Positions 1 through 64,000 of a DNA stretch of 64,000 nucleotides are shown in pieces (within the stretch, counting starts at the first letter, position 1; every line of letters begins with the position of its first letter). The stretch covers positions 55,004-119,003 of the forward strand of contig JBBDRK010000043.1 of the NCBI GenBank assembly GCA_040905465.1, given 5' to 3'. The translations under genes were made by a program, and so were the position numbers. Under the pieces are notes generated by a model. The model had not been told where the DNA came from and did no database searches. It was given only the letters and a program-made list of their open reading frames with translations. This DNA is from Trueperaceae bacterium (GTDB lineage: Bacteria > Deinococcota > Deinococci > Deinococcales > Trueperaceae).

Positions 1-293
1 CCAAAGGCGTTGCTGAGCGGCTGGTTTTCTACAAGCATGCGTTGAGGAACTCCTTGATCCCGGTCGTCACCGAGCTGGGCTTGCAGGCAGGACTCATTCT
101 CGGCGGGGTCGTGACGATCGAATTGGTCTTCTCTTACCCCGGGATCGGATTACTGGTGCTGACCGCCATCGGTCAACGCGACTATCCGATCCTCCAGTCC
201 GTTCTCCTGATCGTGAGCTTCCTGTTCTTCGTCATAAACTTCCTGGTCGATCTCTCCTACGCCTTGCTCAATCCGCGGATCACCTACTCGTGA
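1..293 (+). CDS. Peptide/nickel-type ABC transporter permease (DppB/OppB family), 5'-truncated by the window edge
   Basis: C-terminal motif RNSLIPVVT...GGVVTIELVFSYPGIG...RDYPILQ...DLSYALLNPRI; the reading frame continues upstream of the called start. Confidence 0.9.
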   Translation, partial: KGVAERLVFYKHALRNSLIPVVTELGLQAGLILGGVVTIELVFSYPGIGLLVLTAIGQRDYPILQSVLLIVSFLFFVINFLVDLSYALLNPRITYS

Positions 294-1141
294 CCCACAG
301 ACGCTGGCGACTCATGACCAAGCCCTTCAGGCAGAGCGCCGAGCTGTCTATCGGCACGTTCATGCTCGTAGGGCTTGCCGCGCTGTTCCTGGTAGGCCCG
401 TCTCTGGCACCCTATCCGCCATCGCGCATGGGCGTGGGACCTCCGTTCGCGCCGGCGTTCGAGAGTGGACACCTGTTGGGCACCGACGAGCTCGGGAGGG
501 ACGTCCTGTCGCGGGTCGTGCACGGCACGCGCTACTCGCTCCTGGTCACCCTCGCGTCGGCGGTCCTCGCCACGGTGGTAGGCGGCTTCCTCGGGATGCT
601 CTCAGGGTACTACTCGGGTTGGCTGGACATCGGGGTCATGCGCCTGGCAGACCTGCTGCTGTCGTTCCCCGGGCTCCTGTTGGCGATCGTGATCGTAGCC
701 ATAATGGGACCCGGCATCACCAACACCGCGATCGTGATCGGCGCAGTGTACGCTCCTCGCGTCGCCCGCATCAGCCGTGGTGCCGTGTTGGCGGCGAAGG
801 AGAATGACTACGTTACCGCCGCCACCGCCCTCGGCGTGCGCTCGCTGAGGGTCCTCATGCGGCACATCCTTCCCAACATCCTGCCCACGGTCGCAATCTA
901 TATGAGCCTGCTCCTTGCATACGGGCTCCTCTTCGAAGCCTCGCTGTCGTTCCTGGGCCTGGGCGTGCAGCCGCCGTTGCCTTCATGGGGCGGCATGCTG
1001 CGCTCTGCCCGCACGTTCATCCAGATCGCCCCCGGCCTTTCGATCTGGCCCGGTTTGGCGATTCTGTATGCGGTGCTGACCTTTTTCTTCCTTTCCGAAG
1101 GCCTTCGTGCCGTTCTGGACCCGAGGCTTCGCGATCGGTGA
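290..1141 (+). CDS. Peptide/nickel-type ABC transporter permease (DppC/OppC family)
   Basis: HLLGTDELGRDVLSR, EAA-like loop DYVTAATALG, RHILPN, EASLSFLGLGVQPPLPSWG; GTGA overlap with the upstream permease. Confidence 0.93.
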   Translation: MTHRRWRLMTKPFRQSAELSIGTFMLVGLAALFLVGPSLAPYPPSRMGVGPPFAPAFESGHLLGTDELGRDVLSRVVHGTRYSLLVTLASAVLATVVGGFLGMLSGYYSGWLDIGVMRLADLLLSFPGLLLAIVIVAIMGPGITNTAIVIGAVYAPRVARISRGAVLAAKENDYVTAATALGVRSLRVLMRHILPNILPTVAIYMSLLLAYGLLFEASLSFLGLGVQPPLPSWGGMLRSARTFIQIAPGLSIWPGLAILYAVLTFFFLSEGLRAVLDPRLRDR

Positions 1142-1184
1142 GAGCGACTCGGTCTACTCGTAACCCTGAACCGGAGGAGTCCGA

Positions 1185-2717
1185 ATGAACGTATGGGTTC
1201 TCTCGCTCGATATAGGCACCACCTCTGTGAAGGCGGCGGCCGTTACGCTCGATGGGCAGTCGCTCGCTTCAAGGACCTCCCCGTACCGCACCCACCGGCC
1301 GCGCCCGAACGTAGTCGAGCATGATCCGAACGACTGGTGGGCGGCGACCCGAAAGGCCTGTGCCGAGCTGTTCGGCGCCTCCGGTGTCGAGCCGTCGGAC
1401 CTGGTCGCCGTCGGGCTGAGCGGGATGGCGGCCACGCATGTGCTGCTTGGAGCCGACGGTGGCCTGATGGGTCCCGCCATCATCTGGCAGGACACCCGGG
1501 CAACGCGTGAAGCAGCTCGGTTGAATGAGCAACTTGGCGAAGATGGGATTCGCGCCGCACTCGGGTCCGGCATCGGCATGACGGCCTCGATGCAGGGCGC
1601 CCGCATGCTGTGGCTGCACGAAAATGCGCCCGAACTCCTGGCTGGAACGCGCCACATCCTGGGCTCGAAGGATTACCTTCTCTACCTGCTCACAGGGGAG
1701 CTGGCCACCGATAGGACCTCGTGCAGTGGCTTGTGCCATATTCTTACCGGGGAGTTGCATGCGGCGATGGCGAGCGCGACCGGCGTCGATGCAAGCCTCC
1801 TTCCGCCACGGCTGGACCCGACAACCGTCGGAGGTCGTGTCACAGCGGGGGCGTCTCGCGCAACGGGCATTCCCGAGGGGACACCGGTTGCGGTGGGAAT
1901 GATCGACTCCTGGTGCAATATCCTTGGCGCCGCCGTCACCGATCCCGGCGACGCGTTCGATACCGCCGGCACGGCGGAGGTCGTAGGTGTGGCGGCTGCC
2001 GCCAACTCCAGGCTGGCCCAGACGTCCGAGCGCCAGTTCCTCACCGAGGTGGCGCTGTCGTACGGTGTCACCCAGTGCGGAACGGACGCATTGACCTGGT
2101 ACGGGGAGGTTTTTCCTGAGCATGGTGCCGATGGCGCCCAGCTCGGTGAGGATTCGCTCTATCGTCATCTGGATGGCCTGGCGGACTCGGCTGCCCCCGG
2201 AGCCGACGGACTGATCTTCCTCCCATACCTGCAGGGGGAACGGGCCCCCTTCTCGGACTCCCGCGTACGGGCCGGGTTCCACGGGGTTCACCGGGGTCAC
2301 CGCCGTCCCGATTTCGTCCGTTCTGTGCTCGAGGGAGTCGCTTTCAGCGTGCGTCATGTCCTGGAGGCGCACGAGGAGCTCGGTGAGGTCCAGGCAAGTC
2401 AGGTAGTGGTGACCAGTGGCGGATCGAAGAGCCGGCTGTGGAACCAGATCAAGGCGGACGTGGTGGGCCGGCCGTTCGCCAGCCTCGAAGTCAGCGACGC
2501 CGGGTCGGTCGGTGCCGCTATACTCGGCGCGGTTGCCGTCGGACGGTATTCGATTACGGAGGGGGTAGAGCGAATGGTCCGTATTGCCACCGTGTCCGAG
2601 CCCCAGCCGGGGCTTCGCGACCGATACGACGAACTCTACGGGTTGTATCTGCAGCTCGGCACGACGTTGCGAGACGTCCATCATCGGATCGCCGACTATC
2701 AGGCACGGGAAGGGTGA
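1185..2717 (+). CDS. FGGY-family carbohydrate kinase (xylulokinase-like)
   Basis: DIGTTSVK, IIWQDTR, KDYL, PYLQGERAP, RSVLEGVAF, WNQIKADV; SD GGAGG upstream. Confidence 0.9.
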   Translation: MNVWVLSLDIGTTSVKAAAVTLDGQSLASRTSPYRTHRPRPNVVEHDPNDWWAATRKACAELFGASGVEPSDLVAVGLSGMAATHVLLGADGGLMGPAIIWQDTRATREAARLNEQLGEDGIRAALGSGIGMTASMQGARMLWLHENAPELLAGTRHILGSKDYLLYLLTGELATDRTSCSGLCHILTGELHAAMASATGVDASLLPPRLDPTTVGGRVTAGASRATGIPEGTPVAVGMIDSWCNILGAAVTDPGDAFDTAGTAEVVGVAAAANSRLAQTSERQFLTEVALSYGVTQCGTDALTWYGEVFPEHGADGAQLGEDSLYRHLDGLADSAAPGADGLIFLPYLQGERAPFSDSRVRAGFHGVHRGHRRPDFVRSVLEGVAFSVRHVLEAHEELGEVQASQVVVTSGGSKSRLWNQIKADVVGRPFASLEVSDAGSVGAAILGAVAVGRYSITEGVERMVRIATVSEPQPGLRDRYDELYGLYLQLGTTLRDVHHRIADYQAREG

Positions 2718-2792
2718 AGCGGTGCTAAAACTCGAAGCCGGCACATCTTGCCCTCCAATCGACGCGGCACATGCACTGTCTGGGGGAGGCTC

Positions 2793-3491
2793 ATGGCCAG
2801 GCTAGCCGCGTCGCTTCTCGCTGCCGACCCCGGGCGGCTGGCAGAGGCAACGATAGCCGCCGACGAGTTCGGTATACCCGTATTGCACCTCGATGCCGTC
2901 GACGGCCACTTCGCCAGGTGGATAGCCTTTGGACCTGATACGGTCGCCGCCCTGCGCCCGTTGTTCAAGGGCTTCTTCGATGTGCACCTGATGCTCATGC
3001 AGCCGGAGCGGCACATCGAGCGCTATGCCGAGGCCGGAGCGGACGGGATGACGGTTCACCTCGACGCTACCCTTCACCATCATCGGCACCTCGGTTCGAT
3101 CCGCAAGCTCGGCTGCGAAGCGGGCGTGGCTATCAGTCCCGGCACCCCGATCGAAGCCGCCCTGGAGCTGTTCCAGCTCGAGTCGGTCGATCGCCTGCTC
3201 ATCATGAGTGTCAATCCCGGATTCGCAGCGGCACCGTTTCTGGAGAATCTGTTGCGGAAGGTCGACCGTGCCAGACGGTTACGGGACGAAAACGGGTGGC
3301 ACTTTCAGATATCGGTCGATGGCGGGATGAACATTCAAAACGTCGGGCCGGTCGTCGATGCCGGGGCCGACGTTATAGTCAGCGGCAGCGGCCTCTACTC
3401 CGGTCCGTCGTTCGCAGAGAGTGCCAGGGCCCTGATGGATGCCCTCGAGCAGCGGTTTGATGAAGACGGTCGGCGCGATCAGGCGGTATAA
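2793..3491 (+). CDS. Ribulose-phosphate 3-epimerase family protein (Rpe/AlsE/SgcE-like)
   Basis: ASLLAAD, HLDAVDGHF, DVHLM, MSVNPGF, VDGG, VSGS; ATG 2793 preceded by GGGAGG. Confidence 0.88.
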   Translation: MARLAASLLAADPGRLAEATIAADEFGIPVLHLDAVDGHFARWIAFGPDTVAALRPLFKGFFDVHLMLMQPERHIERYAEAGADGMTVHLDATLHHHRHLGSIRKLGCEAGVAISPGTPIEAALELFQLESVDRLLIMSVNPGFAAAPFLENLLRKVDRARRLRDENGWHFQISVDGGMNIQNVGPVVDAGADVIVSGSGLYSGPSFAESARALMDALEQRFDEDGRRDQAV

Positions 3492-4273
3492 CCGCCGTCG
3501 ACGGCCAGGATGGCTCCGGTAGTGTATCCGGCGTCGTCACAGGCAAAGTAGGCGATGGCCGCTGCGATCTCCTGCGGTGTCCCCAGTCTGCCGGCGGGCC
3601 GCGTCGCATAGCGTGCCAGAGCGGCCTGCGGATCGGGGGTGAGCGCCACCGCGTTCAGAACCATGGGCGTACGCGTCGTTCCAGGGCAGACGCAATTCAC
3701 CCGCACGCCGTCATCGGCCAGATCGAGTGCCATGCAGCGCGTGAGCTCGACCACGGCCGCCTTGGCTGCACAGTATCCCGCCAGCCCTCGTATTCCTTTC
3801 AGGCCCGCCTCCGAAGAGACGTTTACGATGGCGCCGCGGCCCTGCCGCTTCATGATCCGGGCCCCTTCACGGGCGCAGTAGAACGTCCCGGTGAGGTTGA
3901 CAGCTATCAGCTCGTTCCACACGTCGCTGGACGTCTCGTCTGCAGCGCCGCGCGTCAGCAGCCCGGCCGAGTTCACGAGCACCGTAGGAGAACCCAATCG
4001 CGACTCCACTTCGGCAAAGGCGTTCTCGACGCTGCCGTCGTCGGTCACGTCGCAGCGAACCCACTCACCCTGCGGAGCATCGCTCGGCAGTCGTCGCAGA
4101 ACTTTGCGTGCCGCCTTCTCGTCGCGGCTGAGTATCGCCACTCTGGCACCGGACGAAGCGAGCAGTTCGGCGGTGGCCGCGCCTATACCGCTCGAGCCGC
4201 CGACCACCACTGCTACATGGCCCGCGAAGTCGTAGCGTATTGAAGCCCGAGCCGTTCCTTGCGATTCCGTCAT
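3479..4273 (-). CDS. SDR-family oxidoreductase
   Basis: GGSSGIG, NSAG, NVSS, YCAAK, RVNCVCPG, VDGGYT; start moved to the second ATG behind a GGAGG SD. Confidence 0.9.
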   Translation of the reverse strand: MTESQGTARASIRYDFAGHVAVVVGGSSGIGAATAELLASSGARVAILSRDEKAARKVLRRLPSDAPQGEWVRCDVTDDGSVENAFAEVESRLGSPTVLVNSAGLLTRGAADETSSDVWNELIAVNLTGTFYCAREGARIMKRQGRGAIVNVSSEAGLKGIRGLAGYCAAKAAVVELTRCMALDLADDGVRVNCVCPGTTRTPMVLNAVALTPDPQAALARYATRPAGRLGTPQEIAAAIAYFACDDAGYTTGAILAVDGGYTA

Positions 4274-4299
4274 GAGCAAACCTCCGCCGTCCACGGCGC

Positions 4300-5415
4300 C
4301 TAGCGGCGAGAAAAGTCGAAACCGGAGTCAATACCCCCGATGGCGGATGCCAGAAGCTCGATCAGGCCATCGAGGTCGGCAAGGTCCGTGGTTTCGATCG
4401 GGGTATGCGCGTAGCGCCGAGGGGTTCCGACATCTATACAGGCGACGCCTTCCCCCACGAGCTGTACGTATGCGGCGTCCGTGAGTCCCCCGAACCCTGC
4501 ATTGCGTTGGAGCGGGACACCGGTTGCTTTGGCCGTACCCTCGATCAGACGAACCAGTGCCGGGTGCGGCAGTAGTCCGTTTAGTGTGCCCCTACCGTGG
4601 AAGTTGTAAAGCGACATGGTTGGCCCTTCGCCCAACCTCACATGACTCATTCCATAGAGATCAGGGGTGTCCGCGGCCGCTCCCCCATCGACGCAGATCG
4701 CGATGTCTGGACGAAGCGCATTGGCCGCGGGCTGTGCGCCCCTGAGGTTGAATTCCTCCTGCACGGTGGCGACCACATGGACGGTTGCAGCCGGTTTTTT
4801 GACATGCAACTCCCGAAGGACCTCGAGGATTACCAGGCAGCCGCTACGGTTGTCGACGGCCGTGCCACTCACCCGGTTCTTTCCCAACCATTGGGCGTGA
4901 CCCACGTAGGTGACGGGATCTCCGATCTGCACCCCCATCTCGCGCACTTCTTCGGCACTCGTCGCCCCGAGGTCGAGGAACAACTCGGCTAGCGGCGTAA
5001 CACGCAGCTTCTCTTCCGCCGGGGTTACGTGATGGGCCTTCACGGCGATGACTGCGGGGACGTCAGTGCCGTCGCTGGTAGAGACGACCACGCGCAGCGC
5101 GGGAAGGACCTTCTCCGGAATGCCTCCGAGACGGTAGACGCGCACGAACCCGTCGTCTTCGATCTTCCGCACGATGAACCCGAGCGAGTCCATGTGGGCG
5201 AAGAGCATCACCGTGGGAGCGGCAGGATCGCTGCCGTTCACCGTGGCGATGACGTTCCCTAGTCGGTCTTCACGGACCTCATCGGCGAACGGTTGCATGT
5301 TGTCCGCCATGAACGACGCCACTCTTTGTTCGTGTCCGGCGAGCCCCTGCAGGCGCATGAGATCGAACAGCAGCGTGCTGCGCCTATCCCTCTGGTCCGG
5401 TTGATTACTATCCAT
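4300..5415 (-). CDS. M42-family metallohydrolase, SgcX/FrvX-like (paralog 1)
   Basis: AHMD, DNR, VQEE, CVD, RYAH metal ligands; FHGRGTLNGL insertion typical of SgcX. Confidence 0.88.
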   Translation of the reverse strand: MDSNQPDQRDRRSTLLFDLMRLQGLAGHEQRVASFMADNMQPFADEVREDRLGNVIATVNGSDPAAPTVMLFAHMDSLGFIVRKIEDDGFVRVYRLGGIPEKVLPALRVVVSTSDGTDVPAVIAVKAHHVTPAEEKLRVTPLAELFLDLGATSAEEVREMGVQIGDPVTYVGHAQWLGKNRVSGTAVDNRSGCLVILEVLRELHVKKPAATVHVVATVQEEFNLRGAQPAANALRPDIAICVDGGAAADTPDLYGMSHVRLGEGPTMSLYNFHGRGTLNGLLPHPALVRLIEGTAKATGVPLQRNAGFGGLTDAAYVQLVGEGVACIDVGTPRRYAHTPIETTDLADLDGLIELLASAIGGIDSGFDFSRR

Positions 5416-5471
5416 GCTTGCTCACGCTCCTTGTGTGCCAAGAGACTCGTATAGGGTCGAACAGAGGTCGG

Positions 5472-6203
5472 CTATCCGGTCCGCCTCATCAGGCTGAAGG
5501 TTTGGCCGGAGGGGCCGGGGGCTGGGCAGCTAGCCAGGTACAGCGCCAGAGGCACGACATCGTCGGGGTTTTTGATCCACTCCGAGCCAACGTTCATGAC
5601 CGAACCCGAGCCCTTCTCGGCGACGGTCATCTCGGTCCGTACCGGACCGGGAATGAGCTCGTTGACGGATATACCGTACGGAGCGAGTTCGTCGGACAAT
5701 AGTCTGGTGAGTGCCCAAAGTGCAGCCTTCGAGCAGATGTATGACGAGTTGCTGTTGCGGGCATGGTGTCCCGTTCCCGATCCGATCGTCACAACGCGCC
5801 CTCCTGAACTCGACTTCAGGTATGGGATCGCGAGCCGAATACAGTGATACGCCCCAGTGAGGTTGACAGCGATGGTCTGCTGCCAAGCCAGGGGATCGCT
5901 CTCTTCTACCGGACGCTGGTCTACGTTGATCCCCGCGTTCACTACCAGCAGGTCGAGTCGGGCCGCGTCGCCCGTTAGCTCTCTGATCGCTCGCTCCACT
6001 GAGCCGGGGTCGGTGACGTCGGCCTCCAATGGAAGCGCCTTGCCGCCGGCGCTCTCTATGGCAGCACTGGTCGTCCGGATGTCGTCGCGGTTGCGGCCAA
6101 GGCACCCGACGAGCGCGCCTTCCGCGCCATAGGCGCGTGCAATTGCCGCCCCTATGCCGCGACTGGCCCCGGTAACGAGTGCGATCTTCCCTTGTAGTCG
6201 CAT
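5472..6203 (-). CDS. SDR-family oxidoreductase
   Basis: TGASRGIG, VNAG, YICSK, VNELIPGPVRT. Confidence 0.9.
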   Translation of the reverse strand: MRLQGKIALVTGASRGIGAAIARAYGAEGALVGCLGRNRDDIRTTSAAIESAGGKALPLEADVTDPGSVERAIRELTGDAARLDLLVVNAGINVDQRPVEESDPLAWQQTIAVNLTGAYHCIRLAIPYLKSSSGGRVVTIGSGTGHHARNSNSSYICSKAALWALTRLLSDELAPYGISVNELIPGPVRTEMTVAEKGSGSVMNVGSEWIKNPDDVVPLALYLASCPAPGPSGQTFSLMRRTG

Positions 6204-6250
6204 GGCCTCACCTTCTTTGGTCGGGTTGCGAACTGGCGAGCTGGCGTTCG

Positions 6251-7036
6251 TTACCAGGACGTATACCCGCCGTCTATCACGAGATTTGTGCCTGTTGCAT
6301 ATGAGGAAGCGTCGGAAGCCAGATAGAGTACTGCCCGGGCGACTTCGAGAGGCTCACCGACCCTCCCCATGGGGGTCATGCTGACCCACGTTTCCGCCCA
6401 GGCAGGATTGGCCATACCCCGCTTGGTCAAGGCGGTGCCGATATAGCCTGGCGACACCGAGTTCACCCGCACGTTGCGCCCAGCCCACTCTGTCGCCAAC
6501 GACTTGGTAAGCATGATGACCCCGGCCTTCGAAACGTTGTAATGGACCTGCGGCTGCGGCTTGTTGGCAACGAGGCCGGACATGGACGCGATATTCACGA
6601 TGACTCCGGCTTCCTTCCGGAGCATGTGCCGCCCTACCTCGCGGCACATCCAGAAGGCACCGTTGAGGTTCACGTCGAGCACATCGCGCCACTCGGTATC
6701 CGCGATCTCTTCCGCGGCGGTGTTGTATACGATCCCGGCATTGTTGACCAGCACGTCGATCCGGGAGAAGTCGTCGACCACATTGGCGACCACGTCACGA
6801 ACCTGTTCCGGATCACGCACGTCCAATTCGTACGATGCTGCCTTCGCCCCGGTTCGACCCAGCTCCTCGGCCGCCGTTCGGCCGGCTTTGCCGTCGAACT
6901 CGGCGATGGCGACGTCGGCTCCCGCAGCAGCCAGAAGGTCGGCGATCGCCCGGCCGATTCCCCGACCAGCGCCGGTTATCAGTGCTGTACGCCCCGCCAG
7001 GCTCGTATGCGGTTCGCTGCTCGGTCTCCCATTCAC
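6251..7036 (-). CDS. SDR-family oxidoreductase (polyol dehydrogenase/ketose reductase-like)
   Basis: TGAGRGIG, NNAG, NIASMSG, ANKPQPQVHYNVSK, IDGGYTSW. Confidence 0.88.
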   Translation of the reverse strand: MNGRPSSEPHTSLAGRTALITGAGRGIGRAIADLLAAAGADVAIAEFDGKAGRTAAEELGRTGAKAASYELDVRDPEQVRDVVANVVDDFSRIDVLVNNAGIVYNTAAEEIADTEWRDVLDVNLNGAFWMCREVGRHMLRKEAGVIVNIASMSGLVANKPQPQVHYNVSKAGVIMLTKSLATEWAGRNVRVNSVSPGYIGTALTKRGMANPAWAETWVSMTPMGRVGEPLEVARAVLYLASDASSYATGTNLVIDGGYTSW

Positions 7037-7094
7037 TGTCGTCGCCTCCCGAACGAAAGTGGCGGCCTGACAGAAGAACGCAGAACGGCGTCGA

Positions 7095-8534
7095 TCATCG
7101 CCACTCGCGACTCCAATCCGCGGTTGTCCGGTTGCTCTCTATGAGCCACTCGCGAAGTACCGAAAGGAGTTCCTGTTTGATGTGACCGCTCGCAGGGTCG
7201 TCCCACAGGTTGCGTGTCTCCTCCGGGTCATCGGTCAGGTCGAACAGTTGGCCGAACGCCTCTTGGTGGAAGTGCACCAACTTCCATTCGACAGACCTGA
7301 CCATAGTCATGAAGGAGGTCTCGTTCAGGATGAAGTCTCGCCCCTGCTCGGCGAACACGTAGTCGCGTCCTTCGCTGCTGATGCCGGTAAGAACCGGCAT
7401 CAGCGAACGCGCTTCCATGTGAGACGGAGGATCTATTCCGGCCAGCTGAAGGATCGTTGGGCCGAGGTCCATCCACTGGAATAGCTGGTCGAACACCTCA
7501 CCGGCCGGAATCCTGCCCGGACTCCAAACGATCGCTGGAACCCGAGTGACGATGTCGTACATTGTCCACTTCTGGCTGTGGCCGTGGTCCCCGAGACAGT
7601 CGCCGTGGTCTGAGGTGAAGATCACGACAGCATCGTCCAGATAGCCTCTCTCTTCGAGCTTGGCGAAGATCGCGCCGACCTTCTCGTCGATCAAGGTCAC
7701 GTTTGCCAGGTAGTGGGCGCGGACCCGTCTGAGCTTCTCCGGAGACGCATCCAGGTCGAATACGACGGCGTCATGGTCGACTTCTGCATGATTGCGCCGT
7801 AGCGCATGCAACGGCGGCGGTTGCAGGTCTAACTCCGGGGCCGTCACACCTTGGATCGGCAGCTCCTTCTCGAGGTAGGGATCGACGTATCGCTGCGGCG
7901 GGTCATAGGGAGGATGGGGCCCAGGGAAGCCGATCTCCATAAACAGCGGTTCCTGCTTCGGTTGCTTATCGAGCCACCAGCATGCGAGGTCGCCGACAAA
8001 GGTGTCGGGATGCAGGTCCTCGGGAAGCTCCCAGGGGATAGCTCCCATCTCCTCGTCGTAGTCGGGGCGGTTGCGATAGCTGACACGCCCCGGCTTATCT
8101 AGGCCTCGGGCGTGGAGCGCCTTGTCCCACTCGTCGAGATACAGTTCCGCTCCGAAATGACGATCCTTGTTCTCGACGACATAGCGCTCGTGGAAGCCCA
8201 GCGGAGTTTCGGGAGGGAAGGTGTGCATCTTGCCGATATTCACACAGCGGTAGCCGGCATCCGCGAGGAGTTCGACCCAGGAGTGTTTCCACTGGTCCTC
8301 GTTCTTGAAGACACCGGTAGTATGCGGATAGTGGCCGGAAAAGAGGCTGGCACGAGAAGGAGCGCAGCTCGGCGCGGTTATGTGGCAGTTGGCCAGCACT
8401 GCTCCCTCGTTCGCCAGACGATCGAGGTGCGGGGTGTCGACGAAGGGGAACCCCAGTGCAGCGATGGTGTCATACCGCTGCTGGTCCGTGATGATTAGGA
8501 TGATGTTGGGGGGGCCGGCTGTCATACTCGACAC
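7095..8534 (-). CDS. Cys-type sulfatase (sulfatase-like hydrolase/transferase)
   Basis: PNIILIITDQQR, CAPSR (CxPxR), GKMH, PHPPY, FTSDHG. Confidence 0.92.
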   Translation of the reverse strand: MSSMTAGPPNIILIITDQQRYDTIAALGFPFVDTPHLDRLANEGAVLANCHITAPSCAPSRASLFSGHYPHTTGVFKNEDQWKHSWVELLADAGYRCVNIGKMHTFPPETPLGFHERYVVENKDRHFGAELYLDEWDKALHARGLDKPGRVSYRNRPDYDEEMGAIPWELPEDLHPDTFVGDLACWWLDKQPKQEPLFMEIGFPGPHPPYDPPQRYVDPYLEKELPIQGVTAPELDLQPPPLHALRRNHAEVDHDAVVFDLDASPEKLRRVRAHYLANVTLIDEKVGAIFAKLEERGYLDDAVVIFTSDHGDCLGDHGHSQKWTMYDIVTRVPAIVWSPGRIPAGEVFDQLFQWMDLGPTILQLAGIDPPSHMEARSLMPVLTGISSEGRDYVFAEQGRDFILNETSFMTMVRSVEWKLVHFHQEAFGQLFDLTDDPEETRNLWDDPASGHIKQELLSVLREWLIESNRTTADWSREWR

Positions 8535-8577
8535 CTTTCGACACTCACAAGTTCGGCCGCCTGCAAGCCGGCGACAG

Positions 8578-9618
8578 CTAGCCTTCGGAAGTAATCGCGA
8601 CCTTCAGGCCGATCTGATTGCCTGCAGCTTCGAATGCCTCGACAGTCTTCGCGAGTGGAAAGGTGTGCGTTATCACCTGACGGCCGTCCACCTTACCCTC
8701 TGCCAGCATCTTCAGGGCACGGCGCGAATGTTCGACACCGGCGTTGGAGGTTCCGAATACGAAGATCTGGCGATAGTGGATCTTGTTGGTGTCGAGTGCG
8801 ACCTCTTTGGTGCCGAAAGGGAGACCGGCAAAGAATGAGACCGTGCCACCGGCTCGTACCAGATCGAGAGACTGTTGCTGGGCCACTGGAACCGGGGCAG
8901 CGACGATCACCACGTCTGCTCCCAGGCCGTCGGTAGCAGCAAGCACCTCGGCCACGACATCCTGTCTCGACGCATTGATGAGTGTGGCCGAGAGATCTTG
9001 TGGAACCATACCGAGTCGCTCGTCCGAGACATCGACCACCAACAGCGGCTGTACTCTCCGAGCGCTGCACACTTGTGCATGCATGATGCCGATCGGGCCC
9101 GCCCCGATCACCACTACGGAATCGCCTGGCTTCAGGTCCAGGTGACCGTGGGTGTTGAGGATGCATGCAAGGGGCTCTGTAAGCGCAGCCTCCTCCAGGC
9201 TGAGGTGCGGAGGCACATGATGCAGGTTGCCGTTTGAAACCATCGACTCCGGAATGCGAACTGATTCGGCGAAGCCGCCCTTTCCGCCGAGGCCCTGGTA
9301 GTTCGTGCAGAGCCATTCCTGGTCTGTGTTGCAGTAGTGACACTCGCCGCAGCCTCTACCGGAGGGAGACAGGGCAACCCGGTCCCCTACCTCGAACCCC
9401 TCTACCTCGGCGCCTACCTCACTTACGATACCGGCGACTTCGTGGCCCAATACCGCGGGAAGCTTGATCTTCCGGTGACCATACTTGAAGACCTTCAGGT
9501 CCGTCCCGCAGATGGTGCAGACTTTGACTTGTACTATCACGTCGCCGGGTCCGCACACGGGCTCCGGCAGATCCTGCATCTCCAGTTGACCTACACTCGA
9601 TAGCATTGCCGCTTTCAT
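8578..9618 (-). CDS. Zn-dependent (MDR) alcohol/polyol dehydrogenase
   Basis: ICGTD, GHE, structural Zn CGECHYC...C, TEPLAC, GAGPIG. Confidence 0.92.
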   Translation of the reverse strand: MKAAMLSSVGQLEMQDLPEPVCGPGDVIVQVKVCTICGTDLKVFKYGHRKIKLPAVLGHEVAGIVSEVGAEVEGFEVGDRVALSPSGRGCGECHYCNTDQEWLCTNYQGLGGKGGFAESVRIPESMVSNGNLHHVPPHLSLEEAALTEPLACILNTHGHLDLKPGDSVVVIGAGPIGIMHAQVCSARRVQPLLVVDVSDERLGMVPQDLSATLINASRQDVVAEVLAATDGLGADVVIVAAPVPVAQQQSLDLVRAGGTVSFFAGLPFGTKEVALDTNKIHYRQIFVFGTSNAGVEHSRRALKMLAEGKVDGRQVITHTFPLAKTVEAFEAAGNQIGLKVAITSEG

Positions 9619-9726
9619 CTCAGGTCTCGCTTCCAGGTGAATTGGAACCCGCGTGGCGGGTTGGGCGTCGAGTACTGCATCTGCCGCTCCTCGCCGCCCT
9701 GCCCCGCAGGCCCGGCGGCCAGAAAC

Positions 9727-10539
9727 TCAAGCGCGCCTGCTGAGCTCCGGGTGGAATATCTCGTTGAGCCTCTTCCAGACGGTCTTGGGGTCGCTGTGTT
9801 GCCAGACGTTGCGGCCGACGATCAGTCCCTTTACGCCTTCGCCGGCGATCTTCTCGACCCAGTGATAGAGATCCTCGATCGTGTCGGTCTTGGCGCCGCC
9901 CATCACGGTGACGGGAACCGGGAGGGCCTTGCAGAGGTCTTCGAAGACGCCTTCTGCATACGGCGTCTTGATGGCATCTGCCCCCAGCTCAACTGCGACC
10001 CGACAGATGTTGGGGATGTGCTGAGGGTCGTTCTTCTGATCATCGGGAATGCCGTCTCCCCAAAGTGTCGGTTCGAAGATCACTGGTATACCCAGAATCT
10101 CGGATTCGCGGACTACCTCGCTCACGAGACGTACGTTGTCCGCATGGACTTCTATGTCCCGACGCCCAAACGCCAGCACTACCTTGACGGCGTCCGCACC
10201 CATTGCAGCGGCCTCGTTGACCGTCGACAACAGGCGATAAGCCTGGCGACCGCTCGACTCTCCGGGAATCGTCCCGGTGATGTGGATGTCTAGCGCCAGC
10301 ACTACTCCCGGACTGGGATAGCGGGTCCATAAATCTGTATAGCGCCGGAAAATGCCTGGGTTCAGCAGGACGGCATCAGTGCCGGAGGCCAACGCCCATT
10401 CGAGCGTCTCTCCTGCGTCCTGTAGCCCTTTCATCATGCCGTGCGTCTTTCCGTGATCGATGGTGAACACAACCGAACGGCCATCTCCCCTGAACACGCG
10501 AGACAACCTCAGGGCCTTCGCTGTCGAATGTGTATGCAT
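9727..10539 (-). CDS. Class I aldolase, DhnA/LsrF family
   Basis: IDHG, GADAV, ELGADAIKT (Schiff-base Lys), GGAK, GRNVWQ. Confidence 0.88.
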   Translation of the reverse strand: MHTHSTAKALRLSRVFRGDGRSVVFTIDHGKTHGMMKGLQDAGETLEWALASGTDAVLLNPGIFRRYTDLWTRYPSPGVVLALDIHITGTIPGESSGRQAYRLLSTVNEAAAMGADAVKVVLAFGRRDIEVHADNVRLVSEVVRESEILGIPVIFEPTLWGDGIPDDQKNDPQHIPNICRVAVELGADAIKTPYAEGVFEDLCKALPVPVTVMGGAKTDTIEDLYHWVEKIAGEGVKGLIVGRNVWQHSDPKTVWKRLNEIFHPELSRRA

Positions 10540-10625
10540 AGCTGGCTTCTCCTCCCAGATGGGTATTCAACGCGCCGTGCTAGATGGAACGATCAGGAAC
10601 GATCAACTGTTGTGCAGTGTGTGTC

Positions 10626-10654
10626 ATTATAGTGCAGCCCGCAGTGCGTGTCAA
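10626..10654 (-). promoter_or_regulatory. Perfect-consensus sigma70 promoter for the aldolase-to-SDR operon (10539 to 3479)
   Basis: Minus strand TTGACA (10654-10649), 17-nt spacer, TATAAT (10631-10626). Confidence 0.85.
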
Positions 10655-10699
10655 CGCGATGGCGATGGTCGCTGCGAGCGTCCCGAAACCGAGCATGCC

Positions 10700-11476
10700 T
10701 CAATGTGAGCGCGGAGCGAGCGTAAGTGCGATGCCCGCGTCGAGATAGTCCTCCGCCTGTGCCGGATCTAGGCCATCATCGGTGATCATGCCGTCGAACT
10801 CCGCCAAATCGGCGACCTTTATCAGGTGCACCCGACCGAACTTGCTGTGATCTGCTATCAGGGTTACCCGGTTGCTGCAGGCCATGACAAGACGCTTGAT
10901 CGGGGCCTGGTGGATTCGGGAGCTCGTCATGCCCGCAACCAGGTCGATACCGTCCGCCCCGACGAACGCGTGGTGAGCGTGCAGCGTCTTCAGCGTGTTC
11001 TCTGCGATCATGCCGCCGACGTTGTAGTTGTCACGAATAACCGTGCCACCGACGGAAACCACGTTGAAGTTGGGGACGTCGGAAAGCTCGAGCGCGATCT
11101 TGAGGTCGGTCGTGATGACCGTCAGGTCCCGCCGCGACTTCAACTCGCGTGCAAGTAGCAGTGCCGAGGAGCCGGAGTCCAGAATGATGACTTCACCGTT
11201 CGTAACACGCTGACTAGCCACCCGAGCAATGGCGAGCTTCTCTTCGAAATGCTCGCGTGCCTTGCTTTCCGCCAGCGGAAAGAAGGCGGAACTCTGGTAG
11301 GGGAGGACCGCGCCGCCACGAATCCGCTTGAGGTGACCTTGCTGTTCGAGGAGGTGTAGGTCACGCCTCACCGTTGCATGCGACGCATCGAGCGCTTCCG
11401 CCAGCGTGGCCACGTCGGCGCCGCCGTCGTGCGTGAGGATGTCTAGAAGTCGTTTTCGACGCCTATCCGGCAGCAT
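10700..11476 (-). CDS. DeoR/GlpR-family transcriptional regulator (paralog 1)
   Basis: HTH SHATVRRDLHLLE...RGGA; LDSGSS; ADHSKFG. Confidence 0.93.
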   Translation of the reverse strand: MLPDRRRKRLLDILTHDGGADVATLAEALDASHATVRRDLHLLEQQGHLKRIRGGAVLPYQSSAFFPLAESKAREHFEEKLAIARVASQRVTNGEVIILDSGSSALLLARELKSRRDLTVITTDLKIALELSDVPNFNVVSVGGTVIRDNYNVGGMIAENTLKTLHAHHAFVGADGIDLVAGMTSSRIHQAPIKRLVMACSNRVTLIADHSKFGRVHLIKVADLAEFDGMITDDGLDPAQAEDYLDAGIALTLAPRSH

Positions 11477-11487
11477 ATTTACTCCGG

Positions 11488-11516
11488 TTTACAGTATGGC
11501 ACGGCCATGGTAGCTT
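11488..11516 (+). promoter_or_regulatory. Putative sigma70 promoter for the FGGY kinase at 11617 (divergent from deoR)
   Basis: TTTACA (11488-11493), 17 nt, TAGCTT (11511-11516) with an upstream TG (extended -10). Confidence 0.5.
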
Positions 11517-11616
11517 TTGCTCGGAGTCGCACATCTTCGCGCAGTTGCTCATAGGTCATCATGGTCTTCGTGTCGTCGATTCGGGTACCGCAAAGCTGTT
11601 CGGAAGGAGAGAAGGG

Positions 11617-13182
11617 ATGCCGGAAAGAGCACATCTGATAGGCGTCGACGTCGGCACCTACAGTGCCAAAGGGGTGCTGGTGCACTCCGACGGTACCATC
11701 AAGGCCACGGCTACCTCAGAGTATGCATTGAGCATTCCCCGGCCCGGGTGGGCGGAGCACGACGCCGAGACGATCTGGTGGGGGAGTTTCGTCAGGATCG
11801 TGCGCACACTGCTCGAACAGAGCGGAGTGGCTGCGAGCGAGGTAGCTGCAGTTGGATGCAGTGCAATCGGGCTCACCATGCTGCCGGTGGACGCGGACGG
11901 GAATCCGCTCCGTCCCTCGATACTCTACGGCATCGATACTCGAGCGTCGCGCGAGATCGAGTATCTGACCAAAGAACTGGGCAATGATGCCATTGTCGCC
12001 AATTCCGGCAGCCCGCTCTCGGCCAACTCGGTCGGTCCGAAGATATTGTGGTTCCGCAACCACGAGCCCGAGCTGTTTGCCCGCACGCACAAGGTGCTCA
12101 CCGCCTCCTCCTACCTCGGTTTGAAGCTCACGGGCGAGTTCGTGATAGACGAGTACTCGGCGCAGGGCTTCGCACCGATGTTCGACGTCACGCAGCGGGC
12201 ATGGAACCCGGCCATGACCGAGCCGATCTGCTCGCTGGAACTCCTGCCGGGCCTGCACCCGACTACTGACGTGATCGGGACGGTCACGGCTGCCGCGGCC
12301 GGTGAGACGGGACTGGTTGCCGGGACCCCGGTAATCGCAGGCACGGTCGACGCGGCGGCCGAAGCGATCAGCATCGGAGCGACCGCTCCCGGCGAAACGA
12401 TGCTGATGCTGGGTACGACTGCGTTCATTACCCAGGTGCTCGGCGAAAGGAGGCGCCACGGCTCGCTGTGGTCGTCGCGCTATCTGGTCGAGGGCACCTA
12501 TGCGCTGAGTGCCGGCATGGCCACGTCGGCCGCCCTCACCCGCTGGTTCAAGGACAATTTCGCCGGAGCGGAGCAGCTCATCGAGGAACGCGACGGCACC
12601 AGTGCATATCAGCAGTTGGCCGAGCAGGCCTCCGAGGTCCCGGTGGGGAGCGAAGGTCTGATAGTACTGCCCTACTTCAGCGGCGAGCGTGCTCCGATTC
12701 ACGATGCGAGGGCCCGGGGAACGATCACGGGCTTGACCCTGTCGCACACGAGAAAACATGTCTACCGAGCACTCCTCGAGGGCGTGGCCTACGCGATACG
12801 GCACAATCTCGAAGTGATGGCCGAGGCCGACGCCATTCCCGCCAGGCTTATCGCCGTAGGGGGCGGCGCAAAGAACCAAGTATGGCTTCACATCATCGCC
12901 GACTGTTGTAATCAGCGGGTCGACGTGCCCGCGCAGACGATCGGGGCGTCGTTCGGCGACGCTTACCTGGCCGGGATCGGTGCGGGCATCTTCCGAGGCT
13001 TCGGCGAGCTTAGACGCAACTGGATCACCCTAGGTCGTACCATCGAGCCGGACGAACGGAATCATAGCCTCTACGGCCCCTACTACGAGATTTACCGGCG
13101 ATGTTATTCGGCACTGAAGGCTGAAATGCACGACCTCGCCGATCTCCAGGCGGGAGAGGGAGCGGTTAGCCCGCCTGCCTGA
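11617..13182 (+). CDS. FGGY-family carbohydrate kinase (paralog A)
   Basis: GVDVGTYSAK, ILYGIDTR, GPKILW, AGTVDA, PYFSGER, VGGGAK; ATG 11617 behind GGAGAGAAGGG. Confidence 0.92.
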   Translation: MPERAHLIGVDVGTYSAKGVLVHSDGTIKATATSEYALSIPRPGWAEHDAETIWWGSFVRIVRTLLEQSGVAASEVAAVGCSAIGLTMLPVDADGNPLRPSILYGIDTRASREIEYLTKELGNDAIVANSGSPLSANSVGPKILWFRNHEPELFARTHKVLTASSYLGLKLTGEFVIDEYSAQGFAPMFDVTQRAWNPAMTEPICSLELLPGLHPTTDVIGTVTAAAAGETGLVAGTPVIAGTVDAAAEAISIGATAPGETMLMLGTTAFITQVLGERRRHGSLWSSRYLVEGTYALSAGMATSAALTRWFKDNFAGAEQLIEERDGTSAYQQLAEQASEVPVGSEGLIVLPYFSGERAPIHDARARGTITGLTLSHTRKHVYRALLEGVAYAIRHNLEVMAEADAIPARLIAVGGGAKNQVWLHIIADCCNQRVDVPAQTIGASFGDAYLAGIGAGIFRGFGELRRNWITLGRTIEPDERNHSLYGPYYEIYRRCYSALKAEMHDLADLQAGEGAVSPPA

Positions 13183-13448
13183 ATCGTGCTGAGATCGTAA
13201 TTGATCGAAGAAGTGCATCTCGGTGCAACGTGCACGAAACGTCAGACCCCCTCGGAAGCATCGCGGCGAATAACCCTCGAGGCGGGCACCAGACGCGGAG
13301 GCGCTCCGGACTGCCCGCCCGCCCAGGCGTTTTTCGTCAGCCACGCGTGAACCGCACATGACACGGGCAACGCGAGGCCGCTCTTACAGGGTGGCGCGGC
13401 GCCCTTTCGTGCCTGGAAACGGCTGACCACCGTGCCGACGCGACTCGC

Positions 13449-13477
13449 TTGACATCGATCAGGAGTAAGCGTATATA
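13449..13477 (+). promoter_or_regulatory. Sigma70 promoter for the ABC transporter cassette
   Basis: TTGACA (13449-13454), 17 nt, TATATA (13472-13477) in an AT-rich patch. Confidence 0.7.
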
Positions 13478-13652
13478 ATAACGATTACAGCGCGAAGTGA
13501 ACCTGAGTGATCATCGAGGACCCGAAAGGGGGTACCGGCTGGTCAAGACATCCACAGCAGGCCATCGGTGTGTCCACATTCGAGGTAGTAGCTCGTGCCC
13601 TTTGGGAAACCAGGCAGTTTACGACCGAATCGCAAGCCATAGGAGTCGAAAC

Positions 13653-15254
13653 ATGAGAATGTACGACAAGCCCCGCGCGCACGGAAGTAGAAGTACAGGC
13701 AAGACTTCCCTGTTGCTGATCTTGATGCTGCCACTCATCCTCCTGTCGAATGCTCAGGCCCAGGTCCCGGAAGAGGAAAGGTACGGCAACACGCTGCGAG
13801 TGGCGATCGCCGAGCCGGTACCGTCCCTCGACATTCATAAGGCGATCGCCGCCGGCATTCAGAGCGTCACCTCGAACGTAGTCGAAACCCTGATCCTCAA
13901 GGACTTCGGTGGTGCCGACGTTCCCGGTCTGGCACGCGACTGGGAAATCAGCGACGACCAGCTCACCTACACTCTTTACCTGAGAGAAGGCGTCAAGTTC
14001 CACGACGGAAGCGACATGACGGCGGAGGACGTCAAGGCCTCGCTCGATCGATGGTTCGCCGTTACCCCGGTGCAATGGGAGGTCGCGAGCTTCGAAGAGG
14101 TAGAGATCGTCGACGACTACACGATCAGGGCGCACCTCAGCGAACCGTTTACCGGCACGCTCGATGCGCTGGGTCTCAACCCGGCCGCCATCCTGCCGAA
14201 AGAGATTGTCGATCGCGTTGGCGAGGGGGAACTCGACGGCAGTGATCTCATCGGGACCGGTATCTACAAACTGGCCGACTTCACTCCTGAGCGCACCTGG
14301 ATGCTCGAGCGTTTCGAGGACTATCACGGGCAATTCACCGGAGAGTTGAGCTTCATGGCCGGTGAGAGAAAGGGTTACGCCGATACCATCGAGATAACCA
14401 GGGTCGCGGAAGCCGGAACGAGGCTCGCGGGTTTGCTGGCCGGCGACTACGACATCGCGGACGACCTGTCGCCCGATGACCTCGACCTCGTCGAGAGCCG
14501 TCGTGGCGTCAACGCCGATGTGATCCCCGGCGCTCTCGGCTGGTACACCAAGTTCAACAGCCAGGAAGGACCGTTCGCCAATGAACTGCTCCGCCAGGCA
14601 GTGCGAGTCGGTATAAGACCCATGGAAATCATGGCCGGCTTCGGCGACGAGCGGCTCTGGGAGCTCAACCTGTTCCCGAGGTTCCATCCGGAGTCGCCGT
14701 ACAACCTCAATGACCAGGTCCATGCCGAGTACTACTACCCGGAAGACATGGAGCTGGCGCGCGCGATGGTTGAGGCTTCCGGCTACAATGGCGAGCCCAT
14801 CCGCGTGATCGGCAGTCGTGACCTGGCAGGTTGGTACGTGCAGGCGATCGGCATCCTGCCGATGCTTCAGGAGATGGGCCTCAATGCCGAGCTGATCATC
14901 GTTGACCGTCCGCAGCAACTCGAGCTCACGCTCGACACCTCGCAGTGGGAGATCAAGACCAGCTACAGCACCCCGATCAGGCGGGCGGCAGTGCTCGGCT
15001 TCCACGGCCGGCACCGCGACGGCACCCAGTGGTCGTGGGCTGGTGACGAGCACCTGTACTACGAAGGCGTTCTGTGGCGCGACCTCGAACGCCGTGACGA
15101 GGCGATCACCCGGATGGTGGAGATCGAGCTCGAGCGTGCCGGACAGCTGTGGCTGGGCCATACCGCTATGCTCCGCGGTTACGGAGATCACGTTCAGGAC
15201 ATGCCCTTCAGCCACTACCTCAACCTGTACAACACCTGGATCGAGGGGCGTTAG
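13653..15254 (+). CDS. ABC transporter substrate-binding protein, family 5 (DppA/OppA-like)
   Basis: Signal peptide ending AQA; PGLARDWEIS...YTLYLREGVKFHDG...TAEDVKAS; IGTGIY; AGGAG SD before ATG 13653. Confidence 0.92.
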   Translation: MRMYDKPRAHGSRSTGKTSLLLILMLPLILLSNAQAQVPEEERYGNTLRVAIAEPVPSLDIHKAIAAGIQSVTSNVVETLILKDFGGADVPGLARDWEISDDQLTYTLYLREGVKFHDGSDMTAEDVKASLDRWFAVTPVQWEVASFEEVEIVDDYTIRAHLSEPFTGTLDALGLNPAAILPKEIVDRVGEGELDGSDLIGTGIYKLADFTPERTWMLERFEDYHGQFTGELSFMAGERKGYADTIEITRVAEAGTRLAGLLAGDYDIADDLSPDDLDLVESRRGVNADVIPGALGWYTKFNSQEGPFANELLRQAVRVGIRPMEIMAGFGDERLWELNLFPRFHPESPYNLNDQVHAEYYYPEDMELARAMVEASGYNGEPIRVIGSRDLAGWYVQAIGILPMLQEMGLNAELIIVDRPQQLELTLDTSQWEIKTSYSTPIRRAAVLGFHGRHRDGTQWSWAGDEHLYYEGVLWRDLERRDEAITRMVEIELERAGQLWLGHTAMLRGYGDHVQDMPFSHYLNLYNTWIEGR

Positions 15255-15422
15255 CACTTCGAGGTCGTTGAGGGAAAGCAGAATATAGTCCGACCGTCTC
15301 CTTGTGTCGAAGTCCCACTCCGGGCGCATCGACACAAGGAGAACACTGTGAAGTCTCATGCTCCGAACTTGGTATTTTGACGCAGGGCCAGTCACCGAGC
15401 TGGCAGATTGCAACGGGAGCCG

Positions 15423-16364
15423 ATGGTATTCATTCTCCGCAGGCTGATCCAACTGATTCCTACTCTGGCAGTGATAGCCGTCGTCGCTTTCTTCCTCATC
15501 CGGGTCGCCGGGGGAGATCCCACCGCCCTCCTGTTGCCGCAGGATGCGTCCCAAGAGGACATCCAGCGCATGAGACGGTCCATGGGCCTGCACCAGCCGC
15601 TATTTCTCCAATTCTTTTACTGGATGCGCGACTTGCTCAGCGGCAACCTGGGAATCTCCTACTACACCCGCGACACGGTCGTCAGCACGATCATCGATCG
15701 CGCCTATCCGACTCTATGGCTCGCTGTCAGCGCCCAAATGGTCGCAATAGTGATCGCGGTGCCGGCCGGAATCATCTCCGCCGTACGGCAAAACTCCTGG
15801 CTCGACCGGTTGTTCACCATCTTCGCGCTTGGCGGCGTAGCCATTCCCAATTTCTGGTTCGCCATGATGCTCGTCATGGTCGTGAGCATCAGTCTGGGGT
15901 GGCTGCCGTCGCAAGGCTTCACCGATCCGCTCCAGGATCCCTGGCAGGGATTTCGTCGACTGGTGCTGCCCTCGGTGGCGCTCGGCTATCTTCAGGCCGG
16001 GCTGATCACCAGGATGACGAGGTCCGCCATGCTCGACGTGCTGCGGCTGGACTACGTCAGGACGGCCCGAGCGAAGGGCCTGAGGGAGACTGCTATCGTC
16101 GGCCGTCACGCCCTCTCCAACGCCATGAACCCCATTCTCACGGTAATCGGGATCTCGATGGCGTCCCTGTTCACCGGGGCCGTGGTAACAGAACTGGTAT
16201 TCAATTTCCCAGGGCTCGGACAGTTGATAGTCGAGGCGGTCGGACGACGCGACTTCCCGCTCATACAGGGCGTTCTGGTGATTCTCGCGGTCATCACTTT
16301 GCTTATCAACTTCTTTATCGACATCTCCTACGGCCTTTTCGATCCGAGGATCAGATATGACTAG
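15423..16364 (+). CDS. ABC transporter permease (DppB family)
   Basis: FILRRL, GGDP, GNLGISY, DYVRTARAKGL, RHALSNA, VFNFPGLG, DPRI. Confidence 0.93.
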   Translation: MVFILRRLIQLIPTLAVIAVVAFFLIRVAGGDPTALLLPQDASQEDIQRMRRSMGLHQPLFLQFFYWMRDLLSGNLGISYYTRDTVVSTIIDRAYPTLWLAVSAQMVAIVIAVPAGIISAVRQNSWLDRLFTIFALGGVAIPNFWFAMMLVMVVSISLGWLPSQGFTDPLQDPWQGFRRLVLPSVALGYLQAGLITRMTRSAMLDVLRLDYVRTARAKGLRETAIVGRHALSNAMNPILTVIGISMASLFTGAVVTELVFNFPGLGQLIVEAVGRRDFPLIQGVLVILAVITLLINFFIDISYGLFDPRIRYD

Positions 16365-16406
16365 TGCAACAGCTCTGCCTTCCAAGCCAACCGGAAGGAT
16401 CCTCCA

Positions 16407-17309
16407 GTGAAGCCCACGGCCGTATCGACGGCCGCTCACGCCGGGGGAAGTGCCGGTCAACCGCAACGGGGCTCGTTCCGTGAGCGGATGCGTCGGGCCC
16501 GCCGCTTCCTTGCCACGAATCCTCTCATCCTCATCGGCCTGATCATGACGGTGTTCATGCTCGCCGTCGCGATCGTGGGGCCCGAGGTGGCCCCCTACGA
16601 TCCCACCCGCATAAACAACCTCAATCGGCTCAAGGCTCCGAACGCCGAGCATTGGCTGGGGACCGACGAGTTCGGCCGTGACGTGCTCTCGCGCCTGCTC
16701 TACGGTGCCCGCGTGTCGGCGTTGATCGGATTCACCACCCTGGTCCTCACCACCGTGTTCGGCACGGTCGTCGGGCTGGTCTCGGGCTACTTCCGCCCGC
16801 TCGACGCGATCCTGATGCGAGTCATGGACGGGCTGATGACCTTTCCCTCGCTGATCCTGGCTATCGCCCTGATCGCGGTCCTCGGCATCAATGCGTTCAA
16901 CGTGGTGATCGCCCTGACAATCGTCTACACCCCGCAGACCGCTCGTGTCGTCAGGTCCTCGGTGCTGAGCGTGAAGGCTACCGACTTCATCGAGGCGACT
17001 CGGGCCTTGGGCAATCGCCACGTGAGAATCATGTTCCGCCATGTCCTGCCGAATTGCGTTTCCCCCCTGATCGTACAGAGCACGTTCATAATGGGCTACG
17101 CCATCCTGGCAGAGGCCGCTTTGAGCTTCATAGGCGCCGGCGTGCCGCCGCCGGCGCCCAGTTGGGGCAATATGCTCGCCGACAGCCGGGTCTATATGTA
17201 CCAGGCCCCGTGGATGACCTATTTCCCCGGCATCGGCATATCGATCTTCGTGCTCGGTTTGATCCTGCTCGGTGACGGCGTTCGCGACTACCTCGATCCC
17301 CGCAATTGA
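16407..17309 (+). CDS. ABC transporter permease (DppC family); start uncertain (see finding at 16346)
   Basis: HWLGTDEFGRDVLSRLLYGAR, RHVLPN, EAALSFIGAGVPPPAPSWG. Confidence 0.92.
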   Translation: MKPTAVSTAAHAGGSAGQPQRGSFRERMRRARRFLATNPLILIGLIMTVFMLAVAIVGPEVAPYDPTRINNLNRLKAPNAEHWLGTDEFGRDVLSRLLYGARVSALIGFTTLVLTTVFGTVVGLVSGYFRPLDAILMRVMDGLMTFPSLILAIALIAVLGINAFNVVIALTIVYTPQTARVVRSSVLSVKATDFIEATRALGNRHVRIMFRHVLPNCVSPLIVQSTFIMGYAILAEAALSFIGAGVPPPAPSWGNMLADSRVYMYQAPWMTYFPGIGISIFVLGLILLGDGVRDYLDPRN

Positions 17310-17468
17310 AGGTTTACCCGGTTCGCCGCCGAGCACCCGGACGGTACCCGGCATTCTCGGAGTGGACGCAGTTCGCGCGAATAAGTCGCAAGTCGGGGAG
17401 CAGGCCGCCGATTGCCTGCTCCAGCCGGCCTGCGAGTCGCGGCGACGCGAGATGGAAAGGGGAAACGG

Positions 17469-19031
17469 ATGCCTGAGAGCGCTTACCTCCTCGGCATAGA
17501 CGTCGGAACGTACAGTGCCAAGGGGGTGCTCGTCACGCTCGAAGGACGCGTTATCGCCAGCCACACGGTCGAGTACGAACTAGGTATCCCGCGACCGGGT
17601 TGGGCGGAGCACGATGCCGAATCGGATTGGTGGGCCTCCCTCGCTCGAGTGACCAACAGCCTGGTCGCCGACAGCAAAGTGGATCCGGCAGAGATTGCAG
17701 CCATCGGCTGCAGCGCGATCGGACCTACCATGCTGCCCGTCGACGGAAACGGGACGCCCCTTCGCACGGCCATTCTCTACGGTATCGACACCCGTAGCTG
17801 GCGGGAGGCAGAGGAGCTCGGCGAAGAGTACGGGCTCGACGTTCTGCTCGAAAGCACCGGGAAACCGGTGACGACCCAGTCCAACGGGCCGAAAATCCTC
17901 TGGTTCCGCCGCAATCAACCGGAACTGTTCGATCGTACTCACAAGATTCTTACGGCAAACGGATACCTGGCCTTCAAACTGACGGGCGAGTATACTCTCG
18001 ACCGCTACTCTGCTTCGGCTTTCGATCCCATGTACGACGTCCCCTCGCGCAATTGGAACAAAGAGCGAGTGGAACGAATATGTCCTGTCGAAATGCTCCC
18101 CAGCCTGGTGAGTCCGACGGAGGTTGTCGGGAAGATTACCCGGACCGCCGCACGCGAGACCGGTCTTGCTGCCGGCACCCCGGTGATCGCTGGAACCATC
18201 GATGCAGTGGCAGAGGCTTTCAGTGTGGGAGTCACCAATCCGGGTGAAACGATGCTGATGTACGGAACGACTCTCTTCATCATCAACGTGAATGCCGAAT
18301 GGCGCCGCCATGGGAAGCTCTGGTCCGGACCGTATCTGTTCGACGGTCACTACACTTTGGCCGGTGGGCTTGCCACGAGTGCGGCGCTAACCCGCTGGTA
18401 TCGCGATCAGTTCGCTGCCCTCGAACTGCAGGAGGAGCGCGCCGGCGGCGAAAACGCATACCAGATGCTGGCCGCACAGGCGGAGTCGGTGGCCCCGGGG
18501 AGCAACGGGCTAATCGTCCTTCCTTACTTCAGCGGCGAGCGGACTCCAATATTCGACCCGAAGGCGCGTGGGGTAATCGCCGGGCTCACGCTGTCGCATA
18601 CTCGGGCAGACGTATACCGGGCGTTGCTGGAGGGGGTCGCCTACGCTCTTCGGCACAATCTGGAGGCGATGCGGTCCGTGGGAGCGGACCTCACCAGGCT
18701 GGTAGCCGTCGGCGGTGGCACGAAGAATCGAACGTGGCTCCAGATAATCAGCGACTGCATCGGACAGCCTCAGCACCTGCCCAAAAACACGGTCGGCGCC
18801 TCTTACGGGGACGCATACCTCGCCGGTTACGGCGTCGGGCTGTTCGACGACCTGCTCACGCTACGCGAGCAGTGGATCGAGTGGGACGGCACTATTGAGC
18901 CGAACCGAGAGCGTCAGGCTGTTTATGACGACTATTATCCAATCTATCGTCGAACGTACGAAAGTCTCGTCGGTGAGCTGCACGAGCTTGCCGACCTTCA
19001 GGCGGCCCACGCCGGGAGGGAAGGCGAGTAG
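17469..19031 (+). CDS. FGGY-family carbohydrate kinase (paralog B)
   Basis: GIDVGTYSAK, ILYGIDTR, GPKILW, AGTIDA, PYFSGER, VGGGTK; colinear with paralog A. Confidence 0.92.
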   Translation: MPESAYLLGIDVGTYSAKGVLVTLEGRVIASHTVEYELGIPRPGWAEHDAESDWWASLARVTNSLVADSKVDPAEIAAIGCSAIGPTMLPVDGNGTPLRTAILYGIDTRSWREAEELGEEYGLDVLLESTGKPVTTQSNGPKILWFRRNQPELFDRTHKILTANGYLAFKLTGEYTLDRYSASAFDPMYDVPSRNWNKERVERICPVEMLPSLVSPTEVVGKITRTAARETGLAAGTPVIAGTIDAVAEAFSVGVTNPGETMLMYGTTLFIINVNAEWRRHGKLWSGPYLFDGHYTLAGGLATSAALTRWYRDQFAALELQEERAGGENAYQMLAAQAESVAPGSNGLIVLPYFSGERTPIFDPKARGVIAGLTLSHTRADVYRALLEGVAYALRHNLEAMRSVGADLTRLVAVGGGTKNRTWLQIISDCIGQPQHLPKNTVGASYGDAYLAGYGVGLFDDLLTLREQWIEWDGTIEPNRERQAVYDDYYPIYRRTYESLVGELHELADLQAAHAGREGE

Positions 19032-19058
19032 TGCGGTTGACCGCGAATTCCGGACAAC

Positions 19059-20327
19059 ATGAGTGATGCTCGGCATCGTTCGCGTGTCGTAGCCGGCTCA
19101 CCATTTTTCTACGGTTGGATGATCCTCGCCACTGCGACCGCCAGCATGTTCATGACGCTGCCCGGCCAGACCGCCGGAATAGCGGTGTTCCTGGAACAGA
19201 TCATCGCCGACTTGACGCTGCAGCGCACCACGGTATCTCTGCTCTACCTGATCGGAACGCTCATTGCGGCCTTTACGCTGACCTTGGTGGGATGGGCGAT
19301 CGACCGGTACGGTCCGCGCAGAGCCGCCAGCGGAATCGTGATCCTGTTCATTTGCGGTTGCCTGGTCATGAGCTCGGCAACGGGGCCGTTGTCGCTCCTG
19401 CTGGGGCTCATCCTGGTCCGCGCATTCGGCCAGGGGGCCCTGCCGCTGGTGAGCATGCATAGCGTGAACCTCTGGTTCATTCGGAACCGCGGAATGGCGG
19501 TCGGGATTGCAGGACTGGGAATCGCCCTCGGCACTGCGGCTTTCCCTCCGCTGATCGAGCTGATGATGGGGAACTACGGCTGGCGAACGACCTACGCCAT
19601 GCTCGGCGGTCTAATTGCATTGGTCGTGCTCCCGCTGGTGGTGACATTCTTCCGAGACCATCCAGAAAGCTACGGCCTGCTACCCGACGGGGACACGGTC
19701 ACGTCCAGACGGGAAAATGAGCACCGAGCCGACGACACAGGTAGCGAGCCGGCTCTTACGCTGCCGCAGGCACAACGAACCGCAACGTACTGGCTGTTCG
19801 TTCTGGGCGGGGTGGCGGTGTCCTGTTTCGGCACTGCACTCGTATTCCATCACTACGCGATCATGACGGCGAACGGGGTAGATAGAACAGTCGCGGCCCT
19901 GATGTTCGTTCCCTTCGGGATCGCCATGGCGACGTCCAACCTGCTTACGGGCCTCGCCATGGATCGTCTGGCGCCACGTTACCTGTTGAGCTTCAATCTC
20001 GCACTTCTGGTGACCGCCCTGGCTTGCGCCAGCAGGGTAGACAGCCCGGCTTTGGTAATAGCCTACGGAGTAGGAATCGGTGCCCTACAGGGAATGCACG
20101 GAGCCTTGCAGGCGGGCGTGTACGCCCACTACTTTGGCAGGCGCCATCTCGGTGTCGTCAGGGGATTCGCGAGTACGCTGTCGGTCGGCGGCTCGGCCGC
20201 CGGGCCGTTTCTCTTCGCCCTCGGCTTCGATCTGTTCGACGACCAAGTCACTACCTTGGTGGTGGCCACCGCGGTGCCGCTGGTGATCGCAGTTACGGCC
20301 CCATTCCTGAAACCGGTGCGAGCGTGA
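19059..20327 (+). CDS. MFS transporter
   Basis: About 12 hydrophobic segments; motif A GWAIDRYGPRR; FFYGW N-terminus; YFGRRHLG. Confidence 0.9.
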   Translation: MSDARHRSRVVAGSPFFYGWMILATATASMFMTLPGQTAGIAVFLEQIIADLTLQRTTVSLLYLIGTLIAAFTLTLVGWAIDRYGPRRAASGIVILFICGCLVMSSATGPLSLLLGLILVRAFGQGALPLVSMHSVNLWFIRNRGMAVGIAGLGIALGTAAFPPLIELMMGNYGWRTTYAMLGGLIALVVLPLVVTFFRDHPESYGLLPDGDTVTSRRENEHRADDTGSEPALTLPQAQRTATYWLFVLGGVAVSCFGTALVFHHYAIMTANGVDRTVAALMFVPFGIAMATSNLLTGLAMDRLAPRYLLSFNLALLVTALACASRVDSPALVIAYGVGIGALQGMHGALQAGVYAHYFGRRHLGVVRGFASTLSVGGSAAGPFLFALGFDLFDDQVTTLVVATAVPLVIAVTAPFLKPVRA

Positions 20328-20417
20328 GCGAACGCAGAGCTGCACTCGAGGAAGTTACGCCGGCCGGGAGCAGACGGCTTCCGAAAACGAAGGTCGAACT
20401 GGTTGAGAGGGAGGCAT

Positions 20418-21302
20418 ATGAGCACAGAAGGTAGATCGTTGCGCCTCGCCATAGTCGCCGACATTCATCACGGTCCGGATGCCCCCCCGAAGCTGGGGAG
20501 CAGGGCACTTGGCCTGTTGAATGAGGTGATCGACGAAATAAACGAGAGAGCTCCTGACCTGGTGGTGGATCTTGGAGATCGCATCAACGATGTGGGCAAG
20601 GAGGATGACGAGCGGCTGTTGGCCGAGGTGGCGGATGCCTTCTCTCGTCTGCGGGTGCCGGTTCGCCACCTCTTGGGTAATCACGACGTCGCACGGCTCT
20701 CCATAGATACCACCGAATCCCTGCTGGGTGCGACGCTCGACCACCAGAGCCTGGAGCTGAACGACTGGCACCTGGTCTTTTGGCAGGTCAACAGTGCGTT
20801 TCGCGGTGGCGACGGGCTTCAGATAGACGAGAGCGACTTTCTCTGGCTACAAGAGGAGCTCGCCGTAACCGATCGACCCACTGTGGTATTCACGCATGCG
20901 CCCCTGGACAACGGGCCGATGGTGGGGAACTACTACTTCGAACCCATGCCTCCTCAATTCTCGGGTTACGCCAACGCAGAGCGCGCTCGCCGGTTGATGG
21001 AGAGGAGCACGACGAGCGTTGCCGTCGCCGGCCACGTACATTGGAACTCAGCCAGGACGATTCACGGCATCCACTACCTGACCGTCCAGTCGCTGTCCGA
21101 GTGCTTCACCACCTATCCAGAGCCGGCCCGGGCTTGGGCCGAGCTGACGTTGGGCGAGCGGGTCTCGCTCGACGTTCACGGCACGGATGAGATGCGGGTG
21201 CAGTTGACGCCGCGGCGGGGCAGTAGCCAGTGGCTCACCAGAAACACGAGACCTAGCGAGTGGGTAACCGTCGGAACCAGCCGCCGGAGGGGCAACGGAT
21301 AG
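20418..21302 (+). CDS. Calcineurin-like metallophosphoesterase
   Basis: ADIHHG, LGDRIND, LGNHD, FTHAP, AGHVH; GGAGG SD before ATG 20418. Confidence 0.88.
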   Translation: MSTEGRSLRLAIVADIHHGPDAPPKLGSRALGLLNEVIDEINERAPDLVVDLGDRINDVGKEDDERLLAEVADAFSRLRVPVRHLLGNHDVARLSIDTTESLLGATLDHQSLELNDWHLVFWQVNSAFRGGDGLQIDESDFLWLQEELAVTDRPTVVFTHAPLDNGPMVGNYYFEPMPPQFSGYANAERARRLMERSTTSVAVAGHVHWNSARTIHGIHYLTVQSLSECFTTYPEPARAWAELTLGERVSLDVHGTDEMRVQLTPRRGSSQWLTRNTRPSEWVTVGTSRRRGNG

Positions 21303-21377
21303 CACGCGCGGGTCCGTGACGGTTGCTGGCGTCAAGCTTCGGGCGTTCAGGCCCCGAGGGCGTCTACCGGTTCCGCG

Positions 21378-22769
21378 TCAGTTTTGAGCATTTCGGTCGA
21401 GTTCGGCCAGGGCAGCGATGATTTCGAGGGTGGAATGGACCCCCAACTCGAAATGATCCAGCCGGAGATTCTCATTCGGACCGTGATTGTTCTGATCGTG
21501 GTGGCCGTAGCTCAGGACGATTGGCTTGGCCTCGAGTGCAGTTAGGAACCCCGCGGCGGGCAGGCTTCCGCCCAGTGACGGATAGACCAGAGGCTCGCTT
21601 TGCCAGGCCCTTGCCAATGAAGCGAGTACGGCGGTAGTTGCGTGATCGCTCGGCTCTATCCGATACGGAGTCATTCGGGCCAGATAGTTCACGGTGGCTT
21701 CCGGCTCGAGCCGCCGAATCTCGCTTGCCAGGAGTTCAGCTATTTCGGTGGGATCCTGATCGGGCACCAGCCTGGCATCGAGTTTCAGGACAGCCTTGGA
21801 CGGGATGACCGACTTCATCCCCGTTCTGGTATAGCCCGAAGCGATTCCACTCACGTTCAGATTCGGCTCGAACATGATCCGCCGCCAGTATTCCAGGTTA
21901 TCGGAGATGGACGGTTCGAGCGCCCGAACCCCGATGGTTCGCCTGAATCCGGCTGCGGAGAATGGGATGGCGCGGGCCAACTCGACTTCGGATCGTGACG
22001 GCGCCCGCACTCTGTCGTAAAAACCCGGGGCGTTTACGGTTCGGTCGGTTCCGATGAGGTTGGAGATGAGGCGAGAGAGCGCAACGGCGGGATTCGGCGT
22101 TACTCCGCCGTAGGTGCCGGAATGCTGGTCGGTCTCGGCGTTACGTAGAGAGACTTCGAGGTATACCAGGCCACGGGCGCCGAAGACGGCAACGGGCCTG
22201 CCGCTCGGATGACCCGGGCCGTCGGCGATCAGAACGAGGTCCGCGGCGAGCCGCTCCCGCTGGGACTGGAGAAAGCTGTCGATGTTCGGTGAGCCTGTCT
22301 CTTCTTCACCCTCGAGCAGGACAGTTACATTCACCGGAATGTGAGCATCGGCGGCAAGGAGGGACGCGATCGCTGCGATATGGGCGTAGAATTGCCCCTT
22401 GTTGTCGCTGGCCCCCCTTGCATAGATCCTCCCGTCGCGAACGGTGGGGGCGAACGGGTCCGACTGCCACTCCGGCTCGTCAGCCGGCTGGACGTCGTAG
22501 TGACCGTACAGCAGCAGGGTGAACCGGTTCCCAGGACGCTCGTACTCTCCGATGACCATCGGAGCGCCGTCGGTAGCGATGGTCGATGCACGGAGGCCGG
22601 CTTTCTCGAGCAGGGTCCGCACCAGTTCGGCGCACTCGGGTATTCCCTCCCCGGTCGTGCTCACGCTCCTCTGAGCCAACAGGGCGAAGAGTTGCTCCAG
22701 GAAGGATTCGCGATTGCTGGAGAAGTACTCCGATGCTGCTGCCGTTTGGCTTCGGCTACTGTCTGTCAT
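21378..22769 (-). CDS. M20/M25/M40-family metallopeptidase (dipeptidase/deacylase-like)
   Basis: YGHYDVQP, ARGASDNKG, EGEEETGS, DQHSG, HGPNE. Confidence 0.9.
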   Translation of the reverse strand: MTDSSRSQTAAASEYFSSNRESFLEQLFALLAQRSVSTTGEGIPECAELVRTLLEKAGLRASTIATDGAPMVIGEYERPGNRFTLLLYGHYDVQPADEPEWQSDPFAPTVRDGRIYARGASDNKGQFYAHIAAIASLLAADAHIPVNVTVLLEGEEETGSPNIDSFLQSQRERLAADLVLIADGPGHPSGRPVAVFGARGLVYLEVSLRNAETDQHSGTYGGVTPNPAVALSRLISNLIGTDRTVNAPGFYDRVRAPSRSEVELARAIPFSAAGFRRTIGVRALEPSISDNLEYWRRIMFEPNLNVSGIASGYTRTGMKSVIPSKAVLKLDARLVPDQDPTEIAELLASEIRRLEPEATVNYLARMTPYRIEPSDHATTAVLASLARAWQSEPLVYPSLGGSLPAAGFLTALEAKPIVLSYGHHDQNNHGPNENLRLDHFELGVHSTLEIIAALAELDRNAQN

Positions 22770-22963
22770 GATTCGATCGCTCTCTCGATCATCGGGCGCA
22801 GGACCGTACACGCGTCCGTACCGGGTGTCCTGATGCGATAGTGACGGAGTTCGACTGTCGGCTTCGGCGAATCGTTTCCGGCCGCTCTACTCGCGAACGG
22901 AATCCCCCTTTCAAAGATGGTCATAGCGTAGGCGTGGGCGGCTCTCCTGTCCCGATCTCGAGA

Positions 22964-23626
22964 TCACCTGAGCAATTCTGTGACCTCGTCGGCCACCGTC
23001 CTGGCCAGTACCGCGTGAGCTCCCGCATCGAGGTGAACGCCGTCGTGTTCGCTCGCCTTGACGTGCTGTGCAACGTCCAGGAAGTCGCACCCGTGCTCCA
23101 GGGCGACTTCTCGAAGGCTTGCTCCCAACTGGCGGGACTTCTTCTCGGCACCGTCGAAGAACTCCGCGAACTCGCTGAGCCTACCTATCAGCGGGGGAGA
23201 GAGTAACAGTACGCCAGGACTATCCTGCGCGGGACCGCTCGCACTGGAGAGGATGACTCCGATAAGCCGGGAGACCCCGAGTGCGATCTCCTTCGGTGAA
23301 AGTGAGAAGCGCGCCTTCAGGTCGTTGGTGCCTAACATCAGCAGCACCAAGTGAAGGGGAGCGTGCGAATCGAGGCACGGCAGCAGGTAGTCGATCCCTT
23401 TGCGCCCCGGTTGCAGGGGATCTTCGAATACTGTCGTCCTGCTGTTGAGCCCCTCCTCCACTACATGGACCTTGCTGCCTAGCAACTCCTGCAGGACACC
23501 GGTCCACCGAATCCGTCGCGGGAAGCGTTCCTTGGTATTCGGATCGAAGCCCCAAGTGTTGGAGTCGCCATAGCACAAGACGGTGCGTTCGAACTCGACG
23601 CTCTCGCTCCCTCCTGCTGCTGTCAC
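22964..23626 (-). CDS. SGNH/GDSL hydrolase (arylesterase/acyltransferase-like)
   Basis: GDSNTWG, EEGLNSRTT, LGTNDLK, DGVH blocks. Confidence 0.92.
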   Translation of the reverse strand: MTAAGGSESVEFERTVLCYGDSNTWGFDPNTKERFPRRIRWTGVLQELLGSKVHVVEEGLNSRTTVFEDPLQPGRKGIDYLLPCLDSHAPLHLVLLMLGTNDLKARFSLSPKEIALGVSRLIGVILSSASGPAQDSPGVLLLSPPLIGRLSEFAEFFDGAEKKSRQLGASLREVALEHGCDFLDVAQHVKASEHDGVHLDAGAHAVLARTVADEVTELLR

Positions 23627-23641
23627 TTCACCCGATCCGAA

Positions 23642-24745
23642 CTAACGGCTGAAGTCGAAATCGGCCGACACCTTTGGAATGAACTCGGAAAGCAGGTCGA
23701 TGAGCCCTTGCACGTCACCGAGGTGGCACATCTCCGCCGGGGAGTGGGAGTAGCGCATCGAGAAGCTCAGGTCTATCGTAGGGGTGCCGCCGTTTTCCAG
23801 CTGAACGTACGAGCCTTCGGTAAGCCCGCCGAAGAAAGCGCTTCGTTGCAACACGAGTCCGTCCTCCTCGGCACTGCGGCTTATGGCGCGAACCAATGCC
23901 GGGTGGGGGACGAGACCGTTGAGGGTGCCGCGGCCGTGAAAGGAGTAAAGGTTCATCGCCGGGCCCCCGCCCATCCTCACGTCGTTGCTGCCCGCAAGGT
24001 CAGGGGTATCGCCAGGCACGGTGCCGTCTACACAGAGTGCAATGGCCGGCCGGAGTGCATGGGCTACCGGCGCGGCGCCGCGCAGGTTGAACTCTTCCTG
24101 AACGGTGGCAACGATGTGAGTCGTGGCTTTGGGTCGGTTCTTGGCTAGCCGCCTCAGGGTCTCGAGGACCGCCAGGCAACCGCCACGGTTGTCGATGAAG
24201 GTCGCCGTCACCGTGTCGTTCGCGAGCCGCTGGAATTGACCGGTGTAGGTAATCGGGTCACCCGTCTGGATACCTGCTTGCTGAACTTCTGCCTTGCTCC
24301 GCGCACCTATGTCGATGAACAGTTCCTGGAGGGGAGTAACCTTGTACTTCTCTTCGGGCGGTGTGACGTGGTGGGCCTTTATCCCTATAATGCCTGGAAT
24401 GTCCTTGCCTCGGCTGTTGGTGATGGTGATCTTGGTCGCCGGGAGTACTTTTTCCGGTATGCCCCCCAACCGATAAACTCTGATGAAGCCGTCGTCCTCG
24501 ATCTTCCGGACGATGAATCCCAGCGAGTCCATGTGGGCGGAGACCATGATACTTGGCGCATCGGCGTCGCTACCGTTTACGGTAGCTATTACGTTGCCTA
24601 GCGTATCCGTGTAGACGTTGTCCGCATGGGGCCTCATCTTCTCGCTCATGAACGAAGCTACGCGCTGCTCGTGACCAGCGAGTCCGGGCAGCGTAGCCAG
24701 GGTCTGGAAATCGGTGAGTGCCTCGTCGCTTATGCTCTTGCTCAT
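23642..24745 (-). CDS. sgcX: M42-family metallohydrolase, SgcX-like (paralog 2)
   Basis: AHMD, DNR, VQEE, CVD, RYSH; FHGRGTLNGLVPHPAL; directly downstream of a BtpA/SgcQ gene. Confidence 0.8.
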   Translation of the reverse strand: MSKSISDEALTDFQTLATLPGLAGHEQRVASFMSEKMRPHADNVYTDTLGNVIATVNGSDADAPSIMVSAHMDSLGFIVRKIEDDGFIRVYRLGGIPEKVLPATKITITNSRGKDIPGIIGIKAHHVTPPEEKYKVTPLQELFIDIGARSKAEVQQAGIQTGDPITYTGQFQRLANDTVTATFIDNRGGCLAVLETLRRLAKNRPKATTHIVATVQEEFNLRGAAPVAHALRPAIALCVDGTVPGDTPDLAGSNDVRMGGGPAMNLYSFHGRGTLNGLVPHPALVRAISRSAEEDGLVLQRSAFFGGLTEGSYVQLENGGTPTIDLSFSMRYSHSPAEMCHLGDVQGLIDLLSEFIPKVSADFDFSR

Positions 24746-24775
24746 TCTATCGTCTCCAGTCCGGAAGCCACGGCC

Positions 24776-25585
24776 TCATCGGATGCTTTCGACTGCGTCC
24801 ATGAATCTGCTGACCCTGTCGGGATCCACCGGATTCCAGGTGTTTCCATCCCGCTTGAAGCTCGTGCCCACGATGGCGGCATCGGCTACTTCCATGATTG
24901 CGTTGACGTTTTCGACTCGAACGCCGGTATTGGCGATGACGGGTATCTCCGGAATCGCCTCCTTGACTTCGCGGATATCTGACAGGTCCACGGCTTGCCC
25001 GGTCATCGGACCTGAGACGCAGATGCCATCGGCGAGACTCGCAAAGACCGCGCTTTTCGCTTTAGCCGCATTCGAGCGCGTGCCGATAGGCGAGGCGAAC
25101 TCGGCGTTGATGTTGTACAGGAGCAGGCAATCCGCGCCGAGGTTGGTGCGCAGGCGGACGGCGGTAGCGGCGTCGGGTTGCCACAGGCCCATGTCGGCGT
25201 CGTAGACGCCGGTAAAGACCTCCCGCACGAACCGCGCCCCGGTGGCGTGCGCCAAGGCGACTGATGCCACTGGGTCCCATAGGTAGTTGACGCCGAAGGG
25301 CACACGCACATGTTCCACCGCGCGGGTAACGATTGCGGTCATTGCCGCCAGGCTTTCGGGGGTCGAGCGGGTCAAGTACGGCCGGTCGCCTTCGTTGCCG
25401 AACATGATCGCATCGACACCGCCATTTTGCAGAGCATCGATGTCCTGCACGACCGAGTCGAGGATCCGACCGATACTGCCGCTCTTGTCGTAGAGGGCGC
25501 TTCCGGGCAGGGGAAGCAGATGGGCCATGGCAATGATCGGCTTTCTCTTCCCGAATAGCTTTACGAAATCGTTCAAGACGTTCAC
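24776..25585 (-). CDS. sgcQ: BtpA/SgcQ-family TIM-barrel protein
   Basis: KPIIAMAHLLPLPG, GVDAIMFGNEGDRPY, PFGVNYLWD, GARFVRE, CVSGPMTG, ANTGV, IVGTSFK. Confidence 0.88.
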   Translation of the reverse strand: MNVLNDFVKLFGKRKPIIAMAHLLPLPGSALYDKSGSIGRILDSVVQDIDALQNGGVDAIMFGNEGDRPYLTRSTPESLAAMTAIVTRAVEHVRVPFGVNYLWDPVASVALAHATGARFVREVFTGVYDADMGLWQPDAATAVRLRTNLGADCLLLYNINAEFASPIGTRSNAAKAKSAVFASLADGICVSGPMTGQAVDLSDIREVKEAIPEIPVIANTGVRVENVNAIMEVADAAIVGTSFKRDGNTWNPVDPDRVSRFMDAVESIR

Positions 25586-26355
25586 TCTCCGTTTGCGCGC
25601 GTAAGTTTGATGCCGGCGTCGGTGTAGATGCGTGCCACTTGAGGTTCGAGTCCGGCGTCCGTGATTATCTCGTCGAAGTCATCCAGGTCGCCTACCTTGG
25701 CCAGGCTCCTCTTGCCAAACTTCGTGTGGTCAGCGAGAAGCACTGCCCGTTGTCCACAATCCCTCATCAGCCGCTTGACCGGCACTTCTTCCAATGTCGC
25801 GTTCGTCAGCCCCGCCTCGAGGCTCACGGCGTCGGCACCGATGAAGCTGCTGTTCGCATTGAGATTTGCGAGCGACTCTTCTACGGCGTGTCCGATCACC
25901 GAGTAGATAGAGGGTCGCACGCTCCCTCCCAGGATGATCACCCCGAAGCCGGGCGTGTCGCACAACTCCAGTGCGATCTTAAGATCACTGGTGATTACGG
26001 TAATGTCGCGTTTTCCCTTTAGTTCGCGTGCCAATGCCAGGGTCGTGCTTCCGGAGTCGAGAACGATTACTTCCCCATCCGACACCGACCGGGCCGCAAC
26101 TCGGGCGATTGCTCGCTTCTGTTCGAGTTGCCTCCCCGCTTTCTCCGAATGCAATGGTTCGAAGGCCGTACTGATATGGGGGAGAACGGCGCCGCCGTGC
26201 GTTCGCTTTATATGCCCCTGCGTCTCGAGCAGGTGCAGGTCACGGCGTATCGTGGCCGGGGAAACGTCGAGGAGCCTGGCAAGATAGGCGACATCAGCCC
26301 CGCCGTTTTCCGTAAGGAGTTCGAGCAGTCTCCGTTTCCTCTGCTCGGGCAACAT
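25582..26355 (-). CDS. DeoR/GlpR-family transcriptional regulator (paralog 2, SgcR-like)
   Basis: VSPATIRRDLHLLE...THGGA; LDSGSTT; ADHTKFG; 4-nt overlap with sgcQ. Confidence 0.93.
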   Translation of the reverse strand: MLPEQRKRRLLELLTENGGADVAYLARLLDVSPATIRRDLHLLETQGHIKRTHGGAVLPHISTAFEPLHSEKAGRQLEQKRAIARVAARSVSDGEVIVLDSGSTTLALARELKGKRDITVITSDLKIALELCDTPGFGVIILGGSVRPSIYSVIGHAVEESLANLNANSSFIGADAVSLEAGLTNATLEEVPVKRLMRDCGQRAVLLADHTKFGKRSLAKVGDLDDFDEIITDAGLEPQVARIYTDAGIKLTRANGE

Positions 26356-26419
26356 AGTTACAAGACCTCAATTCGTGGATGTAATGTAAAAGTCTGATTA
26401 TTTCTGGCTATTAATGCTT

Positions 26420-26449
26420 ATCTTACGATTGGCGTTTATGGGCTGTCAA
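26420..26449 (-). promoter_or_regulatory. Sigma70 promoter for the deoR-sgcQ-sgcX operon
   Basis: Minus strand TTGACA (26449-26444), 18 nt, TAAGAT (26425-26420) in an AT-rich intergenic region. Confidence 0.6.
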
Positions 26450-26564
26450 TAGAATTCGAGCGCTCAGCGACAGCGAGCACAGAAACACCTACCGTTGCCG
26501 ACGCTACACGACCAAACAGCAGACATGCTACCGGGTCGCTTGTTGCGCCGGTTATGCTCTAGCC

Positions 26565-27632
26565 ATGCATCCACGTACCCTTCTTGTCACCGGCGGCGCC
26601 GGCTTTATCGGCTCGGCACTCGTGCGACACCTGATCTCCGATACGCCGCATCGGGTGGTGAACGTCGACAAGCTCACATATGCCGGTCACGTCGAGAGCC
26701 TCGCTGATGCCGCTGAAAGCTCGCGGCACCACCTGGAGCGGATCGACATCGCCGACGGGGCCGCGGTGGCGGACGTGTTCGAGCGCTACCAACCCGACGC
26801 GGTCGTGCACCTTGCCGCCGAGACGCACGTGGACCGCTCGATCGACGGGCCGGCCGAATTCCTGCGCACCAACGTGCAGGGAACGTTCGTGATGCTGGAA
26901 GCCTCCCGCCGCTATTGGGACCGGCTGAGCGGCGGGCAGTGGGAGGAGTTCCGCTTCCTGCACGTCTCCACGGACGAGGTCTACGGTTCGCTCGGTGACG
27001 AGGGGCGCTTCCGTGAAGACAGCAGGTACGACCCCCGCTCGCCATATTCGGCGTCGAAGGCGTCTGCGGATCACTTCGCCAAGGCGTACCACCACACCTA
27101 TGACCTCCCGGTCATCGTCACGAACTGCTCCAACAACTACGGTCCGTACCAGTTCCCGGAGAAGCTGATCCCCCTCGCTACCCTGCGCGCTTCGGCAGGA
27201 GAGCCGATCCCCGTCTACGGCGAGGGCGAAAACGTGCGCGACTGGCTGCACGTTGACGATCACGTGCGAGGCCTGATGGCGGCGCTCGAGGAGGGACGGC
27301 CCGGCGAAACCTACAACATCGGCGGCGACAGCGAACGCACCAACCTGCAGGTGGTAAAGACGATCTGCGAAGCGCTCGACGAGTTGGTGCCGTCGACCCG
27401 CCCCTACCATCGGCTCATCGAGTTCGTAGCGGATCGGCCCGGACACGACCTCCGTTACGCGGTCGACGCCGGCAAGATCCGCAACGAGCTGGGCTGGGCC
27501 CCACGGGTCGCCTTCGAGAGTGCCCTGCGCGAAACGGTCGCCTGGTACCTGGACAACAGGGCCTGGTGCGAGGCGGTAACCCGGGGCGCCGCCTACCGGC
27601 TGGAGCGCCTGGGCAAGCGCGAACAGGAGTAG
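26565..27632 (+). CDS. rfbB: dTDP-glucose 4,6-dehydratase
   Basis: TGGAGFIG, DKLTYAG, HLAAETHVDRSI, VSTDEVYG, YSASK, NNYGPYQFPEKLIP, DRPGHDLRYA. Confidence 0.96.
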   Translation: MHPRTLLVTGGAGFIGSALVRHLISDTPHRVVNVDKLTYAGHVESLADAAESSRHHLERIDIADGAAVADVFERYQPDAVVHLAAETHVDRSIDGPAEFLRTNVQGTFVMLEASRRYWDRLSGGQWEEFRFLHVSTDEVYGSLGDEGRFREDSRYDPRSPYSASKASADHFAKAYHHTYDLPVIVTNCSNNYGPYQFPEKLIPLATLRASAGEPIPVYGEGENVRDWLHVDDHVRGLMAALEEGRPGETYNIGGDSERTNLQVVKTICEALDELVPSTRPYHRLIEFVADRPGHDLRYAVDAGKIRNELGWAPRVAFESALRETVAWYLDNRAWCEAVTRGAAYRLERLGKREQE

Positions 27633-27649
27633 GGAGCGGTCGTCCTCCG

Positions 27650-28474
27650 ATGGAACTTCGTTCGCTCGGCCTGCGGACCGAGCTTATTTTCCACCGTTTT
27701 GAAGGTCAGGTGACGGACCGCGGCGCGTATCTGCTGATTCGCACACCGTCGAACCCGAACTATCACTGGGGCAACATGCTGATGTTTCCGGGGCCCCCGG
27801 GGCCCGGAGACTACGAGCGCTGGGAGGAGTTGTTCCGGTCCGAGTTGGGGAATCCGCCGCACCGGGTGTACGGCTGGGACAAGGAGCGCGAGGTTGCCGG
27901 TGGCGGTTGCGGCGGCGAGGCGAGCGGGCCGGCTCCGGTCGGTGCTATCGAGCCGTTTCTTGCCGCCGGTTTCAGGGTAGAGCAAACCGTGGTGCTGACG
28001 GCCACCGAAGTGCATGACCCGCCGAGCATCAACCGCGAGGCCGTGGTGCGGCCCCTGAAGAGCGACGCCGACTGGCAGGCGGCGCTCGAGCTGGGGGTGC
28101 TGTGCCGCGACTTCCGCTACGGCGAGGAAGGCTACCGCACCTATCTGGCTCCCAAGATGAAGACGTACCGTCGGATGCAAGACGCCGGACTGGGCAGTTG
28201 GTTCGGTGCGTTCTGGGGCGAGAAGCTCGTGGCGGACATGGGCGTGTTCGCTGAGGCCGGGATAGCACGTTTTCAGTCGGTCAAGACGCACCCCGACTTC
28301 CGCAGGAGAGGAATTTGCGGCACTTCCGTAGCAGAGGTGGCCAGGTACGCGCTCGGCGAACTCGGAGCGTCGCAGCTCGTGATGCTCGCCGATCCCGGCT
28401 ACCAGGCGGCGCGCATCTACGAGTCGGTCGGGTTCGTTCCCCGCGAGAGGGTGGCGGGAGTCGCGCGGCCGTAG
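27650..28474 (+). CDS. GNAT-family N-acetyltransferase
   Basis: C-terminal VKTHPDFRRRGIC acetyl-CoA motif and ARIYESVGF; N-terminal TPSNPNYHWGN. Confidence 0.82.
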   Translation: MELRSLGLRTELIFHRFEGQVTDRGAYLLIRTPSNPNYHWGNMLMFPGPPGPGDYERWEELFRSELGNPPHRVYGWDKEREVAGGGCGGEASGPAPVGAIEPFLAAGFRVEQTVVLTATEVHDPPSINREAVVRPLKSDADWQAALELGVLCRDFRYGEEGYRTYLAPKMKTYRRMQDAGLGSWFGAFWGEKLVADMGVFAEAGIARFQSVKTHPDFRRRGICGTSVAEVARYALGELGASQLVMLADPGYQAARIYESVGFVPRERVAGVARP

Positions 28475-28489
28475 GAGATACCGAACCGG

Positions 28490-29866
28490 CTACCGCAAGA
28501 CCTCCCATGTTCCGCCTGTCGCTTCCAACAGCTCGGCAACGGCCCTGACGTATGCGATCCAGGCGCGGTGAAGACGGACCCGGGTGCCGCCGACGGCGCT
28601 CTCCGAGCGGGCGAGGTCGCGCTTTGCCCGCGCCAGGTCACGCTCGCCGGCCGAGGCGCTCGCCTCTTCGGAACGGGTTGCGGCCGCCACTTCATCCCTG
28701 TTCAGAGTCCGCTGCGCGAGCAACTGCTCGGCGAGCGCTACCTCCTCTTCGGCCAGGGATAGCGCGGCTTCGGCCAGCTCGGCTTCGGTCACGGCCCGCT
28801 CCACGTCGATTCCGAAACGTTCGGCGAATGCGGTGATGCGCTCACGCGCTTCTTCTAGCGACCGCACCAGGAGCGGCAAGCCTTGCCAACTGTCGTCCAG
28901 GACGATCTCGGCGCTTATCTCCAATTGCCAGCGTTCGGGACCGCCGGGAGCACTCAGGCCGAAGGTCGCTCCCGGCCGGCCGTTCACGATGCCACCCTCT
29001 AAGTCCACCGTGGCGGCTCGTGTACGGTAGGCGGCGCCCAGGCGCAGGTCATCGAGAGGTCCCGCTCGGGTTTCGTCCAGTTCGGCCTCGGCCTCGAGCA
29101 GCTCGAGTTCCAGCATCCGGTAGTCATGGACATTCTCGAGGAGCATGCCGGCGCCGGCGGGATCCGGGAGCGCGAAGCGCAGCGGCTGGTACCGTGCCGG
29201 CCCGGCGAAGCCGAATTCGAATGCTCGTTCGCGTGCCTGCGCCAAATGGTGAAGGGCGCGTCGGTAGTCGAGAGCGGCCTTGCGCTGGTCCAGCCGAGCG
29301 ATCCTCAGCTCGGCATGTCCGGTGGGGGAGGTGGCTGCGGCGCTCGCCGTGGTGGCGGCAAGCGCCGCGTCCGCTTCCGCCAGGTCGCGACGCTCCCGCG
29401 CCTCCTGCTCCTGCGCAAGAAGAAGCTCGGCGTGTGCCAGCAGCGCGTCTCTGACCCCGAGAACGCGCAACCGGTGGAGATCCCGGCGGGCGCGCTGGAG
29501 GGACTGCAGGCTTCTGGCGTGCGTTGCCGGGCGATCCGCGAAGTTCATCCAAGCCGACAGGCCGAAACGGGTCGTGAGTTCTCCGGCATCCGGTTCGCCG
29601 GGATAACCCTGGAAACGGAGCAGCGGGCGCAGCCGGGCCGAGTAGTCGACCTGTCCCCAGGGGGTGAGCTCCTGTGCCAGTCTCTCGACGCGCCGGCGAG
29701 CGGCTTCGGCGTCCGGGTGCTCCCAGGCCAGTGCCCTTTGGGCGAGCTGTTCGGGTTGCGCGGCGCCGGCCAACTGCGTCCACTGCAAAACGAGCAGCGC
29801 CGCCAGAAGGAGCTTCGCCGTCGTCCGGCTTGCCGGGGTTCTACGGGTGCTTTCCAAGCGATTCAT
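28490..29866 (-). CDS. Exported helical protein, possible TolC/outer-membrane efflux-like
   Basis: N-terminal signal-like segment; long amphipathic helices alternating with short beta-type segments (LRLGAAYR, WQLEISAEIVL); no diagnostic motif. Confidence 0.45.
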   Translation of the reverse strand: MNRLESTRRTPASRTTAKLLLAALLVLQWTQLAGAAQPEQLAQRALAWEHPDAEAARRRVERLAQELTPWGQVDYSARLRPLLRFQGYPGEPDAGELTTRFGLSAWMNFADRPATHARSLQSLQRARRDLHRLRVLGVRDALLAHAELLLAQEQEARERRDLAEADAALAATTASAAATSPTGHAELRIARLDQRKAALDYRRALHHLAQARERAFEFGFAGPARYQPLRFALPDPAGAGMLLENVHDYRMLELELLEAEAELDETRAGPLDDLRLGAAYRTRAATVDLEGGIVNGRPGATFGLSAPGGPERWQLEISAEIVLDDSWQGLPLLVRSLEEARERITAFAERFGIDVERAVTEAELAEAALSLAEEEVALAEQLLAQRTLNRDEVAAATRSEEASASAGERDLARAKRDLARSESAVGGTRVRLHRAWIAYVRAVAELLEATGGTWEVLR

Positions 29867-30118
29867 GCGTCCACCCTTTCCGGTCTCGGCCGATATCGGG
29901 ATGGGCAGTCGCCTCGCTAGGTCACGGCGGCCTGCAGCCTGATTCGGCCTCTGACCAGCCAGCGGGAGGAGTGGTGGAATCGGCGAACGTGATGCCTGCT
30001 CTAATTTGTTTCAGAATACTGCCATACTATTTTCATATGCCAGACCGAAGTCCCGGGGTAGACTCCGGTCTGAGCGGGAAGTTCATCGAGAGCTACATCG
30101 TTGACAGATGGAGGGGGC

Positions 30119-30343
30119 ATGCCGGACCAAGGGGTCGACCGAGGGGGCATTCAGGAAGTAGTCAGGGACGTTACTTCATTGGCTGAGGCCAAGGGGCGCG
30201 ACCAGACGTTCGAGTTCGAGTTGTACCTGTTGCAGTGGCAGGCGGAGTTGGCGGCCGATAACGGCAGCGAGGAACTCGAGGGGTTGGTGCTGCGTGAGGC
30301 AGCCGAGTTGCGGCGGCAGATCGAGAAGATGACGACCGCCTGA
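30119..30343 (+). CDS. Hypothetical small acidic helical protein (74 aa)
   Basis: GGAGGGGG SD before ATG; natural amino-acid composition; fills an intergenic gap. Confidence 0.55.
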   Translation: MPDQGVDRGGIQEVVRDVTSLAEAKGRDQTFEFELYLLQWQAELAADNGSEELEGLVLREAAELRRQIEKMTTA

Positions 30344-30449
30344 GAGCCGGCAGAGGAGTCTTCTACCAGTGGAACCGCGCGCGCGGCCTCGAGCGGCGCG
30401 CGCACTTCTGGTGTGCCGGAGCGCCAGCTCGGTTTCGCGTGACGTTATC

Positions 30450-31214
30450 ATGCCCCGCGTGTCCGGTTCTCAGCACCTCCCACCTGACCCGGACGGCAGG
30501 CAGACAGTCGCCGAGTCGGGCGGAGCGAGCGCTAGGACCACCTTCCTGGAGGGGGTTCGTGACATTACGCCGATGGTGCTGGCCGTGACGCCGTTCGGCG
30601 CCGTCGCCGGCCTTGCCGCGGTGGGTTCGGGGCTCGGGTTCCACGAGGCGGTCGCCCTGTCGGCCCTGGTCAATGCCGGCTCGTCGCAACTCGCCGCGTT
30701 ACAGCTCTACGCGCAGGGTGCGCCGCTGCTCGTGATCCTGGCTACCACCCTCGTCGTGAACCTGCGCTTCCTCATGTACAGCATGGCCCTTGCTCCATAC
30801 CTCCACGGCGTGCCGAAGCGCTGGCGTCTGGCTGTCAGCCACGTGTTGGTGGACCAGACGTTCGCCTTCGCCGTCCGCCGCTTCGGTGACAGGCCGGGAG
30901 CCGGGCATCGCGTGGCCTACTTCCTCGGGCTGGGGATACCGCTGTTGCTGGCCTGGAACGGCGGCACCATCATCGGCGCTGCCCTGGGCGCCCAGGTTCC
31001 GGCCGGCTGGTCGCTCGACTTCGCGATTCCACTCACGTTCCTGGCGCTGTTGCTCCCGGCCATCAGGGACAGGCCGGCAGCGGTGGCCGCCGCTGCCGGC
31101 GGCGCGACGGCATTCCTCGGCCTCGGGCTCCCGTATAACCTCGGCCTGATCGTCGCCGCCCTAGTGGGAATAGCTGCCGGATTGCTGGCAGAGCGCAGAT
31201 GGTGGCGAACATGA
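30450..31214 (+). CDS. azlC: AzlC-family branched-chain amino-acid exporter subunit
   Basis: AGSSQLAAL, VNLRFLMYS, LVDQTFA, LDFAIPLTFLALL; exact start uncertain. Confidence 0.9.
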   Translation: MPRVSGSQHLPPDPDGRQTVAESGGASARTTFLEGVRDITPMVLAVTPFGAVAGLAAVGSGLGFHEAVALSALVNAGSSQLAALQLYAQGAPLLVILATTLVVNLRFLMYSMALAPYLHGVPKRWRLAVSHVLVDQTFAFAVRRFGDRPGAGHRVAYFLGLGIPLLLAWNGGTIIGAALGAQVPAGWSLDFAIPLTFLALLLPAIRDRPAAVAAAAGGATAFLGLGLPYNLGLIVAALVGIAAGLLAERRWWRT

Positions 31215-31528
31215 GTCAGTACGCCTGGCTCCTGATAGTCAGCATGGGGCTCGTGACCTTTGCGCTGCGGCTCTCCTTCCTCATGCTCAACGGCCGCCTG
31301 GTATTCCCGCCGCTGGTGCAACGGGCATTGCGCTACGTGCCCTACGCGGTGCTGGCTGCGCTGGTGGTTCCGGCACTATTCGGCGGCCGCGAGGTCGATT
31401 TCGCGGTACAGCCGACTCGGCTGATCGCCGCCCTGGTCGGCGCCGCCATCGCCTGGCGTTCCGGCTCGGTGCTCCTGACGCTTACGCTCGGCATGGTTAC
31501 CCTCTGGCTCGGCAAGTTCCTGGTCTGA
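31211..31528 (+). CDS. azlD: AzlD-family protein
   Basis: MGLVTFALRLSF, ALRYVPYAVLAALVVP; ATGA overlap with azlC. Confidence 0.9.
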   Translation: MSQYAWLLIVSMGLVTFALRLSFLMLNGRLVFPPLVQRALRYVPYAVLAALVVPALFGGREVDFAVQPTRLIAALVGAAIAWRSGSVLLTLTLGMVTLWLGKFLV

Positions 31529-31596
31529 CTCCACGGTGGCCCGGGACCACGTCGGTTCCCGCGCCGCCGCCTACCGTGAGGCGGGAAGAGGTAACC

Positions 31597-31824
31597 ATGG
31601 CCGAGCACCGATCCGACGACTTGCCGGGCAACGACGACTCGCGTCCGACCGACACTTCAGAGAAGTACTCCCTGAGCCGATTGGCGCAGATGTTGGATGC
31701 GCCTCTCGAGAAGGTGCGCGCGTGGTTGACCGATGAGGGCATCCACCCTGTGCACCCCGACTACCCGGAGGATTACGGGGTAGATGCGATCGAGTTCGTG
31801 CGACTGAAGGGCCACCAGTTCTGA
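31597..31824 (+). CDS. Small protein with a MerR/excisionase-like HTH pattern
   Basis: YSLSRLAQMLDAPLEKVRAWLTDEGI..P...Y..DAIEFVR; GAGG SD. Confidence 0.5.
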   Translation: MAEHRSDDLPGNDDSRPTDTSEKYSLSRLAQMLDAPLEKVRAWLTDEGIHPVHPDYPEDYGVDAIEFVRLKGHQF

Positions 31825-31849
31825 CCATCTGTACTCTCGACGAGCGATC

Positions 31850-32668
31850 CTAATCCGCGTCCCAGGCTGGTGCGTCTTTCGGCGCCACCAGTCGCTCACT
31901 GCGGGCCAGCGTGCCTATCCTGCTCATCTCCTCCTCGCTCAACGCGAAGTCGAATACCTCGAAATTGCTGTGCCGGTGCTCGCCTGTCGACGCCTTGGGA
32001 ATGGCAGCCACCCGCTCCTGCTGTATCAGCCACCGTAGCGTGACCTGAACCGGGGTCTTGCCGTGCTCCCGGCTGATTGCCTTGAGTGTCTGGTCTTTCG
32101 ACACGGCGCCCCTGGCGATAGGGCTGTAGGCGGTAAGAAGATAGTCCAGCTCGTGGGCGAGTTCGATCAGCGTCTTCTGCGAGAGAAAGGGGTGGTACTC
32201 GACCTGATTGGCGAAGATCCGGGCGTGGCGGCTGGCCTCGCGGACCAGTGCCGAGGGGAAGTTGCTGACACCCAGGTTGCGGGCCGCTCCCTCCTCCTGG
32301 AGTTCGCGCAAGGCCGCCAGGGTCTCTTCGAGCGGCACGTCGTCGTTGGGCCAGTGGAGCAACAGGAGGTCGACGTAATCGGTTCGCAGCTTGCGCAGGC
32401 TGTCGCGGGTGCTGGCGAGGGCCGCGTCGTGCCGAAAGTTGCCGGGGTGCACCTTGGTGACCAGGAAGACCTGGTCGCGCGGCACGGTCGAGTTGGCGAG
32501 GGCCGCGCCTACATGCTCCTCGTTGTCGTAGGACTGTGCGGTGTCGATGTGACGGTAGCCGATCGCGAGGGCGTCGGCTACGCTGTTGCGGCACTCGTCG
32601 CCGCTCATCCTGAACGTGCCGAATCCCAGTGCCGGTACCCGCGTCCCGTGAATGACGTGATCGATCAT
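31850..32668 (-). CDS. Aldo/keto reductase (2,5-DKG reductase-like)
   Basis: LGFGTF, GYRHIDTAQSY, VTKV, LLLHWP, GVSNF, AYSP, IPKAS. Confidence 0.94.
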   Translation of the reverse strand: MIDHVIHGTRVPALGFGTFRMSGDECRNSVADALAIGYRHIDTAQSYDNEEHVGAALANSTVPRDQVFLVTKVHPGNFRHDAALASTRDSLRKLRTDYVDLLLLHWPNDDVPLEETLAALRELQEEGAARNLGVSNFPSALVREASRHARIFANQVEYHPFLSQKTLIELAHELDYLLTAYSPIARGAVSKDQTLKAISREHGKTPVQVTLRWLIQQERVAAIPKASTGEHRHSNFEVFDFALSEEEMSRIGTLARSERLVAPKDAPAWDAD

Positions 32669-32796
32669 GTTGGCCTCCTGGGGACGAAGTTACCGCACCG
32701 AACAGGCCGCGGTGGAACACCACGGCCTGTGTCGCGCACTGTATCTCGGCCACTGCCGCTATCGGACCGGCGCAACCGGTCCGATAGCGGCTCCCG

Positions 32797-33516
32797 TCAG
32801 GCGTGAGCCATCTGGTCGCGCACCGCCGACGGCAACTGCTGCTCGAGCCACTCCGACATCGCCTCTTCCTCGCGCAGGATCTGCCGGCAGACACGCGCCG
32901 TCTCGCTATCGCCGATCTCGTCGGCGGCGGTGATTATCCCTTGGTAGGAGGCGATCTCCAACCGTTCGGCCGCGGAGTCCGCCAGGATGTTCTTCACGAG
33001 CTCATCCTTGGCGGGCGTGGTTGCGACCCCTTGGACCGTGCCCATGACCGTGCTCATGCCGCTCTTGAGCATGGAGACCCGTCCGCCCAGGCGTTCGATA
33101 CACTCCCGAACCAGCTCGGCGTGGTGACGGGTCTCTTCCAGGTGGCGCTCGAGCCGCGCCTGCATTACCGGGTGTTCCTTCGCGTTGTGGGCGTGATGCC
33201 TGAGGCTCTGCGCTACCGCTTTCTCCATGGCATGGGCGTCGGTGAGCCACGCGAGCAGCGTGCGCTTCTTCGCGTCCTTGGTGCCGCCGCGGTAGGCCAT
33301 GCCGGCCTCGCCACCGGCCCAGCCGTACTGGTCGTCAGTTCCGGCGCGAGAACGGCGGCGCGCCAAGAACATCCCTACCGCCAGCGCGATCCCGGTGCCC
33401 ATAAGCACGGTTCGCAGCGGACGACGGCGAACCATGCCGGTCAGATTCGAGCCCGTGCCGGCCTCCCGGTTCCTCTCCCGGTGTTCGATCATCGGTTCGG
33501 TTGCGTGGTAATCCAT
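32797..33516 (-). CDS. DUF892/YciE-YciF ferritin-like protein with an N-terminal membrane anchor
   Basis: WLTDAHAMEK, HLEETRHH, CIERLG, ERLEIASY, ILREEEAM; N-terminal TM segment; GGGAGGGG SD before ATG 33516. Confidence 0.85.
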   Translation of the reverse strand: MDYHATEPMIEHRERNREAGTGSNLTGMVRRRPLRTVLMGTGIALAVGMFLARRRSRAGTDDQYGWAGGEAGMAYRGGTKDAKKRTLLAWLTDAHAMEKAVAQSLRHHAHNAKEHPVMQARLERHLEETRHHAELVRECIERLGGRVSMLKSGMSTVMGTVQGVATTPAKDELVKNILADSAAERLEIASYQGIITAADEIGDSETARVCRQILREEEAMSEWLEQQLPSAVRDQMAHA

Positions 33517-33761
33517 CGGAGTAGCCCCTCCCGTGTTCTGAATCGGTGTCGACTCGGCGCTATTCTCGAGCATTAGTCCGCCGGCAACTGCCCGTCCGCG
33601 CGCCGAGTACATAGCGGTCCGCGGTGCAGTCGTCTCGGCTCGCCCCCGAGTCTAGCGGTAGCGGCCTCGGGGCTCTTGGATGTAGGCCACGAAGGATCGA
33701 CAGTATGCCGGAACTCGCCGGCCACGTGCCTCCGCAGTTACAGTCGACTATTGGAGGCCTT

Positions 33762-34148
33762 ATGCCGAAAGTAACCGTCGACGGCAAGAGCATCGAGAGC
33801 ACGCCGGACCGCAGATTGGTCCTGGCGGTCGAGGAGCTGGGAATCGATATCGGCCACCGTTGCGGTGGCAAGGCGCGGTGCACCACCTGCCGGGTCGAAG
33901 TCGTCACCGGCGAACCTGACAGCATGACCAAGGCGGAGTACGCCAAGCTCGAGGAGAAAGGGTTGCTGGGCCAGGTCCGCCTGTCCTGCCAGATCCTCAC
34001 CTCCCATGACATGGAGGTTCGCCCGCTGATGACACTGCAGAGCGAAGGCTGGCCAGACACCGGACCCACCCCGGACGAGGTGGTGGAGCCGGACCCGGAA
34101 TGGCACCCGATGTCGGAGCTGGAGGCGGCCGCGCATGACCAACACTAG
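33762..34148 (+). CDS. 2Fe-2S ferredoxin
   Basis: CGGKARCTTC and RLSCQ (C-x5-C-x2-C...C); GGAGG SD. Confidence 0.9.
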   Translation: MPKVTVDGKSIESTPDRRLVLAVEELGIDIGHRCGGKARCTTCRVEVVTGEPDSMTKAEYAKLEEKGLLGQVRLSCQILTSHDMEVRPLMTLQSEGWPDTGPTPDEVVEPDPEWHPMSELEAAAHDQH

Positions 34149-34236
34149 GAGCGATTTCTAGGAACAAACTCGGGTTGAACGAACTCACGGCGACGCGGCC
34201 AGGCTGACGGCTTTACGACCGTCAACCCAGGTCGCG

Positions 34237-34785
34237 CTACCCGCCATGACCGCCTTCGAGGAGCTCGTCTCGGGTGTTGTCCATCGCTATCGGGCCGTGG
34301 CCATCGAGGATTCGGCCTGCGTCGGCAACCCGGTCGTCCGGCACGTACAGGAACAGCAGGGTTTCGCCGCGGCGCAAGGCGTGGCTGTATTCGTTGGAGT
34401 CGAGAGGCGGAATGCCACTTCGAGCCAGTGCACCGGCAACTCCGCCGGTCGCCCCACCGAGGCCCGCCCCGGCCAGAGCGGAAGCCAACGGACCGACCGC
34501 CAGGGCGGGGCCGATCCCGGGGATCACCAACAGGCCCAGTCCCATCAACAACCCGGTAGCGCCACCGAGAGCGGCGCCGGCTGTCACCCCGAGCGCCGCC
34601 CCGGAGGACATCTTCTCGGGATCGTCCGCCAGCGGCATCTCGTCCATGGTGTCGAATCCCAGGGACTGAGACGAGTGCGGCGCGATGAGGCTTATCGCGG
34701 CGCGATCGAACCCCGCGGCAACCAGGGCTTCGGTAGCGTCGCTCGCGTCTTCGAGCCTTTCGAATAGCCGAGAGACCGATTTCAT
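34237..34785 (-). CDS. General stress protein (YflT/17M-like, glycine-zipper)
   Basis: LVAAGFDRAAISLIA; GAALGGATGLLMGLGLLVIPGIGPALAVGP; GIP...YSHALRRG. Confidence 0.8.
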   Translation of the reverse strand: MKSVSRLFERLEDASDATEALVAAGFDRAAISLIAPHSSQSLGFDTMDEMPLADDPEKMSSGAALGVTAGAALGGATGLLMGLGLLVIPGIGPALAVGPLASALAGAGLGGATGGVAGALARSGIPPLDSNEYSHALRRGETLLFLYVPDDRVADAGRILDGHGPIAMDNTRDELLEGGHGG

Positions 34786-34984
34786 TACCCCTCCTTCCGG
34801 GGCATTGCCTTACCCGTCCATGCCCGCTCGCTGGCGTCTTCAGCACCCGAACCGACAGGGCGTGGCATCTACCCTAGCGGCTCGAGGTGCCGGCGACAAT
34901 GGCGGCTCGCACGCAAACCGGCGGGCGTGAAATCGGCTGTGGTGGGGGAAGCTTCGCGCGGAACGGCGCCCGTGAAGTGCGAAG

Positions 34985-36568
34985 ATGGTTCGCGTGGACC
35001 CTGCGGCTTCCGAACCGACGGTAGAAGTGGCCGGTAGCGCGCCCAGGCGCTCGAGCGCACGCGGGGCGCTCACCCTGATGGTCGGCACGCTCGCCAGCCG
35101 GGTCACCGGCCTGCTGCGTAGTTCGATCCTCACCCAGTTCTTTCCCGCGGGCGTCTCCGACGCCTTCCTTACCGCTTTCAAGGTTCCCAACCTGTTTCGT
35201 GAGTTGTTGGCCGAGGGCGCCCTGACCAACTCGTTCGTGCCCGTTTATCGCCGGGTCGCAGGCGACGAGCGGCGGCGGCTGACCGGCGCGCTGCTCGGCC
35301 TGCTGGCGCTCGTCAACGGCCTGCTGATGCTGATCGCCTACCTGGCGGCGCCGCTGCTGGCGCGGCTGCTGATCGATGTCGATGCCGGAAACGTCGACGT
35401 GGAGCTGACGACCAGGCTGATCCGGATCGTGTTCCCGTTCCTTCCGGCGATCTCGTTCTCGGCGCTGGCCATGGGGATACTAAACGCAGAAGAAAGGTTC
35501 CTGGCCCCGGCGTGGGCGCCGGTGATGCTCAACGTTGTGACGGTGACGCTGATGGCGCTCTTCCCCGGCCAGGCAGTCATCCTCACGCTGGCGCATGTGC
35601 TCGGCGGTACCGCCCAGCTCCTGGTGCAACTGCCGGCACTGGCTCGCAACGGCCTGCTGCCCAGCGCGCGATCGCTGTGGCATCCGGCGCTCGGCGGGGT
35701 GCTGCTGCTGATGGCGCCGTTCGCGTTCACGACCAGCGGCCGGCAGCTTCTCAACGTGCTCGCGTCGAACCTCGTCACGGGGCTCTTCGAAGGAGCCCAG
35801 AACGCATTCACCAACGCCGACCTGTTCCTGAGCCTGATGCTCGGGCTCTTCTCGATCTCGCCGGCCCTGGCTTACTACTCGCGGCTCTCGGCCCACGCGG
35901 TCGACCAGCCCGAGTCGTTCGGACCGACCCTGACGGAGGGCCTTCGGCTCATCGCCTTCCTGACCGTTCCGGCCGGGCTGGCGCTGGCGGTGCTGGCCGA
36001 GCCGGCCGTGCAGGTGGCGTTCAACTGGCGGACGTTGTTCGGACCTCCGCTCGACGACGCGCGGCTCCTGGGGTCGATCGCCGCTACCGCCCCTCTCGGC
36101 CTGGCGGTGTTCCCGATCGGCATGTTCAACCTGCTCGTCCGCACATTCTATGTCCGGCGCCAGGTAGTCACACCCGTCCTCGTGGTGTTGGGAACGCTGG
36201 TCGTACAGGGCACGCTCTACCTGTTGCTGGTGGAGCCGTACGGCATCGCCGGACTCTCCTGGGGAGCGGTGGCGGCAGCGTGGGCGCAGTTGCTGGTCAC
36301 GCTGACGTTGGTTGCGCGTCGGGAAGGCCTGGCGCTCCCCGAACTGCTGCGCGGACTCGCGCTGGTGTGGCTGGCGGCGCTGGCCGCGGCCGCCGGAACC
36401 GTGGGCATGCTGCTGCTGCTGGGCGTCTCCGGCGGCTGGTCGGCGGAGCTTCTGGAGTTCACGGTGGGCGCGATCGCGTTCGGCGCCATCTACGCCGTGG
36501 CCGGTTGGCTCCTGGGCGTCAGCGAGCTGCGCACTCTGGTGGCGCGGCTGACGTCGCGGGGAAGGTAG
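34985..36568 (+). CDS. murJ: Lipid II flippase MurJ (MviN)
   Basis: GTLASRVTGLLR, DAFLTAFKVPNLFRELLAEGALTNSFVPVY, GILNA, QLP. Confidence 0.92.
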   Translation: MVRVDPAASEPTVEVAGSAPRRSSARGALTLMVGTLASRVTGLLRSSILTQFFPAGVSDAFLTAFKVPNLFRELLAEGALTNSFVPVYRRVAGDERRRLTGALLGLLALVNGLLMLIAYLAAPLLARLLIDVDAGNVDVELTTRLIRIVFPFLPAISFSALAMGILNAEERFLAPAWAPVMLNVVTVTLMALFPGQAVILTLAHVLGGTAQLLVQLPALARNGLLPSARSLWHPALGGVLLLMAPFAFTTSGRQLLNVLASNLVTGLFEGAQNAFTNADLFLSLMLGLFSISPALAYYSRLSAHAVDQPESFGPTLTEGLRLIAFLTVPAGLALAVLAEPAVQVAFNWRTLFGPPLDDARLLGSIAATAPLGLAVFPIGMFNLLVRTFYVRRQVVTPVLVVLGTLVVQGTLYLLLVEPYGIAGLSWGAVAAAWAQLLVTLTLVARREGLALPELLRGLALVWLAALAAAAGTVGMLLLLGVSGGWSAELLEFTVGAIAFGAIYAVAGWLLGVSELRTLVARLTSRGR

Positions 36569-36587
36569 AGGCGGCCAGACGGTTCCG

Positions 36588-37277
36588 TCAGCCGAACGAG
36601 GGCGTGCCGTGAATCCGCTCGGCCAGTTCATACGACACCGCAACCGCATGCCCCTCCCGCTCGAGCGTCAGGGGACCGGCCAGAGGGGCGATGTCGGTTA
36701 TCACGATCTCGCTGCCCGGCACCAGGCCGTGGCCGTCGAGGTACCGCAGAACGTCGGTTCGCTGATCGGTAATCCGCGTGATCCGCAACCGCGCGCCGAG
36801 CTCCCAGGCGACCAGGGGCTGGCCGGAGTCTTCCGGCAGACGGCCGTCGCGAGCGGGTATCGGGTCGCCGTGCGGATCGTGGGTGGGATGGCCGAGCGCC
36901 GTGGCGATCCGGTCCTCGAAGTCTTCGCTGATGTGGTGTTCCAGCTTTTCGGCTTCGTCGTGCACTTCGTGCCACTCGTAGCCGAGCGCTTCCGCCAGAT
37001 AGGTTTCCAGCAGGCGATGATGGCGAATGGTCTCCAGCGCCATCTTGCGTCCGGCCGAAGTCAGCGATGCGCCTTGGTACGGCTCGTATTCGATCAGGTG
37101 GAGCTCGAAGAGCTTTCTGAGCATCCCGGTTACCGAGGCCGGGCTCACGCCGAGCGTAGCCGCCAGCGCCTGCGTCTTGACCGCCTGCTCGCCGAGCTCG
37201 AATAGCGCCTTCAGGTAGTCTTCAACGGCGCTGGTCACCACGCGCGTCGGCCGTGCGCCGCCAGGCTGGTCGCTCAT
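36588..37277 (-). CDS. mntR: DtxR/MntR-family metal-dependent regulator with a C-terminal FeoA domain
   Basis: AVEDYLKAL, VSPASVTGMLRKL, RHHRLLETYL, VHDEAEKLEHHIS, HDPHGDPIP; the upstream 119 codons of the track ORF look spurious. Confidence 0.9.
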   Translation of the reverse strand: MSDQPGGARPTRVVTSAVEDYLKALFELGEQAVKTQALAATLGVSPASVTGMLRKLFELHLIEYEPYQGASLTSAGRKMALETIRHHRLLETYLAEALGYEWHEVHDEAEKLEHHISEDFEDRIATALGHPTHDPHGDPIPARDGRLPEDSGQPLVAWELGARLRITRITDQRTDVLRYLDGHGLVPGSEIVITDIAPLAGPLTLEREGHAVAVSYELAERIHGTPSFG

Positions 37278-37563
37278 CGGTGGTGATCCGCTCGTGTAGT
37301 CGCGCCGAGTTCCATGATCTTCGAGTTTAGCCGGGTACGGCTGCCGGCGGGGCGGGTCGCCGTCCGCGGCCGGGGGTTCGCCGGCGGGACGTGGGGGCGA
37401 CGGCGGTGAACGTGGGACAGGGCGTGGTCTCGCCTCCCGGCGCGACCTAGCATTGGCTTGCCGGGAACCGCGGCCGAGACGCACGGTCGATACAGGCGAT
37501 CGGGACAGGCGGTTGGCCAGCGAAGGTCCCCGACCGCTCGGGGGTCCCGGCGAAGGGGGAACC

Positions 37564-37743
37564 GTGGAAGCCATCGAAACAGCGCTAGCACCAGCTCTCG
37601 TCGCGTTGGCGAGCGTTGCCGGGCTGGCGGCCACCTACCGTGCCTCGCGCACTGGCCGGGATCGCGAGTTACGACGTCGCCGGCAGCCGATCGGCGTTCG
37701 TTCACGCTGTTCGCCGACCCGCCGGCAGCGTTCCGGCGCATAG
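37564..37743 (+). CDS. Possible small membrane protein (59 aa)
   Basis: GAAGGGGG SD before GTG; hydrophobic N-terminal helix ALAPALVALASVAGLAATY followed by an Arg-rich tail. Confidence 0.3.
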   Translation: MEAIETALAPALVALASVAGLAATYRASRTGRDRELRRRRQPIGVRSRCSPTRRQRSGA

Positions 37744-37828
37744 CCTTGCGGCCGGGACGGCGGCGAAGTAGGAGCGCGACGCAGAATCACACCATCACCG
37801 GACGCGGCCCGGAAACGGCCCACCGCCG

Positions 37829-40414
37829 CTACAGCTCGCTCTCCAGCAACCGCAGGCGTTCCCGCTGCCGGCGCACCAGGTTCGCCTCGCCGAGTTCGGC
37901 GTAGATTCCGATGAGGTTTCGGTGGGATTCGACGTCGTAGGGGTCGAGACGAAGCAGCGCTTCCAACGACTCGGCGGCTCGGCGCGGTTCGGACGAGTCT
38001 AGCTCCGCGAGGCGGCGCCAGAGCCGCAGCCGCAGGGCTTCGGCGCGGCGGCGCTCCTCGTCGAACCACTCGGGAAACTCCGCCAGGGGCTCTCCCGCGG
38101 CTATCGCCAGGGCCAGACGCACCCCCTCGGCGTCGTGCGCCCAGGCGTTCTCGGGAGCGGATCCCTCCAGCGACCGGGTGGCGGCCTGCTCGAACTCCGC
38201 GAGGTCGAGAGCCACCGGATAGATCAACTCGACGGTGCCCTTGCGGCCCCCCACTACCTGAGCGCTCAGTGTGCGGTTGAGATGATAGAGCGCGGTCTGC
38301 AGGCTGTGGACCGGATTGCTGGTGTCGCTCCAGAACTCCTCGGCCAACGTTTCGCGCGCCAGCGGGCGCCGGGCGAGCGCCAGGCGCAGGAGAAGCGCCG
38401 CACTCTTGCGGGTCGGAAACTCGGCCAACGTGAGGGCGTGGCCCAGGAAACGCACAGTGAATCCGCCGAAGGTCGACATGCGAAGCGGAAACAGTTCGAC
38501 CGTGGCCGGGTCGTTCTGGGCAAGAGCCGCGAGCGCCGGCGCATGCTGCGGTGAATCGAGCAGGATGCGGTAGCCATGAGCACGAATCAGAGCCAACGAT
38601 TCCTCCAGGTCGCCGGACGCCCCCCTGTGCAGGAGCGCCGTGGCGAGTTCGAAACGTGCCTCCTGGGTACGCGCCAGGGCGATGGCGTCGTCGAGCGACG
38701 GGCCGCGGTCGCCCGCTCGGCACAAAGCCTCCTCCACCATCGCCGCCACGCCCACCGGCCCGGCCGACCTGGCATGCTCGAGCGCTTCCTCCCGCTCGCC
38801 CTGCAGTCGCAACGCCCTTGCCAGCAGCAGCCTGGCCTCGGCGTGCAGATGCGCTTCGAGGCCCTCCTGGCGGAGCAACTCGCGAAGCTGGCGCCCGGCC
38901 GCCTCCGTCTGGCCCTGGCTAAGTCGCCAGAAGGCCAGGTTCACCTGGACGTAGCCGCTGGCGCGAGCGTCGTGGAGGGCTTCGCCGGCGGCCAGTTCCA
39001 GCTGGTTCTTCGCTTCGTCGGCGTTTCCGGTGAGCAGCAGCACCTCGGCGAGGTTGACGCGAAGCAGCGCGGTCGGCTGTCCCAAGGTCGCGAGCAGTTC
39101 GAGCGCTTCGCCGTAGCCGGTTCTCGCTTCCTGCAGAAGCCCGCGACGATGCCAGGAGAGCGCCAGCAACTGCAAGCTGCGCGCCTCGCGAACGTAGTCG
39201 GCCGCGTCGCGAAAGCTGCCGACGGCCAGGCGGAGGTCGGTTTCCGCCTGGGCGAAGTGGCCCTGCTGGATGAACACGCCGGCACGGTTGTGCCTTGCTT
39301 CGCCCTCGAGCCGCGCCGCGCTGGGCGCCCCCCGCTTTCCGCCCGCACCCTTGGCAGCCGCGCCGAACGCCTTGCGCGCGTCCTCCAGTTTTCCCCGCAG
39401 CGCGTAGGCGATACCCCGGGCGTTGTCGATCCTCGCCCGCAACTCGCCCGCGGCCAGCGTTCGGGCCGACCGGTACTGGGCTTGCGCCCGCTCGAGCTCG
39501 CCCCGCAGGCGCTCGAGCGATCCCACCAGGTAGCGGTACTCGCCGGTTCCGTGCGTCCATGCCGGCAGCACGCGCAGCGACCGCCTCAGCCGCGCTTCGC
39601 CGTCGGAGGCCGTCGGCTCGTACCCCTGCGCCAGCAGTTCGAGGTACGCCTCCCACAGCTCCGCTTCGGCGAGGGCGGTGAGCGCCTCGTCCAGGTGGCG
39701 CCGGTCGGCGAGCGTGCGCGCCACGGCCAGCGTCAGCTCCTTCTCCGCCGGACCCGCCTCGCCGGCGGTGCTCTCCGAGTGAGGCGCAACCGGAAGCTGC
39801 CTCAGATAGCGGCGCAGCAGGCGGGGAAGGGAAAGCCCGTCGCGCTCCGGTCTCAGGTAGCCCTTGTTCAGAAGCTCGTCCACCTCGGCCGGTTCGATCG
39901 ACAGGGGCAGGTAGTGATCGGGAACCAGCAGAGGCGTGATGGCCGCCCGCCCGAGGGTTTCCCGCAAACGACCCTCAGGCAGGAGTCGCTCGAGCGCGAC
40001 GGCAGCCAGCGGGTGCCGATGAAGCGGTGTGGGGCAGTCGCCGATCCGCTGGGCCAACTCGAGCCCCAGTGGCCAGCCTCGGCACTCCTCGAAGGTCTCG
40101 TCGGAAAAGTTGGCGGGCAGGCCGTCCATCGCGTCCCGCCAGCCGGCTGCGTCGAACACGGTGTCCGATTCGTCGATAACCAGGAGTTCGGAGAGCGGCA
40201 GGGCCCGCGGGATCCGGGCGAGTTGAGACCGGCGCGCACAGATCAGCAGCGCCGGCCGCTCGGCGAGTGCGCCGGGATCGTGCAGCACCGTTCGCCCGGT
40301 TCCTTCGGCCCAGGCCCTCAGGGCAGCCTGCCCGAAGCCGACGGCAACGGGAGCGACCACCACCCTCGGGGCGTGCCTGAGGGCTTCCCGCAACTGCGCC
40401 GGGAGGAGAAGCAT
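37829..40414 (-). CDS. Large TPR-containing transcriptional regulator with a C-terminal SARP/BTAD domain (MalT-like N-terminus)
   Basis: ECRGWPLGL (GWP motif), TPR-like helical repeats, TFGGFTV...RKSAALLLRLAL...LAEEFW...LQTALYHL, LDPYDVE. Confidence 0.8.
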   Translation of the reverse strand: MLLLPAQLREALRHAPRVVVAPVAVGFGQAALRAWAEGTGRTVLHDPGALAERPALLICARRSQLARIPRALPLSELLVIDESDTVFDAAGWRDAMDGLPANFSDETFEECRGWPLGLELAQRIGDCPTPLHRHPLAAVALERLLPEGRLRETLGRAAITPLLVPDHYLPLSIEPAEVDELLNKGYLRPERDGLSLPRLLRRYLRQLPVAPHSESTAGEAGPAEKELTLAVARTLADRRHLDEALTALAEAELWEAYLELLAQGYEPTASDGEARLRRSLRVLPAWTHGTGEYRYLVGSLERLRGELERAQAQYRSARTLAAGELRARIDNARGIAYALRGKLEDARKAFGAAAKGAGGKRGAPSAARLEGEARHNRAGVFIQQGHFAQAETDLRLAVGSFRDAADYVREARSLQLLALSWHRRGLLQEARTGYGEALELLATLGQPTALLRVNLAEVLLLTGNADEAKNQLELAAGEALHDARASGYVQVNLAFWRLSQGQTEAAGRQLRELLRQEGLEAHLHAEARLLLARALRLQGEREEALEHARSAGPVGVAAMVEEALCRAGDRGPSLDDAIALARTQEARFELATALLHRGASGDLEESLALIRAHGYRILLDSPQHAPALAALAQNDPATVELFPLRMSTFGGFTVRFLGHALTLAEFPTRKSAALLLRLALARRPLARETLAEEFWSDTSNPVHSLQTALYHLNRTLSAQVVGGRKGTVELIYPVALDLAEFEQAATRSLEGSAPENAWAHDAEGVRLALAIAAGEPLAEFPEWFDEERRRAEALRLRLWRRLAELDSSEPRRAAESLEALLRLDPYDVESHRNLIGIYAELGEANLVRRQRERLRLLESEL

Positions 40415-40533
40415 GAACCAGTTTAACGGTCGGCTTTTGAGGTTTTTTTGTGCGGACGCTCCTAGAATGAACGCATCTTCCCGTCCGGGGGGTCAGTGGG
40501 GCCACGAAGCAAAGGTCCAGGAGGGGTCTAAGC

Positions 40534-42300
40534 ATGCGTATGTATCTGCGTACCCTGACACTACCTCTGCTCGCAGCCGTCCTGGTTGCGTGCAGCAGCG
40601 TGTCGTCGAAGCCTGATGCGGGCAGTGATTCGTTCGACCTGCAAGGCGCCGGTAAGGTCAGCGACTGCGAGGCTCTCTACGCCAACGCGCCCGGCAGCAC
40701 CCAGGTCTCCTCGAACCTGCGTTACGGCGAGGTCGACACGCTGATCCTGTCGTTCCTGGAAAACGGCACCAAGGCCAAGGCGGTCGACTGGATGGGTATC
40801 GAGCTGGGCCTGGCGGTCGGTGAAGGCGTGGGCGTGTTCGAGAACCTGCCTATGGTCGCCGTCGAGACCTTGGTCACCCATGAGCTGGTCGAGGCGATCA
40901 GGTCCGAGTTCGAGCCGCAGGGGCTGCTCTCGATCTGGGGCAATGAGCCGCTCAGCTTCTTCCTCGACGAGAGCGTCTCGTTCATCGGCGCCGACGCCGC
41001 CCGCGAGGCCTTCGGCCTGTCCGGCGCGGGGGTGGGGGTGGCCGTCATCGACTCCGGGATAGACGCCACTCACCCGGACCTCAACATGGGCGAGAACGTG
41101 GGTCGCAACGTCAAGATCGTCGGATCGCCGGTCGAACAGCCGGTAGGCGGCTACCTTTACGTCGACGCCGAGAACACCGATGTCACCAGCGGCCACGGCA
41201 CCCATGTGGCGGGAACGATCGCCGGCCTGGGCACCGCCTCCGACGGACGCTACACCGGTGTGGCCCCGGGTTCGACTCTTGTTGGGGTAGGTACCGGGGA
41301 TGTCATCGTCATCCTCTACGCGCTCGAGGGCTTCGACTTCGTCATGCGGCCCGAGATCCGCGAGGCGTACAACGTTCGCGTCATCTCCAACTCCTGGGGC
41401 ACCAGCGGCCGGTTCAGCCCGTACAACCCGATATCGCTGGCTATCAAGCGTGCCTACGACGAGGGCATTCTCACGGTGTTCGCGGCCGGCAACGCCGGTC
41501 CCGAGAACGACACGCTCAACCCCTACTCCGCCTCGCCCTGTGCCATCTCGGTGGCTGCCGGTGACAAGCAGGGGATGCTGGCGGACTTCAGCAGCCGCGG
41601 GATCCCCGGCGACGAGTACCACAAGCCCGACATCACCGCGCCGGGTGTGAGCATCACGGCCGCTCGAGCCCTTACCGGCCTGGTTACCCCGCCCGAGACC
41701 GAGGACGCCTTCTACAGCACGATCAGCGGGACCTCGATGGCAACTCCCCACGTCTCCGGCACGCTTGCCCTGATGCTCGAGGCCAGCCCCTCACTCACCC
41801 TGGAAGGCGCGTTCGACATCTTCGAGGACACGGCGCGGCCGATGTACGACGCCGACGGCAGCCTGCTCACCGAGCATGAGGTGGGCGCCGGTTATCTGGA
41901 CGCATACGAGTCGGTCCGGCTGGCGCTCAAGCGCAACAAGGACAAGTACGAACTCACCACCGAATCCCTCGCTTCCTGGCAGGGTGTTGTCCCGCTCGGT
42001 GCCTGCGCCGTGGTGACCTGCCTGGTGCAGACCGAAGACGTCTACGAGCTGCAGGTGCCAGACGGGCTCGAAGCGCTGCGAGTGAGGATCGAATGGCTGG
42101 TAGCCGCGGAAGACATCGACCTCTACCTCTACGACCCTTCGGGCGAAGAGGCGGCGTCGGGGGCAACCCTCGCCGATCCCGAGGTTGCCACGGTGGTCGA
42201 TCCGGCCCCCGGTACCTGGAAGGTGGTAGTGCGCGGCTACATCAACGCCGCCACCGAATACGAAGGGACCGCCGAAGGAGACCTGCTGGTCAGACGATGA
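40534..42300 (+). CDS. S8 subtilisin-like serine protease lipoprotein with a C-terminal PPC-like domain
   Basis: Lipobox LVAC; triad VAVIDSG, GHGTHVAG, SGTSMATPHV; AAGNAG; DIDLYLYDP...PGTWKVVV. Confidence 0.93.
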   Translation: MRMYLRTLTLPLLAAVLVACSSVSSKPDAGSDSFDLQGAGKVSDCEALYANAPGSTQVSSNLRYGEVDTLILSFLENGTKAKAVDWMGIELGLAVGEGVGVFENLPMVAVETLVTHELVEAIRSEFEPQGLLSIWGNEPLSFFLDESVSFIGADAAREAFGLSGAGVGVAVIDSGIDATHPDLNMGENVGRNVKIVGSPVEQPVGGYLYVDAENTDVTSGHGTHVAGTIAGLGTASDGRYTGVAPGSTLVGVGTGDVIVILYALEGFDFVMRPEIREAYNVRVISNSWGTSGRFSPYNPISLAIKRAYDEGILTVFAAGNAGPENDTLNPYSASPCAISVAAGDKQGMLADFSSRGIPGDEYHKPDITAPGVSITAARALTGLVTPPETEDAFYSTISGTSMATPHVSGTLALMLEASPSLTLEGAFDIFEDTARPMYDADGSLLTEHEVGAGYLDAYESVRLALKRNKDKYELTTESLASWQGVVPLGACAVVTCLVQTEDVYELQVPDGLEALRVRIEWLVAAEDIDLYLYDPSGEEAASGATLADPEVATVVDPAPGTWKVVVRGYINAATEYEGTAEGDLLVRR

Positions 42301-42434
42301 CGAGCGGTCGGCACGGCTGACGTCCCGCCCGTCCCACCCGTCCTACGACAGATCGTCGCCCGCCCGGGACTGCTCCGGGGCGGGCGACGGTTCGGTTCGT
42401 TTCGTCGAGCGGACGCCTCAGCGCCCGGCAAGCC

Positions 42435-42785
42435 TCAGAACAGACGGCTGCCGTTCGGTACCTCGCGCTCCGGCTGAGCCAGCACCACCTCGCCGTCGGC
42501 ATGCTCGAAGCCGGTGAGCAGGAACTGTGACTCGAAGCCGGCGATGCGCTTGGGCGGAAGGTTCACCACTCCGAGCACGCGCCGGCCCAGCAGCTCCTCG
42601 GGACTATAGAAGCGGGTGACCTGGGCGCTGGTCTGCCTCACGCCCAGCGCCCCGAAGTCCACCCAGATCTTGTAGGCGGGCTTGCGCGCCTCCAGGAACT
42701 CCTCCGCGCGCACCACCGTGCCGGCGCGCAGATCCACCTTGACGAAGTCATCCCAGGAGATCCTGTTGCTTTCGTCAGGGTTCAA
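42435..42785 (-). CDS. csaA: CsaA tRNA-binding/export chaperone
   Basis: [43 protein letters not shown]. Confidence 0.92.
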
Positions 42786-42841
42786 AAGTGCTCCGCTCGC
42801 AAACCTCTACCAACCGGCTCGAACGCCGGAGCGAACGCGCG

Positions 42842-44071
42842 CTAGACCCGCTCGAACACCAGCGCGGCGTTCTGGCCACCGAAGGCGAAGTTGGTGGACA
42901 ACACCCTGTCGACGCGCTTTTCGCGCGCCTCGTTGGGGATGTAGTCGAGGTCCAGTTCGGGATCCGGGTCGACATAGTTGCGCGTGGGTGGGAGCACCCC
43001 GCTGTCGATAGCCTGGATCGCCGCGATCGCTTCGATCCCGCCGGCCGCGCCCAGCGTATGGCCGGTCATCGACTTCGTCGAGGAGACGGGCGGAACCGAC
43101 TTGGCGCCGCCCCACACGGTCTTGAAGGCGAGCGTCTCGTTGAGGTCGTTGGCCGGTGTGCTGGTCCCGTGGGCGTTGATGTAGCCGATCGCCTCTGCAC
43201 CGATACCAGCGGACCGAAGTGCCCAGCGCATGCAGCGAACCGCGCCCGTGCCGCCGGGAGCCGGCGCGGTGATGTGGTGAGCGTCGGAGGAGGTGGCGTA
43301 GCCGGTGATCTCGGCGTAGATGCGCGCGCCCCTGGCCCTGGCATGCTCGAACTCCTCGAGAACTACGATTCCGGCCCCCTCTCCGGCCACGAAGCCGTCG
43401 CGGGACGCGGTGAACGGCCGACTGGCGGTCTCCGGACTGTCGTTGCGAGTGGAAAGCGCCTTCATCACCGCGAAGCCGCCGATGCCCATGGGGGTAACGC
43501 AGGCCTCGGCACCGCCGGTGAGCATCAGGTCGGCCTCGCCGCGCTGAATGACACGGAAGGCGTCGCCGATCGAGCCGGCGCCGGTGGCGCAGGCGGTTAC
43601 CACGGTGCTGGACGGCCCCAGCAGCCCGTAGCGCATGGCGACATGACCGCTGGCCATGTTGGCGATCAGTTTGGGGATGAAGAAAGGGCTCATGCGCATG
43701 GGGTTGCGTTCGAAGCGGGAGCGGGATTCCTGCTCCCAGGTCTCCAGGCCGCCGATGCCGCTGCCGATGCAGGTGCCGGTCTGTTCGCCCGCCAGCTCCT
43801 CTTCCGAGAGACCGGCGTCCTCGATAGCCAACGCCGAGCCCACCAGCGCGAGCTGGACGAAGCGGTCGATACGCTTGGCCTCCTTGCGGTCGAGGTAGAG
43901 GCCCATGTCGACGTCGACCTCGCCGGCGATCCGCACGGAGAGCTCGCTGGCATCGAAACGCGTGATCGGTCCGATGCCGTTGCATGCCTCATGCTGCGCC
44001 TCGAGAAAAGCCTCAGCGCCCACTCCGATGGGAGTGACTGGTCCGAGGCCGGTGACGACAACTCTCTTCAT
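42842..44071 (-). CDS. fabF: 3-oxoacyl-ACP synthase II
   Basis: RVVVTGLG, TACATG, INAHGTST, KSMTGHTLG, FAFGGQN. Confidence 0.97.
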   Translation of the reverse strand: MKRVVVTGLGPVTPIGVGAEAFLEAQHEACNGIGPITRFDASELSVRIAGEVDVDMGLYLDRKEAKRIDRFVQLALVGSALAIEDAGLSEEELAGEQTGTCIGSGIGGLETWEQESRSRFERNPMRMSPFFIPKLIANMASGHVAMRYGLLGPSSTVVTACATGAGSIGDAFRVIQRGEADLMLTGGAEACVTPMGIGGFAVMKALSTRNDSPETASRPFTASRDGFVAGEGAGIVVLEEFEHARARGARIYAEITGYATSSDAHHITAPAPGGTGAVRCMRWALRSAGIGAEAIGYINAHGTSTPANDLNETLAFKTVWGGAKSVPPVSSTKSMTGHTLGAAGGIEAIAAIQAIDSGVLPPTRNYVDPDPELDLDYIPNEAREKRVDRVLSTNFAFGGQNAALVFERV

Positions 44072-44164
44072 TCCTCAGTTCCCTTGCCTTTCCGCCTACC
44101 GACCACTGGGAGGACGGTGGGTCGGCGGAGGGTCCGCAGCCGCATGGCCGCGGAGATCGTTCCC

Positions 44165-44404
44165 CTACTGCTTCTTGGTGATAAAAGAGACGGCGTCGCC
44201 GACGGTGCGGATGCTCTCTGCTTCCTCGTCGCTGATCTCGATGCCGAATTCGTCCTCGAGTCCCATGATCAGTTCGACCACGTCCAGCGAATCGGCTCCC
44301 AGGTCGTCGACGAACGATGCCTGCTCGTTCACCTCGCCCGGGTCGCTGTCCAGCTTGTCGGCTACTACTTCCTTGATCTTGTCCAGGATCGCCTGCTCGT
44401 CCAT
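44165..44404 (-). CDS. acpP: Acyl carrier protein
   Basis: [25 protein letters not shown]. Confidence 0.98.
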
Positions 44405-44487
44405 GATGCCTCCTTAACGTAAGTTGCAAACAAAGTGTGCCGCGATCGGCCCCAGTGTAGCAGGGGCAGGCCGCAAGCAATCTACCA

Positions 44488-45273
44488 TCAATGCATGACC
44501 ATTCCACCGTCCACGGGCAGCGTTTGCCCGTTGACGTAGGAGGCATCCTCGGAGGCCAGGAAGGCGACCACTCGGGCGACTTCCTCCGGAGTCCCGAAGC
44601 GCCCCGCGGGGATGCGGGAAAGATAAGTCTCGCGCAGCGACTCGCCCAGCTCGGCGGTCATATCCGACTCGATGAAGCCGGGAGCGACCGCGTTCACTGT
44701 GATCCCCTTGCCGGCATATTCCTGGGCGAGTGCCTTGGTCAAGCCGATCAGGCCCGCCTTGGCGGCCACGTAGTTCGCCTGCCCCACGTTGCCCATGATG
44801 CCCACCACCGAGGCGACGTTGACGATGCGCCCGAATCCGGCCCGCAGCATCGCCCGCAGCGCCGCCTTGGAGAGGTGGAATGCGCTGGAGAGGTTGGTGT
44901 CGATGACCGCCTGCCAGTCGTCGGCCTTCATTCGCAATGCCAGCGTGTCACGGGTGATTCCGGCGTTGTTCACCAGGACCTCCACCGGCCCCAGCGCCTC
45001 GGAGGCTGCCTTGATCAGCCCCGCGCAGGCGTCGCCATCGGCCACGTCGGCGGCGAATGCCCGGGCTTCTCCGCCGGCTTCGCGGATCCGCTGCACTACC
45101 TCCTGAGCCGGACCTTCCGACCTTACGTAGTGCACCGCCACCCGGTGGCCGCGCGCGCCCAGCTCGAGCGCCATGGCCCGGCCGAGGCCCCGGCTCGAGC
45201 CGGTAACCAGTACCGACCTGACCGCGGACGTGCCCGGCGCGCCGCTCGGCGCCTTACCCGATTCCACGCTCAC
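44488..45273 (-). CDS. fabG: 3-oxoacyl-ACP reductase
   Basis: TGSSRGLG, NNAGITRD, GNVGQANYVAAK; position in the fab operon. Confidence 0.96.
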   Translation of the reverse strand: MSVESGKAPSGAPGTSAVRSVLVTGSSRGLGRAMALELGARGHRVAVHYVRSEGPAQEVVQRIREAGGEARAFAADVADGDACAGLIKAASEALGPVEVLVNNAGITRDTLALRMKADDWQAVIDTNLSSAFHLSKAALRAMLRAGFGRIVNVASVVGIMGNVGQANYVAAKAGLIGLTKALAQEYAGKGITVNAVAPGFIESDMTAELGESLRETYLSRIPAGRFGTPEEVARVVAFLASEDASYVNGQTLPVDGGMVMH

Positions 45274-46205
45274 AGTGCCTCCTTCAAAGACGCCGAGTCG
45301 ATGACCGCCACGGCGCTGACGTCGGCCAGCGTTCGCTGCACCAGGCCTGTCAGCACCTTGCCGCTGCCGAACTCGACGAAGCGCCTCACGCCCAGTTGGT
45401 GGAGCGTGCGCAGCGATTCCACCCAGCGTACAGGAGAGGTCACCTGGCGTTCGAGCAGCGCGGCGATCTCACCCGCGTCCCTATGGAGCTCGGAGGTCAC
45501 GTTGCCGACCACGCCGAACGAAGTCTCGGCGAACGAGACCCTCCGCAGGTCGCCGGCCAGCTTGCGCGCCGCGGGAGCCATGAGCGAACAGTGGAATGGG
45601 GCGGACACCTTGAGAGGAACCACCCGGGCGCGAGCCTCCTGTAACCGCTCGCCTGCCGCCATGACAGCGGCCTTCTCGCCGGAGATCACCGTCTGGCCAG
45701 GGGCGTTGAGGTTGGCGATCTCCACCACGCCGTCGGTTTCGCGGCAGATCGTGTCGATCAGGTCCGGATCGAGCTTGAGGATCGCTGCCATGGCACCGAC
45801 CCCTTCGGGTACCGCTTCCTGCATGTACTCCCCGCGTTTGCGAACGAGCTGCACCGCGTCGCCGAGGGGAAGCGAGCCGGCCGCGACCAGTGCCGTGAAC
45901 TCGCCCAGGCTGTGGCCCGCGGCGAAGGCAGGCTCCTCACCGCCGGCCTCGCGCCAGGCGGCGAAGGCCGCCGCCCCGGCGGCAACCAATGCCGGTTGCT
46001 GATTGGCGGTGAGTTGCAGCCGCTCTTCCGGTCCGTCCCACATTATCCCCAGCAGTCCCGGCAGCGCCGCCTCGGCCTGGTCGAGGGCCTGCTTGGCGGC
46101 GCCGCTGTTCTCGTAGAGGTCGCGGGCCATGCCCAGTACCTGTGAGTTCTGGCCGGGGAACAGCGCTGCCAGCGCACCGTCTCGGTCGGTCGAACGGTCG
46201 CTCAC
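45270..46205 (-). CDS. fabD: Malonyl-CoA-ACP transacylase
   Basis: FPGQNSQ, AGHSLGEF, ANLNAPGQTVISG, VSAPFHC, VEFGSGKVL; GTG 46205 overlaps the fabH stop. Confidence 0.95.
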   Translation of the reverse strand: MSDRSTDRDGALAALFPGQNSQVLGMARDLYENSGAAKQALDQAEAALPGLLGIMWDGPEERLQLTANQQPALVAAGAAAFAAWREAGGEEPAFAAGHSLGEFTALVAAGSLPLGDAVQLVRKRGEYMQEAVPEGVGAMAAILKLDPDLIDTICRETDGVVEIANLNAPGQTVISGEKAAVMAAGERLQEARARVVPLKVSAPFHCSLMAPAARKLAGDLRRVSFAETSFGVVGNVTSELHRDAGEIAALLERQVTSPVRWVESLRTLHQLGVRRFVEFGSGKVLTGLVQRTLADVSAVAVIDSASLKEAL

Positions 46206-47284
46206 CCGCCGACCTCGGCCGACGCCTCCCCGACAGTCGCCGGGCTCTTGTCCACGTCGGTCGCGGCCGGCACTCCCTTGCTCCGTCCTGCGCCGGCATT
46301 GCCGTACCAGGTGATCACCCCGGAAGCCCAGGTCAGTCCGCCGCCGAAGGTAACCAGCAGCAGCGAATCGCCGTCCTGGATTCGGCCGGCATCGAGCGCG
46401 TGCTTTAGTGCCAGAGGGATGGACGCGGTGGAGTTGTTGCCGTACTCGTCCACGGTTACTACTACGCGTTCCTCGTCCAGTCCCAGCCGTTCCCTGGCCG
46501 CCTCGATGATCCTGAGGTTGGCCTGGTGGGGAACGAACAAGCTTATCTCGTCGCTGTGCAGCCCCGCGAGCTCGAGCGCTTCGACGGTGGCGGTGTTCAT
46601 GACGCGAACCGCGAACTTGAACACCTCGCGCCCGTTCATCTTCAGCGTGTCGCTGAGCGGCTCGCCGTTGGGCAGGCAGCGGCCGACCGCCCGCATGTGC
46701 AGGTGAGCGGCACCGCTGCCGTCGGCGCCAAGCACCATCGAGCGGATGCCGTAAGGCTCGGGAACGGCTTCCAGGACGGCGGCACCGGCACCGTCGCCGA
46801 AGAGCACCGCTGTCGAGCGGTCCTGCCAGTCGACTAGCTTGGTGAGCGCCTCTGCGCCGATCGCCAGTACCTTCCGGCACTGGCCCGACTCGATATATGC
46901 GCGCGCCGCCGAAACGGCGTAGAGCCAGCCGGCGCAGGCGGCCAGCAGGTCGAAGGCGCCGGCGTTCAGGTCGAACCGGTCCTGTACCAGAGCGGCTGTG
47001 GACGGGAACAGGGCGTCTGGGGTGTTGGTCGCCACTATCACCAGGTCCACCCCTTCCAGCGCCTGGGGCCCGTGCCGATCGACCAGATCCTGGACGGCAC
47101 TGACAGCGAGGTCGCTGGTGAACTCGTCGTCGGCGGCCACATGACGGCGCCGGATCCCGGTGCGGGTCCGGATCCACTCATCGGTGGTGTCCATGATCTC
47201 TTCGAGATCCTGGTTCGTCAGGACCTTTTCGGGGGCATAGGCGCCAAGTGCCGTTATGCCGGCACGCAGCCTCGATTCGGTCAC
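46202..47284 (-). CDS. fabH: 3-oxoacyl-ACP synthase III
   Basis: DEWIRTRTGI, AACAG, LFGDGAGA, MNGREVFK, PHQAN, GNNSTAS. Confidence 0.97.
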   Translation of the reverse strand: MTESRLRAGITALGAYAPEKVLTNQDLEEIMDTTDEWIRTRTGIRRRHVAADDEFTSDLAVSAVQDLVDRHGPQALEGVDLVIVATNTPDALFPSTAALVQDRFDLNAGAFDLLAACAGWLYAVSAARAYIESGQCRKVLAIGAEALTKLVDWQDRSTAVLFGDGAGAAVLEAVPEPYGIRSMVLGADGSGAAHLHMRAVGRCLPNGEPLSDTLKMNGREVFKFAVRVMNTATVEALELAGLHSDEISLFVPHQANLRIIEAARERLGLDEERVVVTVDEYGNNSTASIPLALKHALDAGRIQDGDSLLLVTFGGGLTWASGVITWYGNAGAGRSKGVPAATDVDKSPATVGEASAEVGG

Positions 47285-47294
47285 TGGGCTGGGC

Positions 47295-47480
47295 CTAGGC
47301 CTCCGGGAGGACTTGGCGATCCTTGTAGTAGCCGCACTCGGGGCAAACCGTGTGCGAACGCTTCATGCTCTTGCACTGGGGGCATTCGACCAGCGTAGGG
47401 GCGGAGAGCGCGTGATGGCTGCGCCTCTTGTCGCGTCTGGACGCAGAGGTGCGCTTCTTGGGTACTGGGTGTTTTGCCAT
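47295..47480 (-). CDS. rpmF: 50S ribosomal protein L32
   Basis: MAKHPVPKKRTS..RRDKRRSH; CPQC...HTVCPECGYY. Confidence 0.98.
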   Translation of the reverse strand: MAKHPVPKKRTSASRRDKRRSHHALSAPTLVECPQCKSMKRSHTVCPECGYYKDRQVLPEA

Positions 47481-47486
47481 GGGGTA

Positions 47487-48029
47487 CTACTCCTTTGACT
47501 CGACGTCGAAATCCTCGAGCGCGGCGAACGGCGAAGCGGGGGCATTGACAGCACGCTCGGCGTACTGTTCGGAGAGTCGCTCGCAAGAGACCCCCTCCGG
47601 GCACTCGACGGCGAGAGGCAGGTCGACACTGAAGATCTCGGTGATCATCTCGGCGAAATCGACCTCGGGCCGGCCGAACACGAGCACCTCGTCCTCTTCC
47701 TCGTCGAACACCATCTCCAGGCCCTTCTTGCCCGGACGGTACTTCATCGGGTAGAGGAAGTCGGACCGTGACGGAAGCTGGACCCCCTCGAGGCAGTGGC
47801 GGCAGGGCATGATTACCTCGCCGGTTACGCTGCCGGTAAGGATGAAGTCGTCGCCGCCCGCCGTGCGGACGCTCAGATCATAACGCAGCGGCTGCTTGTA
47901 ACCCACCTCGTCGGAATGCCAGGCCGGATCGGGCATGAACTCCCCGGTCGCCTCTACTTCGCCCCCTGTGCTGAGGTCTTGCCGAAGCAGGCTTGCCAGA
48001 TTGAGAGTGGCACCCTCCCGAGTCGACAT
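47487..48029 (-). CDS. yceD: YceD/DUF177 protein
   Basis: PCRHCL, LPLAVEC...C, SPFAAL; conserved position upstream of rpmF. Confidence 0.88.
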   Translation of the reverse strand: MSTREGATLNLASLLRQDLSTGGEVEATGEFMPDPAWHSDEVGYKQPLRYDLSVRTAGGDDFILTGSVTGEVIMPCRHCLEGVQLPSRSDFLYPMKYRPGKKGLEMVFDEEEDEVLVFGRPEVDFAEMITEIFSVDLPLAVECPEGVSCERLSEQYAERAVNAPASPFAALEDFDVESKE

Positions 48030-48198
48030 CCCTTGAGAGTATAGGTAGGGGGTGGGGGGATGTCAAGGCGAAATAATACCGATGAACATCGTAATCTTGG
48101 GCTTCCCGGCATCCGCTTCGCGGAAGGGCGTTGGAGCCATTTTCTTCGGGCAGCGTCCCGGGCATCATTGGTACGAACCTGTGGGGAGAGGGGGAACC

Positions 48199-48426
48199 GT
48201 GGACCGAATCGAAGACGGCGGAGCGGAGCGGGTGGAAGAGGCGTTTCACCTGCAGCTCCAGCAGTTGGAGAACATCACCCGCGAGCTGGGCTCGCGGGGT
48301 CGCGTGGGGGAGGATCCGGCCTGGATACAGGAGTACGTCTACCGGATATACGAGGTAGGCGAAGCGTTGCGGGGGATTGCGACGGCCAATACCGAAGGGA
48401 ATCCGAGCCACAAGTCGTACCGTTGA
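48199..48426 (+). CDS. Hypothetical small protein (75 aa)
   Basis: GGAGAGGGGG SD before GTG; helical charged composition. Confidence 0.45.
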   Translation: MDRIEDGGAERVEEAFHLQLQQLENITRELGSRGRVGEDPAWIQEYVYRIYEVGEALRGIATANTEGNPSHKSYR

Positions 48427-48449
48427 GGCCGGGGCTTTCCGTAGGACCC

Positions 48450-48590
48450 GGCCGCGGCGTGGAGTCGCCAGGAGGAGCCGCCGCGTGGCGCTGTCGCGCA
48501 AGCCGCCGCGTGGAGCCGCCGCGTGGAGCCGCCGCGCAAGCCGCCGCGTGGAGCCGCCGCAGGACCCTGCCGCATGGCCCTGCAGCATGG
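48450..48590. repeat. Minisatellite, about 11 units of 12-14 bp, consensus AGCCGCCGCGTGG
   Basis: Exact units at 48476, 48501, 48514 and 48539; variants AGCCGCCGCGCA (48527) and AGCCGCCGCAGG (48552); degenerate copies at both ends. Confidence 0.9.
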
Positions 48591-48634
48591 CGGTGGCGGC
48601 GCCGTTCGGCGTCGGGCGATATACTCGCACCGCT

Positions 48635-49336
48635 GTGTTCGAGATCATTCCTGCTGTCGACATCCAGAAGGGCCGGGCGGTTCGCCTGTTCGAAGGCGAC
48701 CCGGAACGCGAGACCGTTTACTTCGACGATCCGGTGGCCGCGGCCGTCCACTGGACCGGGCTGGGCGCCGGCCAGTTGCATCTGGTCGACCTCGACGCCG
48801 CGCTGGGCCGTGGTGACAACGGCGATACCGTTCGGGCGATCGCAGCAAGAGTGCAGGCGGTCACCGAACTCGGCGGGGGTATCCGCTCCCTGGCGAACGC
48901 CCTGCGGTGGTTGGAGGTGGTCGATCGGGTGATCCTGGGGACCGCCGCGCAGAGCGAGCCGGGGCTGGTGAGAGAGCTGCTCGAGCGGGTGGGCCCGGAG
49001 CGGGTGATCGTCTCGATAGATGCGCGTGGCGGCCGGGTGGCCGTGCGCGGTTGGGCCGAAACCACCGAGACCGACGCCGCCGACCTCGCCCGCGAGATGG
49101 CCGCGCTCGGGTTGCGGCACCTCATATATACAGACGTCTCCCGTGACGGCACTCTACAGGGGGTCGACGCCGAGCCGGTCCGGCTGATGCGAGACGCCTT
49201 CCCCCACACCCTTGTCGCCGGCGGAGGCGTGGCCTCGGACGACGACCTGGTGCTGTACGAGAGCCTAGGGTTGGACGGCGCCATCGTCGGACGGGCCCTC
49301 TACGAGGGGAGGATCACCTATCCCCGAACTGCCTGA
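48635..49336 (+). CDS. hisA: ProFAR isomerase HisA
   Basis: IIPAVDIQKGRAVRL, LHLVDLDAA, GGGIRS, RVILGT, YTDVSRDGTLQG, AGGGV, IVGRALYEG. Confidence 0.95.
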   Translation: MFEIIPAVDIQKGRAVRLFEGDPERETVYFDDPVAAAVHWTGLGAGQLHLVDLDAALGRGDNGDTVRAIAARVQAVTELGGGIRSLANALRWLEVVDRVILGTAAQSEPGLVRELLERVGPERVIVSIDARGGRVAVRGWAETTETDAADLAREMAALGLRHLIYTDVSRDGTLQGVDAEPVRLMRDAFPHTLVAGGGVASDDDLVLYESLGLDGAIVGRALYEGRITYPRTA

Positions 49337-50213
49337 GGTCGAGACCGTGAGACGGGAGCTCGAGCCGTGGCTCACGGGCCGGACCATCGTGCGCGCAGAG
49401 TTGGTGGACGCGGCGCCGGGACCCAAGTACGCCGGGCTCGAGCGCGCCGCCGGCCAGGTGATCACCGCCGTCGGACGGCGCGGCAAGTTCCTGCTCATGC
49501 CTCTCGCCCGCCCGCACGGCGCCGCCCAGCCGAGAGGCGCGTCTCCTGTGGCGGGTGCGGCCGGTGAGAAGGAGACACGGCACGACGAACTGGTGGTGCA
49601 CCTCGGCATGACCGGAGTGATAAGCCACTGTCAGCCGCCCGGGCACCTGCGAGTGCGGCTCGAGCTCGACGGCGGGCCAAGGCCGACCCTGTATTTCCGC
49701 GACACTCGCCGCTTCGGCCGCTTCATGGTGGTTCCCTCGGGCGACTACCGCCTGCTGCCGACGCTTGCGGCGATGGGGCCCGAACCACTCTCACCGGAGT
49801 TCACGGTGGCGGGCCTGCAGCGCGCGCTCGCTCGCTCCGAAGCGGCGGTCAAAACGTGCCTGCTTTCGCAACGGCCGGTTGCGGGAGTAGGCAACATCTA
49901 CGCCGACGAGGCCCTGTGGCACGCCCGCATCCATCCGGAAACACCGGCCGACGCAGTACCCGGGGCTCGGGTGGCGCCTTTGCGCGACGCGATTCGCCTG
50001 GTGCTCGAGGCGAGCATCGCCGCCCAGGGGACGACGTTGAACGACTACCGCACGGTAGCCGGCGAGGCGGGCGAGTTCCTCGAGCAGTTGGCGGTCTATG
50101 GCCATGCCGGTGAGCCGTGCCGGCGATGCGGTACCGAGATCTCCCGAATCGTCGTGGGTGCCCGCTCCACCCACTTCTGCCCTCGCTGCCAGCGGCGGAG
50201 ATCCCGCCGGTGA
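49320..50213 (+). CDS. mutM: Formamidopyrimidine-DNA glycosylase (Fpg), apparent ATC start
   Basis: In-frame ATC-CCC-GAA-CTG-CCT-GAG-GTC-GAG-ACC-GTG gives (M)PELPEVETV; RRGKFL, HLGMTG, DTRRFG, GVGNIYADE, Zn finger CRRC...CPRC. Confidence 0.93.
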   Translation: MPELPEVETVRRELEPWLTGRTIVRAELVDAAPGPKYAGLERAAGQVITAVGRRGKFLLMPLARPHGAAQPRGASPVAGAAGEKETRHDELVVHLGMTGVISHCQPPGHLRVRLELDGGPRPTLYFRDTRRFGRFMVVPSGDYRLLPTLAAMGPEPLSPEFTVAGLQRALARSEAAVKTCLLSQRPVAGVGNIYADEALWHARIHPETPADAVPGARVAPLRDAIRLVLEASIAAQGTTLNDYRTVAGEAGEFLEQLAVYGHAGEPCRRCGTEISRIVVGARSTHFCPRCQRRRSRR

Positions 50214-50611
50214 CAGCGCACAGCACACCCATAGACGTGCGCTTCGGGGACACGGACATGTTCGGCCATGTCAACAACGCCGCCTTCGCTACCTATGTGG
50301 AGACCGCCCGCCTGGCGTTCTTCCGCGACATTCTCGGCGGCACCCGGGAGAAACCGGGTGGGGAAGCCGGCGGAATCATCCTGGCTCGCCTGGCCATCGA
50401 CTTCCGGCGCCAGCTCCTTTACGGTGCCGCCGCCGAGGTGACTACCGAGGTGTCCCGGGTAGGACGCACCTCCATCACCCTGAGGCAGGTTGTCCTGTCC
50501 GCCGGCGAAGTCATTGCCGAGACGGACACGGTGATCGTGGCGTACGACTACGAGGGGCAGAGTCCGGCGGTGATCCCCGACTCGGTTCGGAGCAAGCTCG
50601 GCGCTCGCTGA
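50210..50611 (+). CDS. Acyl-CoA thioesterase (4HBT/YbgC hotdog family)
   Basis: VRFGDTDMFGHVNNAAFATYVETAR; GTGA overlap with the mutM stop. Confidence 0.9.
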   Translation: MTAHSTPIDVRFGDTDMFGHVNNAAFATYVETARLAFFRDILGGTREKPGGEAGGIILARLAIDFRRQLLYGAAAEVTTEVSRVGRTSITLRQVVLSAGEVIAETDTVIVAYDYEGQSPAVIPDSVRSKLGAR

Positions 50612-50720
50612 TCGGGCCGGCGAGAAGACCTCACTCGCTCAACAGGCAACTGCCCGGTCGCGAAACCTCGCACCGGGCAGCTGGCGGATCAGTCGATCGA
50701 GGCTTGCCCAACTGGAAACG

Positions 50721-51476
50721 TCAGGGGTTTACCACGAACCAGACGTCGCCGACCTCGTGACCGGTGGCGTCGCCCGGGGCGTGGTCGTTGATCCAGTAGT
50801 AGAGGGGCTCGCCGTTGTAGGTGAGCTGCATTCCGGCGTCTTCACGCTCGATCGTGCCGATTTCGCCGGTAACGCCGTCGCCGGCCGTGGCGCTTACGCC
50901 GGCTCCGGCGTTGAACCCGCCTACGAGCGGCGGCCAGCGAAGGGCGCACCTGCCGGCGCAGTTGCTCATGCCCTCGCTGTCATTGGTGAACCGGTAGAGC
51001 GTCATCCCCGTGGGCCCAACCAGGATGTTGCCGTGCTGGGCGTGTTCGACCACGCGCACCACCGGATTGAGGTTTGCTGTCCACCAGACCCCGCCGACGG
51101 CCTGGCCCGTGGTGTCGCCGACGTCCTGGTCGCGCACCCAGTAGTAGAGCGGCCAGCCGTTGTAGGTGACCTGGCGTCCACTGTCGTTTCGTTCGGTCAC
51201 TCCGAACTCGCCCGGAATGGCCAACGGCGTGACGACCGGCTCTTCGGACTCGGTGAGCAGCGGTGGCCAGTTGGTGGCGCACTGGTCGTAACAGTTGCTG
51301 GTTCCCGGCGCGTCGTTGCTGAAGACGTAGAGAGTCATGCCGTTGGGGCCGGTGAGGAAGTGGCCGAGCGCCGGGTCGTAACGGACCTGCACCTCAGGGT
51401 CGACGGCCTGGGCGAGCGTATGACCTGTCAGGAACAGCGCAAAGACGAAAACACCTAGCTTGGGGACGAATTTCAT
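50721..51476 (-). CDS. Secreted Lipoprotein_15/COG4315 repeat protein
   Basis: Two internal repeats GMTLY.F.ND..G.SNC...CA..WPPL...Q.TYNG.PLYYW..D...GD.TG..VG.VW; signal peptide ending AQA. Confidence 0.9.
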   Translation of the reverse strand: MKFVPKLGVFVFALFLTGHTLAQAVDPEVQVRYDPALGHFLTGPNGMTLYVFSNDAPGTSNCYDQCATNWPPLLTESEEPVVTPLAIPGEFGVTERNDSGRQVTYNGWPLYYWVRDQDVGDTTGQAVGGVWWTANLNPVVRVVEHAQHGNILVGPTGMTLYRFTNDSEGMSNCAGRCALRWPPLVGGFNAGAGVSATAGDGVTGEIGTIEREDAGMQLTYNGEPLYYWINDHAPGDATGHEVGDVWFVVNP

Positions 51477-51533
51477 CTGTTACCTCCACCCCAAGGTATG
51501 CGCGAACAGGCCGACTGGATGCCTGCCCGGAAG

Positions 51534-52184
51534 TCAGGGCAGCCCGGTGCGTCCCAGCGGGTGAGTCGGTACCGGGCTTCCGCCACGAGGTTCCAGGCTC
51601 ACGCCCACGGAGTCGTAGCCGGCGCTCGACACCTCGAACACCGGCCGGCCGAAAACGCCCAGGGACTCCGACGTCCCGTCACGGTGCCCCCAAGCCTGGT
51701 AGCTGCTGCCCCGTCCGGGAGCGTCCGACAACACGAACAGCGTCCGGTCGTCCGGCAACACCAGGATGCTGCCGTGTCCGCCTGAAGGGTAGATGCCCAG
51801 GCTCAGCGTCGTTACGTCGTCACGGGCGAGCCAACGCGCCACCGTCGCCGCTTCGAGATCGGCGGTGGCCGCCCGCCCCATCACCTGCAGGCTCCAGATG
51901 CCGCCGCTGGCAAGAAGCAACAGCGAAGCAGCCAGCCCCCAGGCCATTCGCCGGCTGCCCCTCCGCTTGCGGCGCCGTATCCGGCCGATAACCTGTCGCC
52001 AGCTCCCTGTCGGCAGCGCCGCTCTCGGCAAGCCTTCGACGAGCTCCACGAACCCTTCACGCACCTCCCTCACCTCGCTTCTGCACGACGCGCAGGAGCC
52101 GAGATGCTCCTCCAGGCGGACGGCATCGGCGTCAGGCAGTGCGCCACGGGCGTAATCGGTCAGCAGTTCGCGCGGCCTGCTCAC
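51534..52184 (-). CDS. Anti-sigma factor (zf-HC2 + TM + RskA-like domain)
   Basis: HLGSCASC, central TM WGLAASLLLLASGGIW, YQAW, VSLEPRGGSPVPT. Confidence 0.88.
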   Translation of the reverse strand: MSRPRELLTDYARGALPDADAVRLEEHLGSCASCRSEVREVREGFVELVEGLPRAALPTGSWRQVIGRIRRRKRRGSRRMAWGLAASLLLLASGGIWSLQVMGRAATADLEAATVARWLARDDVTTLSLGIYPSGGHGSILVLPDDRTLFVLSDAPGRGSSYQAWGHRDGTSESLGVFGRPVFEVSSAGYDSVGVSLEPRGGSPVPTHPLGRTGLP

Positions 52185-52699
52185 AGTTCACCCAACAGTC
52201 CACGCAGCTTGAGGAGCGCGCGTCGGATCCGGCTTTTCAGGGTTCCCAACGGTAGCCCGGTGCGCTCGGCCAGTTCCATGTGGCTGAAGCCATCGAAGAA
52301 GGTCGCTTCCAGCAGCCGCACCTCGTCATGCTCGAGCCGCGCGAGCGCACCGTTGAGGGCGATGGCCGTGGCGTTGTCCGTCGCCGGCGCCGTGGGCTCT
52401 CGCTCCTCCAGCGGTTCGGTGGGCAATCGGCTGCGTCGCTTGCGCAGCCGCATCCGGGCCTGGTTGCGAGCGATCGTATAGGTATAGGCACGCACCGAGC
52501 CGAGCGCCGGATCGAAGCGCCTGGCGCTTCGGTAGAGGTTGACGAAGCTGTCCTGCAACACCTCTTCTGCATCCTCCCGATCGCCGAGCATGTGGAGCGC
52601 CAACGCAAAGACGTTGCCACCCAGCCGCTCGTAGAGACGGCCGAGCGCGATCTCGTCCCCTTCGGCGACGCGGACCATCAGCTCGGACTCGGTGTCCAT
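52181..52699 (-). CDS. ECF sigma factor (SigK-like); start uncertain (52699/52717/52729)
   Basis: GDEIALGRLYER, DAEEVLQDSF, FDPALGS, IARN, FFDGFSHMELAERTGLPLGTLKSRIRR. Confidence 0.92.
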   Translation of the reverse strand: MDTESELMVRVAEGDEIALGRLYERLGGNVFALALHMLGDREDAEEVLQDSFVNLYRSARRFDPALGSVRAYTYTIARNQARMRLRKRRSRLPTEPLEEREPTAPATDNATAIALNGALARLEHDEVRLLEATFFDGFSHMELAERTGLPLGTLKSRIRRALLKLRGLLGEL

Positions 52700-52770
52700 T
52701 GACCCAGTTTGCAGCATTTCGGTACTCACTGCGTCATCCTGGGATGCGACTGCCAGTAGACTGATCCGGA

Positions 52771-54135
52771 ATGCCGGCATCGGATGACCTCGCGCCCGCG
52801 CCCGGGCCAAACCAGCCCATCGCACCCGAAGTAAAGCGCACAATGCGCGCCTCCCTCGTGGAGGGTTCGGTCATGCAGGTCTTCCTCAACTGGACCTCCG
52901 GGAGCGTGCTCATTGGTTACATGCTCCACCTGGGAGCGAGCCCAACCCACCTCGGTCTGGTTGCCAGCGTGCCGCTGCTGGCGCAGGCGATGAGCCCGAT
53001 GGCTGCCTGGCTTGCCGCCGTCCTGGGGCGCCGGCGGATGCTGATCCTGGCCAACGCCTTCGTGGCCCGGGGCCTGTGGATCCTTGCCGCGGTCCTGCCG
53101 TCGCTGGGATTGCCGGCGGGCGCCGAGCCAACCTTCCTGGTGCTGCTGGTGCTGGTCTCGAGCGTCTTCCAGGCGGCGAACAGCACGCTATGGGCTTCAT
53201 GGATAAGCGACGTCGTTCCCGACAACGTGCGCGGCCGGTATTTCGGACTGCGTACGGGTGTGGCCGGACTCGCCGGCACCTTGGCCAACCTGGGCGCCGG
53301 CTGGTATCTCGACCGGGTAGCAGTCCCGCTGGGGTTCCAGGTCGTGATCGGAGTCGGCGTGGCCTGCGCCGCTATCAGCGCGATTCTGTACCTGGTGCAT
53401 TACGATCCGCCGTCGCCGCGCGAGCGGGTGAGCCTGCTGCAGGTGCTGAAGACACCCTTGGCCGACAGGAACTTCCGGCGCTTTCTGGTGTTCGCCGTGT
53501 ACTGGCAGTTCGCGGTATTCCTGTCCGCTCCCTTCGTGTTTCCGTACTTCCTCGACGAACTGCAACTCACCTTCACGCAGATCGCCATCTGGAGCACGAT
53601 CGCTGCGTCCAGCGCACTCGGCACCACGATTCTCTGGGGTCGCGCCGCCGACCGGGTCGGGAACAAGAGCGTCCTGGCCATAGGTACCTTCGTGGCCGGA
53701 GTGGCCCTGCCCACCTTCTGGATCCTGGCCGGAATCACCGGCAACATCATCTACATCTGGATCAGTGCGGTCTTCGACGCCGTGGCCTGGGGGGCGATCG
53801 GGCCGGCGATCTTCAACCTGGCACTCGCCAGCGCACCCCGCGGCAAGCGCACCGCGTTCATCGCCATGTTCGCCCTGGCCAGCGGAGTCGCCGGATTCGC
53901 AGGCGGCTTTCTGTCCGGTCCCCTGCTGCTGCTGTTGCAACCGCTGTCGACGCTTTCAATTTGGGGTGTGCAGTTGACGCCCTACTACGGGCTGTTCCTG
54001 CTGTCGGGCATCGCCCGCTCGCAGGCTTGGCGCCTGCTCAGGCTGGTGCAGGAGACCAACGCCTGGCGCACGCGTGACCTGCTGCGGCAGATGCGGCACG
54101 GCTGGCGCATGTCCGGATTCTTCTGGAGGGCTTGA
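52771..54135 (+). CDS. MFS transporter
   Basis: About 12 TM segments; WISDVVPDNVRGRYFG; WGRAADRVGNK. Confidence 0.88.
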   Translation: MPASDDLAPAPGPNQPIAPEVKRTMRASLVEGSVMQVFLNWTSGSVLIGYMLHLGASPTHLGLVASVPLLAQAMSPMAAWLAAVLGRRRMLILANAFVARGLWILAAVLPSLGLPAGAEPTFLVLLVLVSSVFQAANSTLWASWISDVVPDNVRGRYFGLRTGVAGLAGTLANLGAGWYLDRVAVPLGFQVVIGVGVACAAISAILYLVHYDPPSPRERVSLLQVLKTPLADRNFRRFLVFAVYWQFAVFLSAPFVFPYFLDELQLTFTQIAIWSTIAASSALGTTILWGRAADRVGNKSVLAIGTFVAGVALPTFWILAGITGNIIYIWISAVFDAVAWGAIGPAIFNLALASAPRGKRTAFIAMFALASGVAGFAGGFLSGPLLLLLQPLSTLSIWGVQLTPYYGLFLLSGIARSQAWRLLRLVQETNAWRTRDLLRQMRHGWRMSGFFWRA

Positions 54136-54330
54136 GGGCACTAGCCGCCACGACCGAGAGCTGTTCCGGGCGACAGCCGCCACCACGAATGCCGCCTGAG
54201 CGCCACGCTCGTCACGTCCGGCGGCCGCCTCGCGCGTAGTTCGAAAACACTGCGTCGCCCACGGCACCGGGGTAGCATTGACAGCACGGAACCAGGCGCC
54301 CCCGGCGCGCAGTTGGAGCGAAAGGACGAC

Positions 54331-55257
54331 GTGTACCACTCACTCGACGTCATCGACATCCACGCCCACTTCCCGATCGAGAACACCATGGGACTCGCGC
54401 GCGCGGGCTCGTCGCACCCTTTGTTGGCGAAGTACGCCAGCGAACGCGGCGAGCGGATGCGCAGCGAGTGGGACACGGCGCCGGCGGAACCGCTGGCGCG
54501 CGACGACGAGGAGGCCGATGCGGCGCTCCAGCGCTGGGCCGGCGAGGTCGACCGCTACGGTCTCCGCTGCGTCAACTTCGTCAGCGGTGCCGGCAACGAT
54601 CGTCTCGCCGCGCTGATAGCCAGGCACCCTGAGAAGTTCACCGGCTTTGCTCACCACGCTCTGGCTCCCGGCGCCGCGGACGAGTTGCGCCGCTCGGTCG
54701 ACGAACTCGGCCTCAAGGGCTACAAGCTGCTGGGGCCGATGACCGACTACCCGTTCGAAGACCCGTCGCTTCGCGGCGTCTGGGAGTTCTGCGCCGAGCG
54801 CGGCCTGCCGGTGCTGAGCCACTTCGGTTTCCTGGGGAGGGGCGGCGGGGTGGTGGAGCACCCGCGGATGAGCCCGCTGTCGCTCTTCACGGTGGCGCGC
54901 GACTTCCCTGAGATCCCGTTCGTGATTCCCCACTTCGGAGCCGGCTACTGGCAGGAACTGCTCGCCTTGTGCTGGAGTCTTCCAAACATCCTGGTCGACA
55001 CGTCCGGGTCCAACCAGTGGATGCGCTGGATGCCGTACCGGCTCACCCTGGAGGATCTCTTCGCCAAAGCGTATGAGACCATCGGCCCCGAACGGGTCCT
55101 CTTCGGCAGCGACTCGAGCTACTTCCCGCGCGGTTTCTCGCAGCACTATCTGCAGGACCAGTTGCGCGTGTGTTACACCCTGAACTTCCCGGAACCCGAC
55201 ATCCGAAAGATCTTCGGTGGCAACGCGGCCACGCTGTTGGGATTGGAGGGATCATGA
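54331..55257 (+). CDS. Amidohydrolase family 2 (metal-dependent TIM-barrel hydrolase/decarboxylase)
   Basis: IDIHAH, GLKGYKL, LPVLSHFG, IPHFGAG, VDTSG, VLFGSDS, IFGGNA; GTG 54331 behind AAAGGA (alternative TTG 54313). Confidence 0.9.
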   Translation: MYHSLDVIDIHAHFPIENTMGLARAGSSHPLLAKYASERGERMRSEWDTAPAEPLARDDEEADAALQRWAGEVDRYGLRCVNFVSGAGNDRLAALIARHPEKFTGFAHHALAPGAADELRRSVDELGLKGYKLLGPMTDYPFEDPSLRGVWEFCAERGLPVLSHFGFLGRGGGVVEHPRMSPLSLFTVARDFPEIPFVIPHFGAGYWQELLALCWSLPNILVDTSGSNQWMRWMPYRLTLEDLFAKAYETIGPERVLFGSDSSYFPRGFSQHYLQDQLRVCYTLNFPEPDIRKIFGGNAATLLGLEGS

Positions 55258-56714
55258 GCGACACCGGCCACTGGCATCCGGCCTACCGTGACCACGTCCT
55301 GATGCCGGATTACCGCTTCGCGTCGCAGCACCTTGCCGGCTACTTCCTGGACGCCATGACCGCCCACGCTCGCACCGTCGCCCGCATCGACGACCCCGTC
55401 GTCCGCGCTAACCGGGCCGAAGTGAACGAGTTGGACGCCGCCCTCCTGCGCCTGCGCGGTTTCCCGCTGCCGCCTTACTCGCCCGATCTGCCGGACCTCT
55501 ACTTCGCCTTCAATCAGGCGCTGGAGAGGGACGTTGGCCCGGCAGCGGTGTCGTTCCTGCGCATGGGGCTGTCGCGCAACGACCTCGACATGACGGTCTA
55601 CAAGATGCGTACTCGCGAGCTCCTTACGGTGATTCTCGAGCACCTGCTGCGGCTGCGGCGAGCGTTGCTGGACCAGGCGGACATTCATGTCGAGACCGTG
55701 TTCGTCGCTCAGACGCACCACCAGCCCGGTCAGCCGACCACGGTGGCGCACTATCTCGGGGCAGTTGCCGCAGCGCTCGATCGCGAATCGCAGCGCCTGT
55801 GGCAGGCATACAGGCGGCTGAACACCTGTCCGCTGGGCGCGGCCGCGTTGGCCGGCTCGAGCTTCGGCCTGGACCGCTCCTACACCGCTCGCCTCCTGGG
55901 TTTCGACGGGGCGGTGGCCAACACCTACGACGCGGTCGCCTCCAGCGACTGGCAGGTCGAGTTCGCCACCTCATTGCAGAGTCTGGCGCTGACTCTCTCC
56001 CGTTTCGTCTGCGACCTGCTCGCCTGGGCTTCCCAGGGAAGCTACGTGCTGCCCGACAACCTGGTCCAGGGCTCGTCGATCATGCCGCAGAAGCGCAACC
56101 CGGTTTCCCTGGAACACGCCCGGACCAGGTTCTCGCGCACCCTTGGCAGTGCCCAGATGGTCCTCTTCTCGAGTCACAACATCCCCTTCACCGACCTAAA
56201 CGACTTCGGGCCGGACATTCAGGGCGCCCTGATCACCATGTTCCTGCAGTGCGACGGCGGCCTGGCGCTGCTTACCGCCTGCACCGAGGAGGGCGGATTC
56301 GATGGTGCGCGCCTGGCTGAATCGGTGGACGCTACCGACACGACCGCTACCGAGTTGGCGGACGAGTTGACGCGCCATCATGGCCTGAGCTTCCAGGAGT
56401 CGCACCGGCTCAGCGCGGCGTTGGTCGCCGAGGTCGCCCGGCAGGGCAAGCCGCTGGCGAGCGCGTCGCCCGACGACCTGGTGGCGGTGGGCGGGCCGAG
56501 AATCTCGGCCGACGACATGGCAACCGCGCTCGACCCGCGAACCTTCGTGGCGCGTCGCTCCGGCCCCGGCGGTCCGGCTCCGCAGGCGATGAGCCGAATG
56601 CTTCTCGCCGCCAGACACGATCTCGAGGCCGACACCGATGACCTGGAGATCGTCCGTTCCAGCCTGCAAAGGGTCCGGGAGACCCTCAGCAGCGAGACAA
56701 GGGAGAATTCATGA
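55254..56714 (+). CDS. Argininosuccinate lyase-like enzyme (aspartase/fumarase superfamily), probably not biosynthetic ArgH
   Basis: SRNDLD, THHQPGQPTT, PLGAAALAG, signature GSSIMPQKRNP; lacks the ArgH WGGRF N-terminus; ATGA overlaps on both sides. Confidence 0.85.
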   Translation: MSDTGHWHPAYRDHVLMPDYRFASQHLAGYFLDAMTAHARTVARIDDPVVRANRAEVNELDAALLRLRGFPLPPYSPDLPDLYFAFNQALERDVGPAAVSFLRMGLSRNDLDMTVYKMRTRELLTVILEHLLRLRRALLDQADIHVETVFVAQTHHQPGQPTTVAHYLGAVAAALDRESQRLWQAYRRLNTCPLGAAALAGSSFGLDRSYTARLLGFDGAVANTYDAVASSDWQVEFATSLQSLALTLSRFVCDLLAWASQGSYVLPDNLVQGSSIMPQKRNPVSLEHARTRFSRTLGSAQMVLFSSHNIPFTDLNDFGPDIQGALITMFLQCDGGLALLTACTEEGGFDGARLAESVDATDTTATELADELTRHHGLSFQESHRLSAALVAEVARQGKPLASASPDDLVAVGGPRISADDMATALDPRTFVARRSGPGGPAPQAMSRMLLAARHDLEADTDDLEIVRSSLQRVRETLSSETRENS

Positions 56715-57976
56715 ACCACGCTCTGAAGCCCATACTCTTCGTCCTTGGCTTGCTCTTCGGAGCCGCCGCATTTGCCCAGCCGGTCGAGATCGTCTATTGG
56801 CAGTACGACTTCGCCACCCGCATCGACGCGATGAATCAGCTCATCGAGCGGTTCGAGGCCGAGAATCCGGACATCACCGTGGTGCAGGAGACCTTCCCGT
56901 ACGACGCGTACCAGCAGCAGGTGGCCGCCTCGCTGCCGGCGGGCCAGGGGCCGGACGTCATCCAGCTCTTCTACGGCTGGTTGCCGGCGTGGCAGCGCGC
57001 GGGATACCTCGAACCGTTGCCAGATCGGTTCTTCGATACCGCCGCTTTGGATGGCGAGTTCGTGCCGATGGCCCAGGCGGGCAAGATAGGTGGCGAATAC
57101 TACGGGCTTCCCACTGCCGTCCGGTCGCTGGCGCTCTTCTACAACGCCGACATGCTCCGTGAGGCGGGCTTCGATGGGCCGCCGGAAACCTGGAGCGAGT
57201 TCATCGAGGTCGGCAAGGCGCTAACCGAGAAGCGCGGGTCACGGTTCACCCAGGTCGGGTACGGTTTTGCGCCGGGCGGTCAGGACCATCACCTGGTTCG
57301 CGAGGTCCTCACGAGGCAGTTCGGCACTCCGCCCTACGACGATGAGCTCACCGAGGTCCTCTACGACAGTCCCGAAGGTCTCGCGGCTTTCGAGTTCTAC
57401 ACTTCGTTGATGACCGAGCATGAGATAGGCGTAACCAGCTTCGTCCCGGGGAACAACGGTTATCGGGAGGGCTTCGGTCAGCTCGAGAACATAGCGATGA
57501 TCATCGACGGCTCCTTCGCGGTCGGCTCGATTCGAAACGCGGCCCAGTTCGACTGGGGCGTGGCCGAACTGCCCGTCCGCGAGGAGGGCGGCGTGAAGGC
57601 GAACTTCGGCTCGTTCTGGATGAACGGCCTCACCGCCAACGCCTTCCAGGATGACCGCCGTCTGGAAGCCTCGGCCAAGTTCCTCGACTTCGTCACCCAG
57701 CCCGAGGCGATGAAGCTGTGGCTCGAGGTAGTAGGCGAACTGCCGGCGCGGCAGAGCCTGGTCGACGATCCCGCGATGATCTCCGATCCGGTGTTCGGCC
57801 CGTTCATCAGTTCTCTGGCGTACGCGACCGCCACCCGGTTCGTCGACGAGACCGCTCAGCGGGACGTTATCGTCGACGCGATCGACCGGGTGGTACTAGA
57901 AGACGTGGCTCCGGCCCAGGCCTGGGACCAGGCCGCCGCCGAAGACCAGGCCCTGCTCGACCAGTTCACCCGCTAG
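56711..57976 (+). CDS. Sugar-type ABC transporter substrate-binding protein (family 1)
   Basis: Signal peptide AFA-Q; FEAENPDITV, GPDV, YGLP, LFYNADML, PPETWSE. Confidence 0.92.
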   Translation: MNHALKPILFVLGLLFGAAAFAQPVEIVYWQYDFATRIDAMNQLIERFEAENPDITVVQETFPYDAYQQQVAASLPAGQGPDVIQLFYGWLPAWQRAGYLEPLPDRFFDTAALDGEFVPMAQAGKIGGEYYGLPTAVRSLALFYNADMLREAGFDGPPETWSEFIEVGKALTEKRGSRFTQVGYGFAPGGQDHHLVREVLTRQFGTPPYDDELTEVLYDSPEGLAAFEFYTSLMTEHEIGVTSFVPGNNGYREGFGQLENIAMIIDGSFAVGSIRNAAQFDWGVAELPVREEGGVKANFGSFWMNGLTANAFQDDRRLEASAKFLDFVTQPEAMKLWLEVVGELPARQSLVDDPAMISDPVFGPFISSLAYATATRFVDETAQRDVIVDAIDRVVLEDVAPAQAWDQAAAEDQALLDQFTR

Positions 57977-58035
57977 GCCGATAATTCCATGGCGATCCTT
58001 GCGGTGCCACCGATCGTCGGCGAAGCGGCTGATTC

Positions 58036-59004
58036 GTGAAGACGTCGATCGGAAGGGAGCGGCGCGAGCAGCGCCGCTCCCGACTCTCGCTCGGCAGGCG
58101 GGAGACGTTGTGGGCATACGCTTTCCTGGCGGTGCCCCTCGTCTTCTTCCTGTTCCTGCGGATCTGGCCGGCCCTGCAGTCTTTCCAGTTGTCGCTTTTC
58201 ACCTGGCACGTCGATCCGGCGCAGCGGGAGTTCATCGGCTTCGACTACTACCGGGAGCTGATGGGCGCCGCGAGGTTCCACCGGGCGGTGCTCAACACCT
58301 TTCTCTATACGCTCATCATCGTGCCGGTCCAGCTTGCGTTGGGGCTCCTGATCGCTCTGCTGCTGCAGGCGGTCGAACGGTTCCGCCCGCTGTTTCGAGC
58401 GATCTATTTTTCTCCCTACATGACGCCCGCGGCTGCAGTGGCCTGGGTATGGGGTTGGATGTACTCCACCAACTTCGGCATCATCAACACCTTCCTCATC
58501 GAGTGGAGCATCTTCTGGGAGGAGCTGGGCCTGCCATGGCTTGCGATAGACCCGCAGCCGTTCCTGACCGATCCGAGCCAGGCCTTGCCGGCAGTGGCGG
58601 CGGTGGTGATCTGGCAGCAGCTCGGTTTCCAGGTAGTCATCTTCCTTGCCGGCCTGCAGGGGATTCCACGCACCTTCTATGAGGCCGCCCGGATCGACGG
58701 CGCAGGACCCTGGGCACTTTTTCGCTTCATCACCCTGCCGCTCCTGAACCCGGTAATGGTGTTCTCCGTGGTCATATCCTCGATAGCCTCGCTGCAGCTC
58801 TTCGATCAGGTGGTGAACATCAACTTCACCAACCAGGGCGGTCCCCTCAACAGCACGCTAACCATCGCGCTGTACATGTATCAGGAGGCGTTCGGCCGCT
58901 TCCGCATGGGTTACGCCGCCGCCGTGACCGTCGTTCTCTTCGCGCTCATATTGCTTGTCACCGTGGTGCAGTTGCGGCTGGCCAGTCGCAAGGTCGAATA
59001 CTGA
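58036..59004 (+). CDS. Carbohydrate ABC transporter permease (MalF/UgpA-like)
   Basis: FLAGLQGIP...YEAARIDGAG...FRFITLPLL; MGYAAA. Confidence 0.93.
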   Translation: MKTSIGRERREQRRSRLSLGRRETLWAYAFLAVPLVFFLFLRIWPALQSFQLSLFTWHVDPAQREFIGFDYYRELMGAARFHRAVLNTFLYTLIIVPVQLALGLLIALLLQAVERFRPLFRAIYFSPYMTPAAAVAWVWGWMYSTNFGIINTFLIEWSIFWEELGLPWLAIDPQPFLTDPSQALPAVAAVVIWQQLGFQVVIFLAGLQGIPRTFYEAARIDGAGPWALFRFITLPLLNPVMVFSVVISSIASLQLFDQVVNINFTNQGGPLNSTLTIALYMYQEAFGRFRMGYAAAVTVVLFALILLVTVVQLRLASRKVEY

Positions 59005-59894
59005 TGGCGCTTCCCCCGCCCGAAGCGGCTCGTCCCGGAGCGGGTGCCGCCACGACTCGGCCCGAACACCGGCCGGAACGGCGGATCCGACCCGGCAGCG
59101 CGATAGCTTACCTGCTGCTCGTTGTCGGTGGCGTGGCGATGTTCTTCCCATTCCTGTGGATGCTGCTGTCGTCGTTCAAGGAGCTTCGCGACATCTTCGC
59201 GTTGACGGTTCTTCCCACGACCTGGACGATGGCCAACTACCGTGACGTGCTGCTCGGGACCGCCTTCCCGCGCTGGTTCCTCAACAGCCTGCTGGTGGCG
59301 GGCTTGACGACGGCGTCCGTACTGTTCTTCTGCTCGCTGGTCGGCTATACCCTCACCCGGCTGCGCTTCCCGGGCCGCGACGCGGTGTTCCTGCTGATTC
59401 TCTCGACCCTGATGATCCCCACCGAAATGCTGGTGATCCCCTGGTTCGTTATGTCCTCGCAGTTCGGCTGGGTGAACAGCTATTGGGGGCTGATCTTCCC
59501 GGGCCTGATTCCGGCGTTCGGCGTGTTTCTGATGAGGCAGTTCTTCAGCACCCTGCCGCGTGACCTGTTCGATGCCGGCCGGGTCGATGGAGTCAGCGAG
59601 TTCGGACTGTTCCTGCGGATCGGCCTGCCGCTGGTCCGCCCGGGATTGGCTGCGCTCGGCATATTCACCTTCATCGGCAACTGGAACGCATTCCTGTGGC
59701 CGCTCATCATCGCGCGTTCGTCCAGCATGCGAACCGTGCCGGTGGGGATGGCGTTCTTCTCCAGCGAGGCGGGGACCGCCTGGAATCTGATCATGGCCGC
59801 GTCGGCGCTGGCGATCGTCCCGGTGCTGCTGGTGTTTTTCCTGTTCCAGAAGCAGATCATCGAGGGGGTGGTGCTTACCGGGACCAAGGGGTGA
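59004..59894 (+). CDS. Carbohydrate ABC transporter permease (MalG/UgpE-like)
   Basis: PFLWMLLSSFK, FLMRQFF..LP..L.DAGRVDG, WNAFLWP, FQKQIIEG. Confidence 0.93.
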   Translation: MALPPPEAARPGAGAATTRPEHRPERRIRPGSAIAYLLLVVGGVAMFFPFLWMLLSSFKELRDIFALTVLPTTWTMANYRDVLLGTAFPRWFLNSLLVAGLTTASVLFFCSLVGYTLTRLRFPGRDAVFLLILSTLMIPTEMLVIPWFVMSSQFGWVNSYWGLIFPGLIPAFGVFLMRQFFSTLPRDLFDAGRVDGVSEFGLFLRIGLPLVRPGLAALGIFTFIGNWNAFLWPLIIARSSSMRTVPVGMAFFSSEAGTAWNLIMAASALAIVPVLLVFFLFQKQIIEGVVLTGTKG

Positions 59895-60489
59895 TCGACC
59901 CTGCGGGAAACACGCCGTCCTCGGTCGCAAGGTGAGTCATCCTCACATCGTGGGGTTCGCTCGGCAGGCGTGGCACCAGCAACTCCGCCGGCGTGATTCC
60001 GACAAGAGGCACGCTGGGATCCAGGGAGCCCAGAAACCGGTCGTAGAAACCCATCCCGAAGCCGAGGCGGTGGCCGCTCACGTCGAACGCAAGACCGGGA
60101 ACCAGCACCATCTCCATTTCACCGGCCGAACCGGCGGCGGCGACTGTCGGCTGAAGGAAGCCGAAGCGGTGACGCTCGAGCGACGCGAGATCCAGTCGAT
60201 GGAGGGTGAGGGCGGGTTCGCCCTCGGTTGCGGTCCTGGTGGTGTAGAAGCTCTTGGCGGGGTCGTCTAGCAACGCGCTCAGGTCCGGCTCGTCGCCGAA
60301 GGCCAGATAGACGAGTATCCGCGCCGACGCCAGGTAGGCTGGCCACTCCCTGAGTCTTGCGGCAACCGCCTGTCCCGTATGCCACGGATCGATTGCCGAA
60401 CGCCGCCGTCGTGCCCATACCCGCCAGTCGGCCTTCGGAGCGCCGCTTTCGGGTGGTTCCCCCGTCTCGGATTTGCGCGTAGGCGACAT
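59875..60489 (-). CDS. ygfA: 5-formyltetrahydrofolate cyclo-ligase
   Basis: YLAFGDEPD, LVPGLAFD..GHRLGFGMGFYDRFL, EPHDVRM. Confidence 0.93.
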   Translation of the reverse strand: MSPTRKSETGEPPESGAPKADWRVWARRRRSAIDPWHTGQAVAARLREWPAYLASARILVYLAFGDEPDLSALLDDPAKSFYTTRTATEGEPALTLHRLDLASLERHRFGFLQPTVAAAGSAGEMEMVLVPGLAFDVSGHRLGFGMGFYDRFLGSLDPSVPLVGITPAELLVPRLPSEPHDVRMTHLATEDGVFPAGSITPWSR

Positions 60490-60645
60490 GCGCTAATGCT
60501 AACGCCCGGTCACGGGCGCAGGGCCGAGCGAGCTGCGCCTGCGGAACGGAAGCGCCCGCCAACCCGACGCGACGAACATCGTTCGCTGGGCCGGTAGTCG
60601 TCGACGCCGACACTCGTTGGTGCCGGCGAGGAGTCGTGGGGTAAA

Positions 60646-60680
60646 GAGAGAAGCGAGCGGTATTGCCGCTCGCTTCTCTC
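60646..60680 (-). terminator. Perfect 15-bp hairpin, likely intrinsic terminator
   Basis: GAGAGAAGCGAGCGG (60646-60660) / CCGCTCGCTTCTCTC (60666-60680), 5-nt loop; followed by TTTA on the minus strand. Confidence 0.75.
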
Positions 60681-60796
60681 GGAACTACGGGCCGATCAGG
60701 AAAGGATGCACTGATCAGGGGAGTCGTGGCCGGTCAGGGTTTCGCCACCTGGATAGAAGCCGCTTACGAGGCGTCTTGACTGTGCCCGGTGAGTCC
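60681..60796 (-). ncRNA. Candidate structured RNA (116 nt, unclassified)
   Basis: Ends pair (GGACTCACCGGGC with GCCCGTAGTTCC); three internal hairpins; abuts the terminator. No known family recognised. Confidence 0.35.
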
Positions 60797-60826
60797 GGAC
60801 AAGTGAGGCTGGGGTAGAGGCTGGGT

Positions 60827-61027
60827 TCAGTAGAGTTCCTCGATGATACCGGTGGGGCCGTCGTACTTGCGGTCCGGCAGTGCCTTCAACGTCTCGATTA
60901 TGTCGTCGGGCGCGTTCTGACCGCGAGCGTGCTCCACCAGATCCTGCTTGGCGGCCGGGTAGTTCATGCCGCCGAGGAACTTCTGGATCTGGGTCGGGTT
61001 TGGTCTGCTTCCTTCTTGACTGGCCAC
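60827..61027 (-). CDS. DUF2795-family small protein
   Basis: QIQKFLGGMNYPAAKQDLVEHARGQNAPDDIIETLKALPDRKY; AAGGAGG SD before GTG. Confidence 0.85.
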   Translation of the reverse strand: MASQEGSRPNPTQIQKFLGGMNYPAAKQDLVEHARGQNAPDDIIETLKALPDRKYDGPTGIIEELY

Positions 61028-61245
61028 GCAAATCCCTCCTTCTCGGCTCCATTTCGAGGATCCATCCAGCGAGCGAACCCTTGCCAAGAGAGTGAGCCTA
61101 TGCGCCCGCTTTCTCTGTAACCGACGCAAAGGTGTTGTCGTTGTAGCGACGCGGTCCGCGGGCATGGCCGGCCGTCTCATTCGCGGAACGCTCGTCCTGT
61201 CCCCTGGTGCACCGGCGGCTGGCAGGGGGTCGGATAGTGTGGGTC

Positions 61246-61689
61246 ATGGCAAAGACACAGACCACCGTTGTCCACCGGCTCACCGGCAAACGCTTCGTGG
61301 GCATCGACCCCGACGGCTTGAGGGTGCTCATCGATGGGGAGGATAGTGCCAGAACCGGCATGCGGCCGATGCAGCTCGTCCTGAATGCAGTCGGCGCCTG
61401 CGCCGCTTACGACATAGTGGAGATGATCCGCAAGCGGCGCATCGAACTGCGTTCGTACCGCGTGGAACTGGAAGGCGAGCGGTCGGAAGGAACGCCGGCG
61501 TATTACACCCGCATCAAGGCGCGGCACGTGTTCGACGCACCCGGCCTCGACCGGGCGACCGCCGAGCGCTTCGTGGATCTCGGGACCAGCAAGTACTGTT
61601 CGGTGGCGGCGTCGCTCAGGGCGGAGATGGAGTTCGAGGTGGTGCTCGAGCACGAGTCCGAGGCTGCCGAGGCTGCCCCGGAAGAATAG
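61246..61689 (+). CDS. OsmC/YhfA-family protein
   Basis: GMRPMQLVLNAVGACAAYD, SKYCSVAASL (two conserved Cys). Confidence 0.9.
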   Translation: MAKTQTTVVHRLTGKRFVGIDPDGLRVLIDGEDSARTGMRPMQLVLNAVGACAAYDIVEMIRKRRIELRSYRVELEGERSEGTPAYYTRIKARHVFDAPGLDRATAERFVDLGTSKYCSVAASLRAEMEFEVVLEHESEAAEAAPEE

Positions 61690-61733
61690 CGCCGGAAGAA
61701 TAGTTCCGGAAGAATAGTTCCGGAAGAGTAGCT
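61678..61733. repeat. Tandem repeat, 4 x 14 bp, consensus CCGGAAGAATAGTT
   Basis: Units at 61678, 61692, 61706 and 61720; the first unit contains the osmC stop codon. Confidence 0.92.
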
Positions 61734-61876
61734 CCTGGGTTACCAGGTCATGGAGTTCGGCGAGGCGCTCACGTTCGGTGGGCAACCGTGACTGAACTTC
61801 GACGTCGAGCGCGCCGGATCGGGACGCATGGCGTTGTGCGGCCGCTCGGGCACGGTTAGCGAAAGGAGAACCCGCA

Positions 61877-62881
61877 GTGGAGTAACCGGTATCTGGGAAG
61901 CACCGGCCTGAAGGTGAGCGAGCTCTGGCTGGGCGCCATGACCTTCGGTCGTGAGGCCGACGAGCGCTCCAGCCACGAGATGCTGGATACGTTCGTGCAT
62001 GCCGATGGCAACTTCATCGACACCGCCGATGTCTATTCGCGAGGTGCTTCGGAGACCGTTGTGGGGAGCTGGCTTTCCAGGCAGCGGCGCGACGACCTGG
62101 TGGTCGCCAGCAAGGTCCGCTTTCCCATGGGCGACGGACCGAATGAAGCAGGGCTCAGCCGCAAGCACATCCTCTCGGGCGTAGAGGCCAGCCTGCAGCG
62201 ACTCCGCACCGACTATCTGGACCTGTATCAGGTGCACTGCTGGGATCCGGGCACTCCCCTGGAAGAGACCCTGGCCACCCTCAGCGACCTGGTCCGGCGG
62301 GGGCTCGTTCGCTACATCGGTGCCAGCAACTTCAGCGGCTGGCAGTTACAGAAGGCGATCGCCACGAGTCGCGCGTTGGGTCTGGAGTCGTTCACCTGCC
62401 TGCAGCCGCAGTACAACCTCCTTTGCCGCTCACCGAGTGGGAGCTCATGCCCGTGTGCCGGACAGAAGGGCTGGGAGTCATTCCCTGGAGCCCGTTGAGG
62501 GGAGGCTGGCTGAGCGGCAAGTTCGAGCGGGGGATGAAGGTGCCGGTAGCGGGCAGCCGCGTAGAGAAGGCGGAGAGCGAAGACTGGAGCGAGAAGTGGA
62601 GCAATTACGACAACGAGCACACCTGGAGCGTGCTCGACGTGCTTCACGAGTCGGCCGAGCGGCTGGGCCGGCATCCCGCGCAGGTTGCCATTCGCTGGCT
62701 GGTGCAACGCCCGGGCGTGAGTGCCCCTATTGTCGGTGCAAGAGACACGGCGCAACTCGAGACCAACCTCGGCTCGGTCGGTTGGGAGTTGGACGGTGCC
62801 TCGATGCGAAAGCTGGACGAGGCCAGCGCTCCGGAGTTACCCTACTCATACGACGTTCTCGCCAAGAACGCCACCCGCTGA
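61877..62881 (+). pseudogene. Aldo/keto reductase (YajO/Tas-like) with two frameshifts (pseudogene or assembly indels)
   Basis: AGGAG SD, then GTG GAG TAA CCG where the expected [14 protein letters not shown] needs one A removed (about 61884); a second 1-nt deletion near 62430 splits QYNLLCRS from TEWELMP. Motifs [19 protein letters not shown] and WSPLRGG are intact. Confidence 0.8.
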
Positions 62882-62940
62882 CGCCTTGGGCCCAGGCCCG
62901 GCCGCGGACCGGGTGTTCGGGTCGGACGTGCGGGCAGACG

Positions 62941-63192
62941 TCAGGCCTGGAGCGGTCCGGACCCGGTCAGGCCTGACGCGAAATCCTCGCCCGACCGACC
63001 CGCCGCGAAACCGGTCTGCAAGCCCATCAGATAACCGAGCCGCAGCATGAAGAGCAGGGTCTCTACGTCGCCGGCCTCCATCTTCCGGCGCACGTAGTCG
63101 GCGGTTCCGTCGGGCAGGGAGACGGAGTCTATTTCCTCCTCGTGGTTCTCCCGCATCTCCTGAAGGAACGCGTCGATAATGTCTTCGTTCAT
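62941..63192 (-). CDS. DdrH-like Deinococcota protein
   Basis: 83 aa with LPDG...FMLRLGYLMGLQTGFAAG...QA, resembling Deinococcus DdrH as recalled; not search-verified. Confidence 0.55.
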   Translation of the reverse strand: MNEDIIDAFLQEMRENHEEEIDSVSLPDGTADYVRRKMEAGDVETLLFMLRLGYLMGLQTGFAAGRSGEDFASGLTGSGPLQA

Positions 63193-63282
63193 ATCAGCCC
63201 TCTCACTTCTGAGCGTCCGGGTCCGGCCGCGTGAGTCTCAGTACCTGGATGTGTAGCCGCTGCTTCGGCTACGCTGCTCTCG

Positions 63283-63672
63283 TCACCGATCCTCGACAGG
63301 CAACTGCTCCTCGAGCCACGCCACTATCGCCTCCGCGCTGCCCAGGTTGGTTGCCAGAGGAACGTCGTGTACGTCGCATATCCGTAACAAGGCGGACACG
63401 TCCGGTTCGTGTGGCTGCGAGGTCAGCGGATCTCGGAAGAAAATCACGGCCAGCACTCGGCCCTCGGCGATGCGCGCTCCCACCTGGAGGTCGCCCCCTT
63501 GCGGCCCCGACTGCAACCGTTCGACGGGCAGCTTGGCCTTGTCCGCCATCACCTGGCCGGTGGTGCTGGTGGCGATCAGGGGAAAGCGCGAAAGCACGTC
63601 GGCATGATCCTTGGCGAAGATAGCGAGGTCGAGCTTCTTCTTGTCGTGAGCGATCAGCGCGACAGCTTTCAT
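63283..63672 (-). CDS. mgsA: Methylglyoxal synthase
   Basis: ALIAHDKKK, ATSTTG, SGPQGGDLQVG, FFRDPLTSQPHEPDVSALLRICDVH..PLATN. Confidence 0.97.
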   Translation of the reverse strand: MKAVALIAHDKKKLDLAIFAKDHADVLSRFPLIATSTTGQVMADKAKLPVERLQSGPQGGDLQVGARIAEGRVLAVIFFRDPLTSQPHEPDVSALLRICDVHDVPLATNLGSAEAIVAWLEEQLPVEDR

Positions 63673-63780
63673 GGCGCAAGTTTGACACGCCGGCGAGCCA
63701 GCGGCGGCGCGAGCCGACCCATACTCGGCGATCTACCTGAGTCCAGTAGTTTTTCCCTCCCTGACCGCGTCCGGAGCAAC

Positions 63781-64000
63781 TTGACACTTCTCGACCATGA
63801 GGTATAGACTTATTTTTGCCGCTCGCGAGAGTGGCGTGTACGTTGACAAGTGGCGAGCAAGTGTAGGCATTGTGCGATCTCTCGTGTTGAGCGCTCTTTG
63901 TTCACTTTCGAGTGTGCGTTGGGTGGCTTTTGAGGGATTGTGTGTGCCGAGTTGTTTTCTCGTGTCGTGTCCTGATGCGTAAGCAACAGGGCGCACTGTT
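63781..64000 (+). promoter_or_regulatory. Strong sigma70 promoter plus probable rRNA operon leader
   Basis: TTGACA (63781-63786), 18 nt, TAGACT (63805-63810); hairpin GCCGCTC-GCGA-GAGTGGC followed by boxA-like CGTTGACAAG; GT-rich non-coding run to the window end. Confidence 0.55.

Follow-up and report, generated by a model that had tools for sequence, protein, structure and literature searches.

Among described systems, the cryptic sgcXBCQAER operon of Escherichia coli K-12 is one of the closest to the locus reported here: the two share a BtpA-family protein (SgcQ; 45% identity), an M42 protein (SgcX; 38-39%), a DeoR-family regulator (SgcR; 35%) and an Rpe-family epimerase (SgcE). The preliminary description of this DNA held that the functions of SgcQ and SgcX are unsettled, and a 2026 PNAS paper (PMC13343008) agrees, stating that the substrate and biochemistry of the sgc operon remain to be established. 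Our locus lies in a 64,000-nt window (the whole stretch analysed) of a Trueperaceae (Deinococcota) chromosome and departs from sgc in several respects. It lacks the Gat-family PTS components IIA, IIB and IIC and carries Opp-type ABC cassettes and FGGY kinases instead; its epimerase is of the ordinary Rpe type and 27% identical to SgcE; its genes are divided among two or more transcription units, whereas those of a second Trueperaceae locus (L007) form one operon; and it has SDR and M20 genes in addition, with M42 present twice.

Two other systems offer further points of comparison. The fructosamine systems frlABCD and gfrABCDEF rely on import, a kinase or Man-type PTS, and a single enzyme that releases sugar phosphate and amino acid; the deglycases of these systems have SIS domains and are not barrels of the BtpA type. 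The agrocinopine acc operon combines an AccA-type substrate-binding protein (SBP) with a DeoR-type regulator (AccR) and the phosphodiesterase and phosphatase AccF/AccG. AccA proteins match the SBP of the window weakly (E about 1e-22, 81-84 bits), and the window also has DeoR and metallophosphoesterase genes.

Annotated but uncharacterised loci with a DeoR-BtpA-FGGY-SDR-CUT1 gene set occur in Thermus thermophilus (pHB5018c), Rhizobium leguminosarum (pRL10), Dongia and Bauldia. Their BtpA proteins are 55-73% identical to that of the window and belong to the same clade, and DeoR, SDR, FGGY and ABC import genes are likewise present; however, M42, M20 and Rpe genes are absent, the CUT1 importer has its own ATPase, and the kinase and SDR share only 30-38% identity with those of the window. 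In Pantoea, Shinella, R. johnstonii (pRL9) and Paracoccus aminophilus, BtpA is linked to PfkB. As in the window, these loci pair BtpA with a sugar kinase, an ABC importer and a gene of amidohydrolase type, encoding an M20 protein, a Zn hydrolase or a glutamine amidotransferase, but their BtpA forms a separate clade (29-35% identical to the window protein), PfkB takes the place of FGGY, and these LacI-regulated loci also carry a phosphotriesterase-like gene and TenA.

Extent and composition of the island

Pfam and NCBIfam profile searches recovered all 23 genes that the preliminary description had named at positions 1-26355, and the region is a genuine carbohydrate-catabolic island with a lower G+C content (0.618) than the rest of the window (0.664). 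Its interpretation as an sgc-like island stands in part. We lean towards reading it as a mosaic in which an sgc-like core without PTS genes is joined by a separable kinase-aldolase-dehydrogenase module and by lineage-specific additions, consistent with the presence of two DeoR regulators and of a promoter-like site in front of the aldolase gene. Chance alone does not account for the grouping of the genes: 14 of them recur together at 50-84% identity in a locus (L005) from a Trueperaceae metagenome-assembled genome (MAG). There, SBP5-permB-permC-FGGY1-Rpe, SDR1-DeoR2-M42a and BtpA-M20 adjoin a second part comprising ZnADH-DhnA-DeoR1 and FGGY2. Conservation of the gene set as a whole, on which the preliminary description depended, holds for these 14 genes but not for the sulfatase, SGNH hydrolase, phosphoesterase, MFS transporter, SDR2 and SDR3 genes. 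The genes of the proposed core, with M20 as a frequent companion, are:

3-290, forward strand: 3' end of an Opp/Dpp-type permease B gene (tblastn against residues 222-317 of the L005 permease B)
290-1141, forward strand: Opp/Dpp-type ABC permease C (Pfam BPD_transp_1, 100.8 bits)
1185-2717, forward strand: FGGY kinase 1 (FGGY_N, FGGY_C)
2748-3491, forward strand: Rpe-family epimerase (Pfam, 183.5 bits)
3479-4294, reverse strand: SDR1 (adh_short_C2, 218 bits)
4300-5415, reverse strand: M42 metallopeptidase a (M42a), SgcX-like (Pfam M42, 264.2 bits)
21378-22811, reverse strand: M20 dipeptidase-like hydrolase (Peptidase_M20, M20_dimer)
23642-24745, reverse strand: M42 metallopeptidase b (M42b), SgcX-like paralogue (Pfam, 271.5 bits)
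24776-25585, reverse strand: BtpA/SgcQ family protein (Pfam, TIGR00259)
25582-26355, reverse strand: DeoR2, SgcR-like (Pfam)

The C-terminal 96 residues of a further permease (87.5% identical to the L005 permease B by tblastn) are encoded at 3-290, so the island extends past the left edge of the window. This permease end, the second DeoR gene and the lack of an ATPase gene in the ABC cassettes went unmentioned in the preliminary description.

Importer, kinase and epimerase genes

Neither ABC cassette in the window includes an ATPase gene, and no PTS domain was found among the 25 genes of positions 1-28474 or the 42 ORFs in the rest of the window. The earlier proposal that ABC import plus an FGGY kinase replaces the PTS fits both the pairing of BtpA with a kinase or PTS in other genomes and the single operon of L007, also from a Trueperaceae MAG (DeoR-BtpA-SBP5-permB-permC-FGGY-M42-Rpe). 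Permease C is 84% identical to its L005 copy and 57% to its L007 copy; the corresponding values for FGGY kinase 1 are 76% and 51%, the L007 kinase lying inside the BtpA operon. The epimerase is syntenic in both loci (72% and 50% identity, respectively) and scores 187.8 bits against NF004076, above the cut-off of 165. It had been set beside SgcE, but with its low identity to SgcE and a score of 79.5 bits against NF005944 (cut-off 376) it is not SgcE-like but an ordinary Rpe-type protein. SDR1 is 69% identical to its L005 copy, which shares an operon with DeoR2 and M42a.

Identity of the kinases as the xylulokinase XylB was rejected, with TIGR01312 scores of 286, 329 and 330 bits for FGGY kinases 1, 2 and 3, respectively (cut-off 380.25). 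Of the window kinases, FGGY kinase 3 comes nearest to those adjoining BtpA in Thermus (36%) and R. leguminosarum (34%). None of the three is an orthologue of the FGGY clade found next to BtpA (median identity 30-34%), which counts against the mosaic with an sgc-like core.

BtpA and its genomic partners

The reverse-strand deoR-btpA-M42 operon reported earlier is real, with DeoR2, BtpA and M42b at 26355-23642 (Pfam, NCBIfam). The btpA and deoR2 reading frames share 4 nt, placing a DeoR-family regulator in the btpA operon as in sgc, and 30 nt separate btpA from the M42b gene. DeoR2 is 54-58% identical to the BtpA-adjoining DeoR proteins of L003, L005, L007 and L010. BtpA itself scores 267 bits against PF03437 (cut-off 30) and 270.6 bits against TIGR00259 (curated cut-off 153.4). 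Its description as SgcQ-like is borne out by the identity to E. coli SgcQ, which extends over 262 residues, and by placement in the same major clade: the window protein groups with SgcQ and FGGY-linked BtpAs (support 94/85), apart from the PfkB-linked clade, and is not sister to SgcQ.

The AF2 model of BtpA (pLDDT 91) is a (βα)8 barrel, and its nearest solved folds in Foldseek (TM 0.55-0.66) are GGGPS, Rpe, TrpF, TrpA, ThiE, HisF and KDPG aldolases. These are phosphate-binding barrels, and BtpA is predicted to be one as well. Profile comparisons of BtpA with the Rpe, HisA/F and DhnA proteins of the window were not significant (E 0.05-0.11). Since no solved structure matches BtpA by sequence, its chemistry is left unconstrained. 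The family name and an NCBIfam match to a photosystem I biogenesis model could suggest that BtpA is no enzyme but an assembly or stabilising factor, as proposed for its cyanobacterial namesake. This seems very improbable to us: the match reaches only 186.1 bits against the equivalog cut-off of 400 (NF045918), the Deinococcota lineage of the host is not photosynthetic, a tight linkage joins BtpA to kinases or PTS within sugar operons, and its invariant polar residues sit after the β-strands of the predicted enzyme-type barrel.

Across loci, BtpA is linked to a phosphorylating step. Among 80 BtpA loci, which are not independent (69 rows of the 83-row tree of these loci, the window, SgcQ and Thermus fall in one mostly alphaproteobacterial clade) and of which only 56 are at least 15 kb long, FGGY genes occur in 69, SDR genes in 58, and CUT1 SBP, ATPase and permease genes in 55 each; in 67, the start of an FGGY gene falls between -60 and +300 nt relative to the BtpA stop. 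A kinase (FGGY or PfkB) or PTS is found in 11 of 13 annotated contexts, those of S. fredii (IS-interrupted) and Acidisoma having no kinase. The twelve plasmid contexts were hand-picked from 199 matching records. One context, a Bacillus mycoides operon, consists only of GntR, a Man-type PTS (IIA-IIB-IIC-IID) and BtpA, which we take to be the shape of frl and gfr. Also counting against the preferred reading, no kinase adjoins BtpA in the window, and M42 accompanies BtpA in only 3 of the 80 loci.

M42 and M20 hydrolases

M42a and M42b are 62% identical to each other and 39% and 38% identical, respectively, to SgcX; M42a is 76% identical to its L005 copy, and M42b groups with these two (81/88). 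Both window proteins are nearer to SgcX (249-259 bits) than to FrvX (179) or YpdE (147-161) and, in a 12-row tree, are placed on the same side as SgcX (90/98). The proposed relationship to SgcX is favoured to this extent, but an M42 from a plain peptide-uptake cluster of Deinococcus peraridilitoris falls in the same group as SgcX and the window proteins. Scores against named NCBIfam M42 equivalogs were 202-213 bits, below the cut-off of 412. The AHMD, D-N-R, Q-E-E, V-D and H-S/T-P stretches of the window proteins align with SgcX and 4wwv and presumably supply the metal ligands. The L005 copy of the M20 gene, about 50% identical, is split over three frames and lies between BtpA and Zn-ADH.

Alternatively, the Opp-type ABC genes, the M42s and M20 may represent ordinary peptide uptake and hydrolysis among unrelated sugar genes, with a coincidental likeness to sgc. 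The solved M42 relatives are aminopeptidases, the L005 SBP resembles DppA and GsiB, and two Deinococcus plasmids, like the window, have genes for an Opp-type SBP and two permeases but not for an ATPase, and next an M42 gene whose product is 36% identical to that of the window. Unlike the window, these clusters have no BtpA, kinase, Rpe, SDR or other sugar genes and lie in a peptide or murein-peptide context, beside NlpC/P60 and dipeptide epimerase genes in D. peraridilitoris and beside genes for a proline iminopeptidase-family hydrolase and an M14 carboxypeptidase in Deinococcus sp. KNUC1210. We nevertheless consider coincidence unlikely. L007 interleaves its ABC and M42 genes with BtpA, FGGY and Rpe in one DeoR-governed operon; in L006 (Acidobacteriota), which has BtpA, the M42 gene is flanked by a CUT2 ABC system of the sugar type on one side and an FGGY kinase gene on the other; and a PTS operon in both E. 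coli and Salmonella begins with an M42 gene. The M42-BtpA pairing thus recurs with three or four different transporter types.

A proposed separable aldolase module

The second module of the preferred mosaic would comprise:

8578-9618, reverse strand: Zn-dependent alcohol/polyol dehydrogenase (ADH_N, ADH_zinc_N)
9727-10539, reverse strand: DhnA-type class I aldolase (DeoC/LacD Pfam, 106 bits)
10626-10654, reverse strand: promoter-like site upstream of the aldolase gene (TTGACA-17-TATAAT)
10700-11476, reverse strand: DeoR1 (HTH_DeoR, DeoRC)
11545-13182, forward strand: FGGY kinase 2 (Pfam)
13497-17309, forward strand: Opp/Dpp-type SBP and two permeases (SBP_bac_5, 190.6 bits; two BPD_transp_1 matches)
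17412-19031, forward strand: FGGY kinase 3 (Pfam)

Identities to the L005 copies are 83% for the aldolase, 78% for the Zn-dehydrogenase, 74% for DeoR1 and 68% for FGGY kinase 2. The nearest solved structure to the aldolase is MJ0400 (E 2.6e-31). Among the families tested, it belongs only to the broad DeoC/LacD Pfam, scoring below the cut-offs of the LsrF thiolase and ADH synthase models, NF005556 (155.7 versus 241) and NF006081 (LsrF; 99.6 versus 297). The promoter-like site has 12 of 12 matches, from a scan whose total number of sites was no higher than in shuffles. The signal peptide of the SBP begins at Met 13653, where the preliminary description had placed the start, and its nearest solved relatives are 4wed, 8vdx and the agrocinopine-binding AccA (E 1e-22 to 1e-25).

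Because two Rubrobacter plasmids carry DeoR-FGGY-DhnA-ZnADH sets without BtpA or M42, comparison points to a separable module, which may form a kinase-dehydrogenase-aldolase route for a polyol or ketose. The Rubrobacter clusters contain the same four families at 33-37% identity (36% for the Zn-dehydrogenase) but add transketolase, a DhaK-family kinase, RpiB and HAD phosphatases, all absent from the window, and lack an Opp-type ABC cassette. We assume that they resemble the tetritol pathways of Mycobacterium smegmatis.

Probable lineage-specific additions and the single-pathway proposal

Six further genes would be lineage-specific additions:

5472-6203, reverse strand: SDR2 (Pfam)
6251-7036, reverse strand: SDR3 (Pfam)
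7095-8534, reverse strand: Cys-type sulfatase, cytoplasmic (Pfam Sulfatase, 166.6 bits; CAPSR motif present, signal peptide absent)
19059-20327, forward strand: MFS transporter (Pfam)
20403-21302, forward strand: metallophosphoesterase (Pfam)
22964-23626, reverse strand: SGNH/GDSL hydrolase (Lipase_GDSL_2, 60.8 bits), 15 nt downstream of M42b

The preliminary description suggested that these genes, the core and the aldolase module, in all four transcription units, may together encode a single complete pathway whose substrate would be a substituted polyol or a sugar-amino-acid conjugate. Several observations would suit it: the island genes are contiguous with short gaps, the core adjoins the second module in two genomes (the window and L005), M42- or M20-type hydrolases recur with BtpA in several clades, and the type-B SBP is nearest to glutathione-, dipeptide- and opine-binding proteins. 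With such hydrolases and a glutathione-, dipeptide- or opine-like SBP recurring beside BtpA, a sugar-amino-acid conjugate is still a candidate substrate. We doubt, however, that a single pathway of the kind envisaged (desulfation, dephosphorylation, deacylation and deaminoacylation, then oxidation, phosphorylation, epimerisation and cleavage) is encoded. In none of the 80 loci does BtpA occur with the sulfatase, SGNH hydrolase, phosphoesterase or MFS genes, nor do orthologues of SDR2 or SDR3 occur there (only 31-40% identity to the SDRs present); all six are missing from the syntenic L005. Because these accessory genes are lacking in both comparisons, a complete stripping pathway is without comparative support. 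Regulators and ABC systems are each present twice in the island, alongside an MFS transporter, and there are three kinases; the gene set of the second module stands alone in Rubrobacter; and the close BtpA relatives in the same 9-row clade are partnered only by FGGY and SDR.

A candidate route for the core

Within the mosaic that we favour, the core would unite DeoR2-BtpA-M42b with the Opp-type ABC importer, FGGY kinase 1, Rpe and SDR1-M42a as an equivalent, lacking a PTS, of the sgc genes of E. coli. The ABC system may take up the substrate, after which M42 or M20 could trim an amino-acyl or peptidyl group, if the substrate carries one. SDR1 might then oxidise the substrate and FGGY kinase 1 phosphorylate it, probably in this order. 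BtpA would isomerise, epimerise or cleave the phosphorylated sugar, a putative role compatible with its predicted fold, and Rpe could hand the product to the pentose-phosphate pathway. For the wider family, the gene neighbourhoods seen in other genomes suggest that the sugar becomes a substrate of SgcQ-type proteins directly after its phosphorylation.

Gene content and layout of the island

Open reading frames of the window were listed and then scanned against Pfam and NCBIfam, and every gene named between positions 1 and 26355 in the preliminary description was found there, in the following arrangement.

3-290, plus strand: tail of the permease B gene, 87.5% identical to the copy in L005, a BtpA locus of another Trueperaceae MAG
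290-1141, plus strand: permease C
1185-2717, plus strand: FGGY1
2748-3491, plus strand: Rpe
11476 down to 3479, minus strand: DeoR1, DhnA-type aldolase, Zn-ADH, sulfatase, SDR3, SDR2, M42a and SDR1, in this order
Middle of the island, plus strand: FGGY2, SBP (Opp/Dpp type), two permeases of the same cassette, FGGY3, MFS transporter and metallophosphoesterase, in this order
Right end, minus strand: DeoR2, BtpA, M42b, SGNH hydrolase and M20

Intergenic gaps are 5-160 nt throughout the minus-strand run from 11476 to 3479. The deoR2 and BtpA genes overlap by 4 nt, while 314 nt separate FGGY2 from the Opp/Dpp-type SBP gene and 152 nt separate the SGNH and M20 genes. The sulfatase is of the Cys type and cytoplasmic, with a CAPSR motif and no signal peptide. 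Promoter and terminator scans gave totals no higher than those of shuffled sequences, the sole site noted being a 12-of-12 match to the sigma70 consensus upstream of the aldolase gene, and an Rfam scan of positions 1-28000 returned zero families.

The G+C content of the island (1-26355) is 0.618 versus 0.664 in the remainder of the window (26356-64000), which is compatible with acquisition by transfer. The right flank consists of rmlB followed by the housekeeping genes fab, hisA/F, fpg and murJ. The gene adjoining the island is an rmlB-type dTDP-glucose 4,6-dehydratase, which scores 476 bits where the cut-off is 365. It lies in the interval 26565-29866, as do an ORF weakly resembling GNAT proteins and, at 28490-29866 on the minus strand, a 458-aa ORF with zero Pfam matches.

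Neither ABC cassette of the island includes an ATPase gene. Opp/Dpp-type sets of an SBP and two permeases with no ATPase occur in the window (290-1141 and 13497-17309), in the Trueperaceae MAG locus L007 (2828-6261) and on two Deinococcus plasmids (L097, 4610-7979; L099, 3420-6936). These arrangements suggest that Deinococcota encode shared ATPases elsewhere in their genomes.

A conserved core and separable additions

Scanning species-representative genomes with a BtpA alignment yielded 575 confirmed loci; the best 80 (56 of them at least 15 kb long) were retained and compared with 25 window proteins by tblastn (coverage at least 60%, E no greater than 1e-10).

Loci with a match to each window protein or group, among the best 80 of 575 BtpA loci (tblastn)
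FGGY kinases: 71-72 of 80
SDRs: 58-61 of 80
DeoR regulators: 28 of 80
M42: 3 of 80
Rpe: 2 of 80
Zn-ADH: 2 of 80
DhnA aldolase: 1 of 80
Sulfatase, MFS, phosphoesterase, SGNH: 0 of 80

M20 gave fragmentary matches, in L005 only, among these best 80 of 575 loci. Since just the best 80 of the 575 confirmed loci were covered, M42-linked loci are probably under-sampled.

The three M42-bearing loci resemble the window to differing degrees. In L007, a single operon reads DeoR-BtpA-SBP5-permB-permC-FGGY-M42-Rpe. L005, whose proteins are 50-84% identical to those of the window, carries SBP5-permB-permC-FGGY1-Rpe, SDR1-DeoR2-M42a and BtpA-M20 segments adjoined by ZnADH-DhnA-DeoR1 and FGGY2; it has no copy of SDR2, SDR3 or M42b, nor of the sulfatase or SGNH esterase. 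The acidobacterial locus L006 combines BtpA with a ribose-type CUT2 ABC system, M42 and FGGY. Judged from the gene sets of these loci, the sgc-like core (DeoR2-BtpA-M42b, an Opp-type ABC system, FGGY1, Rpe and SDR1-M42a) is a conserved unit. The M20 homologue of L005 (11385-12714) is broken over three reading frames, reflecting either gene decay or a misassembly.

Adjacency of this core to the aldolase module is common to two genomes, the window and L005. The module's combination of DhnA aldolase, Zn-ADH, FGGY and DeoR also occurs on two Rubrobacter plasmids, at 33-37% identity and with neither BtpA nor M42, so we treat it as separable. Those Rubrobacter clusters (L100 and L101) are large and DeoR-controlled, encoding a transketolase, HAD phosphatases, two FGGY kinases, a DhnA-type aldolase, a Zn-ADH, a DhaK-family kinase, a glycerol-1-phosphate dehydrogenase-like protein and RpiB; they look like uncharacterized polyol pathways. 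Identity with the lsr (AI-2) operon was ruled out, as the kinase and aldolase score far under the LsrK and LsrF cut-offs. Compared with plasmids at the DNA level, the deoR-btpA-M42 segment had zero matches.

The proposal that the island encodes a PTS-free sgc-like system is borne out for the core. Its extension to the whole 26 kb as one pathway is wrong or at least unsupported, given that the sulfatase, SGNH, MFS and phosphoesterase genes recur in none of the best 80 of 575 loci.

Relationship to the Escherichia coli sgc operon

The window BtpA shares 45% identity with E. coli SgcQ, and in a 29-row tree it forms one group (94/85) with SgcQ and all FGGY-linked BtpA proteins, in agreement with the earlier expectation that it would cluster with SgcQ. 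A PfkB-linked clade stands apart in this tree, five of its six rows being united at 100/99. M42b shares 38% and M42a 39% identity with SgcX, the nearest of three E. coli proteins (249-259 bits versus 179 for FrvX and 147-161 for YpdE). In a 12-row M42 tree, both window proteins fall on the same side of a branch (90/98) as SgcX and three BtpA-adjacent M42 proteins from elsewhere, and a Deinococcus peptide-cluster M42 is also on that side. DeoR2 is 35% identical to SgcR. The epimerase, in contrast, is just 27% identical to SgcE and is classed by NCBIfam in the ordinary Rpe subfamily; it is not an SgcE orthologue.

In a 2026 PNAS atlas (PMC13343008), sgcABCEQX is strongly induced on nitrogen-containing, slow-growth carbon sources, delta-sgc mutants are free of defects on 190 Biolog substrates, and the operon's substrate and biochemistry are described as not known. 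A search covering open-access literature and bioRxiv found zero papers on the enzymatic function of SgcQ or the BtpA family (PF03437, IPR005137); the "BtpA" of the literature matches is an unrelated Brucella TIR effector.

BtpA and its phosphorylating partners

The neighboring ORFs of the 80 BtpA loci were clustered and representatives scanned against Pfam, revealing a common neighborhood of DeoR (28 loci), SDR (58) and FGGY (69), together with a CUT1 sugar ABC system whose SBP, ATPase and one permease are each found in 55 of the 80 and whose second permease is found in 45. An FGGY kinase gene starts between -60 and +300 nt from the BtpA stop codon in 67 of these best 80 of 575 loci, though all such counts are phylogenetically non-independent: 69 of 83 rows in a BtpA tree (the 80 loci, the window, SgcQ and Thermus) belong to one largely alphaproteobacterial clade. 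The DeoR-SDR-CUT1 ABC-BtpA-FGGY operon is also annotated on Thermus thermophilus pHB5018c and Rhizobium leguminosarum pRL10. The closest named relatives of the window protein come from Trueperaceae MAGs, so a deinococcotal host is probable. The protein lies in a nine-row Deinococcota/Acidobacteriota clade (SH-aLRT 96) that mixes M42 contexts (the window, L005, L006 and L007) with plain DeoR-BtpA-FGGY-SDR contexts (L003, L008 and L010). Phyla are mixed within BtpA clades, with Acidobacteriota inside the Trueperaceae clade.

Annotated contexts extend this linkage to other phosphorylating systems. Among 13 of them (E. coli plus 12 plasmid contexts hand-picked among 199 matching records so as to span the range of identities), 11 have a phosphorylating partner: FGGY in Thermus, R. 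leguminosarum, Labrenzia and Paroceanicella; PfkB/ribokinase in Pantoea, Halobellus, Shinella, pRL9 and Paracoccus; and a PTS in E. coli and Bacillus mycoides. Such a partner is absent from the other two, S. fredii (IS-interrupted) and Acidisoma. The operon on B. mycoides plasmid p357 (L089, 6553-9802) comprises only GntR, Man-type PTS IIA, BtpA, IIB, IIC and IID; it contains no other enzyme gene and implies that BtpA alone turns the PTS product into something usable by the cell.

Amidohydrolase-type genes (M42, M20, Zn hydrolase, glutamine amidotransferase, GGT or PIG-L) accompany BtpA in 7 of the 13 contexts. Four members of the PfkB-linked clade, from Pantoea, Shinella, R. johnstonii pRL9 and Paracoccus aminophilus (L086, L093, L094 and L095; 29-35% identical to the window BtpA), share LacI, a CUT2 ABC system, a phosphotriesterase-like protein, a glutamine amidotransferase, a PfkB kinase and BtpA, with M20, Zn hydrolase or TenA added depending on the locus. 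A gamma-glutamyltransferase gene follows BtpA-FGGY on pRL10 (L083, 11361-12920). Genes for glutamine amidotransferase, Amidohydro_2, TauD, rhodanese and FGE-sulfatase domains lie near BtpA in 6-9 alphaproteobacterial loci (e.g., L014, L023, L057 and L067), which may represent one related clade.

Nine longer proteins (P0121-P0129) appear to join BtpA to FGGY, M42, SDR or luciferase-like domains, including BtpA+FGGY, BtpA+M42 and BtpA+FGGY+SDR combinations. Six were scanned, and the three multi-domain ones (P0124, P0125 and P0127) hold fragmentary domains, for example positions 32-216 of the 254-position BtpA profile with 60-126 of the 292-position M42 profile. We therefore rejected these three as true fusions and regard them as read-through gene calls reflecting adjacency.

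Predicted fold and chemistry of BtpA

An AlphaFold2 model of BtpA built from an 18-sequence alignment is a (βα)8 barrel (pLDDT 91, pTM 0.90). Foldseek matched it in the PDB to GGGPS, ribulose-phosphate 3-epimerases, TrpF, TrpA, ThiE, HisF and KDPG/KDPGal aldolases (TM 0.55-0.66, identity no greater than 19%), which we take to be the phosphate-binding barrels. Invariant residues follow the predicted strands, among them H22, N64/E65/D67/R68, D104, E122, N158/N160/E162, S191-G192, T195-G196, N219-T220-G221 and G240-T241/K244 (window numbering). Those in the glycine-rich segments that follow strands 6-8 may form a phosphate-binding site. Class I aldolases carry a Schiff-base lysine on strand 6, and the BtpA alignment has no invariant lysine on that strand. 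By sequence, BtpA had no match below E 0.24 among solved structures, hhalign comparisons of its profile with the window Rpe, HisA/F and DhnA proteins were not significant (E 0.05-0.11), and an ESM Atlas search for non-BtpA look-alikes gave zero usable matches. Taken together, the barrel model, its phosphate-barrel matches and the kinase or PTS linkage support BtpA being an enzyme that acts on a phosphorylated sugar, with epimerase, isomerase or lyase chemistry all possible.

Candidate ligands and a possible conjugate pathway

Both window M42 proteins retain the conserved motifs that SgcX shares with M42 aminopeptidases of known structure. Their closest non-sgc plasmid relatives belong to Deinococcus peptide clusters that pair M42 with an Opp-type ABC system lacking an ATPase gene, the one in D. 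peraridilitoris also encoding NlpC/P60 and a dipeptide epimerase; other non-sgc relatives occupy a housekeeping position in Anoxybacillus. The Opp-type SBP of the L005 core is nearest to 5u4o, YliB/GsiB, Lmo0135, AgaA and DppA, which is compatible with an amino-acid-containing ligand. The module 2 SBP of the window is nearest to 4wed, 8vdx and the agrocinopine-binding AccA, all weak matches. The SBP of the acidobacterial BtpA-M42-FGGY operon (L006, 9747-10772) strongly matches PDB 5bra (E 9e-94), titled by its depositors as a periplasmic binding protein "with substrate ribose"; a literature search found no paper on 5BRA.

A sugar- or polyol-amino-acid conjugate is a plausible candidate substrate for the M42-linked subset. 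A broader proposal, which we consider improbable as a whole, is that BtpA/SgcQ constitutes an unrecognized class of sugar-phosphate-converting enzymes acting always right after a kinase or PTS, with an sgc-type subset catabolizing such conjugates. That subset would comprise BtpA with M42 or M20 and a peptide- or opine-like SBP, and its candidate substrates would be Amadori- or opine-type compounds. The SDR would oxidize the polyol conjugate and the kinase would then phosphorylate it; BtpA could free a central sugar phosphate, either as an epimerase or in a deglycase-like (reverse Amadori) reaction, and the amino-acid portion might be handled by M42 or M20. If true, this proposal would agree with the atlas finding that carbon sources containing nitrogen induce sgc (PMC13343008), and would assign a function to SgcQ and SgcX, which are part of the unexplained E. 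coli genome.

The finding of greatest use is that BtpA/SgcQ, a family of 3172 representatives at 50% clustering (E no greater than 0.001), is coupled family-wide to a sugar-phosphorylating step by FGGY, PfkB or PTS. This coupling makes function testable through minimal operons such as the B. mycoides PTS with BtpA and in tractable cultured hosts (the Thermus thermophilus plasmid, Rhizobium leguminosarum pRL10, Dongia and Bauldia): at each locus, BtpA may act on the kinase product, and the starting compound can be read from the neighboring SBP.
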